From a virus (Duplodnaviria > Caudoviricetes), in the IMG/VR virus record IMGVR_UViG_3300025867_000008, positions 1 to 64,000 of that record: DNA of 64,000 nt. One strand, given 5' to 3'. The notes below the pieces were generated by a model. The model ran no database searches. It was not told the origin of the DNA and saw nothing but the letters and a program-made list of their open reading frames with translations. The stretch's first letter is position 1. Each line of letters starts with the position of its first letter. Below, piece after piece: positions 1 to 64,000 of this stretch. The position numbers and the translations under genes are program-made.

Positions 1-249
1 AAAAAAGAATATAATGTTGTTAGAGTAGATGAAATGAAAGAAGAATTAAATATAATAAAAGATCGTTTCAATAGGCAGTCAGAATTATATGAGTATCAAA
101 TAAAAAAACAAGAAGAAGAAATCTATAATCTGAAAAACGACGGTGAAAGGAAAACTGGTTTGGAAAAGATAGCACTGATAGGTGGTATAATATTTATCGT
201 TTTTGTTTTAGTTGTAGTTGCCGTAAAAAATCTTTATTTTCTTTTTTAA
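1..249 (+). CDS. 3' end of a coiled-coil protein with a C-terminal membrane anchor (probably starts before the window)
   Basis: Frame is open from base 1 through the ATG at 34; C-terminal hydrophobic IALIGGIIFIVFVLVVVAV. Confidence 0.6.
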   Translation, partial: KKEYNVVRVDEMKEELNIIKDRFNRQSELYEYQIKKQEEEIYNLKNDGERKTGLEKIALIGGIIFIVFVLVVVAVKNLYFLF

Positions 250-257
250 TTTTTTAT

Positions 258-281
258 CATTTTTGACATTTTTGACATTTT
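258..281 (+). promoter_or_regulatory. Short direct repeats (CATTTTTGA x2 + CATTTT), possible operator upstream of the RHH gene
   Basis: catttttgacatttttgacatttt lies just before TTAATATATA (286-295) and the ATG at 319. Confidence 0.35.
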
Positions 282-318
282 ATTTTTAATATATACGATA
301 AAAAATGTATAATTAAAA

Positions 319-732
319 ATGGCAAAAATAACAAAAACTTATTCAATCGACAAAAAAGTCTACGAAGCATTCGATCAAGTAGCTGACGAAAATAACATAA
401 ACAAAAGTTCATTTATTGAAGGATGTATAAATAAATATCTAGACGATAATAGAATGGGATTTGTAGATAAAGTGTATGTGTTGAAAACAAATCCAGATTA
501 CGGTGTAAAAATAAAACGTCAAGATGATACTTTTTATTATCTGAGTGATGATAGTAAAATTCCTATTATTTTATTTATGCAGATGTATAAAGAAGTTGAG
601 CAAGTCAATCCAAAAGAATTTTTCAACAGCAATTTAGACGATAGATTAACAGTTGTTGTAAATGGTGAAAAACAAAGTTTGGGTGATTTTAAAAAGACTG
701 GTTATGAGGATGCCGAAAGGATTAATTCATGA
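319..732 (+). CDS. Ribbon-helix-helix (CopG-like) DNA-binding protein with an extra C-terminal domain
   Basis: N-terminus KITKTYSIDKKVYEAFDQVADENNINKSSFIEGCINKYL fits the RHH strand-helix-helix pattern. Confidence 0.6.
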   Translation: MAKITKTYSIDKKVYEAFDQVADENNINKSSFIEGCINKYLDDNRMGFVDKVYVLKTNPDYGVKIKRQDDTFYYLSDDSKIPIILFMQMYKEVEQVNPKEFFNSNLDDRLTVVVNGEKQSLGDFKKTGYEDAERINS

Positions 733-1360
733 TATGATTTCTTTCAAATATAATTTCCCCTTCATTTATATAATCTCTTATTAATTCACCCAATATTTCA
801 TATGGTGATTTATCTTCTTCCCATACCTCCTCGTCATAAACATCATAAGCTCTTATCTTCTTCTCTTTGGCTTTTGACATGGATTCATTATTGACTTTAA
901 TATCTGTGATTTTATCTCCTCGAGTAACAACTACTATAAGAGTTTTGTCTCTGAATAAAATACCGTAATAAGTATATACATTTCCATTATTATTATTTTT
1001 TCTATTTTCCTTTTTAGTTTTTCTTATTTTATCCGGATCGTTTTCTATGATATTAATATATTTATTGAGAATTGGAGCTTGATTTTTTGCTTTCTCTAAT
1101 TGTTCTAATTCTTTCTCTCTTTTAAGTCTTCTTTCTTGCTCTTCTTTTTTAGCTTTTCTTTCAGCTTCAATCTTTCTTAAAATTTCCCTTCTCATTTTAT
1201 CTAACCGCTCTTTTTCAGCTGCGAGTATTCTTTCTTCTTCTCTTTTCTTTCCAAAATATTCTTTTTTATTTTGATTCCAAAAAGGTTCATTCGGATCTTT
1301 TTTACTTTCTTTTCTAAATTTTAGAAATCTATATTCTTCAAATGTTTTTAAATTTTCCAT
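722..1360 (-). CDS. Hypothetical, CTS-like leader, degenerate DPYGEExW motif; paralog of 1362..1898
   Basis: Start moved to MENLKTFEEY (ATG at 1360); DVYDEEVW; shares LxKYIxII..PD(K/R)I(R/K)KTK and YYGILFxD with its neighbour. Confidence 0.75.
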   Translation of the reverse strand: MENLKTFEEYRFLKFRKESKKDPNEPFWNQNKKEYFGKKREEERILAAEKERLDKMRREILRKIEAERKAKKEEQERRLKREKELEQLEKAKNQAPILNKYINIIENDPDKIRKTKKENRKNNNNGNVYTYYGILFRDKTLIVVVTRGDKITDIKVNNESMSKAKEKKIRAYDVYDEEVWEEDKSPYEILGELIRDYINEGEIIFERNHIMN

Positions 1361-1361
1361 A

Positions 1362-1898
1362 TCAAAATATAATTTCATTTTTTCTAACATAATCTATAAC
1401 CAAATCATGCAAAACTTCCCAAGATGTTTTTTCATTTTCTTCCCAGGATTCCTCACCAAACGGATCAACTTCTTTGTTCATCTTCTTTTCCTTCGTATCA
1501 GACATATCCACATCATTTATTCTGAGGTATCTTTGTTGCATTTCACCAGTCATCCCATAACCTTTATAATAAGATGATACTACGGTTGTGCCATCATCGA
1601 ACAATATTCCATAATAAAGATAAGTTCCGTAACCTTGATGTTCTCTATCTCTAAATTTAGTCTTCTTTATTCTATCTGGATGATTTGTAATAATATCAAT
1701 GTATTTGTCCAGCATGGGCTTTTCTTCTCTGGCTTTTGTAACTCCATTTAAATATCTTCGCTCTTCTTCTTCCGCTAGTCTTCTAATTCTTTCTTCTTCA
1801 AATTGAAGTTCTTCTTGATGTTCTTCCTCACGACGACGACGTATGCGACCAAAAAGTTGTTCGTTCAAAAATTCATTATATTTAACTAATTCTTTCAT
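1362..1898 (-). CDS. Hypothetical, CTS-like leader plus DPFGEESW
   Basis: MKELVKYNEFLNE leader; EVDPFGEESWEE. Confidence 0.8.
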   Translation of the reverse strand: MKELVKYNEFLNEQLFGRIRRRREEEHQEELQFEEERIRRLAEEEERRYLNGVTKAREEKPMLDKYIDIITNHPDRIKKTKFRDREHQGYGTYLYYGILFDDGTTVVSSYYKGYGMTGEMQQRYLRINDVDMSDTKEKKMNKEVDPFGEESWEENEKTSWEVLHDLVIDYVRKNEIIF

Positions 1899-1913
1899 AT
1901 TTCTTTCATATTA

Positions 1914-2720
1914 TTATTTAATTGTTACAGGCTCAAACCAGTAATTAAACCAAAAATAATTATTTCTTACAATATCATATTTTTTTCCTTCTATATCTAA
2001 TGTTACATAAGGATCTCCATTTTCATCTGTATTATATCCTTTAACTTCAACAATTTTTCCTTCTTTTAAATATTTTTGTCCTCCCATTTCATCTCTTAGC
2101 GGACAATCTTGTTTTAAATTCCTATACATACCTGGTTTAGGAATAAACCAGTTATAAACCAACTTGTATAGATATTGATTTAACTTCAAATAATATTCTT
2201 TATCAATGTATTTAAATTTTGGATCACTCAACATTTCTGTATCAAATGTTGGTTTGGTATGACTTGCGTTAAAATTACGAAAAACTCCAAAAAATTCTTG
2301 ATCCATAAAATCAAAAGATATGTAGATATTGAGTTTTAAACTCTCATTTTTGAATATCCTTAATATTTTTATATTTTTATATTCATCAATTTCCTCTAAA
2401 AATCTATCAGATTTTCTAACGAATATATGGTCATCCAACATTTCCTTAGATATTTGTTGAATAATTTGCATTAATCTACTTGTTGTTCCAGCACTTCTTG
2501 CGTAAAAATCTACATACGGATTTGAGTCTGGTGAATATATGGAAAGCCCTGGATCACAGGCTGTTCCGTAGCCAGGTCCAAAAGTACTAACGGCATTATC
2601 TATTCCAAGTTGATATTGATTGAACTCAGATGATTCTCTAATCATTTGAACTTGTTCTGATCGGTTGATATATTCAACTAGTCTTTGGTTTGTCGTGAAT
2701 TGTTTAAAATTAGTTACCAT
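1914..2720 (-). CDS. Hypothetical protein
   Basis: 268-aa ORF in a minus-strand operon; leader MVTNFKQF. Confidence 0.75.
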   Translation of the reverse strand: MVTNFKQFTTNQRLVEYINRSEQVQMIRESSEFNQYQLGIDNAVSTFGPGYGTACDPGLSIYSPDSNPYVDFYARSAGTTSRLMQIIQQISKEMLDDHIFVRKSDRFLEEIDEYKNIKILRIFKNESLKLNIYISFDFMDQEFFGVFRNFNASHTKPTFDTEMLSDPKFKYIDKEYYLKLNQYLYKLVYNWFIPKPGMYRNLKQDCPLRDEMGGQKYLKEGKIVEVKGYNTDENGDPYVTLDIEGKKYDIVRNNYFWFNYWFEPVTIK

Positions 2721-2922
2721 GCAATTTAAATAAGTTATTATTTATTTTTTCGAATAAACCGTCTTTAACTGCCATATTACATAAAAATCTTCCGAATTTT
2801 TTAATTGGTATTATATCGCATTCTGGAGTGACTTCTATTCCGATTTTATTTAAAAATCTATCTAAAAATGAGTTATTCCCTGATTCTTCGTTTAAAGTAT
2901 CTGTAAATTTTTTTACTTCCAT
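2710..2922 (-). CDS. Small hypothetical, CTS-like leader
   Basis: MEVKKFTDTLNEE; TATATA element upstream at about 2942-2948. Confidence 0.65.
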   Translation of the reverse strand: MEVKKFTDTLNEESGNNSFLDRFLNKIGIEVTPECDIIPIKKFGRFLCNMAVKDGLFEKINNNLFKLHGN

Positions 2923-3018
2923 GATCGATCTTATTTTTTCTTATATATAAAATATGAAAAATGAAATATATTTTTTAATATATATAAGAAAATATCCTTT
3001 CAAAAAATAATTAATATT

Positions 3019-5154
3019 ATGGATCTTAATAATATAAATTCTTTTGATAATTTCAAAAAAATATTAGAACAATCTATACCATCAGAATTTCAAAACGCAA
3101 CAAGATTTTCTCAATGTTTAGTTGGTAGAGGTCTGTTTAGTATATTAAGATATTTCAAACAAGGAATAGATATGGGTAGATTAGAATATCTCAGAAGAAA
3201 ACTCGAGAATGAATATTTTGCAGGTTGGTTAAGATTCTGTGCAGCTCGTCAAATAAATATAAAAGATGGAACAATGATTGAGAAAAGTGTTCAAACTTCG
3301 GGCGAAGAATATGGTGGTGGTGAGGACACTGATCAAGGCGAACAACCAAACAATGAGTTTGTTTGTGAGATTTTAAATTTGGATTATACAGATAAAAATC
3401 AATTAGCCACAACAAAGAAAAATTTTGAGGATCACATATCAAGTCTCGAACAACCCAAAACTGAAGGAGGAATTGAAGAAGAAGATTTAAAAGAATTGGA
3501 AGATGCTTTAAATGAAGCCGAATCTGCATTAGAATATCTTAAATTAAAAGAAGATATGAATAATAATGTATTTGAAGTATTATTAGCTGAACCATCGGGC
3601 GTAACTTTTGACGCTGAAAAAGAAAACAAAATATTGGAACTTTTAGAAAGAGTAAAAACTTTCTTAAGCGATAAAGCCAAAACTTGTACAACTTATCATT
3701 TAACAGAAAATGAGAAAGCTATAATAAATAAAATAGAATCTTGTACAAATGAAAATATCAAAACTAAATGTAACGAAATAAAATCTTTGATAGAAACAAC
3801 TACAGAACCTCAGTCACAACCAACTCAAGAAAGCCTTTTATTGGAAGAAGTTGTGAGTGGTAATATGCCTATAATGTTAGTGCTCGGTGATCAATTAAAT
3901 ACATCATATACGTCTGGTAGTGGAACAACATTGAAGAAAATAAAACCTTCTGATTATTTAAAATCTATTGGCATTAATAACGTGAGTGAAATTAATTGGA
4001 CAGAATGTGCTAGACTATTCTCAAAAAATCCAGAGTTTAAAAAAATGGCTGCTAATATGGTTACAATAGAAGCTGTGAGAAAAATTCAATATGCTGCGTC
4101 AAGAATCATATTTAGAGTTAAGAAAACTCCAACCTACACAGGTATGACTCCCGAAAAAGGCGGCGGTGTTGATTATAAAGAAGATTCCGCTCTAAGAACA
4201 GTTTGGGAAAGAAAAGTAGAAGTTGTCAAAGGCGAATGGACAATGTTTTTAGATTTTTCTAGTTATAAAATAGATCCATTTAGAGCATTAAACTTACAAG
4301 ATGCTATAAGAAGCAGAGATGCTAATTTTAATAGTTTCAAAGAAGAATTCGATGCTCAAACAGGAGGCATAATAAGTGAAGATGAAATGTCTAAAATAGG
4401 ATTAAAACTTATTAAAGATAGAATGTTCAAAAAAGAAGGAACCCCAATAGTTATAAACTATATATTGAATAATAAGAATATGTGGTTAGTTTTCTTTATT
4501 GAAACTGATAAATTAAATGCTGAAAGAACTGTGTATAGATATATAGGCAACATAGATATAAATAAAATAAGAAACGATAAAGTTTATCAAAGAAGTGATT
4601 TCAAAGATAAAGCTAAAGATTATGCCGCTTGTATATTAGACAATAATTATAATAACATTGGAGATAAAGAAGTAAAAAATATTCTTAAAATAGATAGAAA
4701 TGCCGTATCAAAGGGGACTTCAAAATATTTAAATGGAATATTCTTAGCTTCACCTGATTTTAAAAGAATAGGAATTAATGAAGAAGGAGTACCTAAATTA
4801 CGTAGATCTAGATTATTCTTCTTATATTTAGATGGAAGTGTTTTAAATAAGAATAATGCATTTTCTTCAATAAATACACACTCTCCAATAGATAAAGCCA
4901 GAGTTGGGTTGGATACAATTGAAAAGGGTGGAAATAAAATAGATATACCAACTACTACTGTGGTTGATCTAAAAGATCCTAATATTAAGAACCTTTTGAA
5001 TTCTTATGTTGGAAATATGTATATTTTCCTACCAACTTGGGAAGAAAATTATTTTGGAACATTGACAACGAATATACATAATATGACAAAAAATCCATCT
5101 CCGTTAAAAATAAATAGTGGAGAGTCTTTTAACGGAGTATTTACTTTAAAATAA
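3019..5154 (+). CDS. Large hypothetical, probable virion internal protein
   Basis: 711 aa; leader MDLNNINSFDNFKKILE; internal QESLLLEE; TTAATATATA at 2975. Confidence 0.75.
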   Translation: MDLNNINSFDNFKKILEQSIPSEFQNATRFSQCLVGRGLFSILRYFKQGIDMGRLEYLRRKLENEYFAGWLRFCAARQINIKDGTMIEKSVQTSGEEYGGGEDTDQGEQPNNEFVCEILNLDYTDKNQLATTKKNFEDHISSLEQPKTEGGIEEEDLKELEDALNEAESALEYLKLKEDMNNNVFEVLLAEPSGVTFDAEKENKILELLERVKTFLSDKAKTCTTYHLTENEKAIINKIESCTNENIKTKCNEIKSLIETTTEPQSQPTQESLLLEEVVSGNMPIMLVLGDQLNTSYTSGSGTTLKKIKPSDYLKSIGINNVSEINWTECARLFSKNPEFKKMAANMVTIEAVRKIQYAASRIIFRVKKTPTYTGMTPEKGGGVDYKEDSALRTVWERKVEVVKGEWTMFLDFSSYKIDPFRALNLQDAIRSRDANFNSFKEEFDAQTGGIISEDEMSKIGLKLIKDRMFKKEGTPIVINYILNNKNMWLVFFIETDKLNAERTVYRYIGNIDINKIRNDKVYQRSDFKDKAKDYAACILDNNYNNIGDKEVKNILKIDRNAVSKGTSKYLNGIFLASPDFKRIGINEEGVPKLRRSRLFFLYLDGSVLNKNNAFSSINTHSPIDKARVGLDTIEKGGNKIDIPTTTVVDLKDPNIKNLLNSYVGNMYIFLPTWEENYFGTLTTNIHNMTKNPSPLKINSGESFNGVFTLK

Positions 5155-5166
5155 AATTTAAGAAAT

Positions 5167-6105
5167 ATGTTAAAATTTTCTGAATATAATAAATTATTTG
5201 AACAAACAACAACGGCAGCTCCACCAAAAGCTGCACAACCAGTAGCGCCAGCTCCGCCAAAACCTGCACAACCAGCAGCACCAGCTCCAAAACCAGTTAA
5301 AGAATTAAATGCTTTAAGTGTAATAATACAGAAAATAGATAAAATAAAAAACAAAGTTGCTGAAAAGAAAACAGCAAAACCAGGCGAACCAGAGAAAGCT
5401 TCTGTAAAACAAGGAGAACCAATTCTTTTGAAAGTCGGCGTTAACTTTAGGGTAGAGAGTAAAAAAGGATATGAATTCGATTTTTATTTTGTCAAAGAAA
5501 ATGAAAATGATTATCCTTTATATTCTGTAAATACAACTTATGAAAAAATAAAATCTCAAAATAAGTATGTTATACCTCTTAAAGATGATGTTTACGATAA
5601 ATTTATGGATATTTGTGGAACTTTAAAAACTGCTATACAACAAAAACAACAACCAACGTCTCCCATTCCAGGTAAGAACAAACCAGTTTTAGCATCTTAT
5701 ACCTTCGATGATGAATATTTGAGGTTATTTGAAATAGCTGGACAAGAGAATTTATTATCTGCATTGGTTGGATCTTTTGGACAATCAAAATTATCTGATG
5801 GAACTACTACTGTTCTTATGGCATATGGTCAAATTAAAGATTCTATAGGGGAACTTAAAAATAAAAATCTTAATGATTTAGATTCAATGGTTTCTCAAAA
5901 AAATATAGTTAAAGATAGTGAAAAGGATCAATATATGACATTGTGGTATTTGGAAAAGGAAATTAAAATGGAAGACGGCGATTTAGAATTTCGCCCGCTG
6001 TCTTTAGGAAAGGATCTAAAAACTGGTAATAAAATAAAGATCTGTAGAGATGATCAAAATAAGTCTGTTCCTATAGAAATAGAAAAAATCGATGCTATAA
6101 AATGA
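5167..6105 (+). CDS. Hypothetical, CTS-like leader, Pro/Ala-rich linker
   Basis: MLKFSEYNKLFE then AAPPKAAQPVAPAPPKPAQP. Confidence 0.75.
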   Translation: MLKFSEYNKLFEQTTTAAPPKAAQPVAPAPPKPAQPAAPAPKPVKELNALSVIIQKIDKIKNKVAEKKTAKPGEPEKASVKQGEPILLKVGVNFRVESKKGYEFDFYFVKENENDYPLYSVNTTYEKIKSQNKYVIPLKDDVYDKFMDICGTLKTAIQQKQQPTSPIPGKNKPVLASYTFDDEYLRLFEIAGQENLLSALVGSFGQSKLSDGTTTVLMAYGQIKDSIGELKNKNLNDLDSMVSQKNIVKDSEKDQYMTLWYLEKEIKMEDGDLEFRPLSLGKDLKTGNKIKICRDDQNKSVPIEIEKIDAIK

Positions 6106-6524
6106 TAAAAAAATTCAATGATTTTGTTAGCGAAATGGTTACTTCACAAGACATGAAGAATAATCTTGATCTTGGTATTGAAAAACAAGATGCCGCTAAT
6201 CCAGCTAATCAACAGCAACAACAACCACAGGATAAGACTTTACAAAAAACTGCAAATCTGAAAGTTACAGATATTCAAGCAAGAATAAATCAATTGGGAT
6301 TACAAAAACAAGCTGTGAATCAAGAAATATTGAAACTCCAAGACGCTCAAAGAGATTTGCGTCCGAATAATCCACAAGATCCTCAAAATGCTCAGAAACA
6401 AAAAGTATTTGACACTGATCAGCAAACTAAAATTAAAATTCAACAAGACAAATTAAAGGTTTTAGATGCTGAAATTCAAAATCTTCAACAAGAGATTACC
6501 AGGAATAAAGAAAAATATTTATGA
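6102..6524 (+). CDS. Gln-rich coiled-coil protein, CTS-like leader
   Basis: MIKKFNDFVSE; ATGA overlap with the previous gene. Confidence 0.75.
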   Translation: MIKKFNDFVSEMVTSQDMKNNLDLGIEKQDAANPANQQQQQPQDKTLQKTANLKVTDIQARINQLGLQKQAVNQEILKLQDAQRDLRPNNPQDPQNAQKQKVFDTDQQTKIKIQQDKLKVLDAEIQNLQQEITRNKEKYL

Positions 6525-6913
6525 AACATTTATTGTCTATCAATGAAGCCGTTGTGAAATGGAGAGATGGTGATGAAGAAGAAATAGAGGAATCTTCAGA
6601 AAAATATAAATTTAAAGTAGTTATAGGTGATTGGTCTTCTGATGGGGCATAGTAAATCAGATGAATATGTTTTTGAAGGAAATTATCATGTTAGCAAACT
6701 GCGTCAAGCATATAAAGATAGTTGTAGGCTAACAGGAGTTCAATTTAATCATAATCAAAATTATACTGGAATTGAAATAGATAGAAATTTACCACATCAA
6801 GAGCGTGGGAAGAGGCCGCTTTTAGAAGATCGGAATTAAAAAATATTCCTCCTTTAAATGGATATTGGAATAAAGAATTAAATGTTCAATTTGGATACGG
6901 ATTATACGAATAA
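6521..6913 (+). pseudogene. Disrupted hypothetical gene in three frame pieces
   Basis: MKHLLSINE...IGDWSSDG, then an extra G in GGGG (6644-6647), then HSKSDEYVFEG...QAYKDSCRLTG, a second frame break near 6805, then WEEAAFRRSELKNIPPLNGYWNKELNVQFGYGLYE-TAA. Confidence 0.6.
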
Positions 6914-6950
6914 AAATTAAAAAATGTTTTCAAAATAGAAGGCTGCGTTT

Positions 6951-6960
6951 TTAATATATA
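6951..6960 (+). promoter_or_regulatory. Putative phage late promoter TTAATATATA (representative copy)
   Basis: Same 10-mer just upstream of starts at +286, 2975, 6951, 20485, 41611, 44752, 47118, 49128, 57315, 61059 and on the minus strand at 16663, 32223, 35813, 55963, 57288. Confidence 0.65.
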
Positions 6961-6983
6961 AAAGAAAAACGTAGCCTTTTTTA

Positions 6984-9900
6984 ATGCCAATACTCGACGA
7001 TAGATATGTAAGACATTTGCAGGATTTCACCAGAGCTTTAGAGGGAGTAGTTAATTTATTACAAGAAGACGCAGCAAGGAGAAATGTTGATGTTGTTGAT
7101 AAATTGTTGTCAAATATGAATGATGATCTCAAAAGTGTTGTGAAAAACATGGAGGTCGTTATGAAAACAACTAAAAAAATTGAATCACAAAATGATAGAA
7201 TTTTACATGAAGTTTTGGAAGCCCGCAAGGCTAAAGAAACCGGCGTGTTTGGAAATATTGCAGAAGCAGACAATAAAAGAAAAATATTAGATGCTGTTAA
7301 AGTTATCACTCTTATTGCCGCTGGTGTTTTGGCTATTGGTTTGGCTTTTAAAATTATAGCTCCTGTTAATTTCTTATCTGTTATAGCTATAGGTCTTGCA
7401 ATTGTATTTATAGCTGGAGCCTTTGTTATGGTGGCCGCGGTCACCGAAGGAATGGAAATTAAAGATGTTGCTAAAATTAGTGGCATGATGGTTGTCATGG
7501 CACTTGGACTTGCTGTGTCCAGTTGGGCCCTAGCCATAGCTGCTACTTTAACATTTGCTAAAGCTTTGTCTATAACTTTTGTTGCTGCCGTAATGGGCGT
7601 ATCTTTATACGCTATAGTTAAAGGAATACATAAATCAGGATTAAAACCAGCGGATTATCCAAAAATACTCATGCTTCCTTTAGTCCTTCCTTTAATAGCA
7701 CTCGGGCTAGCTATATCCAGTTTCTTCTTATCACGAGTTGTTCCACTTACATTCGCTCAAATGGCTACATCTGTTTTTGTGGCAGCTGCAATTGGGATGT
7801 CTATGTTTTTCATAGTTCAAGCGCTTGATAAATCTAAAATGGAAAAGAAACATGTAGCTCAACTTTTACTTCTTCCAATAATGGTTCCAGCGCTTGCTTT
7901 AGGATTAGTTTTATCTTCAATTATATTAAAAGGCATCCAACCATTATCATTTATGCAAATGGTAAGTGCTATTTTTGTGGCTGTTACTATTGGGGTTTTG
8001 GTGTATTTAATGAAACCGTTGATAGAAAAGATGAAAAGTTTCACTTTGAAGGAAGTTCTTTTAACGGGAGTTTTAGTGGCCGCCCTCGCCGCAGGATTGG
8101 TTGGAGCTAGTTGGATATTAGTCAATATGAAATTTTTCACAATAAGACAATCTATGGATTTAATAGTAACTAGTCTGGCAATAGGATTGGCAGTTTTGTT
8201 TTTAACTCCAGCTGTTTATATTTTGAAAAAAATTCATACAAATGATATGATAAACGCTGCTATGAATATAGTTATTGCAGCGGGAGCAATTATGGCAGCT
8301 AGTTGGTTATTGAATCTCGGAACTTATAATAATATGCCAGATCCAGAATGGTCATTGGGAAGTGGTCTAGCTATTATAGCTTTCGCTGGAATAGTTTGGG
8401 CATTAGATAAAATGGGATTAACCAAAGATTATAAGAAAATATTATTTGGAGGTTTGGCTATCATTGCAATATCTGCTGTTATAATGGTAACTAGTTTAAT
8501 ATTAGCTATTGGAAATTATGATGAATATCCAAGTCTTGGATGGGCGATGGGAGTTGGTTTATCATTAGTTGCTTTTGGAGCTGCTATGATGGTGTTAGGT
8601 CTTATTATTCAATCAACGGGTGGTATGGCTGCAGCGGCTCTTGCTATTGGAGCAGCTGCTACGATAGGAGTTGCCGCCACAATAATGGCAACATCTTTAA
8701 TTCTCGGTTTGGGGAATTATGATGAATATCCAACCGTAGGATGGGCATTTGGAGTTGGTTTGTCATTAATAGCCTTTGGTGGAGCAATGATGGTATTAGG
8801 AGGATTAATATTAGCCACTGGTGGGGCAGCGGTCTTAGCTATGACTATTGGAGCTGTTGCGACATTATTGGTTGCTGGATCGATTGTTGCTGTGTCTTAT
8901 ATTTTAGGATTAGGAGATTATGGAAATTATCCTGATTCTGATTGGGCGACGGGTGTTGGTCTGTCTATGATATTATTCGGTGGGGCTATGTTCTTTTTAG
9001 GGGGTATGTTAGGTCCTGTTGGATATGTTGTATTAGGAATAGGAGCAATATCGATGATGATAGTAGCTGGATCGATTGTGGCAGTATCAGCAATATTAGG
9101 ATCGGGTGATTACACGGGAGGACCTACTATGAATTGGGCTCTTGGCACAGGAGCATTATTAATGGCAGTAGGTTTAACGTCTGTATTATTTGCAGCTTTA
9201 CTTCCATTGATCATACTCGGTAGTTTTGGAATGAAAAGAGTTGCTCAATCAATAGTTGATGTTGCTGGGATTTTAGCAGAAGGAGATTATACCGGTGGCC
9301 CAACAAAAGAATGGGCAGAGGGAGTTGGTGGAGCTATTATGGCTTTTGCTAAAGGAATTGCAGCTCTAAGTGAAGCTGGTGGAGGTTTATTTGGAAGATT
9401 ATTTGGAGGTGGTGATCAAAGTGATAAAATCATTCAGATAGCAGAAGCTATGAAAATAGCCAATATCATTTTAGGAAGTGTACCTTGGTCAAATAACTAT
9501 CCTTCAAAAGAATGGTCGAAAGGAGTTGGTGGAGCTATCACGGCTTTTGCCGATGGAATAAAGAAATTGTCTGATGCCGATATAGATAGTGGTTTTGATT
9601 TTATCATGATGGTATCTATGTTAAGTTGGGGAATAATTAGAGCTGCTAAAATATTAAATACTTTTGATTGGGCAAATGTAAAAAATTATCCAAAGGCTGA
9701 TTGGTCAAGGGGTGTTGGTGAAGCCATTAATGCTTTTGCAAAACCACTCGCCGAAATGGCTAAATATGACGTTACTGGAAGTGATATAACACAGGGAATT
9801 AGAAAATTATCTAGAGGATTGATTGAAGCTGCGAAAATAATAGGAAAATATGATTGGTCGACAGCAACGAATTATCCTAGAAAAGATTGGGTAGAAGGAG

Positions 9901-11009
9901 TTGGAAAATCTGTTGGAACATTTGTAGATTTTCTTGTAAAAATTGGTAAAAATGATATTGGAAGAGGAGAACTTAGAATACTAAGCATGACAATAAAAGC
10001 TATGATAAAAACTGCAGAAGAGCTAAGCCAAGAAGATGCCGATATATGGTCAAATTATCCTTCAGCCAAATGGGCTGAAAATGTTGGAAAATCTATAGGA
10101 ATGTTTGTTCAATATTTAACTAAAATAGAAAAGGCTGATATAGGTAGAGGAGATATGAGAACTTTAAGTAAAATAATCAACACTATGATTGATGTAGCGA
10201 GAAGATTCGCTGGAGTTGATTCTGAAATATGGACTAAATATCCTCCTAAAGAATGGTCAGTTTCTATTGAAACAGCCATAGAAGCTTTTGTTAAATCAAT
10301 AAAATCTTTAACAAAAATAGACGAAGATAAATTTAATCTTCTAGATAAAGCTGGCTGGCATATAGTTCATTTTGCTTGGCGTATGTCAATGATATCAAAA
10401 TATAGAGATTTATTTACAAAAGATGGTGTTTTTGATAATTTCAGCAATTCGATGAAAAAACTAACAGAAAGCCTTCCAACTATGGAAAAGGTTCAAGGAT
10501 TGTTAGCGTTGGGTGACGCTTTATCAAAAATAAGCTCTAAAGGTTTATCAACTGGATTCTCTATTTATATGTTATCTAGAGCTATGGAGGATTTGGGCGA
10601 AACTCTATCAGAGATTGATTTATCAGCGATGGATAAATTATCTAAATTCTCTAATGGAATGCTGGTTCTTTCTTTAATAGATGACAAAAAATTAGAAGAT
10701 ACTTTAAAAATAATTGATAAGAAAAAAGAAGATATAAAAGCCATATTATCTGATAATACTGTTGTTAGAGCAAAAGAAAAATTAGCTGGTGAAAATGTTA
10801 TACTAGCGAGAGAAACCGCGCCAACCAGAACGGAAGAAAGAGAAGATTTCTACGATAAATTATTGACAGTGGTTAAGAGCATAGATACAAATGTAGCAAT
10901 AATAGCCACAAAAGAGCCCGAAGAAGCCACTTCTGACGAAGATGGAGCATTCGCTGGCAAAGGGACTAAATTCAATGAAGAACAAACCAATAAAACCAAT
11001 AATTTTTAA
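6984..11009 (+). CDS. Tape-measure-like / long hydrophobic repeat virion protein
   Basis: 1341 aa, Ala/Gly/Leu-rich helical; about 11 repeats of 60-70 aa with (G)xYxxYPxxxWxxGVG; late-type promoter. Confidence 0.6.
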   Translation: MPILDDRYVRHLQDFTRALEGVVNLLQEDAARRNVDVVDKLLSNMNDDLKSVVKNMEVVMKTTKKIESQNDRILHEVLEARKAKETGVFGNIAEADNKRKILDAVKVITLIAAGVLAIGLAFKIIAPVNFLSVIAIGLAIVFIAGAFVMVAAVTEGMEIKDVAKISGMMVVMALGLAVSSWALAIAATLTFAKALSITFVAAVMGVSLYAIVKGIHKSGLKPADYPKILMLPLVLPLIALGLAISSFFLSRVVPLTFAQMATSVFVAAAIGMSMFFIVQALDKSKMEKKHVAQLLLLPIMVPALALGLVLSSIILKGIQPLSFMQMVSAIFVAVTIGVLVYLMKPLIEKMKSFTLKEVLLTGVLVAALAAGLVGASWILVNMKFFTIRQSMDLIVTSLAIGLAVLFLTPAVYILKKIHTNDMINAAMNIVIAAGAIMAASWLLNLGTYNNMPDPEWSLGSGLAIIAFAGIVWALDKMGLTKDYKKILFGGLAIIAISAVIMVTSLILAIGNYDEYPSLGWAMGVGLSLVAFGAAMMVLGLIIQSTGGMAAAALAIGAAATIGVAATIMATSLILGLGNYDEYPTVGWAFGVGLSLIAFGGAMMVLGGLILATGGAAVLAMTIGAVATLLVAGSIVAVSYILGLGDYGNYPDSDWATGVGLSMILFGGAMFFLGGMLGPVGYVVLGIGAISMMIVAGSIVAVSAILGSGDYTGGPTMNWALGTGALLMAVGLTSVLFAALLPLIILGSFGMKRVAQSIVDVAGILAEGDYTGGPTKEWAEGVGGAIMAFAKGIAALSEAGGGLFGRLFGGGDQSDKIIQIAEAMKIANIILGSVPWSNNYPSKEWSKGVGGAITAFADGIKKLSDADIDSGFDFIMMVSMLSWGIIRAAKILNTFDWANVKNYPKADWSRGVGEAINAFAKPLAEMAKYDVTGSDITQGIRKLSRGLIEAAKIIGKYDWSTATNYPRKDWVEGVGKSVGTFVDFLVKIGKNDIGRGELRILSMTIKAMIKTAEELSQEDADIWSNYPSAKWAENVGKSIGMFVQYLTKIEKADIGRGDMRTLSKIINTMIDVARRFAGVDSEIWTKYPPKEWSVSIETAIEAFVKSIKSLTKIDEDKFNLLDKAGWHIVHFAWRMSMISKYRDLFTKDGVFDNFSNSMKKLTESLPTMEKVQGLLALGDALSKISSKGLSTGFSIYMLSRAMEDLGETLSEIDLSAMDKLSKFSNGMLVLSLIDDKKLEDTLKIIDKKKEDIKAILSDNTVVRAKEKLAGENVILARETAPTRTEEREDFYDKLLTVVKSIDTNVAIIATKEPEEATSDEDGAFAGKGTKFNEEQTNKTNNF

Positions 11010-11035
11010 ACAATACTTACATTTTTAAATATATA
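11007..11035 (+). promoter_or_regulatory. Putative two-element promoter TAAAC-N18-TA(T/A)A (representative copy)
   Basis: Same spacing at 11007, 12698, 13701, 41596, 50397, 62979 (+) and 44731 (-). Confidence 0.5.
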
Positions 11036-11053
11036 AAGAAAAAATAATTCCTC

Positions 11054-11488
11054 ATGTTCAGTAAAATAACTGGTTATTTCAAGTATAGAAAAATAATAAA
11101 TCAAAATTTTGAAATTATATCACAACGTTATAGATTTAGATATGATAGATTTTATGGAAGATTATATACCGTTTTGAACATAACCGAAGATCGTCAAGAA
11201 GTCTTAAAAACTTATGGTTACGATTATTTAGATAATGAAGTAAAAAAATATATTACATCAATAGAAAATTTCTTTTTTTCAATTGGTTTATTAGAATTAA
11301 TATCTATCTCGAGAATAGATAGTATAGATCCTGTAAATGTCTTAATAGTTTTAAGATATAAATATAAAACACATCAAAGAATTTTATATATTGTTCTAGG
11401 CATATTAAGTTTGATTGGAGCTGCTGCGGTTGGAGCTGGGTTGGTTAAATTAATTATATTTTTAATAAACTTTATTATGGCCCTTTAA
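11054..11488 (+). CDS. Hypothetical membrane protein
   Basis: C-terminal hydrophobic segment ILYIVLGILSLIGAAAVGAGLVKLIIFLINFIMAL. Confidence 0.7.
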   Translation: MFSKITGYFKYRKIINQNFEIISQRYRFRYDRFYGRLYTVLNITEDRQEVLKTYGYDYLDNEVKKYITSIENFFFSIGLLELISISRIDSIDPVNVLIVLRYKYKTHQRILYIVLGILSLIGAAAVGAGLVKLIIFLINFIMAL

Positions 11489-11498
11489 TATAAGATTT

Positions 11499-11699
11499 AT
11501 GTCAATTTATTGTCCGTTATGCGGTAATTGTCAAATAGACGCGGATGAAAAAACGTCCATAGAGAAAAATGCATTAGTGCTTAAATGTACTATATGCAAT
11601 TGGAAAGGAGCAATGGATGAATTGGTTACTATTGGAGAAGTTAAAAATAAAAAAAGAACAGAATTGATTGACAAAATGATAAAAATTAAAAAAATATAA
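11499..11699 (+). CDS. Small zinc-ribbon protein
   Basis: CPLCG...CTICNW. Confidence 0.65.
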   Translation: MSIYCPLCGNCQIDADEKTSIEKNALVLKCTICNWKGAMDELVTIGEVKNKKRTELIDKMIKIKKI

Positions 11700-11716
11700 A
11701 AAATAATATTAAATAT

Positions 11717-12172
11717 ATGGCTAAAGAACAATATGAAAGTCTAAGTGATGAAATTATTGCTTATTTCAAAAAAGTAGAAAAACAATTTGCAATGCCAATG
11801 GACGTTAAGTTTGTATTTGTTGCAAATTCTAAGCAAAAGAGAATGATTAAAATTTCAAAAATAACCGACATATACAGTTATTTATTGGATGCTGATTTAT
11901 TAGTAGTTTTTAATGAAGAATATTTTAACAATTTTGATGAGCAAACTCGTCAAATTTTAACCGAACAAGAAATTGATATGATAGAGTTTGATTTAGATAA
12001 AGGAACTATTAAAATAAAAGAACCCGAAATCAATACATCGAGCGGTATCATAGAAAAATTCTCTCTAAAATTAGTTGAAAATGCTAATAAACTTCAAAAG
12101 GAATTTGAAAAGCAGAAAAAAGATAAAAAAGAGCAAGAAAGCCAAGTAATTCCAAAGGCTAGAAGAAGATAA
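11717..12172 (+). CDS. Hypothetical, possibly an inactive homologue of small phage metallopeptidases
   Basis: DLLVVFNEEYF...QTRQILTEQEIDMI where HExxH would be expected; by-eye resemblance only. Confidence 0.35.
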   Translation: MAKEQYESLSDEIIAYFKKVEKQFAMPMDVKFVFVANSKQKRMIKISKITDIYSYLLDADLLVVFNEEYFNNFDEQTRQILTEQEIDMIEFDLDKGTIKIKEPEINTSSGIIEKFSLKLVENANKLQKEFEKQKKDKKEQESQVIPKARRR

Positions 12173-12189
12173 ATCAAAAAAGAAAAAAT

Positions 12190-12694
12190 AAAGGGTGTCA
12201 AACAAAAAAAATAATTTGACAAAAAATGAATGCAATTTTATTGACAATTTTGTTGACCGTGTTGGGTGTGTGTCTAGTTGTGTATTTTACATGGCTGGGT
12301 ATAACGTCTTATAAGTTGATGAAATTTAAAACAAAAACAGAAGGCGCTATAATGCACATGGAAAGATGGATTAATGACAATCATGAATCAGTTTATAAAG
12401 AGATGGAGATTATTAGAAATGATCTAGCTAAAATCATAGATGATAATAATAACGCCATTCATCAGAGATTAACAAACGAAGTAACAGAACTAATTAACTC
12501 TATTGATGAATTAGATAGAAAAATTGACTCAAGAGTCGATAAATTAAATGAAAAAGTTGAAGGCCATTACAATCTACTAAAGGAAACACAAAAGAATGTA
12601 GAAAAAGTTTCAAGTGAAGCAAACCTGGTTTATAAAACCGGATGTGGGGAAAAAACATGGACTGTAAAATAAAAATAAATATTTGACACCCTTT
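12190..12694. repeat. 13-bp perfect inverted repeat bracketing one gene
   Basis: AAAGGGTGTCAAA (12190-12202) and TTTGACACCCTTT (12682-12694). Confidence 0.8.
12226..12672 (+). CDS. N-terminally membrane-anchored coiled-coil protein
   Basis: MNAILLTILLTVLGVCLVVYFTWLG then heptads. Confidence 0.75.
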   Translation: MNAILLTILLTVLGVCLVVYFTWLGITSYKLMKFKTKTEGAIMHMERWINDNHESVYKEMEIIRNDLAKIIDDNNNAIHQRLTNEVTELINSIDELDRKIDSRVDKLNEKVEGHYNLLKETQKNVEKVSSEANLVYKTGCGEKTWTVK

Positions 12695-12747
12695 TATTAA
12701 ACTTTATTTATTTGAAAAAATATAATTAAAAAAAATAAAATATAACT

Positions 12748-13644
12748 ATGGATAACACAGAACTAAAAGATTTTATAATTGGCGATACCAAAGTATCATC
12801 AGAAGAAGTTTCTATACCTTTTTCTACAGACAAATTAGAAAGTTTTGATTTTGCTTCTACCGAAGATTTCAACATAGATGAAAATTATGAGCTTGTTGAA
12901 GTCGTGAAGAAAGAGAAAGAAGACGAATCAATGAAAGAATTGATAAAATTAAGGGAAGCTAAAAACATCATAGAAAAAGATGCTAAGATATTTTTAAATC
13001 CTGAATTTGTTGATAAATTTAATAAAGAAGAGGAGAATCTTTTAAATCTTATTAAAAAATATGATCCGAACATAGATGAAGTGAGGAACATGCCAGAAGA
13101 TAAAAAAGATAAAATATATGAAATAGCGCAATATTTATTTAATGTTTATCAAAAGAAATTGAATTTATTGTTGTTTAATTTTCCTCTCACAAAAGATGAG
13201 GCAAAATTTATGTTTAATGTTTTTAGAAATAAATTAGAATACGATCAAAATGAAGTTTTCCAAATGAAAGAACTTAAAGAAAATTATCTCGATAAAGAAT
13301 TCGATAAGTTGGAAAATGGAGATTATATGACATATATAAATGTTAATGACCTTATCGTCTTTTATCATCTTATTTCAAAATACAAGGTAAAAGGAATCAC
13401 ACAGGAGCATTATGATTATCTGCAAATTCTTACTAAGATTGGCGAGCGTATAAAGCTTTTCAACGCTTATAACGTTGTTGTTCAACGTCTTAGTAATGAC
13501 TTTCAATTGTGGGGTGGGGCATTAACTGTTGAGGGAGAATTAGGAGGAAAGGTTTTAGAACCACAAGGACAAACAATAAGTGATGTCAATTCATCAGAGC
13601 CTTTACATGTAGTAAACGAAGAAACAGGTGAAGTAATCAAGTGA
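12748..13644 (+). CDS. Hypothetical protein
   Basis: 298-aa ORF with promoter-like upstream region and a terminator after it. Confidence 0.75.
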   Translation: MDNTELKDFIIGDTKVSSEEVSIPFSTDKLESFDFASTEDFNIDENYELVEVVKKEKEDESMKELIKLREAKNIIEKDAKIFLNPEFVDKFNKEEENLLNLIKKYDPNIDEVRNMPEDKKDKIYEIAQYLFNVYQKKLNLLLFNFPLTKDEAKFMFNVFRNKLEYDQNEVFQMKELKENYLDKEFDKLENGDYMTYINVNDLIVFYHLISKYKVKGITQEHYDYLQILTKIGERIKLFNAYNVVVQRLSNDFQLWGGALTVEGELGGKVLEPQGQTISDVNSSEPLHVVNEETGEVIK

Positions 13645-13667
13645 TTGCTTCCTTATCGGGAACCTGT

Positions 13668-13697
13668 AAAAAGGGGTCAGTAATTGACCCCTTTTTT
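13668..13697 (+). terminator. Intrinsic terminator
   Basis: AAAAAGGGGTCA-gtaat-TGACCCCTTTTTT. Confidence 0.8.
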
Positions 13698-13748
13698 ATT
13701 TAAACTTTTATAATATTTTTTAGTAAAAATAACAAAAAGGAAAAAGAT

Positions 13749-14066
13749 ATGTTATTTAATGAATTAATAAATTTTTATGAAGATGCAAACAAAAATTTTA
13801 ATGAATCTCGCGGTTTATTGAAAATTTGTTTAGAAAAGAAAACTTATGAAAAGACTCCTCAAATAGATGAGAGAATGAAAAATTATAAGGATATTGGAAA
13901 TAAATTAAAATTCATTTTGCGTGAATATTTTAAAGCGGATGTAGAATCTGAAATTCAAAAACTTGAAAAAGAATGCGAAAAAGAACACGATATGGCTGGA
14001 GATTTTAACATCGGTGAAGTAAAAGCACAAAAGAAATTGGAATTAATGAAAGGAATATTGAAATGA
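13749..14066 (+). CDS. Hypothetical protein
   Basis: 105-aa ORF, first gene of an operon. Confidence 0.65.
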   Translation: MLFNELINFYEDANKNFNESRGLLKICLEKKTYEKTPQIDERMKNYKDIGNKLKFILREYFKADVESEIQKLEKECEKEHDMAGDFNIGEVKAQKKLELMKGILK

Positions 14067-14416
14067 TTACCATTAAAGATATAAAAGATGGAGATCCAAT
14101 AAATGGTCCTGAAGTTTTGGAATATGAAACCATAACTAGACCAAAATATATTAGAACAAGAATCATCATTGATTATACTGATTGGTTTGAAAGTTGGCAT
14201 TTTCTTCCAAAAGAAAAATATGGACAACACCACGGCGAACAAGCATGGCTTATATCATCTGGACAATTCAATTGGGTGATATTAGATGATGGAAGTAAGT
14301 TTTCTGTTCATCCTGATAATTATAAATACGCTAGCGTATATAAAGCCGAGTCTTATATTGATAATAGTTTAACTGATATGGAAAAAATATATGGAAAAGG
14401 TTGGGGTAAAAAATAA
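14063..14416 (+). CDS. Hypothetical protein
   Basis: 117-aa ORF, ATGA overlap. Confidence 0.65.
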   Translation: MITIKDIKDGDPINGPEVLEYETITRPKYIRTRIIIDYTDWFESWHFLPKEKYGQHHGEQAWLISSGQFNWVILDDGSKFSVHPDNYKYASVYKAESYIDNSLTDMEKIYGKGWGKK

Positions 14417-14429
14417 AAAGAACAATTGA

Positions 14430-14870
14430 ATGAAAATAAAAATAGTAAATAAATCAAATAACGAAATACCATCATACGCCACAGAACATTCTGCGGGGAT
14501 GGATTTAAGAGCATATCTTCCTGATCAAGAATATCTTATTCTTTCTCCTGGACACAGATATATGATACATACAGGATTATATATTGAGTTACCCGAAGGA
14601 TATGAAGCTCAAGTTAGACCCAGAAGTGGTTTGGCTATTAAAAATGGTATAACAGTTATAAATACACCTGGCACTGTTGATGCTGACTATCGTGGCGAAG
14701 TTTGTGTCTTGATTATAAATCACGGTACAGAAACATTTATAGTTTATAATGGCGATAGAATAGCTCAAATGATCATAAATAAATATGAAAAAGCTGAATG
14801 GGAAATAGTGGAAGATTTGTCTGAAACAGAGAGAGGATCTGGCGGATTCAATTCAACTGGAACAAAATAA
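14430..14870 (+). CDS. dut: Trimeric dUTP diphosphatase
   Basis: Motifs AGMDL, PRSGLA, GTVDADYRGE, GDRIAQ, RGSGGFNSTG. Confidence 0.97.
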   Translation: MKIKIVNKSNNEIPSYATEHSAGMDLRAYLPDQEYLILSPGHRYMIHTGLYIELPEGYEAQVRPRSGLAIKNGITVINTPGTVDADYRGEVCVLIINHGTETFIVYNGDRIAQMIINKYEKAEWEIVEDLSETERGSGGFNSTGTK

Positions 14871-14886
14871 AAAATAATTAAAAAAT

Positions 14887-15249
14887 ATGTTAGAAATAGG
14901 AAAATGTTATGAGCATAAATCTGGTAAACAGATTCATGTTTGCGGTAAAGCTAAAACCGCTAGATATGGTGAATGTTTAATAGGCGAAGAAGGGTGGAAT
15001 CCTAATAAATCAGAAACAATTAATCCCGATATTAGAAGAATCCATAGATTAAATAAAAATACTGGATGGGGATTAATAGAAATTCCAGAAAGTAAATATA
15101 TCAATGATAAAAATGAAGTAGTGGTAGATAGACTTATATTCTCTAACATGAATGAGCACGATTTACACTCGGGAGATTGGAAAGAGATTTCTTTTCAATA
15201 CTTTATTAAGTGTAATTTTGAATATAATTGGAAAGAATATGATATGTAA
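14887..15249 (+). CDS. Hypothetical protein
   Basis: 120-aa ORF in operon. Confidence 0.6.
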   Translation: MLEIGKCYEHKSGKQIHVCGKAKTARYGECLIGEEGWNPNKSETINPDIRRIHRLNKNTGWGLIEIPESKYINDKNEVVVDRLIFSNMNEHDLHSGDWKEISFQYFIKCNFEYNWKEYDM

Positions 15250-15778
15250 TAGTGGCGGAGCACAGGGGGCAGATTCGATATTTGAATTATATTGCGCTAA
15301 AAACGGAATAGAAGTTATTGCTTGGAGTTTTGATGGGCACAACACAAAATCTCCAGTTAGAAAAATCTTAACGAAAGATGAATTAGATGAAGGTTTTGAA
15401 CATGTAAAAATTGCCAATAAGACTCTTAAAAGAATGATATATGGATTAAAACCATATGTTAAAAAGTTGTTGTCTAGAAATTGGTTTCAAGTTAAAAATT
15501 CAGAAGCTATATATGCAATTAGTACAATAAGAGATGATTTTCAACAAGTGGATGGAGGAACAGGATGGGCTATAATGGAAGGTGTTGACAATCATAAAAG
15601 TATATATGTTTTTGAACAAAACTTAAATTCGTGGTTTAAGTATAATTATGATATTTGTAAGTTTGAAAAATATGATTTTATTCCAAAATTAACAAATACT
15701 TTTGCTGGTGTAGGAACTCGCGATATAAATCAAAATGGTATAAATGCGATTAAAGAATTATTGAAAAACGGAAAATAA
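15239..15778 (+). CDS. SLOG-superfamily (DprA/YspA-like) nucleotide-binding protein
   Basis: Start moved to MICNSGGAQGAD; SGGAxGAD, RN, GGTGWA, FAGVGTR motifs. Confidence 0.65.
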   Translation: MICNSGGAQGADSIFELYCAKNGIEVIAWSFDGHNTKSPVRKILTKDELDEGFEHVKIANKTLKRMIYGLKPYVKKLLSRNWFQVKNSEAIYAISTIRDDFQQVDGGTGWAIMEGVDNHKSIYVFEQNLNSWFKYNYDICKFEKYDFIPKLTNTFAGVGTRDINQNGINAIKELLKNGK

Positions 15779-15792
15779 AATAAAAATGAAAA

Positions 15793-16179
15793 ATGGAAGA
15801 AAAAATAAAAAATATAAAAATTCTTTTAGAATTAAATGGTGGAACAAAAGCTGACTCCAAAGCAGCGAACGCTATAATAAACGCTATAAAACATTTGGTT
15901 CCAAATTTTAAAGAAGAAAATATTAATTCTGAAGAGCTAGAAAATATAGTTAATGATATGCAAGAACAAATAATTCCAATATATGACAAGCATTTTACTA
16001 ATGATGAGATACTTGGAATTATTGAATTTTACAAAAGCCCAATAGGACAATCATATCTTAATAAGATGAGCAGAGTTGCTATGGAAAGTATGCAAGTTGG
16101 AAATAAATATGGTGAAATTATCTATAACAAATTGATGAAATTATCAAAAACTGAAGAACCTCCAATCGCTTCCAATTAA
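15793..16179 (+). CDS. DUF2059-like protein
   Basis: IYDKHFTNDEILGIIEFYKSPIGQ. Confidence 0.75.
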   Translation: MEEKIKNIKILLELNGGTKADSKAANAIINAIKHLVPNFKEENINSEELENIVNDMQEQIIPIYDKHFTNDEILGIIEFYKSPIGQSYLNKMSRVAMESMQVGNKYGEIIYNKLMKLSKTEEPPIASN

Positions 16180-16656
16180 TTATTTTTTCAATTCATCTCG
16201 AATTTGCATAAGAAGTTTTCCCAACATATTCTTACCTTCTATGTTTTTACAAGCATCACACGTACAATTTCCGAAAATATTATCATGCCAATAATTCCCT
16301 TCAACTAATTTTTTATCATCTGTATCCATCAGAAGTTTGGCGAGCATGGTGTCTGAAAATTTAGCTCTTAAAAGATCCAACATTAAATCAAATTTTATTT
16401 GTTCCCAATCCTTACGCTTACTAACAGTTCTTCCAGCACGCTTTGCTTTTGCAGGTGTATCTAGATTTCGAACATACTCGTGTTCGGCCTCATTATCAGC
16501 TTTAAACGCTTGATAAGCATGCTCGGTTGATCGGTATTCTTTTGATTGCCAAGTTGTTAACCAAGGACCTCCAGTGCTATCCGGTGTTGGATAAGAGAAG
16601 GTGTGAGGATAAAAATTGCTCAAAAAGTGATAATAATCTGAAAATTTGTCTATCAT
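16180..16656 (-). CDS. NADAR (YbiA-like) family protein
   Basis: FLSNFY, STEHAYQA, AKRAGR, LVE, DNIFG, GKNMLGKLLMQIR. Confidence 0.9.
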   Translation of the reverse strand: MIDKFSDYYHFLSNFYPHTFSYPTPDSTGGPWLTTWQSKEYRSTEHAYQAFKADNEAEHEYVRNLDTPAKAKRAGRTVSKRKDWEQIKFDLMLDLLRAKFSDTMLAKLLMDTDDKKLVEGNYWHDNIFGNCTCDACKNIEGKNMLGKLLMQIRDELKK

Positions 16657-16668
16657 GTCACGTATATA

Positions 16669-16860
16669 TTAAAATACACAAATATTACTTTCCAATATTT
16701 TTTTTATTTTATGCACATCTTCGTCTTTGAAAGTCCATCCATAATCAGGATGCTTTAAAATGAATCCATAAGAATAAAGGATTTGAATAAAAGCAGAATA
16801 TATCGTAATAACTTGTCCGCTTGGAATTCCAGTTAATTCTATGGTATATGATAAAGGCAT
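16669..16860 (-). CDS. Small GIPSG-family protein
   Basis: ELTGIPSGQVITI...WTFKDED. Confidence 0.7.
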   Translation of the reverse strand: MPLSYTIELTGIPSGQVITIYSAFIQILYSYGFILKHPDYGWTFKDEDVHKIKKILESNICVF

Positions 16861-16868
16861 TGAAAATA

Positions 16869-17078
16869 TTATTTTATACGTAATTCTACTTCTTTTCTAA
16901 ATTTTTCATTGAAATACCAAAATTCTTTATCTTTAGTTCCATCAAATTTGATCAAATCATTTTCGTATAAATTGTAAAGCTGAATTTCGTTTATATAAAA
17001 AACTTCTCCACTTGGAATACCAACAAGCGTATAAGTATAGTTTCCAGTTTCACCGGTTTCATAAAATAAAACACCCAT
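16869..17078 (-). CDS. Small GIPSG-family protein
   Basis: TLVGIPSGEVFYI...WYFNE. Confidence 0.7.
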   Translation of the reverse strand: MGVLFYETGETGNYTYTLVGIPSGEVFYINEIQLYNLYENDLIKFDGTKDKEFWYFNEKFRKEVELRIK

Positions 17079-17164
17079 CGTTATCCAGTATATATTATGT
17101 TACAAAAATAAAAAAACTTTTTGAAATAAAAAAATAATATATAGATCAAATTGACTTACTTATC

Positions 17165-18478
17165 ATGGATTATATAAAATCATACAATCAAATAAACGAA
17201 GAATTAAAAAGAACACTTTCACCAGCAAGACTTAAAAAACAACGCGAAGATGAAGATCAGGAAATTCTTGCTAAAACTCCAGCCGATCTATTTACCGCAG
17301 ATGAAATGAGAGATCTTAACAAGGAAGATTTTACAATCCAAGATGATAAAAAAGAAGCCAAGTGTGTTGAAAAATATCATACTTTTGTTATAAAAAAGAG
17401 TCTTGGATTAAATGACGAAGTTGTATATACTTTAATTGTTACAAATAATAAAGACGGGAAAGTCGAATATGAAAGGAAAATAAATGTAACAAAAAGATCT
17501 CAGCATCGCGATACTCTTGATTTTATGTTAGATAAGTGCGCTTATATTATTCATAACATGAAAGAAAAAGCAATGAAAGAGTTAGATCCTTACGGTGAAG
17601 AATCTTGGGAAGAAAGTGAAAAAGATAAAATAATTGCTAGAAGAGCTGGCGTTTTAGCCGAGCCTGAAATTCCAAAAGAAGAACCAAAGAAAAAAAAGAC
17701 AGGGCGACACTATGTTGTTAAACTCGGCGGCTGGAAGGAAGTGGAAGAAGACGAAGACGAAGACGAAGACATATATAAAGGAAAAAAGAAAAAATTAGTT
17801 TTGCCAGAAATTCCAGTAACAGATGAGCAGTTACCAGAAGAAGAAAAAAATAGGATAGAATGTCCTGTGTGTGGTGGAACTGGAGAAATAGTTAATATGG
17901 ATGATGAAGTATGTGACGAATGTGGAGGAGATGGAAAGATAGATGGTCATGATTGTGACGAATGTGACGGATCTGGATATGTTGAAGTAGAAATAAATGA
18001 GCCTTGTGAAGAATGTGGTGGAAGCGGATTTATAGAAGAAAAAATTCCAAAAAAGAGGAAGAAGAAAACAGATACAAAGAAAAAAGTTACAAATTGGTAT
18101 GATGATCTAGGACCACTTCCAGCATACACAACATATGAAGAAGGGTATGAAGAATGTCCTCATTGTGGAGGAACAGGAAAAGGACATTATTATGATTGTG
18201 GATTTTGTCATGGAACAGGTACTCAAAAATCTTCACCAAAGAAAATAAAAATCACAGGACTTGGTGGAAAAAAATTAAAGGAAGAAACGGTTCCAAAGGC
18301 GTCAAAATCAGGAAAAAAATATAAAGAAATTGAATGTTATATCTGTAAGGGGTGGGGAACTGTTAATGGAAAAGAATGTTACGGTTGTAGCGGCACAGGC
18401 AGGAGAAAAGTAGATGCGGACTATGAAGGTCCCACATGGAGTATAGGAGGAGCATCAGATATAACATATGGATCATAA
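17165..18478 (+). CDS. Protein with 8 DnaJ-type CxxCxGxG repeats, no J domain; CTS-like leader plus DPYGEESW
   Basis: CPVCGGTG, CDECGGDG, CDECDGSG, CEECGGSG, CPHCGGTG, CGFCHGTG, CYICKGWG, CYGCSGTG; no HPD motif. Confidence 0.75.
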   Translation: MDYIKSYNQINEELKRTLSPARLKKQREDEDQEILAKTPADLFTADEMRDLNKEDFTIQDDKKEAKCVEKYHTFVIKKSLGLNDEVVYTLIVTNNKDGKVEYERKINVTKRSQHRDTLDFMLDKCAYIIHNMKEKAMKELDPYGEESWEESEKDKIIARRAGVLAEPEIPKEEPKKKKTGRHYVVKLGGWKEVEEDEDEDEDIYKGKKKKLVLPEIPVTDEQLPEEEKNRIECPVCGGTGEIVNMDDEVCDECGGDGKIDGHDCDECDGSGYVEVEINEPCEECGGSGFIEEKIPKKRKKKTDTKKKVTNWYDDLGPLPAYTTYEEGYEECPHCGGTGKGHYYDCGFCHGTGTQKSSPKKIKITGLGGKKLKEETVPKASKSGKKYKEIECYICKGWGTVNGKECYGCSGTGRRKVDADYEGPTWSIGGASDITYGS

Positions 18479-18507
18479 AAAAGAGGGAGTTTAGCTCCCT
18501 CTTTTTT
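18477..18507. terminator. Bidirectional intrinsic terminator
   Basis: AAAAAAGAGGGAG-tttag-CTCCCTCTTTTTT between convergent genes. Confidence 0.85.
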
Positions 18508-20377
18508 ATTTGACCTCTTCGTATTCAACATCCTGTGTTTGCTCGGCTTTTGGTCCTTTTTGTTCAGATGCTGTTTGCTGATACATCTTCGTTGAAACAA
18601 CGTTCCATTTCTCATTTAACTCCTTCTCATATTTGTCTATATCATCTACATTCTGATCTTTATGAGCTGTTTTGAGTTTTTCAACGGCTTCTGTTAAATT
18701 CTGTTTATCTTCATCCGTTAATTTTTCTCCATATTCTTTGATATTCTTTTCTGTCTGGAATATCATAGCATCAGCTTGATTTAATTTATCAATTTTTTCT
18801 TTTTCTTTCTTATCAGCTGCTTCATTTTCTTTAGCCTCATTCTTCATTCTTTCAATTTCTTCTTTCGGAAGAGTTGAAGAATCTTCAATTCTGATATTTT
18901 GTTTCTTGTTTGTCGCCTTATCAGTAGCAGTTACCTCGAGAATTCCATTAGAATTGATATCGAACTTAACTTCAATTTGCGGAATGCCACGTGGCGCTGG
19001 TGGAATACCATCTAAGAAGAATCTACCTAATGTTTTATTCTGACTTGCCATAGGTCTTTCACCTTGTAGGACATGAATTTCTACACTTGGTTGATTATCC
19101 GAAGCAGTAGAAAAAACTTGTGATTTAGTAGTTGGAACAGTAGTATTAGCATCTACTAATTTTGTCATTACTCCACCAAAAGTTTCAATTCCGAGTGAAA
19201 GAGGAGTTACATCAAGAAGAAGAATATCCGTAACTTCGCCACTTATTATAGCTCCTTGAATTGCAGCTCCTTGCGCGACAGCTTCATCAGGGTTGACGCT
19301 TCTGTTTGGATCTTTTCCAAAAATATCTTTTACTATTTTCTGCACGGCTGGAATACGAGTCGAACCACCAACCAGAATAACTTCATCAATATCTTTTTTA
19401 TCAAATCCTGAATCTTTTAAAGCTTTTTCACATATTGGAATAAGACGTTTGAAAACAGAATCAGTAATTTGTTCAAATTTAGCTCTGTTTAATTTTAAAA
19501 CTAAATGCTTTGGGACACCATCTATGGCTGTGATGTATGGAAGATTGATTTCTGTTTCGACATTGGAAGAAAGCTCAATTTTTGCTTTTTCCGCGGCGTC
19601 TTTTAATCTTTGATACGCCATTGGATCTTTTCTTAGATCCATTCCATTATCTTTTTTAAATTCTTCAATCAACCAATCTACAATAACATCATCCACATCA
19701 TTACCTCCCAAATGAACATCACCGCGTGTAGATTTTACTTCAAATACACCATCACCCGAGTCCAAAACTGAAACGTCGAACGTACCACCACCAAAGTCAA
19801 ATACAACAATTTTCATATCTTCCTTCAACTTATCTAATCCATAAGCTAAAGCAGCGGCGGTTGGCTCATTAATAATACGATCTACTTTTAAACCAGCAAT
19901 TTCGCCAGCTTCTTCCGTAGCTTTACGTTGATCGTTATTAAACCAAGCTGGAACTGTAATGACAGCATGATCTATGGTTGTTCCAAGATAATCCTCAGCA
20001 GTTTTTTTCATCTTTTGAAGAATAATTGCTGAAATTTCTTGTGGTGAATATTCTTTATCTCCAACTTTAACATACGGCATATCATGTTTCTTAACGACTT
20101 TATAAGCATATCTACTAATTTCGTTCGTTAAATTATCGTACTTTTCACCCATAAAACGTTTTATAGAATGAATAGTTTTCTCACTATTTGTAACCGCTTG
20201 TCTACGAGCTGGATTTCCAATCTTACGCTCACCTTTATCTAAGAAAGCAACAACACTGGGTGTTGTTCTCTCACCCTCACTATTAACAATAATAGTTGGA
20301 GTTCCGTTTTCCATAATAGAAATACAAGAATTCGTAGTTCCCAAATCGATTCCTACAACTTTACTTTTCATACTCAT
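18506..20377 (-). CDS. dnaK: Hsp70 chaperone DnaK
   Basis: [53 protein letters not shown]; start reassigned to the ATG at 20377 (or 20371). Confidence 0.97.
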
Positions 20378-20402
20378 ATATTTTAATTTTTCTTTTTTTA
20401 TA

Positions 20403-20459
20403 TCAAACTCTGTGCCAAACGACAAATAAATTTCAATCTGTCATATTGTCATATAGTCA
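20403..20459 (-). promoter_or_regulatory. Sigma54-type -24/-12 promoter for dnaK with three upstream 8-nt-spaced TGAC repeats
   Basis: Minus strand TTGGCAC-AGAGT-TTGA (20418-20403) with exact GG-N10-G spacing; GTCA at 20440, 20448, 20456. Confidence 0.55.
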
Positions 20460-20503
20460 AATAATTATTTTTTGTTTTTATTATTTAATATATAGCTTTA
20501 ATT

Positions 20504-21541
20504 ATGAAAAAAGATTTTGCAGAATACATAAAAGAAAGTAGAGCTGATCATTATACAGAAAAAGAAAAAGAAATCTTATTACATAATGGATATCATCTCT
20601 ATAATGAAATGGAAGCTCATAAGGATGATAAGGCTATGCACTCCACAATAATGAAAATATGTTTAATTGGAGAAGTTAATACGACTTTTTATCAATATAA
20701 TGTATTCAAAAGAGATAAAGGCATATCAAAATCTTATGGAAGCGGTTCGGAAAACGACGTTTTATCAGCAATAAATAAAGCTCAAAAAAATATTGATAAA
20801 CAAGAAATATTCCCCCGTTCTTCAAAAAAATTAGATTATTTGGATAGAGCTATTAGCAAAAATGTTGAGGACACTTATTTTGGTTTGCCTGATGAAAATG
20901 AAAGAAATAATGTAAAAAAATTTGATGAATTCGTAAATGAAGGATTCTATGATTTGATGCAACATCATTACAATCCAAATGATAATAACGATCCTATGAA
21001 TCCACTCATTATGGTGGGATTTGTGATGGGGTTGTTATCTCAACTTTTACACGCGTTCAATATTCAACACATAATAGTTTTCATGATAGGAATAGGAATG
21101 AATGCTCCTTCTATTGCTGTATTTTTAAGAGCTTGTTTAAGAGGATTTTATAATCAAATTAGAGCAAAGAAATTGCTAAAAAAGACTGATGCCGAATTTA
21201 AGAAAGTAAAGGATCTTGTGAATAAATATCCAGATATAGAAATAGAAGTAAATAGAATAAAAGAAGATATGATACATCGCATCGGAATAAACGATAGGGA
21301 TGGAGTATCTAAATGTATTCACGATGTATATGAATTGTCAAAGAACTTAAAAGATAGAGAAAAACTTGGAAATTTTTATGATATGACAGAAGAAGAGAAA
21401 CAAGTAATAAGAAAAAAAATAGAAGAAAAGAAGAATGAATTGAAGAAAAAGAAAGAAGCTATTAAAAATATAGATCCTTACGGTGAAGAAAAATGGGAAG
21501 ATGGAGACGATAAAAGTCAATGGTGGTTAAGTAAAAAATAA
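20504..21541 (+). CDS. Two-module hypothetical (internal second CTS-like leader, TM segment, DPYGEEKW)
   Basis: MKKDFAEYIKES; internal NNVKKFDEFVNEG; hydrophobic LIMVGFVMGLL; NIDPYGEEKW. Confidence 0.75.
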   Translation: MKKDFAEYIKESRADHYTEKEKEILLHNGYHLYNEMEAHKDDKAMHSTIMKICLIGEVNTTFYQYNVFKRDKGISKSYGSGSENDVLSAINKAQKNIDKQEIFPRSSKKLDYLDRAISKNVEDTYFGLPDENERNNVKKFDEFVNEGFYDLMQHHYNPNDNNDPMNPLIMVGFVMGLLSQLLHAFNIQHIIVFMIGIGMNAPSIAVFLRACLRGFYNQIRAKKLLKKTDAEFKKVKDLVNKYPDIEIEVNRIKEDMIHRIGINDRDGVSKCIHDVYELSKNLKDREKLGNFYDMTEEEKQVIRKKIEEKKNELKKKKEAIKNIDPYGEEKWEDGDDKSQWWLSKK

Positions 21542-21549
21542 AAAGTAAA

Positions 21550-23745
21550 ATGGGAGAATTTATACTTTCTTACGAAAAATATCTTCACAATGATGAAGAT
21601 GAATTAAATGAAGGTTGGAAAACATGGCTATCTACGTTCATGTTACTTTTAAATCTTGGAATTGTTCCACCTAAGATTCAAGCTTCAGATTTGAACACAA
21701 AAATAGAATGGGTTCAATCTGTTCCTGAAGGAACTATAAATCTTGCAAAATTAGCAGCTTTTTTAACCAGAGACTCACACGTTGATATAGATGATAAAGA
21801 TGAAGTGGTTTCAAAAATAGATGAATTTAACAAATCGAACGGCACTAAATTAAATTATGACATGGTTAGAGCATATTTGAAATGTGAGAGTTATACAAGA
21901 GATAAATCTACTTATTATAAGTGGAGTTTCAATCCACCATCAAAATCAGCAGTTGGAATGGATATGGAAAAAATACAACCAGCTAAATACGGAATGGGAA
22001 TTTCTTTAATAAGTGATTACGGTGACTTTATGAATCCAAAGATGGAAGACTCTTTGAATCAAGTCTTGTTTAAATATGAAAAATTGACAGGAGTTGAAAT
22101 AGCCATATTGACGGTGCCTTCATTACAGGATCAAGATCCAGCCGATTTTACTATAAAAACATTTAATAGATGGGGAATAGGTAAGAAAGGTGCAAATAAT
22201 GGTATTCTTATATTAACCAGTATGGGTGATAGAAAATATTGGATTGCAGTTGGTTATGGAATGGAAGATATATTTCCAGATGCTCTTGCTAAAAGATTTG
22301 GTGAAAATTGTTTAGTTCCAAATTTCAGAGAAGGTGAATACGAGCAAGGGTTCAAAGAACTTATTGAAGAAATGAAGGAAGAATTTGGAAATATTCCTAT
22401 TGAAAGAAAGAAAGAATTAGAAAAGAAATATGATCAGATAGCCAAAGAAAATGTGAAGAATTTCTTCATAGGTGCTGGTGAAATTGCACTTTTACTTTTA
22501 GCCATGGGATTAATCGCTTATTTAATTTATGCTGGAGCTAAGAAAAGAAAAGAATTGAGAGAACAAATTGCACGCATTAAAGCTGAATTAGCTAGAGTGG
22601 ATAGAGGTGTAGCAGATTTAATCGTAGATGAAGATCCAGTATTTAATGATGAATCTATACTTGGCGGAATAAAAATAGCAACAGAGGAACTCGCTAAGAA
22701 AAAGATTAGGGGAGAAAAAAGTTTAGTTGAATTTGAAACGAGACTCGATGAATGTGCTAAACAATTAAGATATGTTCAAAATGTAGAAAAAGAGTTATCA
22801 ATGATAAAAAAGAACTCAATGGATATATTTAGAAAATTAAAAGGATATGAAGATAAACCAACCGAAATGAAAGCTGTTGGTGAGGCCGCTTTTAATATGT
22901 TAAATGGATTCGACTTTAAAAAATTAGATATATCTACTGCTACATTAGATAAATATAGAAAAATGTTTGATAAATTGTCAGCTTTTTATAAGAATTACGA
23001 AGATTTTTATAAGAAATTATCTTATGTAACAACCAATATTCAAGGATTTGATAAAATAAAAACTGATTTATTAAACAAATTAAAAGACTCAGCTCAATAT
23101 GTTGATAAAGTTAAAGAATTTGGTTATCAAACAGGTGTTGAAACCAAAGAAGAAGATATAGAATCGCTTAAGAATTTTGTAGATAGAATGGGTAATATTT
23201 ATATGACAGATTTAGTTGGAGCTACGGATCTTCTTACACAATATGGAAAGAAAGTCTATTCTATGGAACAAGACATATTAAAACCTATGGCTAAATTTAA
23301 TGATATAGTTACAGCAACTAAATATGTAAAAGATAATGAAAAGAATATTGAAGATGTTCTACGTCGAATACAAGATTGGCATCATAGAGGCTATGTCAGG
23401 AGCAATGAAGTTGAAGATTCTAAAGAAATCGCAAACTCATATGAAGAGATAAAAGATAGCAAAGATGTTTTAAGAAAAAGTGCAACATTGCAAACTGTTC
23501 TACAGAAACTCGAAAACATCCTACAAAAAGGACAAAATAGATTAGAGGAAGAAGAGGAAGAAAGAAGACGTAAGAGAGAAGAAGAGGAAGAAGAAGAAAG
23601 AAGAAGAAAACGTAGAATGGAAGAAGAAGAAAGAAGTCACAGTTATGGAGGCGGTTATGGCGGAGGCGGCGGCTATGGCGGAGGCGGCGGTTTCAGCTTC
23701 GGCGGTGGTTCGTGTGGCGGCGGCGGTGCTGGTGGAAGTTGGTAA
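21550..23745 (+). CDS. TPM-domain (YgcG-like) membrane protein with a long coiled-coil insertion
   Basis: EIAILTVPSL..FNRWGIGKKGANNGILIL..IAVGYGMEDIFPDA; TM helix; Gly-rich end FGGGSCGGGGAGGSW. Confidence 0.85.
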   Translation: MGEFILSYEKYLHNDEDELNEGWKTWLSTFMLLLNLGIVPPKIQASDLNTKIEWVQSVPEGTINLAKLAAFLTRDSHVDIDDKDEVVSKIDEFNKSNGTKLNYDMVRAYLKCESYTRDKSTYYKWSFNPPSKSAVGMDMEKIQPAKYGMGISLISDYGDFMNPKMEDSLNQVLFKYEKLTGVEIAILTVPSLQDQDPADFTIKTFNRWGIGKKGANNGILILTSMGDRKYWIAVGYGMEDIFPDALAKRFGENCLVPNFREGEYEQGFKELIEEMKEEFGNIPIERKKELEKKYDQIAKENVKNFFIGAGEIALLLLAMGLIAYLIYAGAKKRKELREQIARIKAELARVDRGVADLIVDEDPVFNDESILGGIKIATEELAKKKIRGEKSLVEFETRLDECAKQLRYVQNVEKELSMIKKNSMDIFRKLKGYEDKPTEMKAVGEAAFNMLNGFDFKKLDISTATLDKYRKMFDKLSAFYKNYEDFYKKLSYVTTNIQGFDKIKTDLLNKLKDSAQYVDKVKEFGYQTGVETKEEDIESLKNFVDRMGNIYMTDLVGATDLLTQYGKKVYSMEQDILKPMAKFNDIVTATKYVKDNEKNIEDVLRRIQDWHHRGYVRSNEVEDSKEIANSYEEIKDSKDVLRKSATLQTVLQKLENILQKGQNRLEEEEEERRRKREEEEEEERRRKRRMEEEERSHSYGGGYGGGGGYGGGGGFSFGGGSCGGGGAGGSW

Positions 23746-23798
23746 TATAAAATAAAATATAAATATTTATATATAGCTTAAAATTAAAATATTTTTAA

Positions 23799-24959
23799 AT
23801 GTTTCTAGAATATAACAATTTTATTGCAGAGGCTAAAATAGCTGATCTTAAACCCGGCACGCGTGTTGTATTAAAGGGATCATTGGTGAAAAAAATATTG
23901 GATCCAGAAACCAATCTTCCTTTTAACTTAGAAAATAAAATAGCTGTAGTTAAATCTATTGGAAAACAAACAAATAAACAGACTTTTGGATCAGAGTCGG
24001 TTATTACTTTCACTTTAGAAGAACCAATTGTTACAAAAATAGATTTATATACTAGAGGCGGTAAAAAAGTGAACATGCAAATGGATTCAGTTTTTTCTGA
24101 ATTCAAAGTAAATCGTAATTATTTCCAAAATTTTGAAATTCTTACGCCCGAATATTTAGAATTGCAAAGAAAATTAAAGGAGGGTGAATTGACTATGTTT
24201 CAATCCACAAAAGATTTCTTATCTATTTTGAAAGAAATTAAATTTAAAAGAAAAGGTGATTATTTTGATGTTTCTTATTTTGATATAGTTAAAGATAATC
24301 CAGATTACGCATCTTTTGTTCCATCTAAAAAATCAGTAGGTGAAGATTTTGAAAAGTTTCGTCAGCAATCAAAAATAGGAAGAATATTTAGAAGATTAAA
24401 TCCAGATCTAAAAGATCCAGAAGTTGAAGACTTTGTAAATAAATATAAAGCGGAATTAGAAACGATGCTAAAAGGACCTGAGATTAATGTTGTTACTGGT
24501 GAGGATATTTCTTATTGGTATCATCAAAAAAGATATCAAAATGGTGGTGGTACGTTAAACAATTCTTGTATGAGATACGCTGAAGAGCAAAAAAGCGTTC
24601 GTTTTTACGATAATTTCCCGGATAAAATAGCACTAGCCACATATACAAAAGGAGGCAAATTACATGCAAGAGCTTTGATATGGCGTTTAGACGATGGTAG
24701 AGTTTATATGGATAGAATATATTCAGTAAACGCCGCAGCTGGAATTCAGTTAGAAAAATATGCTGCTAAATTTAAAATGTTAATGTACAAAAACAGATAT
24801 AATATAAAGAATTCTAAAATGGGTTCTAAAATGGCAGTAACATTAGAATCGAATAAAAAAATGGAGATGCAACTTCCTTATTTTGATACTTTCGGATGTA
24901 TGGAATTGAATAAAAAAGATAAGAAAAAGGACGTTTATATAACCAAATTGGATTGTTGA
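23799..24959 (+). CDS. SCM/ARALIW/MDRIY family protein (paralog 1), CTS-like leader
   Basis: MFLEYNNFIAE; GGTLNNSCMRY, ARALIWRL, YMDRIY, PYFDT. Confidence 0.8.
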   Translation: MFLEYNNFIAEAKIADLKPGTRVVLKGSLVKKILDPETNLPFNLENKIAVVKSIGKQTNKQTFGSESVITFTLEEPIVTKIDLYTRGGKKVNMQMDSVFSEFKVNRNYFQNFEILTPEYLELQRKLKEGELTMFQSTKDFLSILKEIKFKRKGDYFDVSYFDIVKDNPDYASFVPSKKSVGEDFEKFRQQSKIGRIFRRLNPDLKDPEVEDFVNKYKAELETMLKGPEINVVTGEDISYWYHQKRYQNGGGTLNNSCMRYAEEQKSVRFYDNFPDKIALATYTKGGKLHARALIWRLDDGRVYMDRIYSVNAAAGIQLEKYAAKFKMLMYKNRYNIKNSKMGSKMAVTLESNKKMEMQLPYFDTFGCMELNKKDKKKDVYITKLDC

Positions 24960-25285
24960 ATTTTTAAAAATTGGCTGCCTTTTAAACTATTACCAAAAAA
25001 CTCAGCAGGGTCAACTTGTCCAGGTTCCAATGGTTTTGGAATATCTGGAATTTCATGTTTTTTACTTTTAGACGGTTGTGGAAGTTTATTAGAAACAAAT
25101 TCATTATTTCTCATCATTTCAATAGTTTTTTCAGAATAGTATAATTTTTCCACCAATTGATTTTGAGTTAAAACTTCACCATTGACAACAAGATTTACAT
25201 TGCTTTGAAAATCATTTAAAACCATTAATTCGTTTGTTGGATCGTGTCTCGTGACATTAAATCCACCATTCATGCAACCGTCCAT
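24935..25285 (-). CDS. Hypothetical protein
   Basis: LVVNGE and VDPAEFF motifs shared with 319..732. Confidence 0.6.
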   Translation of the reverse strand: MDGCMNGGFNVTRHDPTNELMVLNDFQSNVNLVVNGEVLTQNQLVEKLYYSEKTIEMMRNNEFVSNKLPQPSKSKKHEIPDIPKPLEPGQVDPAEFFGNSLKGSQFLKIQQSNLVI

Positions 25286-26160
25286 TATGCCAAGTTTGGA
25301 TTATTTTTTGTCATGGTTTGAACATATTTATTTATGTTCATATATTTGTTCAAATCTATAAATACTAAAATTTCAATAAAATCAGAATTTCTAAAATCTT
25401 CTTTATCTTTTTCACTTAAAGAACTATAGAATTCACCAGTTATTATTCTTTGCAAAAGTAATTCTGTTATTTCATCATTTGGAGATTTTAAGAATTTGTG
25501 TTTATATAAAAACATTTTCAAATTATTCAATCTGGCCCAAACTTCACTGGGGTCACTTAAATATTCTCTACTTCTCGTCATGTCGCTTTTTAGAGAGTAT
25601 TCAAATTTTGTTATAAATTTAAATAATAAATCTGTTTGTTTTCTATTATAATTAAAATTGAAACCATCTAAAATTCTTGGATCTACTTCAACGACGCTTT
25701 CTATAGCGTGAGATAGTTCATGAAAAATTGAATTATAAGAAGCGTCCGTGGCTAAAAATATAACACTTTCTCCAGTTTTTGCAGTCGAACACCAACACGA
25801 TGGATCTCCATTACCAGCTTGAGATTTTGCCCTTTTATATAATTCATAACAAATAGGATCATTTTTTCTATAAACAATAGGGGTCTTATCTATTTTTTCT
25901 ATTACTTTTTGTTTATTGATAATTTTGTTGTTTTTCGTTACATAATCTTTAAAATCTCTTACAACATTTTGAACAAAGAAATTATTATTTGCTATGTTCA
26001 TTGTTTTTATATAACTCTCTATTTTTTTGGCATCATATATAGGTTTTCTTGTATCCGCTCCTATGTCAGAAAATATAGATGTCAATAATATGAAAAGAGC
26101 CGCCATATTATCTTTCCATCCTTCATCTATTTTTTCATATTTGTCAAATTTTGTTATCAT
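25285..26160 (-). CDS. Putative zincin metallopeptidase, CTS-like leader then hydrophobic segment
   Basis: FHELSHAIE (HExxH) with downstream SEVWAR; MITKFDKYEKIDE/GWKDNMAALFILL. Confidence 0.6.
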   Translation of the reverse strand: MITKFDKYEKIDEGWKDNMAALFILLTSIFSDIGADTRKPIYDAKKIESYIKTMNIANNNFFVQNVVRDFKDYVTKNNKIINKQKVIEKIDKTPIVYRKNDPICYELYKRAKSQAGNGDPSCWCSTAKTGESVIFLATDASYNSIFHELSHAIESVVEVDPRILDGFNFNYNRKQTDLLFKFITKFEYSLKSDMTRSREYLSDPSEVWARLNNLKMFLYKHKFLKSPNDEITELLLQRIITGEFYSSLSEKDKEDFRNSDFIEILVFIDLNKYMNINKYVQTMTKNNPNLA

Positions 26161-27278
26161 CTATTTGAAAATTTATTTGCTTTCTTCGTAATGGGCGGGT
26201 TGCTACCATCTTCTTTCCATATCGGGTGCATTGTGTCGAGATATGGAAGTAGTGATTCTTTACTTCCGTCATAATCTATATTTATAACCATCTTATTATC
26301 GTTATTATATCCTGAAATTTTAGTTTTCATATTGTGTTTTGCTGCATACATTTCTAATATTTTTCCATGCTCGGGTTTAACATAATAAATTCTATCCATG
26401 AAAATAACTCCTTCGGGTTCATCTAATCTCCAGATGAGAGCCCTGGCTAATAGTTGCTTTTTATCATCCAATAAAATGCAAAGGGCTATTTTATCAGGAT
26501 GTTTCGAGTAAAAAGCAACTCTTGGTTGTTGAGTTTCACCTCGCATACACGATGAATTTAAAGTGCCTCCTCCAGGATTATAACGTTTACAATTATACCA
26601 ATATGTTATTTTATCCCCTGTTACAACTTGTATTTTATCAGATTGATCTTTAATAAGAATGTTCCACGAGGCTTTATAAGCATTTACAAAATTTTCTTGT
26701 TGTTGATCTGTCCATTTTTCATTTAGTCTTCTCAATATTCTTCCAACGCGAGTAGATTGTCTGTGTTTTGTTTTGTAAGGATCATCTCCGTCTTTCATAC
26801 ATATTTCATATTTAGCTTGTGGTAAAAATGATACTGTGTCATCTTTCTCTTTATCTACATCAAAATAACTAATATCATAATATTTATGTTGCATAGAAAA
26901 ACCAATTGTTCGTAATATATAATTAAACATCTCAGAGGATTCATAACGCATTGTAAATCCAGCTTTTTTTCTTTCGTATTCCGCTGCTAATATATGAGTT
27001 AAATTTTTAATTTGATTTTGATTTATTTCAATAGTGTTTGTTTCTACTTCAGCTTCACCTCTTTTATCAATTATGGGTTCTTCAAATTGAAGAGTGTAGA
27101 TAGTCTTAAGTGTTCTAGCGTGCTCGTATCTTCTATTTGTTATTTTAGCTGTTTTTCCTTTAGCTCCAACGATTCCTTTAAAATTTCCACCACAGATAAC
27201 ATAATCTCCAACTCTCATTTGATATTTTAGAGCCTCATTAATAAATAAATCATATTTGGTTATTATATTGGTTTGCAT
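26157..27278 (-). CDS. SCM/ARALIW/MDRIY family protein (paralog 2)
   Basis: ITKYDLFINE; GGTLNSSCMRG, ARALIWRL, FMDRIY, PYLDT. Confidence 0.8.
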   Translation of the reverse strand: MQTNIITKYDLFINEALKYQMRVGDYVICGGNFKGIVGAKGKTAKITNRRYEHARTLKTIYTLQFEEPIIDKRGEAEVETNTIEINQNQIKNLTHILAAEYERKKAGFTMRYESSEMFNYILRTIGFSMQHKYYDISYFDVDKEKDDTVSFLPQAKYEICMKDGDDPYKTKHRQSTRVGRILRRLNEKWTDQQQENFVNAYKASWNILIKDQSDKIQVVTGDKITYWYNCKRYNPGGGTLNSSCMRGETQQPRVAFYSKHPDKIALCILLDDKKQLLARALIWRLDEPEGVIFMDRIYYVKPEHGKILEMYAAKHNMKTKISGYNNDNKMVINIDYDGSKESLLPYLDTMHPIWKEDGSNPPITKKANKFSNR

Positions 27279-29461
27279 TCTATTTCATATTCTTTTTTAT
27301 TGTTCATATAACTACTTATATTCCATCCTTTAAAATATTTCGCTAGTATATATTTATATACGTTCGCCCTTTTTTGGCTAAATGTCCAAGTTTTAAATCC
27401 TTTTATATCCAGATTGGTATGCTCTGTTACAAAATCTTTACAAATCTTAACAACGGTATTCAATACATTAATAGCATCGTGCTTATTCATTTCATAATAT
27501 TTATCAAACGGTCCATTCTTCAAAAGATATTTTAGAGTACCAGTAAATCCGCTTTCATCTGTGAATTTAACACCAAGATAATTGTCCATTTTATTGAAAG
27601 AAACCGTCACAAAATATAGAATGTTGTCTTTTGATCTAAATTTATAAATAAAATCAATATAGGGATCCATCCACGTGTGTTTTTTCACAAACTGATAGTC
27701 ATATGTCTTTTCAGTTTCAAATAATTCATTCATTTTATTTTTTATAAATTTTCCTTTATCATACCAAATTATTTCATCTTTATCAATTTCTTTTAGAAAT
27801 TCATCGACCGACCAAATATGTTTTTCAGAATCAGCACTATCAATTGACCAAGTAATACTAAGACTTTTATACAAATATAAATAGAACTTACCGTCTTCTC
27901 TATGCTTAGACAAACGATCATAACTTATTCCCCAGTCTTTATATCCCTCTTCTTTGGCATACTTCATAATTCTTTCACAATCTTCTTTATTATCTATCAA
28001 TATTATGTCGAAATCCTCACTTAGTAATTTTTCATTAATGGATCTATAATATGATTCCCATATTTCTTCACCATAAGGATCAATATCTTTAACCATTTCT
28101 AACCTTTTTTTCTTTTCTTCAGCTCTTTTTCTTGACCACTTTACTATCTCAGCGCGTCTTTTTTTGCATTTTTCCACTGCTTCTTCTTTATTATCAGATA
28201 AATCATCATCCGAAATCCATTCAATTTTTAAATTTTCATCATCTTCTTTTTCTAGAGCGTACCAAATTTTGCCTTTACCATCTTTCATAGTTTTAATAAT
28301 TCTAGAATAACCAGCATGCTTACCTAATATACTGAAACCAGATAAGTAATAAACTCTATTACCAACTTTATAGCTTTCCCAAATTTCTTCACCATAAGGA
28401 TCTTCTGGTGTTATTATTCTAGGGTGCTCTTTATAAATGCAATACATTGGAACCCAAATAAAATCGTTATTATCGTCAAATAACCACGCTCGATATTTTG
28501 GATTAAAATAATAGTCTCTTCCTTGTTCTATATCTATTATTTCATATTGATTTCCGGGAGTTAAGTTAAATTCTAAGTATATGGGCGATGACTGTCCTGT
28601 TAGTCTTCCTTTCATTGGAGTGGTCTGACGTATCCTTATATTATCGTTATAAAAAACCATATCTCCAACATTAAATCTTTCTCCGTTCGCGACACAAGTA
28701 TCCACCGATATCCTTGACATCCGCTCGTTTAAATTATTTCCCCAAATTTCTTCATTATAAACTTTTTCATTCTTTGATAAAATTTCTATTTCTTTACCCT
28801 CAACTTGATAAATATTATTCAATCCGTCTACAAAAAATAAATATCCCTCACTAAAATAAATATCAGTAATATGCTTTTTTATAGTTTCAATTTCATAATC
28901 ATTCGTATGTCTATCCCAATCTTTTATATTAAAAGATATATCATTATCAACTATTTCATCATAATATTTATTATACCACTTACTTATCGTGTTTGTACTT
29001 GGATATGGAGATGGCAGTTTTATAATTCCATCATTAACACTTTCATCTACTAACCAATTTTCTTCACCATATGGATCCACATCCAAGTGTTTTAAACGTA
29101 ATTCTTCCTTTTTTCTTTTCCTTTTCTCAAAGTATTCGGAAGCATCTTTCAAAAATTCTTCCGCTGTTAAAAACACGTAATTTGAATATTTTTTTTGTTT
29201 ATTATTTTGATAAAATTCTAAATCCTCATAACCTAAATATGATTTATTTTCAGTATAACGTTCTATCCATATACAAAGATTTGTATAACTACCCCAGAAG
29301 TTTTTCGCCGTAGGTTTCTCCATAGACCCCCAAAGACAACCTAGCGCCTCTAGATATTCCATCAGATCGTCATATTGCTCTTTTGTTTTAACCAAAATAA
29401 CATAATTCGAAGTTAAATCTGGAACTTTACTTTTTCTGTTAAATCTTAAAATTTTAAACAT
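27263..29461 (-). CDS. Multi-module polyprotein-like hypothetical with 3 DPYGEExW copies plus 1 variant
   Basis: DPYGEENW, VYNEEIW, DPYGEEIW x2, IIWYDKGK; modules end at ES/NE. Confidence 0.8.
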   Translation of the reverse strand: MFKILRFNRKSKVPDLTSNYVILVKTKEQYDDLMEYLEALGCLWGSMEKPTAKNFWGSYTNLCIWIERYTENKSYLGYEDLEFYQNNKQKKYSNYVFLTAEEFLKDASEYFEKRKRKKEELRLKHLDVDPYGEENWLVDESVNDGIIKLPSPYPSTNTISKWYNKYYDEIVDNDISFNIKDWDRHTNDYEIETIKKHITDIYFSEGYLFFVDGLNNIYQVEGKEIEILSKNEKVYNEEIWGNNLNERMSRISVDTCVANGERFNVGDMVFYNDNIRIRQTTPMKGRLTGQSSPIYLEFNLTPGNQYEIIDIEQGRDYYFNPKYRAWLFDDNNDFIWVPMYCIYKEHPRIITPEDPYGEEIWESYKVGNRVYYLSGFSILGKHAGYSRIIKTMKDGKGKIWYALEKEDDENLKIEWISDDDLSDNKEEAVEKCKKRRAEIVKWSRKRAEEKKKRLEMVKDIDPYGEEIWESYYRSINEKLLSEDFDIILIDNKEDCERIMKYAKEEGYKDWGISYDRLSKHREDGKFYLYLYKSLSITWSIDSADSEKHIWSVDEFLKEIDKDEIIWYDKGKFIKNKMNELFETEKTYDYQFVKKHTWMDPYIDFIYKFRSKDNILYFVTVSFNKMDNYLGVKFTDESGFTGTLKYLLKNGPFDKYYEMNKHDAINVLNTVVKICKDFVTEHTNLDIKGFKTWTFSQKRANVYKYILAKYFKGWNISSYMNNKKEYEIECKPI

Positions 29462-29548
29462 AACATCTTTTCTTTTATATATGCTATATATAAAAAATCC
29501 GTTTTGATTTTAAATATATACGTATTCAAAAAATAATGTTTATCAACA

Positions 29549-30256
29549 ATGGCAGGAAAAAGAGGACGTCCTAAGAAAAAAGAACCAAAAGACGAAACTT
29601 ATATAAATAAAAAACTTGGCAACATATCATATCTTCAAGATGAGATAAATTCTATGTTGAGTGAGATAGATACACTTCCAAAGGATCTTGTCCCCCCAGC
29701 GGACTTATTGCCAGGTATAGATTTTGAATATACTAAGTACGACTATGAAAAAGATATAGAAAGTATAAAGGAAGATGCAAAAGAAACTCTCGAATGTATA
29801 TCGAGTCTTTATCTAAAAGATGAAGAGATGAATAAGAAAAATGTTAAAAGCATTATAAAAAATGATGCCGAACAAATAAGTGATATAAAATTTTCATTAT
29901 CTTGTGCTAAGCGCGGTTTAGTAAATTGCATGAAACAGATTGATGCTGGTGCAAACGATCCAGAGATGCACGTTGCTGTAAACGCCTATCAAAAGGAAAT
30001 TCGTGATAGCTCTAAGATGATTAACGATCTTTTAACCAAAATGAAATCTTTTTATAAAGAATTGCGCGATGAATACGAACATAAAGAGATTAATGAGCAG
30101 CAAATAAAAGAAGAAAATGCCGCTGCCGCAGCATTAGACAAAAATAATGATGATTTAGTAATTTTTGATCCAAGAAAATTTAATAAAATCATTGATGAAT
30201 ATAAAAAAGATCCTACATTATTAAATGGAAAACAATTTGGAACGGGAAACATTTAA
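29549..30256 (+). CDS. Helical hypothetical protein with an N-terminal AT-hook-like motif
   Basis: MAGKRGRPKKK; own TATATA element at about 29515. Confidence 0.7.
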   Translation: MAGKRGRPKKKEPKDETYINKKLGNISYLQDEINSMLSEIDTLPKDLVPPADLLPGIDFEYTKYDYEKDIESIKEDAKETLECISSLYLKDEEMNKKNVKSIIKNDAEQISDIKFSLSCAKRGLVNCMKQIDAGANDPEMHVAVNAYQKEIRDSSKMINDLLTKMKSFYKELRDEYEHKEINEQQIKEENAAAAALDKNNDDLVIFDPRKFNKIIDEYKKDPTLLNGKQFGTGNI

Positions 30257-31137
30257 TTTTTCTTAACAAATATTCCACTTTCCCATTTATGTTTAGATTC
30301 TTCGAAGTTTTTTAACCAATCCATAGTCATATTTGGATATTTTCGACGATATTCTTTTAATATGTTTTCTATTTTATCAGAACCTTGTTTATCGAAGAAA
30401 TTTATAATTCTCTGAGGTATATTAAAATAATAATATCCTTCATCCATTTCTACACCATACTTCTGACAAGTTATTTCCATTACTTTATCTCTTATTTCTT
30501 CACACACACCTTTTGGAGTTTCGTTTGTTTCTGAATGTGAAGATGGAATACCGTAATATTTAACTTTTTCATTAACGACTCTATCCGCCATTTGAAAGAA
30601 TTTGCCTGAATATTTTAGCATCATACTCGCTAAAACATCATCTGTTTCATGTTTTTTTGACTTATAATATTTGGAATTAATACGAAGGTCTGGAACTATT
30701 AAATAAAAGACATCTCTTAATGGCGTTTTTACATATGCGACGACATGTTTTTTCTTCAAAACTTTACTCATCTCATTTCTAAATTCCCTACATATATTTA
30801 AAGTTTCTTCATCAATATCCTCATCTTTTTGATCATCAATATATTCTTTTATACTATCTACATTTTTATCAGGACAAACATAACAATTCAAAACTTTTCC
30901 TCTAAAAGAATAAGCATAACTAGCCATGCGACGATCTATTATTTTTTTAAAAACGTTCACGTCGTCTATCATTATTACTTCACCGCTTGGAATGCCGAGT
31001 ATATAATCCTCTGGAAAAATTTGTTTTAAAGACCACTTACCTTCTGAATCTAAATACATTTCGCGCGGCATAGGAGAATCATCGTCTTCAACACCATCTC
31101 CTCTTTCAAAAAGTTTATATTTAGTTATTATTCCCAT
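30253..31137 (-). CDS. GIPSG-domain protein, CTS-like leader
   Basis: MGIITKYKLFE; YILGIPSGEVIMI. Confidence 0.75.
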   Translation of the reverse strand: MGIITKYKLFERGDGVEDDDSPMPREMYLDSEGKWSLKQIFPEDYILGIPSGEVIMIDDVNVFKKIIDRRMASYAYSFRGKVLNCYVCPDKNVDSIKEYIDDQKDEDIDEETLNICREFRNEMSKVLKKKHVVAYVKTPLRDVFYLIVPDLRINSKYYKSKKHETDDVLASMMLKYSGKFFQMADRVVNEKVKYYGIPSSHSETNETPKGVCEEIRDKVMEITCQKYGVEMDEGYYYFNIPQRIINFFDKQGSDKIENILKEYRRKYPNMTMDWLKNFEESKHKWESGIFVKKN

Positions 31138-31691
31138 GTTATTGTTTCCATCATATCTGTTATTTTATGGTAATTTGGATCTTCGAATGCATATTTATTT
31201 AATTCTATCGGAATTATTCCGCCTCCTTTTGTAGGACGTTTCCACACTTTAATAAAAATCACCATATTCCTAGCTTTGAAATAATTTATTTGTTTAAGAT
31301 TCATGTATATTATTTGTCCGCTTGGAAGACCCACTACATCAAAATTTTTGATATCAAAATTAACTTCTTTTTTCTTATCTTCATCTCCACCTATTATTAT
31401 TCCTCTTCTTTCTTTTTTACCAAGATTTTTATTATATTCTTGATATATTTTATCTCTGTCCGTCTGTGCAGTAATTATATGAGTTATATCGTTAAAATCG
31501 TATATCACCTTTTTATTTTTCATTACAGCTAGATTCTTAGCTCTTTTATAGGCATCATACCAATTATCGCCAATACTAACTCTTATAGTATCAGCAGGCT
31601 CATCAGTTTCCAAAAACTCTTCAAAAGACATGCTTAAATTTTTATTTGAAGGATTTTTATCGTGATAATCTTCATTAAATTTTTTTATCAT
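31128..31691 (-). CDS. GIPSG-domain protein, CTS-like leader
   Basis: MIKKFNE; DVVGLPSGQIIYM...YAFED. Confidence 0.75.
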   Translation of the reverse strand: MIKKFNEDYHDKNPSNKNLSMSFEEFLETDEPADTIRVSIGDNWYDAYKRAKNLAVMKNKKVIYDFNDITHIITAQTDRDKIYQEYNKNLGKKERRGIIIGGDEDKKKEVNFDIKNFDVVGLPSGQIIYMNLKQINYFKARNMVIFIKVWKRPTKGGGIIPIELNKYAFEDPNYHKITDMMETITWE

Positions 31692-32200
31692 AAAGCCATG
31701 TATTCTTTCGTAAAATAATGAGGATAAATGTTTTTAATTTTATTATTTTTCTTCTTTTTCTTTCCTTTTTTATCCTTTTTATTATCAATAGTTAAACCGA
31801 ATTTGTTTCCATAGTCATATGACGGAGCGTCGCCACTGCCAATAGCTCCCGATCCACTTCCCCAAACCGAACCTGGTGTTGATCCTACGGTTGGAGCAAC
31901 TACATTTCCCATACCACCAGCATTTGCCGTAGCAAAAGCTACACCACCGCCTCCATCTTGCTCTTTAACATATTCAGAAAAAGATAATGTCGGTGAATAA
32001 GAATCACCACTACCTATAGCACCAGTTCTAGATTGCCAAACAGCACCCGGTGATTCACTTATGACTGGAGCTATAACTTTGCCCATTCCTTTTTGGTTCA
32101 AAGTTACATAAACAGTACCATTACCACCGGATATAATATTTTTATCTTTGTCCTTTTCCTCAACTTCTTTAATATATTCGGTGAATTTAATTATTCTCAT
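31688..32200 (-). CDS. Gly-rich protein made of two tandem repeats, each after a CTS-like element
   Basis: IKFTEYIKE...GMGKVIAP..SPGAVW..GAIGSGD, then LSFSEYVKE...GMGNVVAP..TPGSVW..GAIGSGD. Confidence 0.8.
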   Translation of the reverse strand: MRIIKFTEYIKEVEEKDKDKNIISGGNGTVYVTLNQKGMGKVIAPVISESPGAVWQSRTGAIGSGDSYSPTLSFSEYVKEQDGGGGVAFATANAGGMGNVVAPTVGSTPGSVWGSGSGAIGSGDAPSYDYGNKFGLTIDNKKDKKGKKKKKNNKIKNIYPHYFTKEYMAL

Positions 32201-32249
32201 TTTCGGTTTTTTAGTTTTTATATATATATTAAAATAAATTTCGCAAATT

Positions 32250-32840
32250 ATGAAGATGTTCGAAGAGTTTATGCAATCTGATTATGAGATGGATCAAATA
32301 ATCAAGAAAATTAAAGAGAGAATTGGTTATTGGTTTCAAAACGGAGCATTTTCATTAAGTGCGGCACCAATTGATAGCTCGACAAGCTCACCAGCATCTA
32401 AAAGATCAATAATTACGAATTTCGCTGACGCTAATTTTTACTATCAAATGATAATAAGATTCTCTGTTGAAGATTTAGAAAATTGCGATGTAATCATTAA
32501 AAAATACGATCCAGCTAGAATAGATGAAGCTGGTGGTGGTCAACCAATATGGACAATTGAATTGACAAATGATAAACAGGTTAAAATAGATGATGTAAAG
32601 GAAGATTTTATTATTCAAAAGATTTCAGAACAAGATGACAACACAAAAGAAAATCCAGATGAAAATAAAATAGAAGTTCCGAAAGAAAAACAACCCCAAC
32701 AACCGCAAGAGCAGCCCGGAGCACCTGCTCCAGGAATGCCTGCACCTGGAGCACCCGGAGCTCCACCAACGCAAGCAGCCCCACCATTCCCTGAAGCTGG
32801 TATGGGGACTCAAGTTCAAGGCGCTCCTCCAACTTTATAA
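32250..32840 (+). CDS. Hypothetical, CTS-like leader, Pro-rich tail
   Basis: MKMFEEF; PGAPAPGMPAPGAPGAPP. Confidence 0.75.
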   Translation: MKMFEEFMQSDYEMDQIIKKIKERIGYWFQNGAFSLSAAPIDSSTSSPASKRSIITNFADANFYYQMIIRFSVEDLENCDVIIKKYDPARIDEAGGGQPIWTIELTNDKQVKIDDVKEDFIIQKISEQDDNTKENPDENKIEVPKEKQPQQPQEQPGAPAPGMPAPGAPGAPPTQAAPPFPEAGMGTQVQGAPPTL

Positions 32841-32857
32841 AAAAAAAATTAGAAAAT

Positions 32858-33055
32858 ATGAAAAATCTAAAAACATTTGAAGACTACAAACATGATGTGA
32901 ATATAAATAATGTTCCAGATGATATTCAAGAAGAATATGATGATCTTTTGCTTAGATTAATGGATGGTAATGCGGATCCAGATCCATTTTACGTTGAAAA
33001 TAGAGTAGATCAAATAAGAAAACAATATCCAGATATAAAATCTGATTTTTCGTAG
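32858..33055 (+). CDS. Small hypothetical, CTS-like leader
   Basis: MKNLKTFEDY. Confidence 0.65.
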   Translation: MKNLKTFEDYKHDVNINNVPDDIQEEYDDLLLRLMDGNADPDPFYVENRVDQIRKQYPDIKSDFS

Positions 33056-33114
33056 GTGGAATATTAATTTGATAGACCCCCCAATCAATTATATATACTA
33101 GAAAAAACAATTTT

Positions 33115-33621
33115 ATGGAAGTAGTATCGTCAAGTTTAACGATGCGTAAATTTCGCACAATCAAAGAATATACTAAGGATTTTGGTATATCCAAAACCAA
33201 TGAAGTTCAGAAAGAGGGCAATAAAGGTCCTGGTCAAATTGTTATCAAAATAAAAGATCCTTTTGTTAAAAGATATAGTTTGGAAAAAGGAAGTTATATT
33301 GTTAAAGATGGAAATATCGGAACTCTTAATTTTTATTTAGATAATACGTTGCCAATAGATAAATTTTCAATATACGACGAAGATAAACAATATGATTTTA
33401 CATTCAAAGACACTGGTGATGTAAGATCTTATTTATCAGATATATTGGATAAAATACTCGATGAACAAATTATACCAATAAATCTAGACCAAAATCTAGA
33501 GGAAGATATAGAGTTTAGAATGGATAAGGATCTTCCACAAAATGAATTCGTTGAAAAACACAAACAAATGAGGGAAGATATGGCAAAAATGAATATCAAT
33601 CCTTATAAAAATAAATATTAA
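33115..33621 (+). CDS. Hypothetical protein
   Basis: 168-aa ORF after TATATA at about 33090. Confidence 0.7.
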   Translation: MEVVSSSLTMRKFRTIKEYTKDFGISKTNEVQKEGNKGPGQIVIKIKDPFVKRYSLEKGSYIVKDGNIGTLNFYLDNTLPIDKFSIYDEDKQYDFTFKDTGDVRSYLSDILDKILDEQIIPINLDQNLEEDIEFRMDKDLPQNEFVEKHKQMREDMAKMNINPYKNKY

Positions 33622-33624
33622 ACC

Positions 33625-34332
33625 ATGCCAACGTCATTAGATTTATCAGAATTAGTTCAGGTTAATTTTCCTGAAACTCAATATTATAGACAAGAAACTT
33701 CGAAGTCCCAAATTTGTCTGCATCACACCGTATCTGGTCCATACGCTCAAGGAGTTATAGATTGGTGGAATCAAGATACACAAAGAATAGCTACTCATTT
33801 TATTATTCAAAAAGATGGCACCATATTCCAACTATATTCCAGCAAATATTGGGCACATCATCTTGGAGTAAAATCCACATTTTTAAAACAAATGGGATTT
33901 GCTGATTATGGCACACGAAATGTTTTATTAAATCAAAGTTCGGTAGCTATGGAAATTACTAACTGGGGAGGTCTTGTTAAAGATAACAACGGATTTCATC
34001 CAGCTACATGGGATACAACTTTGAAAAGATATGTTCCTGTAACAAAAGTAACCATACCAGATCAGAATGTTCAAACATATTCTAAACCGTTTAGAGATTT
34101 CGTTTATTTTGAAAAATATAGCTCAGAACAAATAGAATCTATAAGTCGATTGGTTACATATTTATGTGACAAATATAATATATCTAAAGATTATAATGAA
34201 GATATGTGGGATGTCAGTAAAAAAGCTCTTGGTGGAATAAACGGAATTTATGGCCATGTGAGCATGCGCCCCGATAAAAGCGATCCGCATCCTCAACCGG
34301 AATTAATAGATATGTTAAAGTCTTTAATGTGA
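33625..34332 (+). CDS. N-acetylmuramoyl-L-alanine amidase (Amidase_2 type), probable endolysin
   Basis: ICLHHT, ATHFII, WAHHLG, AMEITNWG, GIYGH..DKSDP. Confidence 0.85.
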   Translation: MPTSLDLSELVQVNFPETQYYRQETSKSQICLHHTVSGPYAQGVIDWWNQDTQRIATHFIIQKDGTIFQLYSSKYWAHHLGVKSTFLKQMGFADYGTRNVLLNQSSVAMEITNWGGLVKDNNGFHPATWDTTLKRYVPVTKVTIPDQNVQTYSKPFRDFVYFEKYSSEQIESISRLVTYLCDKYNISKDYNEDMWDVSKKALGGINGIYGHVSMRPDKSDPHPQPELIDMLKSLM

Positions 34333-34887
34333 TAATTCGTAGTCTAATCGTTGTAGAAGTTGTGAGTCTGTTGACAAATTATATTCATCAACAACTCTCC
34401 CCTTTCTTTTTCTAACTAGGTGATATCTAGCTCCATGACTATCCATATTTACTTCAATACAATAGTCACCCTCCGTACCTATTATGCCTGTCCCAGGTCC
34501 GTAGGTTATTCCTAAAGAACCATCTTGAGCATAAAATTCTATATCTTCAGAACTGTTATTTATCGTAGTAAGAATGACATCCATTAGAACAGAATTAAAG
34601 TCATTCTTGAAAATTCTTATGTCATGATAAGCTTCAGGTTTAGCTTTAACTTTTGGTTCTTCTTTTATATTACACATAGATTTAACATAGTCTATGTTTT
34701 CGTCTTTAAAAGCAAAAAATCCAATATCCACATAATCTACATTATAATGAATTAATTTTTCTCTGTATAAATCTTCTATTGCGTCTCGCGAGACTTGTAA
34801 AGCCTCACCACTCGGAATACCAATTATCCAGACTTTATCACTGTCTGTAGTATATTCATACTCTTCAAATGTTTTTAATTTCCCCAT
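34324..34887 (-). CDS. GIPSG-domain protein, CTS-like leader
   Basis: MGKLKTFEEY; WIIGIPSGEALQV...FAFKDE. Confidence 0.75.
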   Translation of the reverse strand: MGKLKTFEEYEYTTDSDKVWIIGIPSGEALQVSRDAIEDLYREKLIHYNVDYVDIGFFAFKDENIDYVKSMCNIKEEPKVKAKPEAYHDIRIFKNDFNSVLMDVILTTINNSSEDIEFYAQDGSLGITYGPGTGIIGTEGDYCIEVNMDSHGARYHLVRKRKGRVVDEYNLSTDSQLLQRLDYELSH

Positions 34888-34908
34888 GATTCGCCGTAAT
34901 GATCCATG

Positions 34909-35175
34909 TTATATTTTTTTATAATATTTGTCCAAAATATCTTTTACTACATTTAATGCTTCATAGTATTCTTCTTCGTCTTCAAAAAGATCGTCAAACG
35001 CGGGTATTGAATGCCCAATTGAATATATATCAACTAACAATTTTCCATCTCCATCTATCATGTTTAAAGTACGCATTCGAGATATAACACTAAATAAATC
35101 TGCGAAACTATCTATGTAATCTATTGATTTAAAGCCAAATATCTTATTCTCAAAAATTTTGAATTCAGTTATCAT
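34909..35175 (-). CDS. Small hypothetical, CTS-like leader
   Basis: MITEFKIFENKI. Confidence 0.7.
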   Translation of the reverse strand: MITEFKIFENKIFGFKSIDYIDSFADLFSVISRMRTLNMIDGDGKLLVDIYSIGHSIPAFDDLFEDEEEYYEALNVVKDILDKYYKKI

Positions 35176-35542
35176 TCTTTTCTAATTCATTTATACAGTC
35201 AATAAGATGTTCTCTCCTAACCCTTTTAGTATCTCTATTTACAGAAATTTTAACCCCCCAATAATAACATTTTTCATTGTTATATTGAAAAGGAAGACGA
35301 CATTTTGTTATTTGTATATTGCCGCTGTAAATATTATTAACATAAAGAATTTTTTGAGACCTGTTATCGTCTTCTTTATTAGTTATAATAGAATAACCAT
35401 TATTTTTGAGAGTATTAATATCATCATCAGACAGTAATATCGGTGGAAATTTCATGTCCGTCCAATTTTCTTCACCATATGGATCATCTTCTGATGTACC
35501 TATTGGTAATATCTTATTCTCAAAAATTTTGAATTTAGTTAT
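35138..35542. repeat. 35-bp direct repeat with 1 mismatch, encoding IT(E/K)FKIFENKI on the minus strand
   Basis: AATATCTTATTCTCAAAAATTTTGAATT(C/T)AGTTAT at 35138-35172 and 35508-35542. Confidence 0.85.
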
Positions 35543-35806
35543 TATTCTACTTTCCTCCAATTTGCCTTTACTATACCATTTTATTTTTTCTGTTTCTTCT
35601 TTTTCATTATCTACTATCTCTGCACAACTTTCTGGAATATACCATTTCAAAATACCAGCTTTTATGATATAACATTTTTCTCCATTTGCCTTTAGAATAC
35701 CTTCGGATTCGACATCATATACCTTATCAATGAAATTATACATTCTATCTTCCCAATGATATCTCAAAATATAGTCTTTAATATTTGGTAATATTCTTAT
35801 TTTCAT
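35165..35806 (-). CDS. Two-module hypothetical (IKWYSKGK, internal CTS-like element, DPYGEENW)
   Basis: EKIKWYSKGKLEES-RIITKFKIFENK...EDDPYGEENW. Confidence 0.75.
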   Translation of the reverse strand: MKIRILPNIKDYILRYHWEDRMYNFIDKVYDVESEGILKANGEKCYIIKAGILKWYIPESCAEIVDNEKEETEKIKWYSKGKLEESRIITKFKIFENKILPIGTSEDDPYGEENWTDMKFPPILLSDDDINTLKNNGYSIITNKEDDNRSQKILYVNNIYSGNIQITKCRLPFQYNNEKCYYWGVKISVNRDTKRVRREHLIDCINELEKNDN

Positions 35807-35882
35807 ATTTTTTATATATTAAATTTTGAAAATTGAAAAAATTGACTTTTTTATCTTTATATATAAAGATAAAAGAATACTT

Positions 35883-36017
35883 ATGAGAGAAACTAAAAAT
35901 TTGAAAATAGATAAGAATCTACACCAGAAACTTAAAGTTTTTTGTGTGAGTAATAATTTGAAAATAATTGATTTTGTTGAAAAGATTATTAATGAAAAAA
36001 TAGAAAAAGAAAAATGA
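35883..36017 (+). CDS. Small RHH-like DNA-binding protein
   Basis: MRETKNLKIDKNLHQKLKVFCVSNNLKIIDFVEKII; ATG at 35883. Confidence 0.55.
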   Translation: MRETKNLKIDKNLHQKLKVFCVSNNLKIIDFVEKIINEKIEKEK

Positions 36018-37228
36018 AATGGACAAAAGAAAAATGTAAAGAAGCAGCTTTAAAATGTAAAACAAGAAGTGAATTCTGGGAGAAATATTCTGGAGCTAGT
36101 TCTTTATCATCCAAGAACGGATGGATGGATGAAATTTGTTCCCACATGAAATTAAAAATAAAACCAGATGGATATTGGACTAAAGATAAATGTCAAATTG
36201 AGGCACTGAAATATAAAAGTCGAAAAGAATTCAAAAAAAATTGTAGTGGGGCTTATAATATATCTTATAAGAATAACTGGATGAAAGATATTTGTTCCAA
36301 TATGATAAAAATTAGAAAAGAAAACGGTTATTGGACCAAAGATAAATGTCAAATTGAGGCACTAAAATATAAAACTAGAAGTGATTTTAAAAAAAATGCT
36401 GGAAGCGCTCATTTTTCGTCGTCCAAAAATAATTGGATTGATGAAATATGTTCTCATATGAAAATTTTAAAAGTTAAAAAAGAGTACTGGACAAAAGATA
36501 AATGTCATGAACTTGCATTAAAGTGTGAGAATAGAACAGAATTTCGTAAAAAATATGATTCTGCTCATAGAATTTCATGTAAAAACGGATGGATTGATGA
36601 AATTTGTTCACACATGAGAATAATAAATTTCACAAAAAGATGTATTTATTCATTCGAGTTTTCCGACAATCACGTATACATCGGATTAACTTATAATTTA
36701 AAAAATAGATATAATAGACATATGTTGGACCACAATAGTTCGGTAAATATACATATGAATAGCACGAAATTAAATCCTATTTTGAAACAATTAACCGATT
36801 ATATACCCATCGAAGATTCTAGAGAAAAAGAAAGATTTTTTGTAAAAAAATATAAAAAAGAAGGGTGGTACATTTTAAATAAAATAAAAACTGGAAGCAT
36901 TGGAGGTATAACATTAAAATGGACAAAAGAAGAATGCGTCGATCTAGCCAAAAATTGTAAAAATAGAAGCGATTTTTGGAATCACACGTCGGCCGCAAAT
37001 TCTTGTAAGAAAAATGGTTGGATGGAAGAAATTCACAATATTATAAAATGCAAAACAAAAGAAAAGAATTATTGGAACAACTACGATAATTGTTTGAATG
37101 AGGCCATAAAACAAAAGACTAGAACTAATTTTAGAAAAAAATCATCCGGTGCTTTTAAATCGTCTGTTAAAAATAATTGGAAAGATAAAATTTATGAACA
37201 CATGAATTGGAAAAAACAAAACCCATGA
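36014..37228 (+). mobile_element. Free-standing GIY-YIG homing-type endonuclease with tandem WTKxxC repeats
   Basis: CIYSFEFSDNHVYIGLT..R...H..E..N; about 6 repeats of WTKEKCxxxALKxxxRSEF. Confidence 0.75.
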
Positions 37229-37245
37229 TATGATATACAATAATC

Positions 37246-38865
37246 ATGATAAAAATTGATGATGAACTTTCCATATATTTTCCATTAAAATATAAGCCTC
37301 GAGACCAGCAAATTGAGGCTTTCAAATTAATAAAAGAATCTATAGGCAGCGGAAAGAAAAATATTTTACTACAAATGCCTACCGGATCTGGTAAAAGTTT
37401 TCTAGTTCTCATGATAGCAAACTATTATAAAAATTATATTAATAGTGAAGCTAAATTTGATATTATAACAAATAGTAAAATTTTACAGCAACAATATAAA
37501 AGAGAATTTGATTTTATAAATGACCTCAGAGGTCAATCGAACTATAAATGCGTGAGACATAATACTGATTGTAGATCAGGCAAGGAACTAAATAAGACAA
37601 CTAAACAGATGCCTTGTGGAAATTGCCCGTATGACGCAGCAAAAAAAGCTTGGACAGATGGAGTAATGAGTCTTACAAATTTTCACATGTTTAATAGTTT
37701 TTGTTTTTTTGTTCCAGAAACAATGTCAGAGCGATCAGCAAATGTTCTTATTGTGGATGAAGCTCATTCATTGGAAGAAGTTTTTTGTGATTTCATTTCA
37801 TTTAAATTAAGTCCAAGAATATTGAGAAATTATGGAATAGAAGAGCAAGTTATAGATCTATATCATAGAAAATTTGTAGATATAAAAACTGCTGGCGGAT
37901 TTATAAATTTTATTCAAAAAGATTTTTTACCTTATATATCTGATTTAAAAGAAAATTTTAAAGATTTGGTGATAACTGTTCCCGAAACCAAAGCAAAACA
38001 GATATACGCTAATTATGTATCTTATATAGAGGGAGCCGAAGAGAATATGGAATCTTTACTCAAAGATTTTGAAAAAAATGAATATAATTGGATACTGGAT
38101 ATAACGAAAAATAAAATTAATGAAATTGAATTGAATCTTCAGCCAATATGGGGAAATGTTTATTTAAATGATTTTATTTGGAGTAAATATGACCACATAA
38201 TATTTATGAGTGGATCGATATTAGATAAGGAGATGTTTTCATACCTAAACGGATTCGACGAATCCATAACAGACTATTATGAATTTGATTCTACGTTTCC
38301 AGTAAAAAATCGCCCGCTTTATTATTATCAAGCTGGCAAAATGACTTACACGCAAAGACAGGCGACATTTAAATATCAAATAGAAGTAATAGAAAAAATA
38401 TTAAGAAAATATAAAGATCAGCGTGGAATTATACATACCACAAATTATGAAATAGCCAATTGGTTAAAAGATGCTATAAAAGATAAACGCTTAGTGTATC
38501 ACGAAACTGAAGATCGCGAGGAGCAACTCGAAAAAATGAAAACCAAAAAGAATGGAGTAATCGTTTCACCTTCAATGACATCGGGAATATCTATGGATGA
38601 TGATTTGAGTAGATTTCAAATTATGATGAAAGTTCCATATCCAAACATAAGTAGCAATAAAGTAAAGGCAAGACAAAATTCAAATAAAAAATGGTATGCT
38701 TGGCGCACAATCAGTGAAATTGTCCAAGCTTATGGCCGTTGTGTTAGAAATGAGAATGATTGGGCTCATTCCTATATATTGGACAGCTCGTTTGACGATT
38801 TGTTAAAATATCATAAAAAACTTTTTCCTAAACATTTTTTAGAAGCGATAAAGATTCTAAGATGA
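37246..38865 (+). CDS. DinG/YoaA-like SF2 helicase
   Basis: Q motif PRDQQ, Walker A MPTGSGKS, DEAH, Cys cluster CVRH..C..CGNCPY, KVPYP, QAYGRCVR. Confidence 0.88.
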   Translation: MIKIDDELSIYFPLKYKPRDQQIEAFKLIKESIGSGKKNILLQMPTGSGKSFLVLMIANYYKNYINSEAKFDIITNSKILQQQYKREFDFINDLRGQSNYKCVRHNTDCRSGKELNKTTKQMPCGNCPYDAAKKAWTDGVMSLTNFHMFNSFCFFVPETMSERSANVLIVDEAHSLEEVFCDFISFKLSPRILRNYGIEEQVIDLYHRKFVDIKTAGGFINFIQKDFLPYISDLKENFKDLVITVPETKAKQIYANYVSYIEGAEENMESLLKDFEKNEYNWILDITKNKINEIELNLQPIWGNVYLNDFIWSKYDHIIFMSGSILDKEMFSYLNGFDESITDYYEFDSTFPVKNRPLYYYQAGKMTYTQRQATFKYQIEVIEKILRKYKDQRGIIHTTNYEIANWLKDAIKDKRLVYHETEDREEQLEKMKTKKNGVIVSPSMTSGISMDDDLSRFQIMMKVPYPNISSNKVKARQNSNKKWYAWRTISEIVQAYGRCVRNENDWAHSYILDSSFDDLLKYHKKLFPKHFLEAIKILR

Positions 38866-39261
38866 AATTTTCGTCATATTTTTTATTCTTTTTAGAGTTT
38901 CAATATCTTTATCTCTTTTTAAATTCTCTTTATATTGTAAAACATACTCAATTTTAACAAATGAATAGTTTTCTATTACTTCGGAAGTATCTATTAATAG
39001 ATTAATATCGAAACCAGGCCAAGAGTTACTTAATTCAAAATTTCCAATTCTAATGGTCTCATATTCTCTGATATCTCTATACTTCCAAAATTCTTTTTTA
39101 ATTATTATATCAACATCACCGGCATAAACTAGTCCTCTTATAGCAAGGGGACCTGATCCAAATATAGCATATTCTCCTATATTAAGATTTAGGGAATCAA
39201 AATTTTCTAATAGTTCTTTAAAGTGGTTATAATTTTTATATTTATTTATCTCAGTGATCAT
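38857..39261 (-). CDS. Pol-beta-type nucleotidyltransferase-like protein
   Basis: IFGSGPLAIRGL..GDVDII; C-terminal RDKD. Confidence 0.6.
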   Translation of the reverse strand: MITEINKYKNYNHFKELLENFDSLNLNIGEYAIFGSGPLAIRGLVYAGDVDIIIKKEFWKYRDIREYETIRIGNFELSNSWPGFDINLLIDTSEVIENYSFVKIEYVLQYKENLKRDKDIETLKRIKNMTKISS

Positions 39262-39304
39262 TTCATGAATATTTTTAGGAAAGGAATTTGTTTATTTTTA
39301 ATTT

Positions 39305-39523
39305 TCATATCTCACCAAAATCAACGCAAGGACTAGTTGGAATAAAATAAATTTTTTGATTAATAGTTCTGACTTCAAAATCACCATCGGCCCTACCCAC
39401 GTAATTTTTTCCAACTATTAATTCAGTCGCATATGGTGGAACTTCTGTCCAATTTTCTTCACCGTAAGGATCAACATTAGTTATGTCTTCATTAATTTTA
39501 GCAAATTCATTAAATTTTTTCAC
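39305..39523 (-). CDS. Small hypothetical, CTS-like leader directly followed by DPYGEENW
   Basis: GTG start; KKFNEFAKINE-DITNVDPYGEENW. Confidence 0.7.
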   Translation of the reverse strand: MKKFNEFAKINEDITNVDPYGEENWTEVPPYATELIVGKNYVGRADGDFEVRTINQKIYFIPTSPCVDFGEI

Positions 39524-39555
39524 ATCATTTTACTTTTTTTTAGGAAATCTCTCAT

Positions 39556-40359
39556 TTATTTTTTCAGATAATTTCTAATTACATTCAAAACATAATTTTT
39601 ATCATAGAGATTTTTTTCACAAAAATCATCAAAAACGTCACTTCTCACGACTTTAGTTACAGTTAAATCTTCCCCAAGATAAGCTATAAAGAATGATATT
39701 ATTTTTTCTTCGTCTGTTCGATGATCGGAATCAACCATTCCTGCTGCAAATTTATTTGGATTATAATAAACAACACCCTTACCTGGGTATTTCTTCGCCA
39801 TTTTACTTTCTTTAATCATCTTGAAGGATTTAAATCTCATTACTCTTTCTTCGATTTTTTCTGGTTGAATTTGTGGTTCTTCTTCCTGTTGTGGTTGCTG
39901 AGCTTTTTGTTGAACACCTCTATTTTGAGGTTTTCCTTGTTGTGGTTTAGATTTTTGTTCTATCTTTTGAACAGTGTTATTAGCTACATCTTTACTTATT
40001 TCCATATCAAAGAATTCACCACCGCGAATTTCACCTCCTTCTATTTTGCCTTTAATGAATCTTCCACCAAATATCAAACCGTTTTTAAATATACCATTAT
40101 ACCAAGTTCCATTATACCATACACCACCTTCCCATGTTCCATATTTCCACTGTCCGTCTCTAAACACACCATATACCCAAGTACCATTGAAGAAAACTCC
40201 AGAATTAAAAACTAATGTGTTCTTAAGTATTTCTATTCTACAATTTTCAACTTCGCAATCCAAAAACCATTCAAAACCTTCTTTAACAAGAATTTCATTT
40301 ATCTTGTAAGTTTCTGTGAAAATTTTATCTTGGAATCGCAATTCCTTATATCTCTTCAT
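39556..40359 (-). CDS. Hypothetical with G-x-(W/F) pentapeptide repeats and an internal CTS-like element
   Basis: GVFFN GTWVY GVFRD GQWKY GTWEG GVWYN GTWYN GIFKN; IEERVMRFKSFKMIKES. Confidence 0.75.
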   Translation of the reverse strand: MKRYKELRFQDKIFTETYKINEILVKEGFEWFLDCEVENCRIEILKNTLVFNSGVFFNGTWVYGVFRDGQWKYGTWEGGVWYNGTWYNGIFKNGLIFGGRFIKGKIEGGEIRGGEFFDMEISKDVANNTVQKIEQKSKPQQGKPQNRGVQQKAQQPQQEEEPQIQPEKIEERVMRFKSFKMIKESKMAKKYPGKGVVYYNPNKFAAGMVDSDHRTDEEKIISFFIAYLGEDLTVTKVVRSDVFDDFCEKNLYDKNYVLNVIRNYLKK

Positions 40360-40371
40360 ATTTGATTATTT

Positions 40372-40614
40372 TTATATTTTTTGAAATTGAATATCTAGTT
40401 CAAATTTTTTCAGTCCCCATCCCTTATTTACAACTCTGCCATTTTTATCTTTGATATAAAACATATCAGTTCCTAGATTGTTTTCTTTTGATGATATTTC
40501 ATATGTTTCTCCTTTTCTTGTAAGATCCATATAATTAGATTTTGACTTCAATTGATCACCAACTTCATAATCTTCGTTTAAAAAATCTGAAAATTTTGTT
40601 TTGATATTATTCAT
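40372..40614 (-). CDS. Small beta-barrel-like hypothetical, CTS-like leader
   Basis: IKTKFSDFLNE-DYEVGDQL. Confidence 0.7.
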   Translation of the reverse strand: MNNIKTKFSDFLNEDYEVGDQLKSKSNYMDLTRKGETYEISSKENNLGTDMFYIKDKNGRVVNKGWGLKKFELDIQFQKI

Positions 40615-40658
40615 GGTGTTGAACTTTTTTTTATTATATATTATTTTTTAAAAATAGA

Positions 40659-41570
40659 TTAAAATAATGGCACATGTTGATAATATCGCCAATTAACTGT
40701 TGGTTTTTCCCTTTTACCATAAAGATCTGTTAAATATTTCTCTTTTTTATTATAATAATGAAAAGTATCCATATAAGGATTAAAAGCACCGCCATAATCT
40801 CCTTTTATATAAACTTTCTTTGGTATAGGTTTATAAATGCCTTCAACCCATGAAGCTGGATTATCATAACTCAACCAACCATTTTTTTTAGCATATTCCC
40901 CAAAAAGATTTCTTATTTTATAATCTCTAGTATATATTCTATCCATGTAAACACTGTTAGCAGGTTCATCTAAAAACCAGACAAGAGCTCTTCCCATTAA
41001 TTTATTATTCTCGTCCGTGTAAATTAAAAGATTTATTTTATCGGGATTATTTTTATATATTCTAAATGTTATACGACTTAACATTCTACTAATTGGATTT
41101 TTTTCTATAACCATACAAGATTTTACACAATTGGATTTTATATTTTCTTTTCTATACCATTTCCTTATTTCTTCTCCTTTAACTAATTTGAAATTCCCCA
41201 TAAGTTTTTGAATATTCATACCGTAATACATTTTGTATAAATAAACCATTCTTTCTATCTCATTATCTTTGCACTTTTGAAAAATTTTTTTAAATAATTT
41301 TCCAACTTTCATTTCTTGTCTAAATTTATTATTATATTTATCAGTGCGCGGATCTAATAGATGAATTTTATTCTTCGGCAAATATGATATAACGTCATCT
41401 TCTTTTGTATGTGATATGTAATCAATTTCATTTGAATATACCGCGACATTTAATAATTTCATATCCAAAAATATATAACAAAATATACGATCATAAGTAA
41501 TTTTATCAAAAGAAATGCCATCGGAATAACTTTCGTTTAAAGCTCTAAAATTTTCAAATCTTTTTATCAT
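40659..41570 (-). CDS. SCM/GRALVW/MDRIY family protein (paralog 3)
   Basis: MIKRFENFRALNES; KSCM, GRALVWFL, YMDRIY, PYMDT. Confidence 0.8.
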   Translation of the reverse strand: MIKRFENFRALNESYSDGISFDKITYDRIFCYIFLDMKLLNVAVYSNEIDYISHTKEDDVISYLPKNKIHLLDPRTDKYNNKFRQEMKVGKLFKKIFQKCKDNEIERMVYLYKMYYGMNIQKLMGNFKLVKGEEIRKWYRKENIKSNCVKSCMVIEKNPISRMLSRITFRIYKNNPDKINLLIYTDENNKLMGRALVWFLDEPANSVYMDRIYTRDYKIRNLFGEYAKKNGWLSYDNPASWVEGIYKPIPKKVYIKGDYGGAFNPYMDTFHYYNKKEKYLTDLYGKREKPTVNWRYYQHVPLF

Positions 41571-41645
41571 GCCACTATATATAAAAAAATTAATTTAAAC
41601 TTCGCTATAATTAATATATAAAAGCAAGAAAAATAAACTATTGAT

Positions 41646-42536
41646 ATGCTATCAAATAAGAAATTCCAAAATAATGAAACACAAGAAATTGTAGCCATCG
41701 TTGGAGACAATGGTGTTTTTTATAGTCTAAGCAGCGGAGCAAATATTAAAAAAGATATTTTCTTTCAAAAATATTCAGAGATGGTTGATCCATCTTCTTT
41801 TTTTCAACAACAAAGTGCAGCTGGATTACAAAATTTAACCGAACAACTCAGAAGTATTGATTCTAGTAAAGTTCAAGACATAGGTGGAAATATTCCTCCA
41901 TCAGTGAAAGTGAATCAAGAATCGGTGGCAGAGCAATTACAAGCTCCACCCGAATATAGAGATATGTTGATGAAAAAGTATCAATATGAGCAAGAGCATA
42001 AAGATTTATCTCAATATAAGGTATTTGAAAATGAAGATGAAGCAGCGGATGATTGGGAAAGAAAAATAAAAGCCAGTCAACAACCCGCCCCCCAAAGACC
42101 AAGACCAAGACCTCCACAAATGGAACAAACACAACAGTTCGCGCCGCCAGTCGAACCTATAATGGAAAATGCTCAAGTTCAACAATCGCCCGTATATATG
42201 TCCGCTGAGGAAGAAGCTTTTAGATTTTTCAAATCTTTTAAAAGAATACATCCTATTAGCGTAGAGGTATCATTCGATGAAAAGATAGCTCAACCAGATT
42301 TTATTCGTATGATGGTTGTTAATTATGAAGGTGATATTATTAAATATTACACTAAAGAAATTATGAATAGAATCTATAATGATCCTGGTTTCTTGGAAAA
42401 TAAGATATACGAAAAACTAAAATCAATCATCTTCGAAGAATCCGCCAAAAAAGAAGAGCAAAAACCAGTAGAACCAAAACCAAAACAACCAAGAAAACCA
42501 AGAGCTACTAAAAAATCAAATATTAATAATGGATAA
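41646..42536 (+). CDS. Hypothetical protein
   Basis: 296 aa; N-terminal domain ending VDPSSFF resembles the C-terminal domain of 319..732. Confidence 0.75.
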   Translation: MLSNKKFQNNETQEIVAIVGDNGVFYSLSSGANIKKDIFFQKYSEMVDPSSFFQQQSAAGLQNLTEQLRSIDSSKVQDIGGNIPPSVKVNQESVAEQLQAPPEYRDMLMKKYQYEQEHKDLSQYKVFENEDEAADDWERKIKASQQPAPQRPRPRPPQMEQTQQFAPPVEPIMENAQVQQSPVYMSAEEEAFRFFKSFKRIHPISVEVSFDEKIAQPDFIRMMVVNYEGDIIKYYTKEIMNRIYNDPGFLENKIYEKLKSIIFEESAKKEEQKPVEPKPKQPRKPRATKKSNINNG

Positions 42537-42882
42537 AATATTTATCGAACAAGCAAAAAACATAAGACGTTCATACATAAAAGTATCTGAAGATATAACA
42601 AAATCTGAAGAAAAAATTGAATTTTTCAAACAAGAACTCAAGCGATTGCAAGAAGAATTAAATGCTGATATGAACGAACAATTGGTTATAGAAAAAGCAG
42701 CAGAAATAGAAAAGAATCTAAAATTGATTCAAGATATAATAATTCCATTAGAAGAAAAAATAGTGAAGCTGCAAAAAGATGCCGATAAATTATTCGAAAA
42801 TATTAAAGATCGTTATCCAAATATAACCGTCGAAGAAATTCAAAATTCTCTTATTCCGTATTTAGAAAAAATTCAATTTTAA
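42529..42882 (+). CDS. Coiled-coil hypothetical protein
   Basis: Heptad pattern, operon context. Confidence 0.7.
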   Translation: MDKIFIEQAKNIRRSYIKVSEDITKSEEKIEFFKQELKRLQEELNADMNEQLVIEKAAEIEKNLKLIQDIIIPLEEKIVKLQKDADKLFENIKDRYPNITVEEIQNSLIPYLEKIQF

Positions 42883-43214
42883 TGGATAAAATTATAGATA
42901 TTACTAGTGTTCCAAAACATATGATAGGATATGTCATTGTAAGTGAAATATTTGATATTAGAGATTCTTTTTATTTTGATGAAGAGCCAACTGAATATAA
43001 AGAACTATCATTGAATTTAAAAGTTTTTGATGCAATGAGAGAAGTTAATTTTATATTTTCAAAAGACGTTGGTGTATTGGAAGATATAAAAGAGCGTAAG
43101 AAAATTGGAATTTTAATGAATTTTGAAGTTTATCTAGATCCATCTTTGCCAGAAGATGTTGTTATTCTTCATCATCCAGAAAAAGAAAGAGTGGAGATAA
43201 AAATTAAATTTTAA
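42882..43214 (+). CDS. Hypothetical protein
   Basis: 110-aa ORF, TAATG coupling. Confidence 0.65.
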   Translation: MDKIIDITSVPKHMIGYVIVSEIFDIRDSFYFDEEPTEYKELSLNLKVFDAMREVNFIFSKDVGVLEDIKERKKIGILMNFEVYLDPSLPEDVVILHHPEKERVEIKIKF

Positions 43215-43318
43215 ATTTTTTTATTTGTCAATTATTTCTTATTTTTGTAGAACAAAATAGAAAAATCAGACTATAATTATAAAATATATAGTCGTAGAGG
43301 AAAGTTCTTTGATTTAAT

Positions 43319-43706
43319 GGGTCCGTCCAGGCTTTAGACAGCAGGGAGTAATAGCGAAATTGCAAGTATCGCAATGTCTATAAAGCGATTAATTAAATTT
43401 GTAGGTAAACAATAAATGGCAATTATAAAATGAACGCTGAGAATATGATGAGTATTCCAACTTCTTTAACAGGCAAAGTTGCCGCTGAATCTTTTGTTGA
43501 AGATGTTGTTTTAGCGTAAGCCGAAGCAAAATTCAGTGAAACTCTATTCGATAAAATCCGTTTAGAGTATAAACATTAACGGTTTCGGGGTTTTCAAATT
43601 AGACCAATCAAATTTGATATTTTGTTAATAGTAGAAAAATTAAATAAACTTGTAGTATATTTCTTAAAAGCTTTGTTGGACGGGGGTTCAACTCCCCCCG
43701 GATCCA
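43319..43706 (+). ncRNA. ssrA: tmRNA (transfer-messenger RNA)
   Basis: Acceptor stem GGGTCCG/CGGATCC with G3-U wobble and discriminator A; T arm GGGGG-TTCAACT-CCCCC; tag ORF 43418-43519 after ATAAAT; CCA not encoded. Confidence 0.92.
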
Positions 43707-43714
43707 CGTAATTG

Positions 43715-43747
43715 AAAACCAATCGTTTACAAACGATTGGTTTTTTT
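43715..43747 (+). terminator. Intrinsic terminator after the tmRNA
   Basis: AAAACCAATCGTTT-ac-AAACGATTGGTTTT followed by a T run. Confidence 0.8.
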
Positions 43748-43780
43748 GCGATTTAGTATTGCAAATAAAAAAAGAGGACT

Positions 43781-44302
43781 TTATGTCCTCTTTTTTTCAT
43801 AAATTTCGTAGGTATAATCATACTCATTTTTATCATCTTTTTTGTGATCTTCTTTAAAGATGATTTTCCATTCATTTTCATCTATATCTGGAAAATAAGT
43901 ATCCCCTTCTATATTTATATGTATTTTTGTTATATAGAGTTTTTGAGCATGTGGAAGAAATTGTTTATAAATTGATCCACCACCAATAATAAAAATTTCT
44001 TCATCTGATTCTTTTAATCCATTTTTAAAATTTTTAGGCATATCCATTGCTTGTTCTATTGATTTAGCTAGATATGCTCCATAAGGAGGTGTAAATTTCG
44101 GATCATCAGATATTATAATATTCATTCTATTGGGAAGAAGTTTTCCAATAGACTCGTGTGTTTTTTGCCCCATTATAACTGGATGACCCGTAGTAATATC
44201 TTTAAAACGTTTTAAATCAGCTGATTGCTTCCACAAAAGTTCATTATTTTTCCCTATTGCTCCATTATCAGCTATCGATACTATTATGCTTATATTTTTC
44301 AT
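43781..44302 (-). CDS. folA: Dihydrofolate reductase
   Basis: AIGKNNELLW..DLKRFK, VIMGQKT, LPNR, IIGGGSIY, GDTYFP. Confidence 0.95.
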   Translation of the reverse strand: MKNISIIVSIADNGAIGKNNELLWKQSADLKRFKDITTGHPVIMGQKTHESIGKLLPNRMNIIISDDPKFTPPYGAYLAKSIEQAMDMPKNFKNGLKESDEEIFIIGGGSIYKQFLPHAQKLYITKIHINIEGDTYFPDIDENEWKIIFKEDHKKDDKNEYDYTYEIYEKKRT

Positions 44303-44344
44303 GATTTTAAATTTTAAAAAGGGGGATATGAAACCCCCCTTTGA

Positions 44345-44635
44345 TTAGACATCTAATGATTGTTTAAGAACATCCAATTTGTTTTGATAATGTTCATTAA
44401 TTTCGTTTGTGTTGAAAAGAAATTCGGCTTGTTCTATCGCTAAACGCATATCAGCAATTCTTTCACATACATCATTATAAGTAGAAGCATAATTTAAATA
44501 ATCTTCTTTGATGTTGGTTTTCTTAAACTCCTGAATGGCAATTGCTGTAAGCAAGCTCTTTTCGGCGATCATGTCCAATTGGGTTTCCTCTCCCAATTTT
44601 TCAACAGCGGTTCTCATTAAATTTTTGTTTTCCAT
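44345..44635 (-). CDS. Possible degenerate MazG-like all-alpha protein
   Basis: GEETQLDMIAEK...ERIADMRLAIEQ resembles the EE..E / EE.AD pattern with acidic residues lost. Confidence 0.35.
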   Translation of the reverse strand: MENKNLMRTAVEKLGEETQLDMIAEKSLLTAIAIQEFKKTNIKEDYLNYASTYNDVCERIADMRLAIEQAEFLFNTNEINEHYQNKLDVLKQSLDV

Positions 44636-44784
44636 AGTTTTATAGTTTATATAAGTTTTTCAATTTTTTCTCTGACATATGATTTTAATTTTTTCGTCAT
44701 ATTTTATATGATTACAATTCTACGGAGTTTAAAAAAATCGGAATTTTAGAATTAATATATAAAGAAAATAAAAGTTTTCAACGA

Positions 44785-45237
44785 ATGAATAATCTTATAT
44801 CTTATGATAATTTTTTAAATGAAGGTATTTTTAGATCGGATGAAGATGATATAGCTCAGAAATTATATGATGCTATAAGTAGAATGCCAAATAATAGAAT
44901 AACTGGTGAATTGAGATCCGGTAGTAGTTTTTTTGAAATCGCTTTAAGAGTTGGTGAAAATGAAATTAAATCCAATGATCCTTATAGTGAAGAAAATTGG
45001 GGAAACGCTGTTGAAGTGAGATCGGATTATGAGGAAGGGGATGTCTATAGATCAATTATTCCAATTCCCATATATAGTTTAACGATTAATGGTGAAGATT
45101 TAAAAGCTAGTTATAGAATGAGAATAAAAGTTCACAATTTGATGAAAAGTAAATTTAGAAGAAGCAGAAAAGCCGTTGAATTGGCAGCGGACGAAGAAAG
45201 AAAAAGAGCTTTAAGAGGAGCGATAGAAAATTTATGA
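44785..45237 (+). CDS. Tandem family member 1 (CTS-like leader plus DPYSEENW)
   Basis: MNNLISYDNFLNEG; YSLTINGE. Confidence 0.8.
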   Translation: MNNLISYDNFLNEGIFRSDEDDIAQKLYDAISRMPNNRITGELRSGSSFFEIALRVGENEIKSNDPYSEENWGNAVEVRSDYEEGDVYRSIIPIPIYSLTINGEDLKASYRMRIKVHNLMKSKFRRSRKAVELAADEERKRALRGAIENL

Positions 45238-45650
45238 ACAATTTAAAAGCATATGGCGATTTTATAAATGAGGGATTGTTTAGTTCTAAATACAAACATG
45301 TAGTAGATAAAATATATGATTATATAATGAAAATGGATCCTAGTAACATCACGATAGACAATCTCAGTTTTTATGATACAATTGTTTTTGTAATTAAAAA
45401 AGAGCAGAACAAAGATGTTGATCCTTATGGAGAAGAAACTTGGGATGAAGATGTTGAAATAAAATTATCAAAGGATTTTGTGGCGTGTGTAGATAGATAT
45501 TACGACTACTATCTTTTTGTAAATGGAGATAAAGTAAAAACAACAAATCATGAAGCTGGAAAATTATATAGGGCGGCAATCAGAAGAATTAAGAGAAAAG
45601 CACAAGACGAAAAAAATGCTAGAATAAATAAAGCAATAAAATATATATGA
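45234..45650 (+). CDS. Tandem family member 2 (CTS-like leader plus DPYGEETW)
   Basis: MNNLKAYGDFINEG; YYLFVNGD. Confidence 0.8.
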   Translation: MNNLKAYGDFINEGLFSSKYKHVVDKIYDYIMKMDPSNITIDNLSFYDTIVFVIKKEQNKDVDPYGEETWDEDVEIKLSKDFVACVDRYYDYYLFVNGDKVKTTNHEAGKLYRAAIRRIKRKAQDEKNARINKAIKYI

Positions 45651-46081
45651 ACAATTTAATAACATATGATGAATTTTTAAATGAGGGATTGTTTACTTCT
45701 TCGAGGTATGAAAAACTTTTGACGAAATTACGTGAACATATTGATAAAATGAATCCTGATGATATAGGAGGAAGAGGTCGGATTTTCACGTTTACTATAA
45801 AAAAATCCGCTAAAAATCCAGATGACCCATACGGTGAGGAAAATTGGGGCGATGATATAAATATTCGAGTAGAATTAAGAGTCGACGATGAGGGTGATAA
45901 AAAATATTCACTTTATATAAACGATGAAATAATAAATGTGTCTAAAGGTGAAGCTAAAAGTTTATGGAAATATATAAATCATAAGAAAGAATCTTATAAT
46001 CGTCTTGCTGCAGCTAGAGCCAAAAAACAAAAAGATGTAGAAGAAGAAGAGCGTATAAAAAAATACTTAGATGCTTTATGA
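45647..46081 (+). CDS. Tandem family member 3 (CTS-like leader plus DPYGEENW)
   Basis: MNNLITYDEFLNEG; YSLYINDE. Confidence 0.8.
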   Translation: MNNLITYDEFLNEGLFTSSRYEKLLTKLREHIDKMNPDDIGGRGRIFTFTIKKSAKNPDDPYGEENWGDDINIRVELRVDDEGDKKYSLYINDEIINVSKGEAKSLWKYINHKKESYNRLAAARAKKQKDVEEEERIKKYLDAL

Positions 46082-46464
46082 AAAATTTAAAAACATATGA
46101 CAATTTTATAAATGAAGGATTATTCTCTTCAAAATATAAAAAACTTTTGAATAAAATCCACGATTATATTATTGATATGGATTTAAATGACATTAGACAT
46201 GAAATTGATAGTTATCATTTCATTATGAAAAAAGATGATGAAAATATGAAAAATATAGAAGTGGTAATTATACGAAAAATTTCATTTGAATTCTGCAAAG
46301 ATTTTGATTATTCATTAAAAATAAATGGTGATGTAGTTGATGGTGTGAGTAATTATAGCGTTTGGAAATTATGGGATTTGATAGAAAAATTAAAAAATAA
46401 AAGAGAAAAATTAAGAAATAGTGAAAATGATCCTTATGGTGAAGAGCAATGGGGAGATGATTAA
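46078..46464 (+). CDS. Tandem family member 4 (CTS-like leader; DPYGEEQW at the C-terminus)
   Basis: MKNLKTYDNFINEG; YSLKINGD; ends ENDPYGEEQWGDD. Confidence 0.8.
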   Translation: MKNLKTYDNFINEGLFSSKYKKLLNKIHDYIIDMDLNDIRHEIDSYHFIMKKDDENMKNIEVVIIRKISFEFCKDFDYSLKINGDVVDGVSNYSVWKLWDLIEKLKNKREKLRNSENDPYGEEQWGDD

Positions 46465-46531
46465 ATAGAAGATTCGCTAATAGAACGAGAGATGAAAAAG
46501 AATTAAGAATAAAAAACATAGCTAATAAATT

Positions 46532-47113
46532 ATGAACAATCTATCAACATATGACAATTTCATAAATGAGGGTTTATTTTTTGGTAAAAAGAAACCAAAA
46601 GAAGAATACGAGCAAGACGACGATTTAATTTATCAGATAATTAATAAATTGGAGAAAGGAATTAATTTAAGATTTTTAAAATACGATTGTCAATATCATT
46701 ATTCTGCTATAAAAACTAATGACAGGAGAGATATATTATCTTATACGTATAGAATTACTAAAAATAAATTAAATCCATTAGATCCATATGGTGAGGAGCA
46801 GTGGGGGGATGAAACTGAAAATATAATGGAATTAGTAATTAAAATTAGTAGAGAAAGAGAAGATTCTGATAAAAATAAGAGAGTTATAAAAATAAATTCT
46901 GTCGAGCAAACAGTGAGTGATAAAGCTTTCTATAAATTATGGAATATATTTGAAAATGCAGAAAGTATAGAAAAAGAAAGATTAAAAAAAGAAGCTGAAA
47001 GAATAAGATTAGAAAAGCTAAAAGAAGAAGACGAAAGAAGGCGAGAGAGAAGCGCTGCTGTAAAATCTTCTTTTATGGATTTTCTAAAAGAATATCATAA
47101 AAATAGATTATAA
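46532..47113 (+). CDS. Tandem family member 5 (CTS-like leader plus DPYGEEQW)
   Basis: MNNLSTYDNFINEG; RVIKINSV. Confidence 0.8.
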   Translation: MNNLSTYDNFINEGLFFGKKKPKEEYEQDDDLIYQIINKLEKGINLRFLKYDCQYHYSAIKTNDRRDILSYTYRITKNKLNPLDPYGEEQWGDETENIMELVIKISREREDSDKNKRVIKINSVEQTVSDKAFYKLWNIFENAESIEKERLKKEAERIRLEKLKEEDERRRERSAAVKSSFMDFLKEYHKNRL

Positions 47114-47158
47114 AAAATTAATATATAAAGACAATATTAAAAAATAAATCATAAAACC

Positions 47159-47620
47159 ATGGCAAAAGAAAAAATAGGAAATCTATTAAAATTTACAGAA
47201 TATGATCATCTTCAACCAAAACAAACTCCAACCAAAAAGACAGAAGTTGGTGGTTTTGCTGTTTTGGAAAGTAAAGAAGAATTGATCGCTAAATTAGTTA
47301 AGAAAACTGGAAAAAAGAAAAAAAAGTTTTCAAACTTAACTGAAGAAGAGTTGAAGAAAAAACTCAAGAAATTAAAGAAAAAGGCAAAAACAGAAAAAAT
47401 AGAAAAGTTTGACGATAAAGCCGAAGATAAAGCAGCGAAGCCCGAAGAGAAGGTAGAAAAACCAGAGGAGAAAACTGAGAAAGAAGAAGAAAAGAACGAG
47501 TCTTTACTGAATGAGAAAAAAGCTTCTGCAAAACAACTTGCCGCTAGAAAGAAATTCATGGAAATGATCGCTAGTAAAAAAGGTAAGAAAGAAGATAAAG
47601 GATGTGGTTGCAAAAAATAA
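47159..47620 (+). CDS. Lys-rich protein, possible DNA-condensing internal protein
   Basis: GNLLKFTEY; KKTGKKKKK; NESLLNE-KKASAKQLAARKKF. Confidence 0.65.
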   Translation: MAKEKIGNLLKFTEYDHLQPKQTPTKKTEVGGFAVLESKEELIAKLVKKTGKKKKKFSNLTEEELKKKLKKLKKKAKTEKIEKFDDKAEDKAAKPEEKVEKPEEKTEKEEEKNESLLNEKKASAKQLAARKKFMEMIASKKGKKEDKGCGCKK

Positions 47621-47629
47621 TTATTAAAC

Positions 47630-47953
47630 ATGGATAAATTCACAAGCAAAATTGGAAAATTTGAAGAGCATAAATATGCAGACAAAACCAGAAACGACAT
47701 TTACACTTTCATAAAAGAAAATTTGACCGTTAAAATAGATGGTAATAAAGGCTATATTGAAGGTAATGTTGATATATCATTAGATGGTATTGAGCAATTA
47801 ACAGATGTTCTTTATAATTATGTTCAACAAGAAAAAGCAAAGCAAGAAGTTTTGACATTAGAAAACATTAAAGCTAAGGCTTATGTTGGTAATTTCGATG
47901 TTAAAGATATAAACGAACGCATAGAAAATATCAACGAAAAATACAAAGCTTAA
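47630..47953 (+). CDS. Hypothetical protein
   Basis: 107-aa ORF in operon. Confidence 0.7.
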   Translation: MDKFTSKIGKFEEHKYADKTRNDIYTFIKENLTVKIDGNKGYIEGNVDISLDGIEQLTDVLYNYVQQEKAKQEVLTLENIKAKAYVGNFDVKDINERIENINEKYKA

Positions 47954-47975
47954 TATAAAAATATATAAAAATAAA

Positions 47976-48227
47976 ATGAAAATAATAAAATTCGAAGACA
48001 CCATATTAGAAGAGCAAGGCTCAGGTGATCTTCCATCACCATGTATTTGTGGTAGTAAAAAGAAAGTTAAGAAAAGAGCTAAAAAAATGAAAATCAAAAA
48101 CACACCTGGCGTTTTAATGGAAAAATGTGGAGTTTGTGGGGGCATGAAGAAAAAGAAGAGCAAAAAAGAAAAAAAGATGAAATGGTCTTCTGATCTCATG
48201 GTTGAAAAAAAGAGGAAAATGTTGTAA
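47976..48227 (+). CDS. Small Lys/Cys-rich protein, CTS-like leader
   Basis: MKIIKFEDTILEE; CICG..CGVCG; Lys tracts. Confidence 0.65.
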   Translation: MKIIKFEDTILEEQGSGDLPSPCICGSKKKVKKRAKKMKIKNTPGVLMEKCGVCGGMKKKKSKKEKKMKWSSDLMVEKKRKML

Positions 48228-48301
48228 AGGTGTGGAATATGGAAGTATAAGGGATTAGTAAATTAAAAATATTCTATTTTAAATATGCCAACGGTTGAAA
48301 T

Positions 48302-48331
48302 AAAAAACCACTCATTTTGAGTGGTTTTTTT
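48302..48331. terminator. Bidirectional intrinsic terminator
   Basis: AAAAAACCACTCA-ttt-TGAGTGGTTTTTTT between convergent genes. Confidence 0.85.
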
Positions 48332-48334
48332 GTT

Positions 48335-49075
48335 TTATTCTCCATAAAGTTCTTTTTTCATATCCTCCATACAATATACTACTGCATCAAAGGTTCCATC
48401 AATTACATAATCATAAAGACTTTCGACTTCGGGTGGGTCGTCATAATAATTTCTGTCATTGAGTATTTGATCTATATCAGCTTGGTATTTTAAATAGAAA
48501 TCAAAAATATCAGCGTCCTCTACAAAGGCATCGAGGATTTCTTCCGAATCTGGTTCGATGTAACTATCAATGAAATTTTGTAACTTAGTTGTATCGCTTT
48601 TTAAAGTATTATCGAGAAGCTCTAATATTCCACGTTTAAGTGAAACATATTTATCTGATAACTTTCCCTTTAATTCTTCTTCGAACCCCTCATTCATTGG
48701 AGTTTCATCTATGAAAATTTCTCCAAATGTTTTAATTTTTTCATCCATTTGTCTTATATTAATTTCCAATTCATAATTTTTTAATATATTGTAAAGATTT
48801 TCAATATCTTCGTAAACACTATCAATAGGTTGTTCGTCTTTCTTTTCATCAAAAATCTTTTCTTTCTTAGCATCAATAAAATAATTTTTCTTTCCGCTTC
48901 TATTAAAGAGTATAACAAAACCATCTTCAGTTTCTTTAAATTCATCAAAGAATTGACTTTTGACTACATCGCGATTATAAACAAAATCAGATACTTCTTT
49001 TGCTAGATTCATTAAATCTGTAAAAGAATGATAATTTGTATAAGTTTCAAAATATTTATTAAATGTTAATGCCAT
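48335..49075 (-). CDS. Acidic hypothetical, CTS-like leader and internal element
   Basis: MALTFNKYFE; internal KIKTFGEIF..PMNEG. Confidence 0.75.
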   Translation of the reverse strand: MALTFNKYFETYTNYHSFTDLMNLAKEVSDFVYNRDVVKSQFFDEFKETEDGFVILFNRSGKKNYFIDAKKEKIFDEKKDEQPIDSVYEDIENLYNILKNYELEINIRQMDEKIKTFGEIFIDETPMNEGFEEELKGKLSDKYVSLKRGILELLDNTLKSDTTKLQNFIDSYIEPDSEEILDAFVEDADIFDFYLKYQADIDQILNDRNYYDDPPEVESLYDYVIDGTFDAVVYCMEDMKKELYGE

Positions 49076-49161
49076 AATTAATAGGAATCTATTTTAGAAC
49101 ATATATATAAAATTACAAAAATCAAATTTAATATATAAATAAAAAATAATTTCCTATTCAT

Positions 49162-50299
49162 ATGAACAATTTAAAAAATTACGACGAATTTCATCAAATC
49201 AACGAAGATCTTGGAGTAGAGATATTTCTTGGCATATTTTTTACCATATTTAGTATAATGGCGATGTGGGTTGGGTATATCTACCTTGTTAAGCCGCCGG
49301 TGGCATATATACGTAGATATATAAATAAATTAAGAGCAGACAAACAATTCAAAAGAGAATTAATAGATATAATTCATAGCATGACAAAATCTCAAAAAAG
49401 AGAATTGAAAAGATATGTTAAAAATTCTGTTTTTGCAAAATGGGATATTCAAACTACATATCACCAAGGCGGTTCGGAAACATCATACGACAGAGATCCA
49501 AATTTGAATGAAGAAAAACAAAGATTATTAGATATTTTTGAAGGCGAACAACGCGAGAAATTAGAAAATCTCTTAACAAAAATGGAAGATGAAATTCTAC
49601 ACCAAACTATGAGAGATAGTGATAAATGGGGGGTTAAAAATCCAGATCCAAATCTATCATTGTCGTGGAAACCAAAGTTGGATTTAAGATCTTTAAAAGA
49701 TAAAAGTAGAGAAGAAGAATGGATGGGAGCGCAGAAAAAAATATACGGAAGAAGAAGAAAAGAAAAAAGCCGAAATTGATAGAATAAAAAAAGAAAAGAA
49801 ACAAAAAATTCTAACCAATATCAATATTGGAGGGAAGAATCAATCGGACACTCAAGCGTGGGACAGTTATAGATATAATGGGGATAAATTGAATGAAGAA
49901 TTATTTGGCGGTGTAGAGGAAGCAACTTATCGTGGCAAAACTTACAAAGTTGGAGATTGAATAATCGAATTTGAAGACTGGGTAAGTCATCCAAGAGAAG
50001 TTGAGATTGGAAGAGGAGTAATCAAGAAAATTAAAGCAGACAGTTCTGGTAAAGTCAAAAGATTTTTTGTTCTTTTCGATCCAAAAAACGGCAAACCATC
50101 TTATCTGGATAAATTTGTTTACCCCGAACTAACAGAACCAGAAGAAGGATGGATACAAGTAGATGTCCAAAGAAAAAAGTATGCTGATGAAAGAAAAGAA
50201 ATATTGAGATATAAACAATCTTCTGACACCAAAACATGGGACAATTACAAATATAAAGATGACCAAGTCCTCTTTTTTTATCAGATCAATCCATTTTAA
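49162..50299 (+). pseudogene. CTS-leader membrane protein gene whose 3' half is disrupted (frameshift plus in-frame TGA)
   Basis: ORF 49162..49779; skipping one A of the A7 run (49735-49741) opens KYTEEEEKKKAEIDR...KLNEELF...YKVGD, TGA (49958-49960), IIEFEDW...QINPF-TAA (50299). Confidence 0.6.
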
Positions 50300-50487
50300 A
50301 CTCTGGAAACATTTTATGAAAGATATCTGAAAACCAAACATAAGTATTGTGAAATATTTAACACGTTGATTGATAATATATTAACACAAAAATAATTAAA
50401 CATTTATTTTTTTATTGACTATAATAGGTGTAAATTCGTATTGTTAAAAATGAACAATTAAAAACTAAATTATAGGAGGAAATCTAT

Positions 50488-51375
50488 ATGGGTTATGGAT
50501 ATTATTCAATGGAAGAAAGAACAACCAGGGCTGATACCTTAGGTTATAAAACAAAATCCGCTCGTGAGATCTTCAAGGAAAGGCATCTAAACAAAGAAAT
50601 GGATCCTAAAGATGTAAAAATCAGAGAATCGCGTGATTCTGATGATCATCCCGAGTCAATCTCTATTATCATCGCCCTTGACCACACCGGTTCAATGGGT
50701 TCGGTTCCACATCATTTAGTAAAGGAAGGTCTTCCTAATCTTATGGCTAAGATTATGGATAAGGGAATTAAAGATCCTCAGATTCTTTTCTTAGGAATTG
50801 GCGACCACAAATATGACAAAGCTCCTTTACAGATTGGTCAGTTTGAATCCAGTGATCCACTTATGGATAAATGGCTTACAGAAGTTTATCTCGAAGGTGG
50901 CGGAGGAGGAAACGGTGGCGAAAGTTATCTTTTAGCTTGGTATTTCGCATCGCGTCATACAGCGATTGATTGTATGGAAAAACGTGGTAAAAAAGGTTAT
51001 CTTATTACTATTGGTGATGAGCCTACTTTTAGAAGTATTCCCGAAGATGCCATTAAGAATATTATGGGTGAAGTAGCTCCACTTCCTTATGATGAAGAAG
51101 ATTGGACGCCAGATGATGAGCTTACCGCAGAAGATCTTTTAGCAGAAGCTAAAAGAAAATATGAAGTTTATCATATTCATATTCATCAGACTAAACAGGG
51201 TCAGATGGAAAAGAATATCGATAGTTGGAAAGATCTTATAGGTGATAATCTAATTGTAGCTGAAGCTAAAGAAGATATTCCTGACATTATCGCTGGTATT
51301 GTTTGTAACAATTTCGGTGAGATTAAATGGTATGGTAATGGAAAACTTGAAGAAGAAAAAGTTGTAACTCTTTAA
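50488..51375 (+). CDS. VWA-like (MIDAS) domain protein
   Basis: IIIALDHTGSMG (DxSxS-like), GGGGGNGGESY, ITIGDE. Confidence 0.75.
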   Translation: MGYGYYSMEERTTRADTLGYKTKSAREIFKERHLNKEMDPKDVKIRESRDSDDHPESISIIIALDHTGSMGSVPHHLVKEGLPNLMAKIMDKGIKDPQILFLGIGDHKYDKAPLQIGQFESSDPLMDKWLTEVYLEGGGGGNGGESYLLAWYFASRHTAIDCMEKRGKKGYLITIGDEPTFRSIPEDAIKNIMGEVAPLPYDEEDWTPDDELTAEDLLAEAKRKYEVYHIHIHQTKQGQMEKNIDSWKDLIGDNLIVAEAKEDIPDIIAGIVCNNFGEIKWYGNGKLEEEKVVTL

Positions 51376-51386
51376 AAAATAGTTAT

Positions 51387-52499
51387 ATGAAAAAAGCTGT
51401 AATTGGTCTAGCCTTTGGTGATGAAGGAAAAGGAATGACCGTTGACTATTTGGTTTTCAAATCAGAAAATAAACCTCTAGTAGTTCGCTTCTCGGGCGGA
51501 CAGCAGGCCGGTCACAATGTTGTAGTTGGTGATAAAAGTCACATCTTTTCTAATTTTGGAAGTGGTACATTAAGAGGTTCGCCCACATACTGGTCAAAAT
51601 TCTGCACCATCGATCCTGTAGGATTATTAAAAGAAATGGATATTCTTAAAGAAAAAGGTGTGGATCCTATTATCTACATCGACGGTGATAGTCCAGTAAC
51701 AACACCCTATGATAAATTCCACAATAAAAATAATAAAGTTGACCTGGATCACGGAACCTGCGGACTTGGAGTTGGATCGACAATAAATCGTGAGGAGCAT
51801 TATTATTCCTTTACTTTTAGTGATTTGTTTTATCCTTGGATTTTAGATACCAAATTAGAGCTTATTAAAAATTTCTACGGAGATATTGATTTGTCTGAAC
51901 AGGTGGATGAATTTTTGATGTCTTGTTATAAAGTTACAAATGATGATAGCATCAAATCGACATATGGAATTCCCATTGAATATAAAAATTCTGATGATAT
52001 TATTTTTGAAGGATCGCAGGGTCTTTTATTGGATCAGTGGTATGGTTTCTTTCCACACGTTGCTAGAACTAACACAGGAACAAAAAATATTTTAGGAATA
52101 ACTGACGATGATTTTCAGTTATATCTAGTTACAAGAGCTTATCAGACAAGACATGGAAACGGACCGATGACAAACAAAGAATTGGATATAGAAATTAAAA
52201 TCGATCCTAATGAAACAAATGTGAATAATAAATATCAGGGTGAATTTAAAAGAAGCGTTTTGGATGTTTCTTTACTTAAATACGCTATGAATAAAGATGA
52301 ATATATTAGAAAGTCTTTAAATAAAAATCTGATTATCACCTGCTTAGATCATCTTACAGAATATGTTTTCACATATGATGAAAAGATAATCTATTGTAAA
52401 GATGAGAAGGAATTCGTTAAGAAAATTTCTGATATTCTAGGAATTGAAAATGTTTATGTAAGTAGAAGTCATTTTGCTGAAAAAATTGAAAAAATATGA
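51387..52499 (+). CDS. purA: Adenylosuccinate synthetase-like protein (divergent PurA clade)
   Basis: FGDEGKG, RFSGGQQAGH, HGTCGLGVG, FEGSQGLLLD, TRAYQTRHGNGP, TCLD. Confidence 0.8.
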   Translation: MKKAVIGLAFGDEGKGMTVDYLVFKSENKPLVVRFSGGQQAGHNVVVGDKSHIFSNFGSGTLRGSPTYWSKFCTIDPVGLLKEMDILKEKGVDPIIYIDGDSPVTTPYDKFHNKNNKVDLDHGTCGLGVGSTINREEHYYSFTFSDLFYPWILDTKLELIKNFYGDIDLSEQVDEFLMSCYKVTNDDSIKSTYGIPIEYKNSDDIIFEGSQGLLLDQWYGFFPHVARTNTGTKNILGITDDDFQLYLVTRAYQTRHGNGPMTNKELDIEIKIDPNETNVNNKYQGEFKRSVLDVSLLKYAMNKDEYIRKSLNKNLIITCLDHLTEYVFTYDEKIIYCKDEKEFVKKISDILGIENVYVSRSHFAEKIEKI

Positions 52500-52708
52500 A
52501 AATAGAATTAAATAAAAAAGATTTGATATCATTGGTTATGGGAACAACCCCATATTATGATGTTATGGATAATCCATTAGTTAAAGAATGTGGTGAATGG
52601 ATAGGGGGGATGGCAGATAGATGGAGTTGGGAAAAATACAAATTAGAAAATTTGGATGAAAAAGAACTTTATGATTTGTATTTGATTTGCAAAAATAGTT
52701 GGAAATAA
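52496..52708 (+). CDS. Small hypothetical protein
   Basis: 70-aa ORF, ATGA overlap. Confidence 0.6.
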   Translation: MKIELNKKDLISLVMGTTPYYDVMDNPLVKECGEWIGGMADRWSWEKYKLENLDEKELYDLYLICKNSWK

Positions 52709-52710
52709 TT

Positions 52711-54402
52711 TTAATCCGCATCTTCTTCTGTATAATCATCAGCGTTAAAGAGCATTCCAACTTCTGGTCCTTCTTCTTCCTTAACTTCTTCTACTTTTGT
52801 TTGCTTTAATTTGAAGTCAAATAATGATCCTAAAACGCCCATTCTTTTATTGATCATTGGAAGATCCAAGGCTTTTAAGAAACTATTGCAAATTGTTAGA
52901 ACGGTTTTATCAAACTGAGCGTCATAATCAAAAAAGACTCTTTCTTTTTCTGTTATTTCTGTTGGATGCATTCCTCTTAGATAACCAAATACATTATGTT
53001 TATCGTGTTTACAATAATAATATTTTATTCTTCCACCACCTCTAATCATATCGTATTTAGTCTTAAATTCTGAATTTTTGTTAAGCAGATAATTATAGAA
53101 AGCCGCAGCCTTTACTCCATAATGAGCTCCAAGGACTGTTTCCAAATCAGTAGTGTCATTAATAACCTTGTCTTGATAATTTGAGCAACCCGTTTGACTT
53201 GAAATATTATCTATTTCTTCTAAATCAAATTCTTTTCTAATTTGTTTTACTATCTTTAAAATATCTTTAATATTCAAACTATCAGAGTTGGCGAATAAAT
53301 ATTTAATAAAATCCCAAATACCACCCTTTTGATCCTTACCACGCACAAATGGTGGAGTTTCACTTCTAACAATCTTAATACCAGTTGGTGAAAAATAAGT
53401 AAGTGGATCGTAGAAAATGCCGTCTTCCCATCGAATTGATTTGAGATAATTTTTCTTTTCGAAAAAGAGAATTGATTCACTGATTGTTTCCAATTCAAAG
53501 TCTTGTTTATTAGCTACGCCAAATCTCTTAGCATAAATGTCTAGAAACTCCGCGTGTTTCTTCTTCATTAAAACTTTGTCAAAATGTAAAATAAATTGAA
53601 GTTGATCTCCTTCATATCCACAGGATTCCATGATTGGTTTATAAGAAAAATAGAACGAATCTGTGTCCCCGTACATGGAGACCTTATTCGGACCGTTATA
53701 AAACATAGAGTCGTTATCTACACCTTTTATCCATTTTGGATTAGGATCTAATGACGCGACTTCTTTTAAATCAAATATTTTATATTCATACATCAATTCA
53801 TAATCATCAACTTCACCTTCAATCTTTTTTAATTTATCCAGAGTTAAACTTCTACTCAAAAGAATATCACCAAGCTCACCATTATTGAAATATGGATAAG
53901 GTCTATCTATCTTCTTGTATTCTTTATTTAAAAAGTAGTATTTGCCATCTATTTTATTTTTTACAATGAATTCAGTACCAAGTAGATCGTGATTCTTTGT
54001 GTCTGCAGCCCATTCATTATAGAAATAATTTTCAGTGCAAACAATCATATATCTAATAAGATCTCTACCCATGGCTGTAATAGCGTTGGCTATTTTTGAA
54101 TTGGATAATACAAAATATCTGTTAGCAAAAGCACCATATGTAGCATTCAACACAGTTTTAAGTGCCAGCTGCATAGCCTTATTATAAGAATATGAAGCTG
54201 TTAAATCTGATACTTTCTTTTTCAGATTCAATATGTGATTTAACTTATCTATTTGCTTTGGCGGATATTCTTGATCTGGTTTGATAGTAAAAGCTTTCTT
54301 ATAAAGATCTAGTGCATTATCATAATCTTTACTTCTACAATACTGGTCCGCTCTTTTTATTGTTTCGTTATATGATCTATTTGTGAGTGCTACATCTGGC
54401 AT
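52711..54402 (-). CDS. Family-B DNA polymerase, C-terminal subunit of a split enzyme, with an N-terminal TPR-like hairpin
   Basis: Motif B QLALKTVLNATYG, motif C YGDTDS, KKNY, GIKIVRSETP; no motif A (DxxSLYPS) or exonuclease motifs. Confidence 0.85.
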   Translation of the reverse strand: MPDVALTNRSYNETIKRADQYCRSKDYDNALDLYKKAFTIKPDQEYPPKQIDKLNHILNLKKKVSDLTASYSYNKAMQLALKTVLNATYGAFANRYFVLSNSKIANAITAMGRDLIRYMIVCTENYFYNEWAADTKNHDLLGTEFIVKNKIDGKYYFLNKEYKKIDRPYPYFNNGELGDILLSRSLTLDKLKKIEGEVDDYELMYEYKIFDLKEVASLDPNPKWIKGVDNDSMFYNGPNKVSMYGDTDSFYFSYKPIMESCGYEGDQLQFILHFDKVLMKKKHAEFLDIYAKRFGVANKQDFELETISESILFFEKKNYLKSIRWEDGIFYDPLTYFSPTGIKIVRSETPPFVRGKDQKGGIWDFIKYLFANSDSLNIKDILKIVKQIRKEFDLEEIDNISSQTGCSNYQDKVINDTTDLETVLGAHYGVKAAAFYNYLLNKNSEFKTKYDMIRGGGRIKYYYCKHDKHNVFGYLRGMHPTEITEKERVFFDYDAQFDKTVLTICNSFLKALDLPMINKRMGVLGSLFDFKLKQTKVEEVKEEEGPEVGMLFNADDYTEEDAD

Positions 54403-54442
54403 TAGAATTAAAATATATTTTTATTTATATAAAAGAATTTCA

Positions 54443-55957
54443 TCAATTAGTTTTAAAAATATATTTTAATTGACCAGAATCGTATATTCTATATATTTTA
54501 CGTTCTAACATTATTTCATGTTCTGTTTTACTCGGATCAAATCCTTCTTTAATTAATTTATCTTTTCTAAAATTAAATCTATAATTTCTTATACCGTTTA
54601 TAACATAATAATAATTTGGTCGTGTTTTGTGTTCCAATTTAAATCCAAGTTTCTCGTATAAATCACCCTGACTCCAAGATCTATCAGCGTAACTAATTAT
54701 TTCTAGCGGAACATATTTTTCAATAAAATATTTAAACAAACGACTAGCCCCCCCTACAACATTAGTGTTCAATTTATTACAAAATCTAAGCATTTCATAT
54801 GTTCCTTCTTTTGATATTTGACCCATAAATTTTCTCAATTTCCCGAAAGTCATCAAAGAAACCAGTTCGTCGTTATAAAATAATCCTATTTTTATTTTAG
54901 AAGAAACATTTCCTTGTAAATGATTTTCATCTAGAAACTTTCTAATCAATTTATTATTATTTACTTCTCTTATATCACATTTGCGGGCATAAATTTTATC
55001 AGATTTTCCAAGCAAATTTAATATTCTAGATTTAATTATATCTTTTTTATAGAACCAATCGTCTTGATATATATGTATTAGTTTAATGCCTTGTTTTTCA
55101 GCCAACTCAGTTTTTTCCTGATGATAATTATTTGGTTTGTGTATTTCATTATGCCAATAAATACCATTAAATTCAAATCCGATTTTTATGTCAGGTAAAT
55201 AAATATCTATTTCTTTTCCTGTTTTCTTGTCGTTTGATAAAATTATTTTATCATAATTACTTTTAATAAATTCTTTTAACAATATCTCCTGACCACTTTG
55301 AGTGTGAGACCCAACTGGATTACAAATTGTACACAAAACAGTTTCTTTATTGTTCTTGGTTCTGTTTTTTAAAATTTCAGAATCGATTTTAAATTGATGT
55401 CCCTTGTCACAATACATAATATAATTATAATCCTCGTCTATATCTATAACTCCTTTGTTTTTTAATTTTTCTAATAAATTTTTTTTGTAAACACCGTCTC
55501 TTTTTTCTCTGTATTTATTACTGAAATTATTTATAGCTAAATAAAATTTGACTCCATATTTTTCTAACATGGTTTCTTTGTGTTTTTCTATATTATTATA
55601 ATTTTCATCACCGTATTTCTCTTTTTTAATTCTTTTTACTTCGTCGGAATATCCATTCAATTTTACGTAGTTATCCACTCCATATTTTTTGATACTTGTT
55701 AACTTTTTTTTCTTATCGCTACATTTTTTGCAAGTAAAAAAACCATAATGAGAAATGTTCTGATAGTATTTAGCATACATTAAAGAATACTCTTTCTTAC
55801 AAATATCACAAATAACTTCTATTTTAATATGAGAATTGTTTGTAAGATCTTTAGTTTTTATAAGTAAAGTATCTCCTGTAACAACATACCCCAGATGTTG
55901 AAAATACGATTTATTCCTATTGGAAATATTAATTTCTATATTATCATTTTTTATCAT
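54443..55957 (-). mobile_element. Homing-type endonuclease (Zn ribbons, PD-(D/E)XK/Vsr-like core, GNAT-like C-terminal domain; Hef-like)
   Basis: CDIC..CKKC, KYGV repeats, EIDIYLP..IGFEFNGIYWH, ENHLQG, LRFCNKL..VVGGASRL, SYADRSWSQG, RIYDSG. Confidence 0.7.
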
Positions 55958-56023
55958 AATAATATATATTAAAAATTAAAGGCCCCAAAAGTGGCATTTT
56001 ATAAAAAAATATGAAAAAAGATT

Positions 56024-57250
56024 TTATTTAAGAGTAATTTTTTGTGTCTTCGAATTATATCTAATAACATCTTTCAATTGATTATCTTTACTCATGTAAT
56101 ATTCTTCAAAATCTTCGATTGTAACTTTAAAGAAATCCAGAATCTTTTTAAATCTCGCAGAATCAATAGTGTCAGATTCAATCTTATCGCATATATCTTC
56201 TATAATTTCTACAAATTGACTCAAATCGACCTTCTGCTCGAAACCTATTCCTACATATTTTTCAAATTGACGAAGATTTCCCACCGTTTGATCATTCAAT
56301 GAAATTATACCATCTTCAACTTTTATATGTATTCTTACTTCCTCGTGCCATTTAGCGAATATCATATTCAATCCTGGTTCAAATTCATCATCATTCAAAC
56401 ATTTAAAATCGAAATTATCTAAGTATCTTTCAAGAGTATAGAATATTTCTTTATCGCTTTTTAGATTCTTAAATTTTTTAAATGTATGAACTGAAGCTTC
56501 TGTTTTAGATGTTTCTTTTTTTGGAACTCTAACCGATGGCAAATTCTCCCAATCTATATGAAGAGCCGCCTCTGCAACTTTTTCTAGATAAGCCATATCT
56601 ACATATTCACGTACTGAGTGCTCTTTATAAGTACCACTGGATAAATTAGTTACCTCAGGAATAACATCAATGAAAACTGCTGTATCTGTGTACCATCCAG
56701 TTTGATCTGGTTTAAACGGAAGACCGTATCTGGCAAATTGATCTGTAAGAGATTCTACAAACTCTTTGCTACAAGTGAATCTAGCCATTTGACGAATTAC
56801 TATAGAACCTTCATGTTTTCTGTCAAAACAAACAGCTCTTTTAAATTTTTTGAAGAATTCTGGATTCGCTTTCAAAGCGTTCTTTGATCCATATAATCCA
56901 CCATCTTTAGCAGTTGGTTCTTCACCAGCGAAGAAATAATAAGTTCCAGGAATATTGTGCTCGATCATATTTAGAAGTATTACTACACCCGTTTTGTTAT
57001 CTCCACCAAGTATTGTACTGCCATCAGTAGATATTATATCTCCTTTTATAACATGATGGACTTTTTCAACTTCCGTAGAAACGGTATCTAGATGTGATGT
57101 AAATAAAGTACTACTTTGACCTATTGAAATATAATAATTTCCAAATTCATCTTTTTTAGATCCTTTAGGCATATATTCAGCCAGTGAATCTTCGCGACCG
57201 TGTGGAACAGTAAATTGAGTTAATTTCAAAAACATTTCTCTGATATTCAT
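56024..57250 (-). CDS. M28/M20-type zinc peptidase with a C-terminal extension
   Basis: SHLDTV, LGGDNKTG, AGEE, CFDR, YTD, YKEHS. Confidence 0.8.
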   Translation of the reverse strand: MNIREMFLKLTQFTVPHGREDSLAEYMPKGSKKDEFGNYYISIGQSSTLFTSHLDTVSTEVEKVHHVIKGDIISTDGSTILGGDNKTGVVILLNMIEHNIPGTYYFFAGEEPTAKDGGLYGSKNALKANPEFFKKFKRAVCFDRKHEGSIVIRQMARFTCSKEFVESLTDQFARYGLPFKPDQTGWYTDTAVFIDVIPEVTNLSSGTYKEHSVREYVDMAYLEKVAEAALHIDWENLPSVRVPKKETSKTEASVHTFKKFKNLKSDKEIFYTLERYLDNFDFKCLNDDEFEPGLNMIFAKWHEEVRIHIKVEDGIISLNDQTVGNLRQFEKYVGIGFEQKVDLSQFVEIIEDICDKIESDTIDSARFKKILDFFKVTIEDFEEYYMSKDNQLKDVIRYNSKTQKITLK

Positions 57251-57350
57251 ATCTTTATATTATTTTAAAACTATTAGTATTTGTCATTATATATTAAATT
57301 CCTAAAATATTTTTTTAATATATAAACCAGAAAAAATAACAAGTTTTAAA

Positions 57351-57674
57351 ATGATCGGGAAAGACGATACAACTATAGAAGAAATTTATAAAAGATTAAA
57401 ACATATAGTAGATGACGTTTATAGAAAAAAAGGAATGTCATCAATAGACATTAGAAACTATTTCATGAAAAGAAAAAATTTCAATAGATTATTAAAAGTA
57501 TTAGGGGAATTGAAACAAATATATGATGAAAGTAACTATCCAATAAAATTCGAAAATGAAGTTTATGACATACTATTTTATAGAGTTCTTATGGATAGAA
57601 TATACTACGAGAAAGACAATCCACAAAACGAAAATCTCGATACTACGTACGAAGATTTTATTTCCGAAAAATAA
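57351..57674 (+). CDS. Hypothetical protein
   Basis: 107-aa ORF after TTAATATATA at 57315. Confidence 0.7.
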   Translation: MIGKDDTTIEEIYKRLKHIVDDVYRKKGMSSIDIRNYFMKRKNFNRLLKVLGELKQIYDESNYPIKFENEVYDILFYRVLMDRIYYEKDNPQNENLDTTYEDFISEK

Positions 57675-57871
57675 TTTATTTTTTTTTATTAAAACACATT
57701 TTATAAATTAAATCAATTCGTTGATGTAGTGTGCTGTGCGGTGTTTTCAATCAATATTTTAGAAAAAAATGATATTTCTATGTGTATATATACCGCAAAC
57801 TTTTATAAAAAATAAAAATAAAAGTACGAAATACCAATAAAACAAATGAAAGGAGAGATAAAACATTTTAA

Positions 57872-58912
57872 ATGAAAACAATTGATGCGGATGTCTGGCG
57901 CACGGAAGTCGCCAATTCCATTAAGAACATGCAACAATTAAAAGAAAGATTAGAATTAAGAAAAGAAGAAAAAATAGAAAATGTAAAAAATCTCCCAGTT
58001 AGGATCCCACCATATTTTTTGAAAGTAGTTGAAAGCAGTGATGCTATTAGAAAAACTATGGTCCCAACTGTCGATGAATTTAATGTCTCTGATGAAGAGA
58101 AAGAAGACCCCCTCTCTGAAGAGAAGTACAAGAAAACAGATTGTTTAGTTCATAAATATCCGAATCGTGTGTTATTTTTATGCAACACACAATGTTTCGG
58201 TTTCTGTAGATACTGTACCAGATCAAGAATTGTAGGAAAAAATAAAAACTATACTAAAACTGATTGGGATAATGCTATAAATTATATAAAAGATCACAAT
58301 GAAATTTTTGATGTTTTGTTGAGTGGTGGAGATCCATTTATGTTGAACGATGATAAAATAGAATATTTATTAAGTGAATTATCGAAAATATCTCATGTAA
58401 AAGTTATAAGGATCGGAACAAAAATGCCGGTTTTTCTTCCACAGAGGGCTAATGATAAGCTTATAAATATTCTAAAAAAATATAAACCGTATATTAATAT
58501 ACACGTAACACATCCATCTGAAATCACTAAAGAGTTTGTAGATTGTTGTAATAAATTATCTATTGATGCTAATTGTATACTAGGTTCTCAAACCGTTTTG
58601 TTAAAAGGAATAAACGATGACGCTAAAATATTACAAGAACTTTTTAATAAATTACTAGAAAATCGTGTCACTCCTTATTATTTATATCAAATGGATAGGA
58701 TAATCGGTGGATCTCATTTTAGATGTGATTTAAATAAAATGATAGAGATTATGCATCAATTAATAGGTTGGAACTCAGGAAGAGCTATTCCAGAATTCGT
58801 TGTCGACTGCGAGATAGGTAAAACACCACTTCGATATGGTTATATAGAAAAGAAAGAAAACGACAAATATGAATTAAAAAATTTTGAGAAGAATACGTCT
58901 ATAGAATATTAA
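57872..58912 (+). CDS. KamA-family radical SAM enzyme (lysine 2,3-aminomutase-like)
   Basis: HKYPNRVL, CFGFCRYC, LSGGDP, IRIGTK, SQTVLLKGIND, PYYLYQMD, HFR, GK. Confidence 0.88.
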   Translation: MKTIDADVWRTEVANSIKNMQQLKERLELRKEEKIENVKNLPVRIPPYFLKVVESSDAIRKTMVPTVDEFNVSDEEKEDPLSEEKYKKTDCLVHKYPNRVLFLCNTQCFGFCRYCTRSRIVGKNKNYTKTDWDNAINYIKDHNEIFDVLLSGGDPFMLNDDKIEYLLSELSKISHVKVIRIGTKMPVFLPQRANDKLINILKKYKPYINIHVTHPSEITKEFVDCCNKLSIDANCILGSQTVLLKGINDDAKILQELFNKLLENRVTPYYLYQMDRIIGGSHFRCDLNKMIEIMHQLIGWNSGRAIPEFVVDCEIGKTPLRYGYIEKKENDKYELKNFEKNTSIEY

Positions 58913-58921
58913 GATTTTAGA

Positions 58922-59719
58922 TTATATAACGTAGGCCGTTATATTTTTATCATTCTCATTAATTACTTTATATCCCATTCTTATGAATAATTCTTTATAT
59001 ATTCTTATTCTCTTTGGATCGGAATTGATTTGAATTTTATCAAATTCTTCTTGATGTTTATCTAAAATAATTTTTAAAGTAGGGAAAATTCTATTCATTT
59101 CGAAATTGCCGATGTCATCATGACACCCTCTTCCACTAACAAAAAATCCAATGTTCAAGGTTCTTTCTTTGAATGATAATCTGACTACATAATAAAAATT
59201 TTTATCTGTTTTAAATCTATATTCATAGACTTTATCGAAATGTAAGCGTTTTTCAATTTCAAAAGGTCCTTCAATGTTATATGGATTGGAATCGAATAAT
59301 TCTCTAATTAATTCCAAATCATAATCTATAAAATCTCCTTCTTTAATATTATTTACATCACAAAAACCAGCATTTACCTCAACGACGTATTTAGCTGGTT
59401 TTTTTGATATAATACTTTTGATGTTCATAGGCTTAGCTTCTCTAATATCTACAATTTGATATTTGCTATTAACATAAATAATATCAAGTGGAATATAAGT
59501 ATTTTTCATCCAGAAAGATAGAATTTGATCGCTATCAAATTCAAAAAACATTCCAGCATCATCTGGAAGATCTTTTCTGAACATCAATCCTTTAGCGTTG
59601 GTTTCTGCTAATTCTATATTTATTTTTATATTATTTCTTTTAGTAAAAAATGTAAGTTCACCGTCTTTTTTGAATATTGTTTTTTGTTCAAAGACTGCGT
59701 ATTTCATTAAAATTTCCAT
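58922..59719 (-). CDS. DUF192-domain protein fused to a second module
   Basis: KGLMFR..GMFF..FWMKNTYIPLDII..YVVEVNAG; then IRELFD module. Confidence 0.8.
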   Translation of the reverse strand: MEILMKYAVFEQKTIFKKDGELTFFTKRNNIKINIELAETNAKGLMFRKDLPDDAGMFFEFDSDQILSFWMKNTYIPLDIIYVNSKYQIVDIREAKPMNIKSIISKKPAKYVVEVNAGFCDVNNIKEGDFIDYDLELIRELFDSNPYNIEGPFEIEKRLHFDKVYEYRFKTDKNFYYVVRLSFKERTLNIGFFVSGRGCHDDIGNFEMNRIFPTLKIILDKHQEEFDKIQINSDPKRIRIYKELFIRMGYKVINENDKNITAYVI

Positions 59720-60744
59720 TATTGTTGAAGCAGAGGAGTTATTTTTTCAATTATTTTATCATATTCGCTATTTTTTAATTTGACAACTCTCTTTCCTATT
59801 GACATTTTTGGATATAAATTTAAAGGAATATTTTTTATCAACATTCTTTTTGTGTTAGTGGATATTATTAACTCAATCGGTTCTTCCCATTGCTCTTCCC
59901 CTAAAGGATCATGTGGATTATTTTCATCGTCCATATTTATATTTATGTAATAAAAAGGACCATAGTCTCTTTCACTGTCTTTTTTTCTATAATCCATCAA
60001 ATAAAATTCAACATCTGTAGCTTCAATGATATTGGGCAGTCCTCTAAAATTATTTATTAATCTTACCTGAATGTCAGCGTTTTTTGCTTTTTTAAGAAAC
60101 ATTGTGAACAATTTTTTTGTTATAATACCTCTACTGAAAAATATGGTAATAAAAATTAAACATATCCCAGCGCTTATTAAAGTAAAAAATTGTTCATTTA
60201 GATGGTCGGATTCAAATAAATCATTTTTTAAGGTTTCTTTCTTATTTCTTAGATCTATTATAGCTTGTTTCTTTTGTTCTATTTCTCTTCTTTTACGCTC
60301 TCTTTCAGCTATTCTTTTTTCTGCTTTATCGTCTCTTTTTCTTTGAGCCAATCTTCTTTTTCTTTCTCTTTCTCTTCTTTTTTCTGGATTTTTGAACATG
60401 GATAATAAAAATAATTTTTGAGCGTACGGCACTTTCATTTTCATATCATTAACATAAAGATCTATTTTAATTTTCTTTTTCCATGCTATCATATAAATAT
60501 TAAAGATTTTAGGTGGGCCTCCAATTTCTTCTTCCCCATATGGATCATCTTTAGAAAATACTTGCTTTATTTTACGGAGTCTATATCTATATGTATTTCT
60601 CCATCCGAGATCTTCACTATCTAAATCTTGAAAAACAAAATTAGTTCTTAGTTCATTTATTATTCTAGTAACTATTTTTATATCAAGAATAGAATATTCC
60701 TCATTTATACTTTCAAAATTATCATAGGAATTCAAATATTCCAT
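59719..60744 (-). CDS. Two-module hypothetical (CTS-like leader, DPYGEEEI, internal LNE plus TM, DPLGEEQW)
   Basis: MEYLNSYDNFESINE; DLFESDHLNE-QFFTLISAGICLIFI. Confidence 0.75.
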   Translation of the reverse strand: MEYLNSYDNFESINEEYSILDIKIVTRIINELRTNFVFQDLDSEDLGWRNTYRYRLRKIKQVFSKDDPYGEEEIGGPPKIFNIYMIAWKKKIKIDLYVNDMKMKVPYAQKLFLLSMFKNPEKRRERERKRRLAQRKRDDKAEKRIAERERKRREIEQKKQAIIDLRNKKETLKNDLFESDHLNEQFFTLISAGICLIFITIFFSRGIITKKLFTMFLKKAKNADIQVRLINNFRGLPNIIEATDVEFYLMDYRKKDSERDYGPFYYININMDDENNPHDPLGEEQWEEPIELIISTNTKRMLIKNIPLNLYPKMSIGKRVVKLKNSEYDKIIEKITPLLQQ

Positions 60745-60775
60745 TATAAAATTTATTTTCTACTATATATAAAAA

Positions 60776-61042
60776 TTAAATTTCGAATTTTTCGAATAAT
60801 TCTTTAACAGGAGGAAGCGCTTTAAATATTTTTTCTAAAAGATCATTTAAATGTTCATACTCATAAATTGTCTTTACTTTCAATATATCTAATAGTTTAT
60901 CTTCAACAGTGAGGACATAGTTGCAGCCCCTATTAAACCAAAAGATCATTTGATATATTGTATCTTCTACATTTATAGATAATAAGATAGCCACGCCATC
61001 TTTAACTTTTCCGATATAATCTACAACAGATATACTGACCAT
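60776..61042 (-). CDS. Hypothetical protein
   Basis: 88-aa ORF. Confidence 0.65.
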   Translation of the reverse strand: MVSISVVDYIGKVKDGVAILLSINVEDTIYQMIFWFNRGCNYVLTVEDKLLDILKVKTIYEYEHLNDLLEKIFKALPPVKELFEKFEI

Positions 61043-61100
61043 TTATGAGTTTGCTTTTTTAATATATATAAGAAAATTAAAGTTCGTTTTTTTTCTAACT

Positions 61101-61790
61101 ATGAAAACATTTGAGCAATTTAATGATCTGAGTAAAGAACAAGAAATTAAAAAAAGAATTTATGAAGTAATAAATTATTGTAAATTGAACGGATGGACAA
61201 AAAGTATCGAGAATAAGATAACAGAACAAATGCCTTTCAGTAAAAATGATTGTCAAAATTTTCTAAATGCTAATTCACCTAATCTTTATGATAAATTGGG
61301 GGATTGGAAAAAGGATACAGAATTAAGAGTATCTAATGGTGTAAAAGAATACGAACCAGCTGCAACTAAGTTTTTAGATTACTATTTTTTAAAAATAATA
61401 AAAGAAGCTTTTGGTGATAATAAAAAATTAAAATTATGTGATCTCGGTTGTGGAATTGGAAATGTAATATATTTTTCAGAAAAACTATGTTACGATTCTA
61501 TGGGAGTTGAAAAACTAGATATTTTTAAAGAAATTTATAAAAAATATAACTTAAATGTAATAGTCGGTGATTTACTGGAAATAGATCTATCATTTCTAAA
61601 TGATATTGATGTTGTTTATATGTATAGGCCTATATCGGATATCGATAAATTAAATTATTTAGTTGACAAAGTATCTAATAATATGAAAAGTAATAGCATT
61701 TTATACTTCAATTTTGCTCCAGGAGTTAAATTCCAAAAATTTGAATTAATGGTTGATTTTTGGTCGTCAAAGATACTAGTTAAAAAATAA
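61101..61790 (+). CDS. Class I SAM-dependent methyltransferase, CTS-like leader
   Basis: MKTFEQF; CDLGCGIG, GVE, VGD, VYMYRP. Confidence 0.75.
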   Translation: MKTFEQFNDLSKEQEIKKRIYEVINYCKLNGWTKSIENKITEQMPFSKNDCQNFLNANSPNLYDKLGDWKKDTELRVSNGVKEYEPAATKFLDYYFLKIIKEAFGDNKKLKLCDLGCGIGNVIYFSEKLCYDSMGVEKLDIFKEIYKKYNLNVIVGDLLEIDLSFLNDIDVVYMYRPISDIDKLNYLVDKVSNNMKSNSILYFNFAPGVKFQKFELMVDFWSSKILVKK

Positions 61791-61799
61791 AAAATAAAA

Positions 61800-62168
61800 A
61801 TGGTCTTAGATTTTAAAGATTTGTATATAAAATATGATGGACATCCAAGATTTCACACGGATAGAATTGTAGAAGATGATGTTGTTGAAGTGATTGTTCA
61901 GAAGTTAGAAATGGTTCTATTTACCGTAAAAGGATCTCTTTACGGCGAGCCTAATTTTGGAAGTAATCTCGAGTATTATCTATGGGAAACTAAGGTCCCT
62001 TCTTCTGATATAAGAAGTAATATTGCTAAACAAATAGACACTTATGTTCCAGAGTTAAACGAAATTGGATATACTCTATCTGTTGATTTATATGAAGGAT
62101 CATACAGAGATATTTTATATTTAAATTTTATTATAAAAGGCTATAATTATCAAATGTTATTAAAATGA
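61800..62168 (+). CDS. Baseplate wedge gp25/GPW-like protein
   Basis: QKLEMVLFTVKGSLYGEPNFGSNLEYYLWE..QIDTYVPE. Confidence 0.75.
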   Translation: MVLDFKDLYIKYDGHPRFHTDRIVEDDVVEVIVQKLEMVLFTVKGSLYGEPNFGSNLEYYLWETKVPSSDIRSNIAKQIDTYVPELNEIGYTLSVDLYEGSYRDILYLNFIIKGYNYQMLLK

Positions 62169-62650
62169 TGAACAACGTCAAAACATATGAAGAATTTAAT
62201 GAGGCTATTATTATAAATAAGCCTGATGATAATATCCCAGTTGTGGTTAATAAAGAATATTTTACAACGGATGAAATTAAAATGCTGGAGAATAATGAAG
62301 GATTTGAATTTGATCACATAACCAAACAAAAAGCTGTAAGTATAGCTGGAAAATATAGATTATCAATTTATAAAGTAAAAGAGGGATTCTATATTTATAG
62401 AATAAGAAACATGGAAAAAATTAATAATCCAATAATATTTGATGAAGTAGCTAATAATATTATAGATTGTTTAAATGGTCTTGATAATTTTTTATGGGAA
62501 CAAAGTAAAAAAGAAAAAGAAGAATTAGACAAAAAGAAAAAACTAACTTATGAGGAAGATGAAACTACTACAAAGAAAGAAAAACCTCCAGTATTCAGTG
62601 GTTATCCCTTTAGTGGAAAAGGAAGTTTAATAGAAAAAAAAAATATATAA
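62165..62650 (+). CDS. Hypothetical, CTS-like leader
   Basis: MNNVKTYEEFNE. Confidence 0.75.
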   Translation: MMNNVKTYEEFNEAIIINKPDDNIPVVVNKEYFTTDEIKMLENNEGFEFDHITKQKAVSIAGKYRLSIYKVKEGFYIYRIRNMEKINNPIIFDEVANNIIDCLNGLDNFLWEQSKKEKEELDKKKKLTYEEDETTTKKEKPPVFSGYPFSGKGSLIEKKNI

Positions 62651-62652
62651 AC

Positions 62653-62961
62653 ATGAAAAATTTAAAAAACAGAGACAAATTTTTATTCGAACAGAATAAC
62701 GATCCTTTCAACGAAGAAAGAGAAGATGAGAATGATGTTACACAAGATGATGTAGCATGGGTTAGTGCTGATTGGAAAGATACAGAAGAACTTATAGATG
62801 GTTTTAGAGAAGCCCTAGAAAAATTTGGGCTTCATATGTATGAAGATCCAGATTTTGATGACACTGACTCTTATGGATTTATAATATCCAAAACAGAGCT
62901 TTCTGACAATCAAATAGAAGCTTTATCCAGAGCGCACAATCAAGATTTTTTTGAAGATTGA
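62653..62961 (+). CDS. Acidic hypothetical, CTS-like leader plus DPFNEE variant
   Basis: MKNLKNRDKFLFE-QNNDPFNEE. Confidence 0.7.
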   Translation: MKNLKNRDKFLFEQNNDPFNEEREDENDVTQDDVAWVSADWKDTEELIDGFREALEKFGLHMYEDPDFDDTDSYGFIISKTELSDNQIEALSRAHNQDFFED

Positions 62962-62989
62962 TAACATCATAATTTATTTAAACATTTCT

Positions 62990-63023
62990 AGTTGGTTATC
63001 ATATATTATAATGATAACCAACT
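62990..63023. repeat. 13-bp inverted repeat around a promoter-like TATATTATA
   Basis: AGTTGGTTATCAT-atattata-ATGATAACCAACT then a T run. Confidence 0.8.
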
Positions 63024-63032
63024 TTTTTATTC

Positions 63033-63428
63033 ATGGCGGATTTTATAGAGATAGTAAATAGAATATTTATTAATAAGAAAGCATATAAAGAAATATCAGA
63101 TAAAGATAAAATAGACGCTTTCTTTAAGATAAATAGTAAATTTGGAAAACAATTTCCCGAAACAGCTCAACAATTCAATCACAAATCAATAGATAAAGCG
63201 TCGGCCATTGACATGTGGTTTGATTTTTTTAAAAACGATCACAGAATTCCAGATTGGTATTGGGATCCAAAAGATAGAATTAAAAAAACAAAGGCTACAA
63301 AAAAGAGCAATTATGAAATTATAAAACAACGCGAGGAACTAAAAGATTATGAATTGGATTATCTAGAGAAATATTATGAAGATGATTTAAAAAAAGAAAT
63401 GAAAAAAGTTAATAAATTTGAGCAATGA
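63033..63428 (+). CDS. Hypothetical protein
   Basis: 131-aa ORF. Confidence 0.7.
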
Positions 63429-64000
63429 TGAATATAGAAGATAAAATCTATGTAGCCGGACATAAAGGTCTTGTAGGCTCAGAAATATGTAAAAAACTAA
63501 AAATGCTCGGTTATCAAAATATAATTACAGCCACTCATAAAGAATTAGATTTGACTAGACAAGATTCTGTTGAACATTTTTTTGAAATGATGAAACCAGA
63601 TTACGTATTCCTCGCAGCAGCAAAAGTTGGTGGTATATACGCTAATTCTACATTTGCTGCAGATTTTACATATGAGAATTTAATGGTTGAATGCAATGTA
63701 ATAAAAGCGTGCCACGATTATGGAGTGAAAAAATTATTATTTTTAGGATCTAGTTGTATTTATCCAAGAAATTGCCCACAACCAATAAAAGAGGAATATT
63801 TTTTAACAAGTCCTCTCGAGAAAACAAATGAAGGATATGCCATAGCTAAAATAGCTGGCATAATAATGTGTCAAAAATTCAATTTTCAATATGGAACAAA
63901 TTTCATATCGGTAATGCCAACAAATCTTTATGGAAGTGCCGAACATGATAATTATGATCCAAAAACGTCTCATGTCTTGCCTGGTATGATATACAAATTT
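63425..64000 (+). CDS. fcl: GDP-L-fucose synthase (partial, runs off the window; absent from the ORF track)
   Basis: [68 protein letters not shown]. Confidence 0.95.

Follow-up and report, generated by a model that had tools for sequence, protein, structure and literature searches.

The DNA analysed here (the window) covers the first 64 kb of a contig of 116.7 kb, itself a fragment of a ~700-kb Mahaphage-type huge bacteriophage. A first-pass annotation had reported 14 near-perfect copies of an octapeptide, DP[YFL][GS]EE.W, and a six-frame regular-expression search returned exactly 14, at the coordinates claimed and all within long open frames. The five variants described with them (DVYDEEVW, VYNEEIW, LPYDEEDW, DPYGEEEI and DPFNEE) are also real, and the count of 15 ORFs is correct, with 12 ORFs holding strict copies and 3 holding variants only.

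821-844, (-): degenerate DVYDEEVW, residue 183 of ORF 722-1390
1443-1466, (-): DPFGEESW, residue 145 of the 178-aa, leader-bearing ORF 1362-1898
17585-17608, (+): DPYGEESW, residue 141 of the 437-aa ORF 17165-18478, a DnaJ-type CxxCxGxG zinc-finger protein
21473-21496, (+): DPYGEEKW, residue 324 of the 345-aa ORF 20504-21541, near the C-terminus; product with a single hydrophobic segment
28058-28081, (-): DPYGEEIW, residue 461 of the 732-aa multi-module ORF 27263-29461, following a K/E-rich helix
28379-28402, (-): DPYGEEIW, residue 354 of ORF 27263-29461, with a YKVGNRV barrel directly after
28742-28762, (-): degenerate VYNEEIW, residue 234 of ORF 27263-29461
29054-29077, (-): DPYGEENW, residue 129 of ORF 27263-29461, following a K/E-rich helix
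35462-35485, (-): DPYGEENW, residue 108 of the 213-aa ORF 35165-35806, downstream of WYSKGKL and an internal leader-like ITKFKIFEN
39449-39472, (-): DPYGEENW, about residue 18 of the 72-aa ORF 39305-39523 (GTG start), directly after a KFNEFAKINE leader
44977-45000, (+): DPYSEENW, residue 65 of ORF 44785-45237, paralog 1 of 5, in a mid-protein loop
45420-45443, (+): DPYGEETW, residue 63 of ORF 45234-45650, paralog 2 of 5
45824-45847, (+): DPYGEENW, residue 60 of ORF 45647-46081, paralog 3 of 5
46429-46452, (+): DPYGEEQW, residue 118 of the 128-aa ORF 46078-46464, paralog 4 of 5
46781-46804, (+): DPYGEEQW, residue 84 of ORF 46532-47113, paralog 5 of 5
51082-51105, (+): variant LPYDEEDW, a putative tag, residue 199 of ORF 50488-51375, which ends in a WYGNGKL motif
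59887-59910, (-): DPLGEEQW, residue 279 of the 341-aa ORF 59719-60744; product with a hydrophobic segment
60523-60546, (-): one-mismatch DPYGEEEI, residue 67 of ORF 59719-60744
62701-62718, (+): remnant DPFNEE, residue 17 of ORF 62653-62961 (coordinate by arithmetic from the ORF)

The zinc-finger ORF adjoins the phage DnaK, and its ortholog in the 735-kb relative LR756501.1 retains the tag, at residue 123. Paralog 4 has no loop copy; its tag is C-terminal instead, the W being followed by GDD and the stop. By eye, ORF 722-1390 resembles its neighbour ORF 1362-1898, with the copy at about the same relative place.

Carriers and position of the tag

DPYGEExW is a real, portable and position-independent peptide tag on unrelated proteins. 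Carriers make up 23 of the 154 called proteins in the contig (15%) and 86 of 1022 (8%) in LR756501.1, and BLASTP with the tag masked sorted them into 17 and 84 clusters, respectively, which bears out the description of the carriers as unrelated and excludes one shared folded domain. They evolve fast, and the tag stays fixed as they diverge. Among them are a deaminase + CCA-adding/HD enzyme, a PRTase-like protein, a nucleotidyltransferase and the DnaJ-type zinc-finger protein; hydrophobic membrane-type segments occur at the background rate (10 of 86 carriers against 99 of 936 non-carriers). The tag occupies C-termini, linkers or the stretch that immediately follows an N-terminal leader, and lies within 3-5 residues of the stop in 40 of 100 copies in LR756501.1 and in 70 of 244 over the contig and the IMG/VR loci. 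A K/E-rich helix usually precedes it. When a barrel-helix-tag module was modelled with AlphaFold2, pLDDT was 84-89 over the barrel, residues 78-96 formed a helix, and the tag, at residues 99-106, came out as coil with block means of 62 and 55; it is thus modelled as an exposed, poorly ordered, low-confidence tail.

The statement that nearly all carriers also have a CTS-like leader held within the window, where 10 of the 12 strict carriers have one by eye, but not over the whole contig, where a regular expression recovered it in 12 of 23 carriers against 29 of 131 non-carriers (LR756501.1: 23 of 86 against 134 of 936). The association is modest (odds ratio 2-4, p about 0.004). This, together with carriers that include membrane proteins and cytoplasmic enzymes, weakens the proposal of a second address label on CTS cargo.

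Invariance and selection on the peptide

Chance frequency, raised at the outset as a possible refutation, does not explain the motif: the DPYGEExW DNA pattern occurs 11 times in the window and in none of 100 dinucleotide-preserving shuffles, and the 27 strict copies of the 116.7-kb contig compare with 0 in 50 shuffles. The tag consensus is approximately K-R-V-[FI]-[KSN]-[EDP]-L-DPYGEE-[NDE]-W-[ED]-[DE], with a core of eight residues. LR756501.1 holds 100 perfect copies against 10 with one mismatch, seven positions being invariant, and 7 of 8 positions are invariant over more than 120 unrelated contexts.

The reported synonymous codon variation was confirmed. An element acting at the DNA or RNA level, or the coding end of a mobile cassette, might be suspected from the raw motif codons, which differ from the LR756501.1 average (CCT 67% vs 34%; TAC 75% vs 35%), but the bias mostly disappears, leaving codons close to genome usage, once the genome's next-base context is allowed for (TAC before G 65%, GGT before GA 62%, CCT before TA 55%). 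The flanks of the tag are not conserved, and the 80 bases 3' of 40 C-terminal tags contain 0-0.4 bits per column beyond the stop codon. Such an element is close to refuted; selection acts on the peptide.

Distribution over genomes

The tag is confined to one sub-lineage among the largest known phages. The 27 strict copies of the contig are matched by 103 in LR756501.1, and a regular-expression search of three 635-kb relatives returned zero copies. In 185,579 cellular genomes it occurred only as single, chance-level copies (72 single-copy matches). Literature searches returned nothing about DPYGEExW, in agreement with the earlier view that the motif had not been described.

Sister lineages use other, C-terminal tags: RDxKIxx[IL] in LR745206.1 and LR756502.1, and RKx[RK]Ixx[L] in LR756504.1. 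As with DPYGEExW, dozens of small unrelated proteins per genome bear one lineage-specific peptide, mostly at the very C-terminus. The sister tags differ in being basic and looser in sequence, with an amphipathic helix possible by eye, and in nearly never being accompanied by the leader (2 of 50). No orthologous carrier pair linking DPYGEExW to a sister tag was found.

A candidate reader of the tag

The tag is probably read in trans by one conserved partner. A short linear motif with a single partner fits the data because seven positions are invariant, the tag is exposed in the model, and it remains fixed while its carriers diverge. The leading candidate, put forward tentatively, is the lineage's own tubulin-tyrosine-ligase (TTL) family ATP-grasp enzyme, encoded outside the window.

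G000:C1:109171-110292: TTL-family ATP-grasp gene, PF03133 match

The PF03133 match is solid, scoring 86.8 bits against a cut-off of 20.1. The best solved relatives of the protein are TTL (8clg_F, E 2.4e-11) and TTLL6 (E 3.5e-8), and the alignment to them retains FG-DF-vD and E-x-N stretches, the putative ATP/Mg motifs. A six-frame PF03133 search of five records gave matches in the contig and LR756501.1, the two tag carriers, and none in three complete tag-less relatives. By tblastn over 50,697 phage records, the enzyme was found in two records only, LR756501.1 and LR756503.1, which agree in length, identity and coordinates. Its sole IMG/VR relative (L285, 80% identity) lies on a contig that also bears tags. 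No tubulin/FtsZ domain was detected in the five records (13 of 14 control genomes were positive), so the TTL-like enzyme needs another substrate.

TTL/TTLL ligases have flexible, Glu-rich tails as their substrates, the -GEE(Y) terminus of alpha-tubulin being one example. As an exposed acidic peptide, the tag could act as the equivalent of the tubulin C-terminal tail, in which case the invariant Glu-Glu would be the acceptor for ATP-dependent amino-acid addition and D-P-Y-G and W would be docking determinants for the enzyme. The added mark might then decide what becomes of a tagged protein, such as loading into the head or turnover. Several observations count against this proposal. Only two lineages underlie the co-distribution; 55 of the contig's 154 genes are likewise common to LR756501.1 and missing from both sister genomes compared, and GroEL, whose gene is near the TTL gene, has an identical profile. 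The conserved C-terminal P-M-Y of the phage GroEL is a putative rival substrate. A requirement for seven invariant residues is not known for TTL/TTLL enzymes. TTL proper needs a terminal Glu, which the C-terminal tags rarely have: of 44, 14 end in D, 9 in E, 6 in N and 6 in K. The neighbouring R2K ATP-grasp gene is present in tag-less LR756504.1 too.

Alternative readings

Loading into the head is almost as likely as a TTL-family reader, because head-protein fragments are enriched among the carriers. The tag would bind scaffold, protease or the inner capsid surface and bring its carrier into the prohead, in the manner of an encapsulin cargo-loading peptide or the capsid targeting sequence of T4, though without being tied to one place in the protein. 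In LR756501.1 it is found on 6 of 14 small paralogs of head-protein pieces (two protease/scaffold-like, three of the major capsid protein, one of the portal); among all other ORFs the figure is 80 of 1005 (Fisher p 5e-4, odds ratio 8.7). The T4-CTS-like leader and the tag co-occur above expectation, and the arrays of small variable ORFans with one tag in common resemble the T4 internal-protein locus. However, the portal, protease-scaffold and major capsid protein themselves have no tag, 86 cargo species would be very many, and the carriers include the enzymes and zinc-finger protein listed above as well as, at background rate, membrane proteins, which are poor capsid cargo. A cytoplasmic hub would suit soluble and membrane-anchored carriers equally, and the tag could be a docking site for the lineage-specific phage GroEL/GroES or DnaK, or for adaptor-mediated timed proteolysis. 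The contig and LR756501.1 both encode GroEL (PF00118), with 77% identity between the two proteins, whereas three tag-less relatives lack it; one conserved carrier is the DnaK-adjacent zinc-finger protein, which has no recognisable J domain. This distribution argument is as weak as for TTL, and we know of no GroEL apical-groove or DnaK ligand like this acidic peptide. A chaperone or turnover role is unlikely.

It is quite improbable that the tag is a self-contained structural element (helix stop, turn or solubility cap) that spread, partnerless, as a convenient module end. The preceding K/E-rich helix would suit such an element, as would the occurrence of the same octapeptide, among the 72 cellular matches, within a conserved 436-aa ORF of Pediococcus, presumably enolase; a cap would tolerate substitutions, however, in contrast to the invariance observed, sister lineages that have similar proteins lack the octapeptide and use a different tag, and in paralog 4 the tag has shifted from loop to C-terminus. 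Binding by the SH3-like (Y/F)xVGDxV barrels, one of the partners suggested at the outset, in a modular docking network operating in cis or trans, is very unlikely, although the tag lineage has an enlarged set of these barrels (contig, 9 domains; LR756501.1, 23; the two sister genomes, 2 and 3), 8 of 20 barrel ORFs in the IMG/VR loci have tags, and the barrel-helix-tag architecture recurs, with six units in one IMG/VR ORF. The barrel model is confident (pLDDT 85.5), and CAP-Gly domains, the readers of acidic-aromatic EEY/F tails, rank with its best structural matches (3tq7_P, Z 8.3, rmsd 1.6, 59 residues, 25% identity; 9 entries in the top 50). KOW and eL21 barrels tie with CAP-Gly, though, CAP-Gly membership has no sequence support, PF01302 scoring 16.7 and 12.1 bits (cut-off 26.5), and the barrel profile gave nothing significant against the PDB. 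The cis module model shows no packing of the tag against the barrel, and most carriers lack the barrel. A maturation protease site, at which polyproteins would be cleaved into modules and leaders removed, is more doubtful still: the tag does lie between the modules of multi-module proteins, its G-E-E resembles the S/A/G-x-E sites of phiKZ-type prohead proteases, and D-P bonds are labile, but cleavage at the many copies near a stop would release almost nothing, invariance is retained at those terminal positions, and the motif is absent from head proteins.

Comparison with known systems

The CTS of phage T4, present on the internal proteins IPI-III and Alt, is likewise a short peptide common to unrelated, fast-evolving phage proteins, and the leader and head-fragment associations bring DPYGEExW closer to it. 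The T4 CTS is strictly N-terminal and on few proteins, whereas DPYGEExW may stand at the C-terminus, near the N-terminus or inside the protein and is carried by 8-15% of the proteome, membrane proteins among them, and the two have no sequence likeness. Alpha-tubulin C-terminal tails, the substrates of TTL/TTLL ligases, and the engineered 'Tub-tag' are also close: like them, DPYGEExW is an exposed acidic Glu-Glu peptide with an aromatic residue that can be appended to any protein, and the phage genome encodes a TTL-family enzyme with no tubulin found. Unlike the tubulin tail, DPYGEExW is not always terminal, is rarely Glu-ended and has seven invariant positions. CAP-Gly domains read the EEY/F-COOH tails of EB1, CLIP-170 and tubulin, and the phage tag likewise is an acidic-aromatic peptide beside small SH3-like barrels, but its Trp is followed by two more residues in place of a free carboxylate, and the barrels fall below the CAP-Gly Pfam threshold. 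Encapsulin cargo-loading and microcompartment encapsulation peptides are short, terminal and on flexible linkers, and direct unrelated cargo to a protein shell; encapsulin shells and phage capsids have the HK97 fold in common. These peptides are hydrophobic or amphipathic and looser in sequence than DPYGEExW.

What is new is that a tag of this kind is limited to one sub-lineage while sister lineages use another, and that a TTL-family ligase and GroEL match its distribution. DPYGEExW is an undescribed proteome-wide label in the tag-bearing phage lineage, where about one protein in seven of the contig bears the same acidic, invariant octapeptide at a flexible end or in a linker.

The contig and its relatives

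The window opens a single contig of 116,659 bp (29.4% G+C; window, first 64 kb), which the database holds as a linear virus record that is ~25% complete; coordinates beyond the window are given on this contig as G000:C1. The DnaK encoded in the window shares 82% identity with its counterpart in LR756501.1, a 735-kb 'uncultured phage', vs 58-63% for the 634-642-kb phages LR745206.1, LR756502.1 and LR756504.1. In the account given in PMC7162821, these four are the largest phage genomes, all fall in the 'Mahaphage' clade, and their predicted hosts are Bacteroidetes. Other genes of the window include a family A DNA polymerase, a helicase, a PurZ-like gene and a tmRNA.

Window 18506-20425 (minus strand): DnaK
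Window 43319-43709: tmRNA (Rfam RF00023, 81.2 bits), predicted tmRNA tag peptide of 33 residues
Window 51387-52499: PurZ-like gene (phrog_1211, '2-aminooxy adenylosuccinate synthetase', E 2.5e-51)
Window 52711-54402: DNA polymerase gene
Window 54443-55957: homing/HNH-endonuclease-like ORF (phrog_3339, E 3.5e-109)
G000:C1:66407-66931: NUDIX hydrolase
G000:C1:66948-67919: radical-SAM protein
G000:C1:75595-75993: SET-domain protein

The best LR756501.1 match of the PurZ-like gene is just 31% identical, and the homing/HNH-endonuclease-like ORF directly adjoins the DNA polymerase gene. Conservation of the SET, radical-SAM and NUDIX genes in LR756501.1 is 65-79%, and BLASTP gave no match for them in the two sister genomes compared. 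Altogether 55 of 154 contig genes have a BLASTP match in LR756501.1 and none in those two sisters; gene counts throughout are approximate, being based on crude gene calling that picked the longest ATG ORFs greedily, with a minimum of 45 aa.

A sharp peptide confined to one phage lineage

The first-pass annotation had reported 14 window copies of an octapeptide tag, DPYGEExW (strict form DP[YFL][GS]EE.W), together with five variants; all 14 lie where it placed them, in frame and in long ORFs, and the five variants are present as well. The exact DPYGEExW DNA pattern occurs 11 times in the window and is absent from all 100 dinucleotide-preserving shuffles, and the whole contig holds 27 strict copies vs 0 in 50 shuffles, which rules out a chance origin. 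LR756501.1 contains 103 exact DNA-pattern copies (39 forward, 64 reverse; reversed-pattern control, 0), and the three 635-kb relatives LR745206.1, LR756502.1 and LR756504.1 contain none. Perfect copies far outnumber near misses, with 100 perfect vs 10 one-mismatch copies in LR756501.1 and 23 vs 5 in the contig, and shuffled proteins yield none. A logo of 126 copies reads K-R-V-[FI]-[KSN]-[EDP]-L-DPYGEE-[NDE]-W-[ED]-[DE], where both glutamates (E5 and E6 of the octapeptide) are invariant and the two positions after the tryptophan are mostly acidic.

The pattern was found in at least 102 IMG/VR stretches, from ~30 contigs among the matches listed, at up to 7 copies per stretch. A scan of 185,579 bacterial and archaeal genomes, one per species, returned 72 stretches and never more than a single copy in any of them, and borrowing of the tag from cellular proteomes is rejected; roughly estimated, a sequence set of that size should contain some tens of matches by chance. 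The one cellular match inspected lies inside a Pediococcus ORF, which we take to be enolase. A literature search returned no paper describing a DPYGEE motif.

Selection acts on the peptide and not on its position

The synonymous codon variation from which selection on the peptide rather than the DNA had been proposed is borne out. In raw counts the motif favours CCT, TAC and GGT, mostly as the genome itself does ahead of the same next base; the flanking codons show no conservation, and the 80-base stretches downstream of 40 C-terminal tags hold no information beyond the stop codon. An origin as a mobile cassette or other DNA-level feature is rejected on the grounds that next-base context explains most of the codon bias and no conserved DNA follows the C-terminal tags, and we give a function as a DNA-level element a negligible probability.

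The proposal that the tag is independent of position likewise holds. In LR756501.1, 86 of 1022 ORFs hold 100 copies, of which 40 end no more than 5 residues short of the stop codon, 16 lie within 20 residues of the start, directly behind a separate leader (an N-terminal peptide resembling the T4 CTS), and the remainder are internal. The contig has 26 copies in 23 of its 154 ORFs, four of them C-terminal, and the contig and IMG/VR loci combined have 70 C-terminal copies among 244 exact ones. Examples of small carriers are window 46078-46464 and G000:C1:68217-68477. Thirty of the 44 terminal copies from both genomes consist of the motif through tryptophan followed by two residues. A five-gene paralog array (window 44785-47113) carries the tag in a mid-protein loop of four members and at the C-terminus of the fourth gene instead, a shift which argues that the presence of the tag matters and its position does not.

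The carriers had been described as unrelated proteins, and tag-masked BLASTP (E<1e-3) agrees, resolving the 86 carriers of LR756501.1 into 84 clusters and the 23 of the contig into 17; the tag is thus not part of one shared domain. The carriers evolve fast, as a match in LR745206.1 exists for 10/86 LR756501.1 carriers vs 217/1022 of all ORFs, and a match in LR756501.1 for ~9/23 contig carriers vs 101/154 of all ORFs. Pfam domains were recognized in only a few carriers, all of them enzymes or chaperone-like: a deaminase and CCA-adding/HD protein with four tags, all outside the enzyme domains, a PRTase-like protein, a nucleotidyltransferase and a DnaJ-type zinc-finger protein, for which no clear ortholog adjoins DnaK in the sister genomes. 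Hydrophobic membrane-type segments are found at background rate (10/86 carriers vs 99/936 other ORFs in LR756501.1; 2/23 vs 17/131 in the contig).

An AlphaFold2 model was built for a barrel-helix-tag module (residues 27-136 of G000:C1:112680-113474, 12-row alignment), in which the tag follows a small (Y/F)xVGDxV barrel (pLDDT 84-89) and a helix (residues 78-96). The tag itself, residues 99-106, is modelled as coil (mean pLDDT of 62 and 55 in 10-residue blocks) and is not packed in cis on its own barrel, and these features of the model suggest that it behaves as an exposed tail. A structural cap that needs no partner is a very unlikely role for the tag. In our view DPYGEExW is likely to be a portable tag that a single partner reads in trans.

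A TTL-family ligase gene has the distribution of the tag

A gene for a protein of the tubulin tyrosine ligase (TTL) family lies outside the window, in a cluster that also encodes a chaperonin and a second ATP-grasp protein.

G000:C1:105821-110292: gene order GroES, two small ORFs, GroEL, R2K ATP-grasp, TTL-family ligase
G000:C1:106566-108185: GroEL, two genes upstream of the TTL-like gene
G000:C1:108286-109167: R2K-clade ATP-grasp, between GroEL and the TTL-like gene (PF18299, 36.3 bits; cut-off 26.2)
G000:C1:109171-110292: TTL-family protein (PF03133, 86.8 bits; cut-off 20.1)

The TTL family is otherwise known from eukaryotes and giant viruses, and the closest solved structures to the phage protein are TTL and TTLL6. 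Six-frame searches with PF03133 found the family in the contig and LR756501.1 and not in the three tag-less genomes, and among 50,697 phage records the TTL-like gene occurs only in LR756501.1 and LR756503.1 (same length, identity and coordinates). Its single IMG/VR relative is on a tag-bearing contig. A metagenome scan gave five loci, of which one, at 96% identity, is apparently the same phage; a second, at 62% identity, adjoins GroEL on a 4.3-kb contig that lacks the tag and is too short to judge co-occurrence, and the same limit applies to the other three (41-47% identity), on tag-less contigs of 18-21% G+C. Among the papers listed in a literature search, no title or abstract opening was about a phage TTL. 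Tubulin is rejected as the substrate, since neither the contig nor its four relatives gave a match to PF00091 (tubulin/FtsZ).

TTL and TTLL enzymes modify flexible Glu-rich tails by attaching Tyr, Glu or Gly. The tag has the properties of such an acceptor, with invariant E5 and E6 and low model confidence. TTL proper acts at a C-terminal Glu, and the last residue of the 44 terminal copies is D in 14, E in 9, N in 6, K in 6 and another residue in 9; as tags seldom end in Glu, only a side-chain (TTLL-type) reaction would fit. On the basis of co-occurrence and chemical fit, we tentatively propose the tag as the acceptor of the TTL-family ligase, a reading that is possible and short of probable.

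GroEL has the same distribution across the records as the tag, and both it and the TTL-like gene are among the 55 contig genes matched in LR756501.1 and not in the two sisters. The usual GroEL ending is a series of Gly-Met repeats; the GroEL proteins of the contig, LR756501.1 and the 62%-identity metagenome contig end in P-M-Y, and this end could itself be a substrate of the TTL-family ligase. The R2K clade is predicted to ligate amino acids to proteins and occurs in some phages, as set out in parts of PMC4431377 and PMC7824862. The case for the R2K ATP-grasp as a tag-specific writer is weakened by the presence of R2K_2 in tag-less LR756504.1 too.

Alternative partners and roles

The (Y/F)xVGDxV barrels had been offered by the first-pass annotation as one possible reader of the tag. 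They number 9 in the contig and 23 in LR756501.1 vs 2 and 3 in two sister genomes, and they often precede a helix and the tag; a ~670-residue ORF of an IMG/VR contig (locus L022, ~3434-5443, minus strand) consists of six tandem units of barrel, K/E-rich helix and DPYGEExW. Complex prediction with the barrel alignment and 54 C-terminal tag windows scored 0.01 and 0.02, where the mark is 0.32, an outcome that weighs neither for nor against binding. A role of the tag as barrel ligand is rated highly improbable. The barrel is modelled as an SH3-like fold (AlphaFold2, pLDDT 85.5). Membership in the CAP-Gly family is rejected at PF01302 scores of 16.7 and 12.1 bits, below the cut-off of 26.5, in a search where LR756501.1 had no match and control genomes reached the same level in 3/14. 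A barrel profile found nothing significant in the PDB (best E 0.03; CAP350 2coz_A, E 0.59), and Foldseek found nothing at E<=0.001 for the model. VIA-align placed the barrel equally close to CAP-Gly domains (3tq7_P, Z 8.3; 4b6m_B, Z 8.1), a KOW domain (5ohq_A, Z 8.4) and eL21 (Z 8.3), and the modelled resemblance of these SH3-like barrels to CAP-Gly is unproven. Docking to a chaperone or turnover hub is quite unlikely.

Another reading of the tag is as a label for loading proteins into the head, and the following loci bear on it.

LR756501.1 71969-78166: head module with portal, protease-scaffold and major capsid protein
LR756501.1 11314-11850, 48028-48549, 145891-146127, 497197-498567, 552409-552918 and 619760-620383: copies of head-protein pieces
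Window 31688-32200: the one head-protein piece of the contig, without the tag

In LR756501.1, small paralogs of pieces of its three head-module proteins have the tag in 6/14 cases vs 80/1005 other ORFs (Fisher p 5e-4), an indirect, sequence-level hint toward prohead loading. This genome has at least 14 such small ORFs, and in six of these the tag lies inside or at the end. A T4-type CTS is N-terminal and ~10 residues long, steers its carrier into the prohead and is removed by the prohead protease; the tag is N-proximal in just 16 of 100 copies, there behind the separate leader. A head-loading label is a possible reading, slightly less likely than that of the tag as a TTL acceptor, and the two are compatible. 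A prohead-protease site is expected in capsid and scaffold proteins, and none of the three full-length head proteins of LR756501.1 has the tag, which leaves a protease site highly unlikely.

Other lineage-specific peptides

The sister genomes have peptides of their own. De novo k-mer enrichment in LR745206.1 identified RDxKIxx[IL], with 50 copies in 50 mutually unrelated proteins, 40 of them within 10 residues of the C-terminus; the exact RDxKI DNA pattern has 26 copies in LR745206.1, 16 in LR756502.1, one in LR756501.1 and none in LR756504.1 (controls, 0). In LR756504.1 the tag is instead RKx[RK]Ixx[L], which matches 76 times, 65 of these at the C-terminus, and its 70 carriers form 52 clusters.

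L144-L175 and L248-L279: sister-genome tag loci in LR745206.1, LR756502.1 and LR756504.1

Each 635-kb relative bears its tag on 50-70 small unrelated proteins, and co-occurrence with the leader is almost nil. No orthologous carriers join DPYGEExW and RDxKI, as none of the 10 carriers that match a sister genome pairs with an RDxKI protein. From the sequences, it seems usual for these phages to have proteome-wide tags, each specific to its lineage.

The contig and LR756501.1 share a second lineage-specific peptide, [IV][KR]WY.KGKL, with 6 and 21 copies respectively, vs 0 and 1 in two sister genomes.

Window 27263-29461, 35165-35806 and 50488-51375: [IV][KR]WY.KGKL sites
G000:C1:83025-83636 and 101593-102420: [IV][KR]WY.KGKL sites

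An AlphaFold2 model shows the WY.KGKL peptide as the turn of a long beta-hairpin, with the leader-like IITKFFYF as the returning strand. On this model the 'CTS-like leader' may be a beta-strand that pairs with the WY.KGKL motif, in cis or between proteins.

A proposed model of proteome marking

In a possible working model, the TTL-family ATP-grasp ligase would add amino acids onto the invariant Glu-Glu of the tag, which roughly one in ten of the phage's own proteins carries, and the mark would set the fate of the carriers, for example uptake by the giant head or removal at a set time. In sister huge-phage lineages, analogous systems would pair other tags with other readers. Taken as a whole, a marking system of the tubulin-code kind in bacteriophages, with such analogous pairs in the sisters, is an unlikely proposition. 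New in this analysis are the DPYGEExW count of zero in three complete relatives and the differing tags there, the absence of tubulin, the tag distribution that GroEL shares and R2K does not, the background rate of membrane-type carriers, the head-protein fragment statistics, and two structure models (the barrel and the barrel-helix-tag module).

Huge phages encode hundreds of proteins without an assigned function, and one peptide on 8-15% of them implies that a single recognition event organizes a large share of this set, so that the reader, once found, would sort dozens of orphan proteins together. That each sub-lineage has its own proteome-wide tag suggests a general, undescribed protein-addressing layer in giant phages. 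If the TTL enzyme is the writer, this would be the first phage known to us to mark its own proteome post-translationally in the manner of the tubulin code, and the two would form a natural pair of enzyme and very short, highly specific tag.
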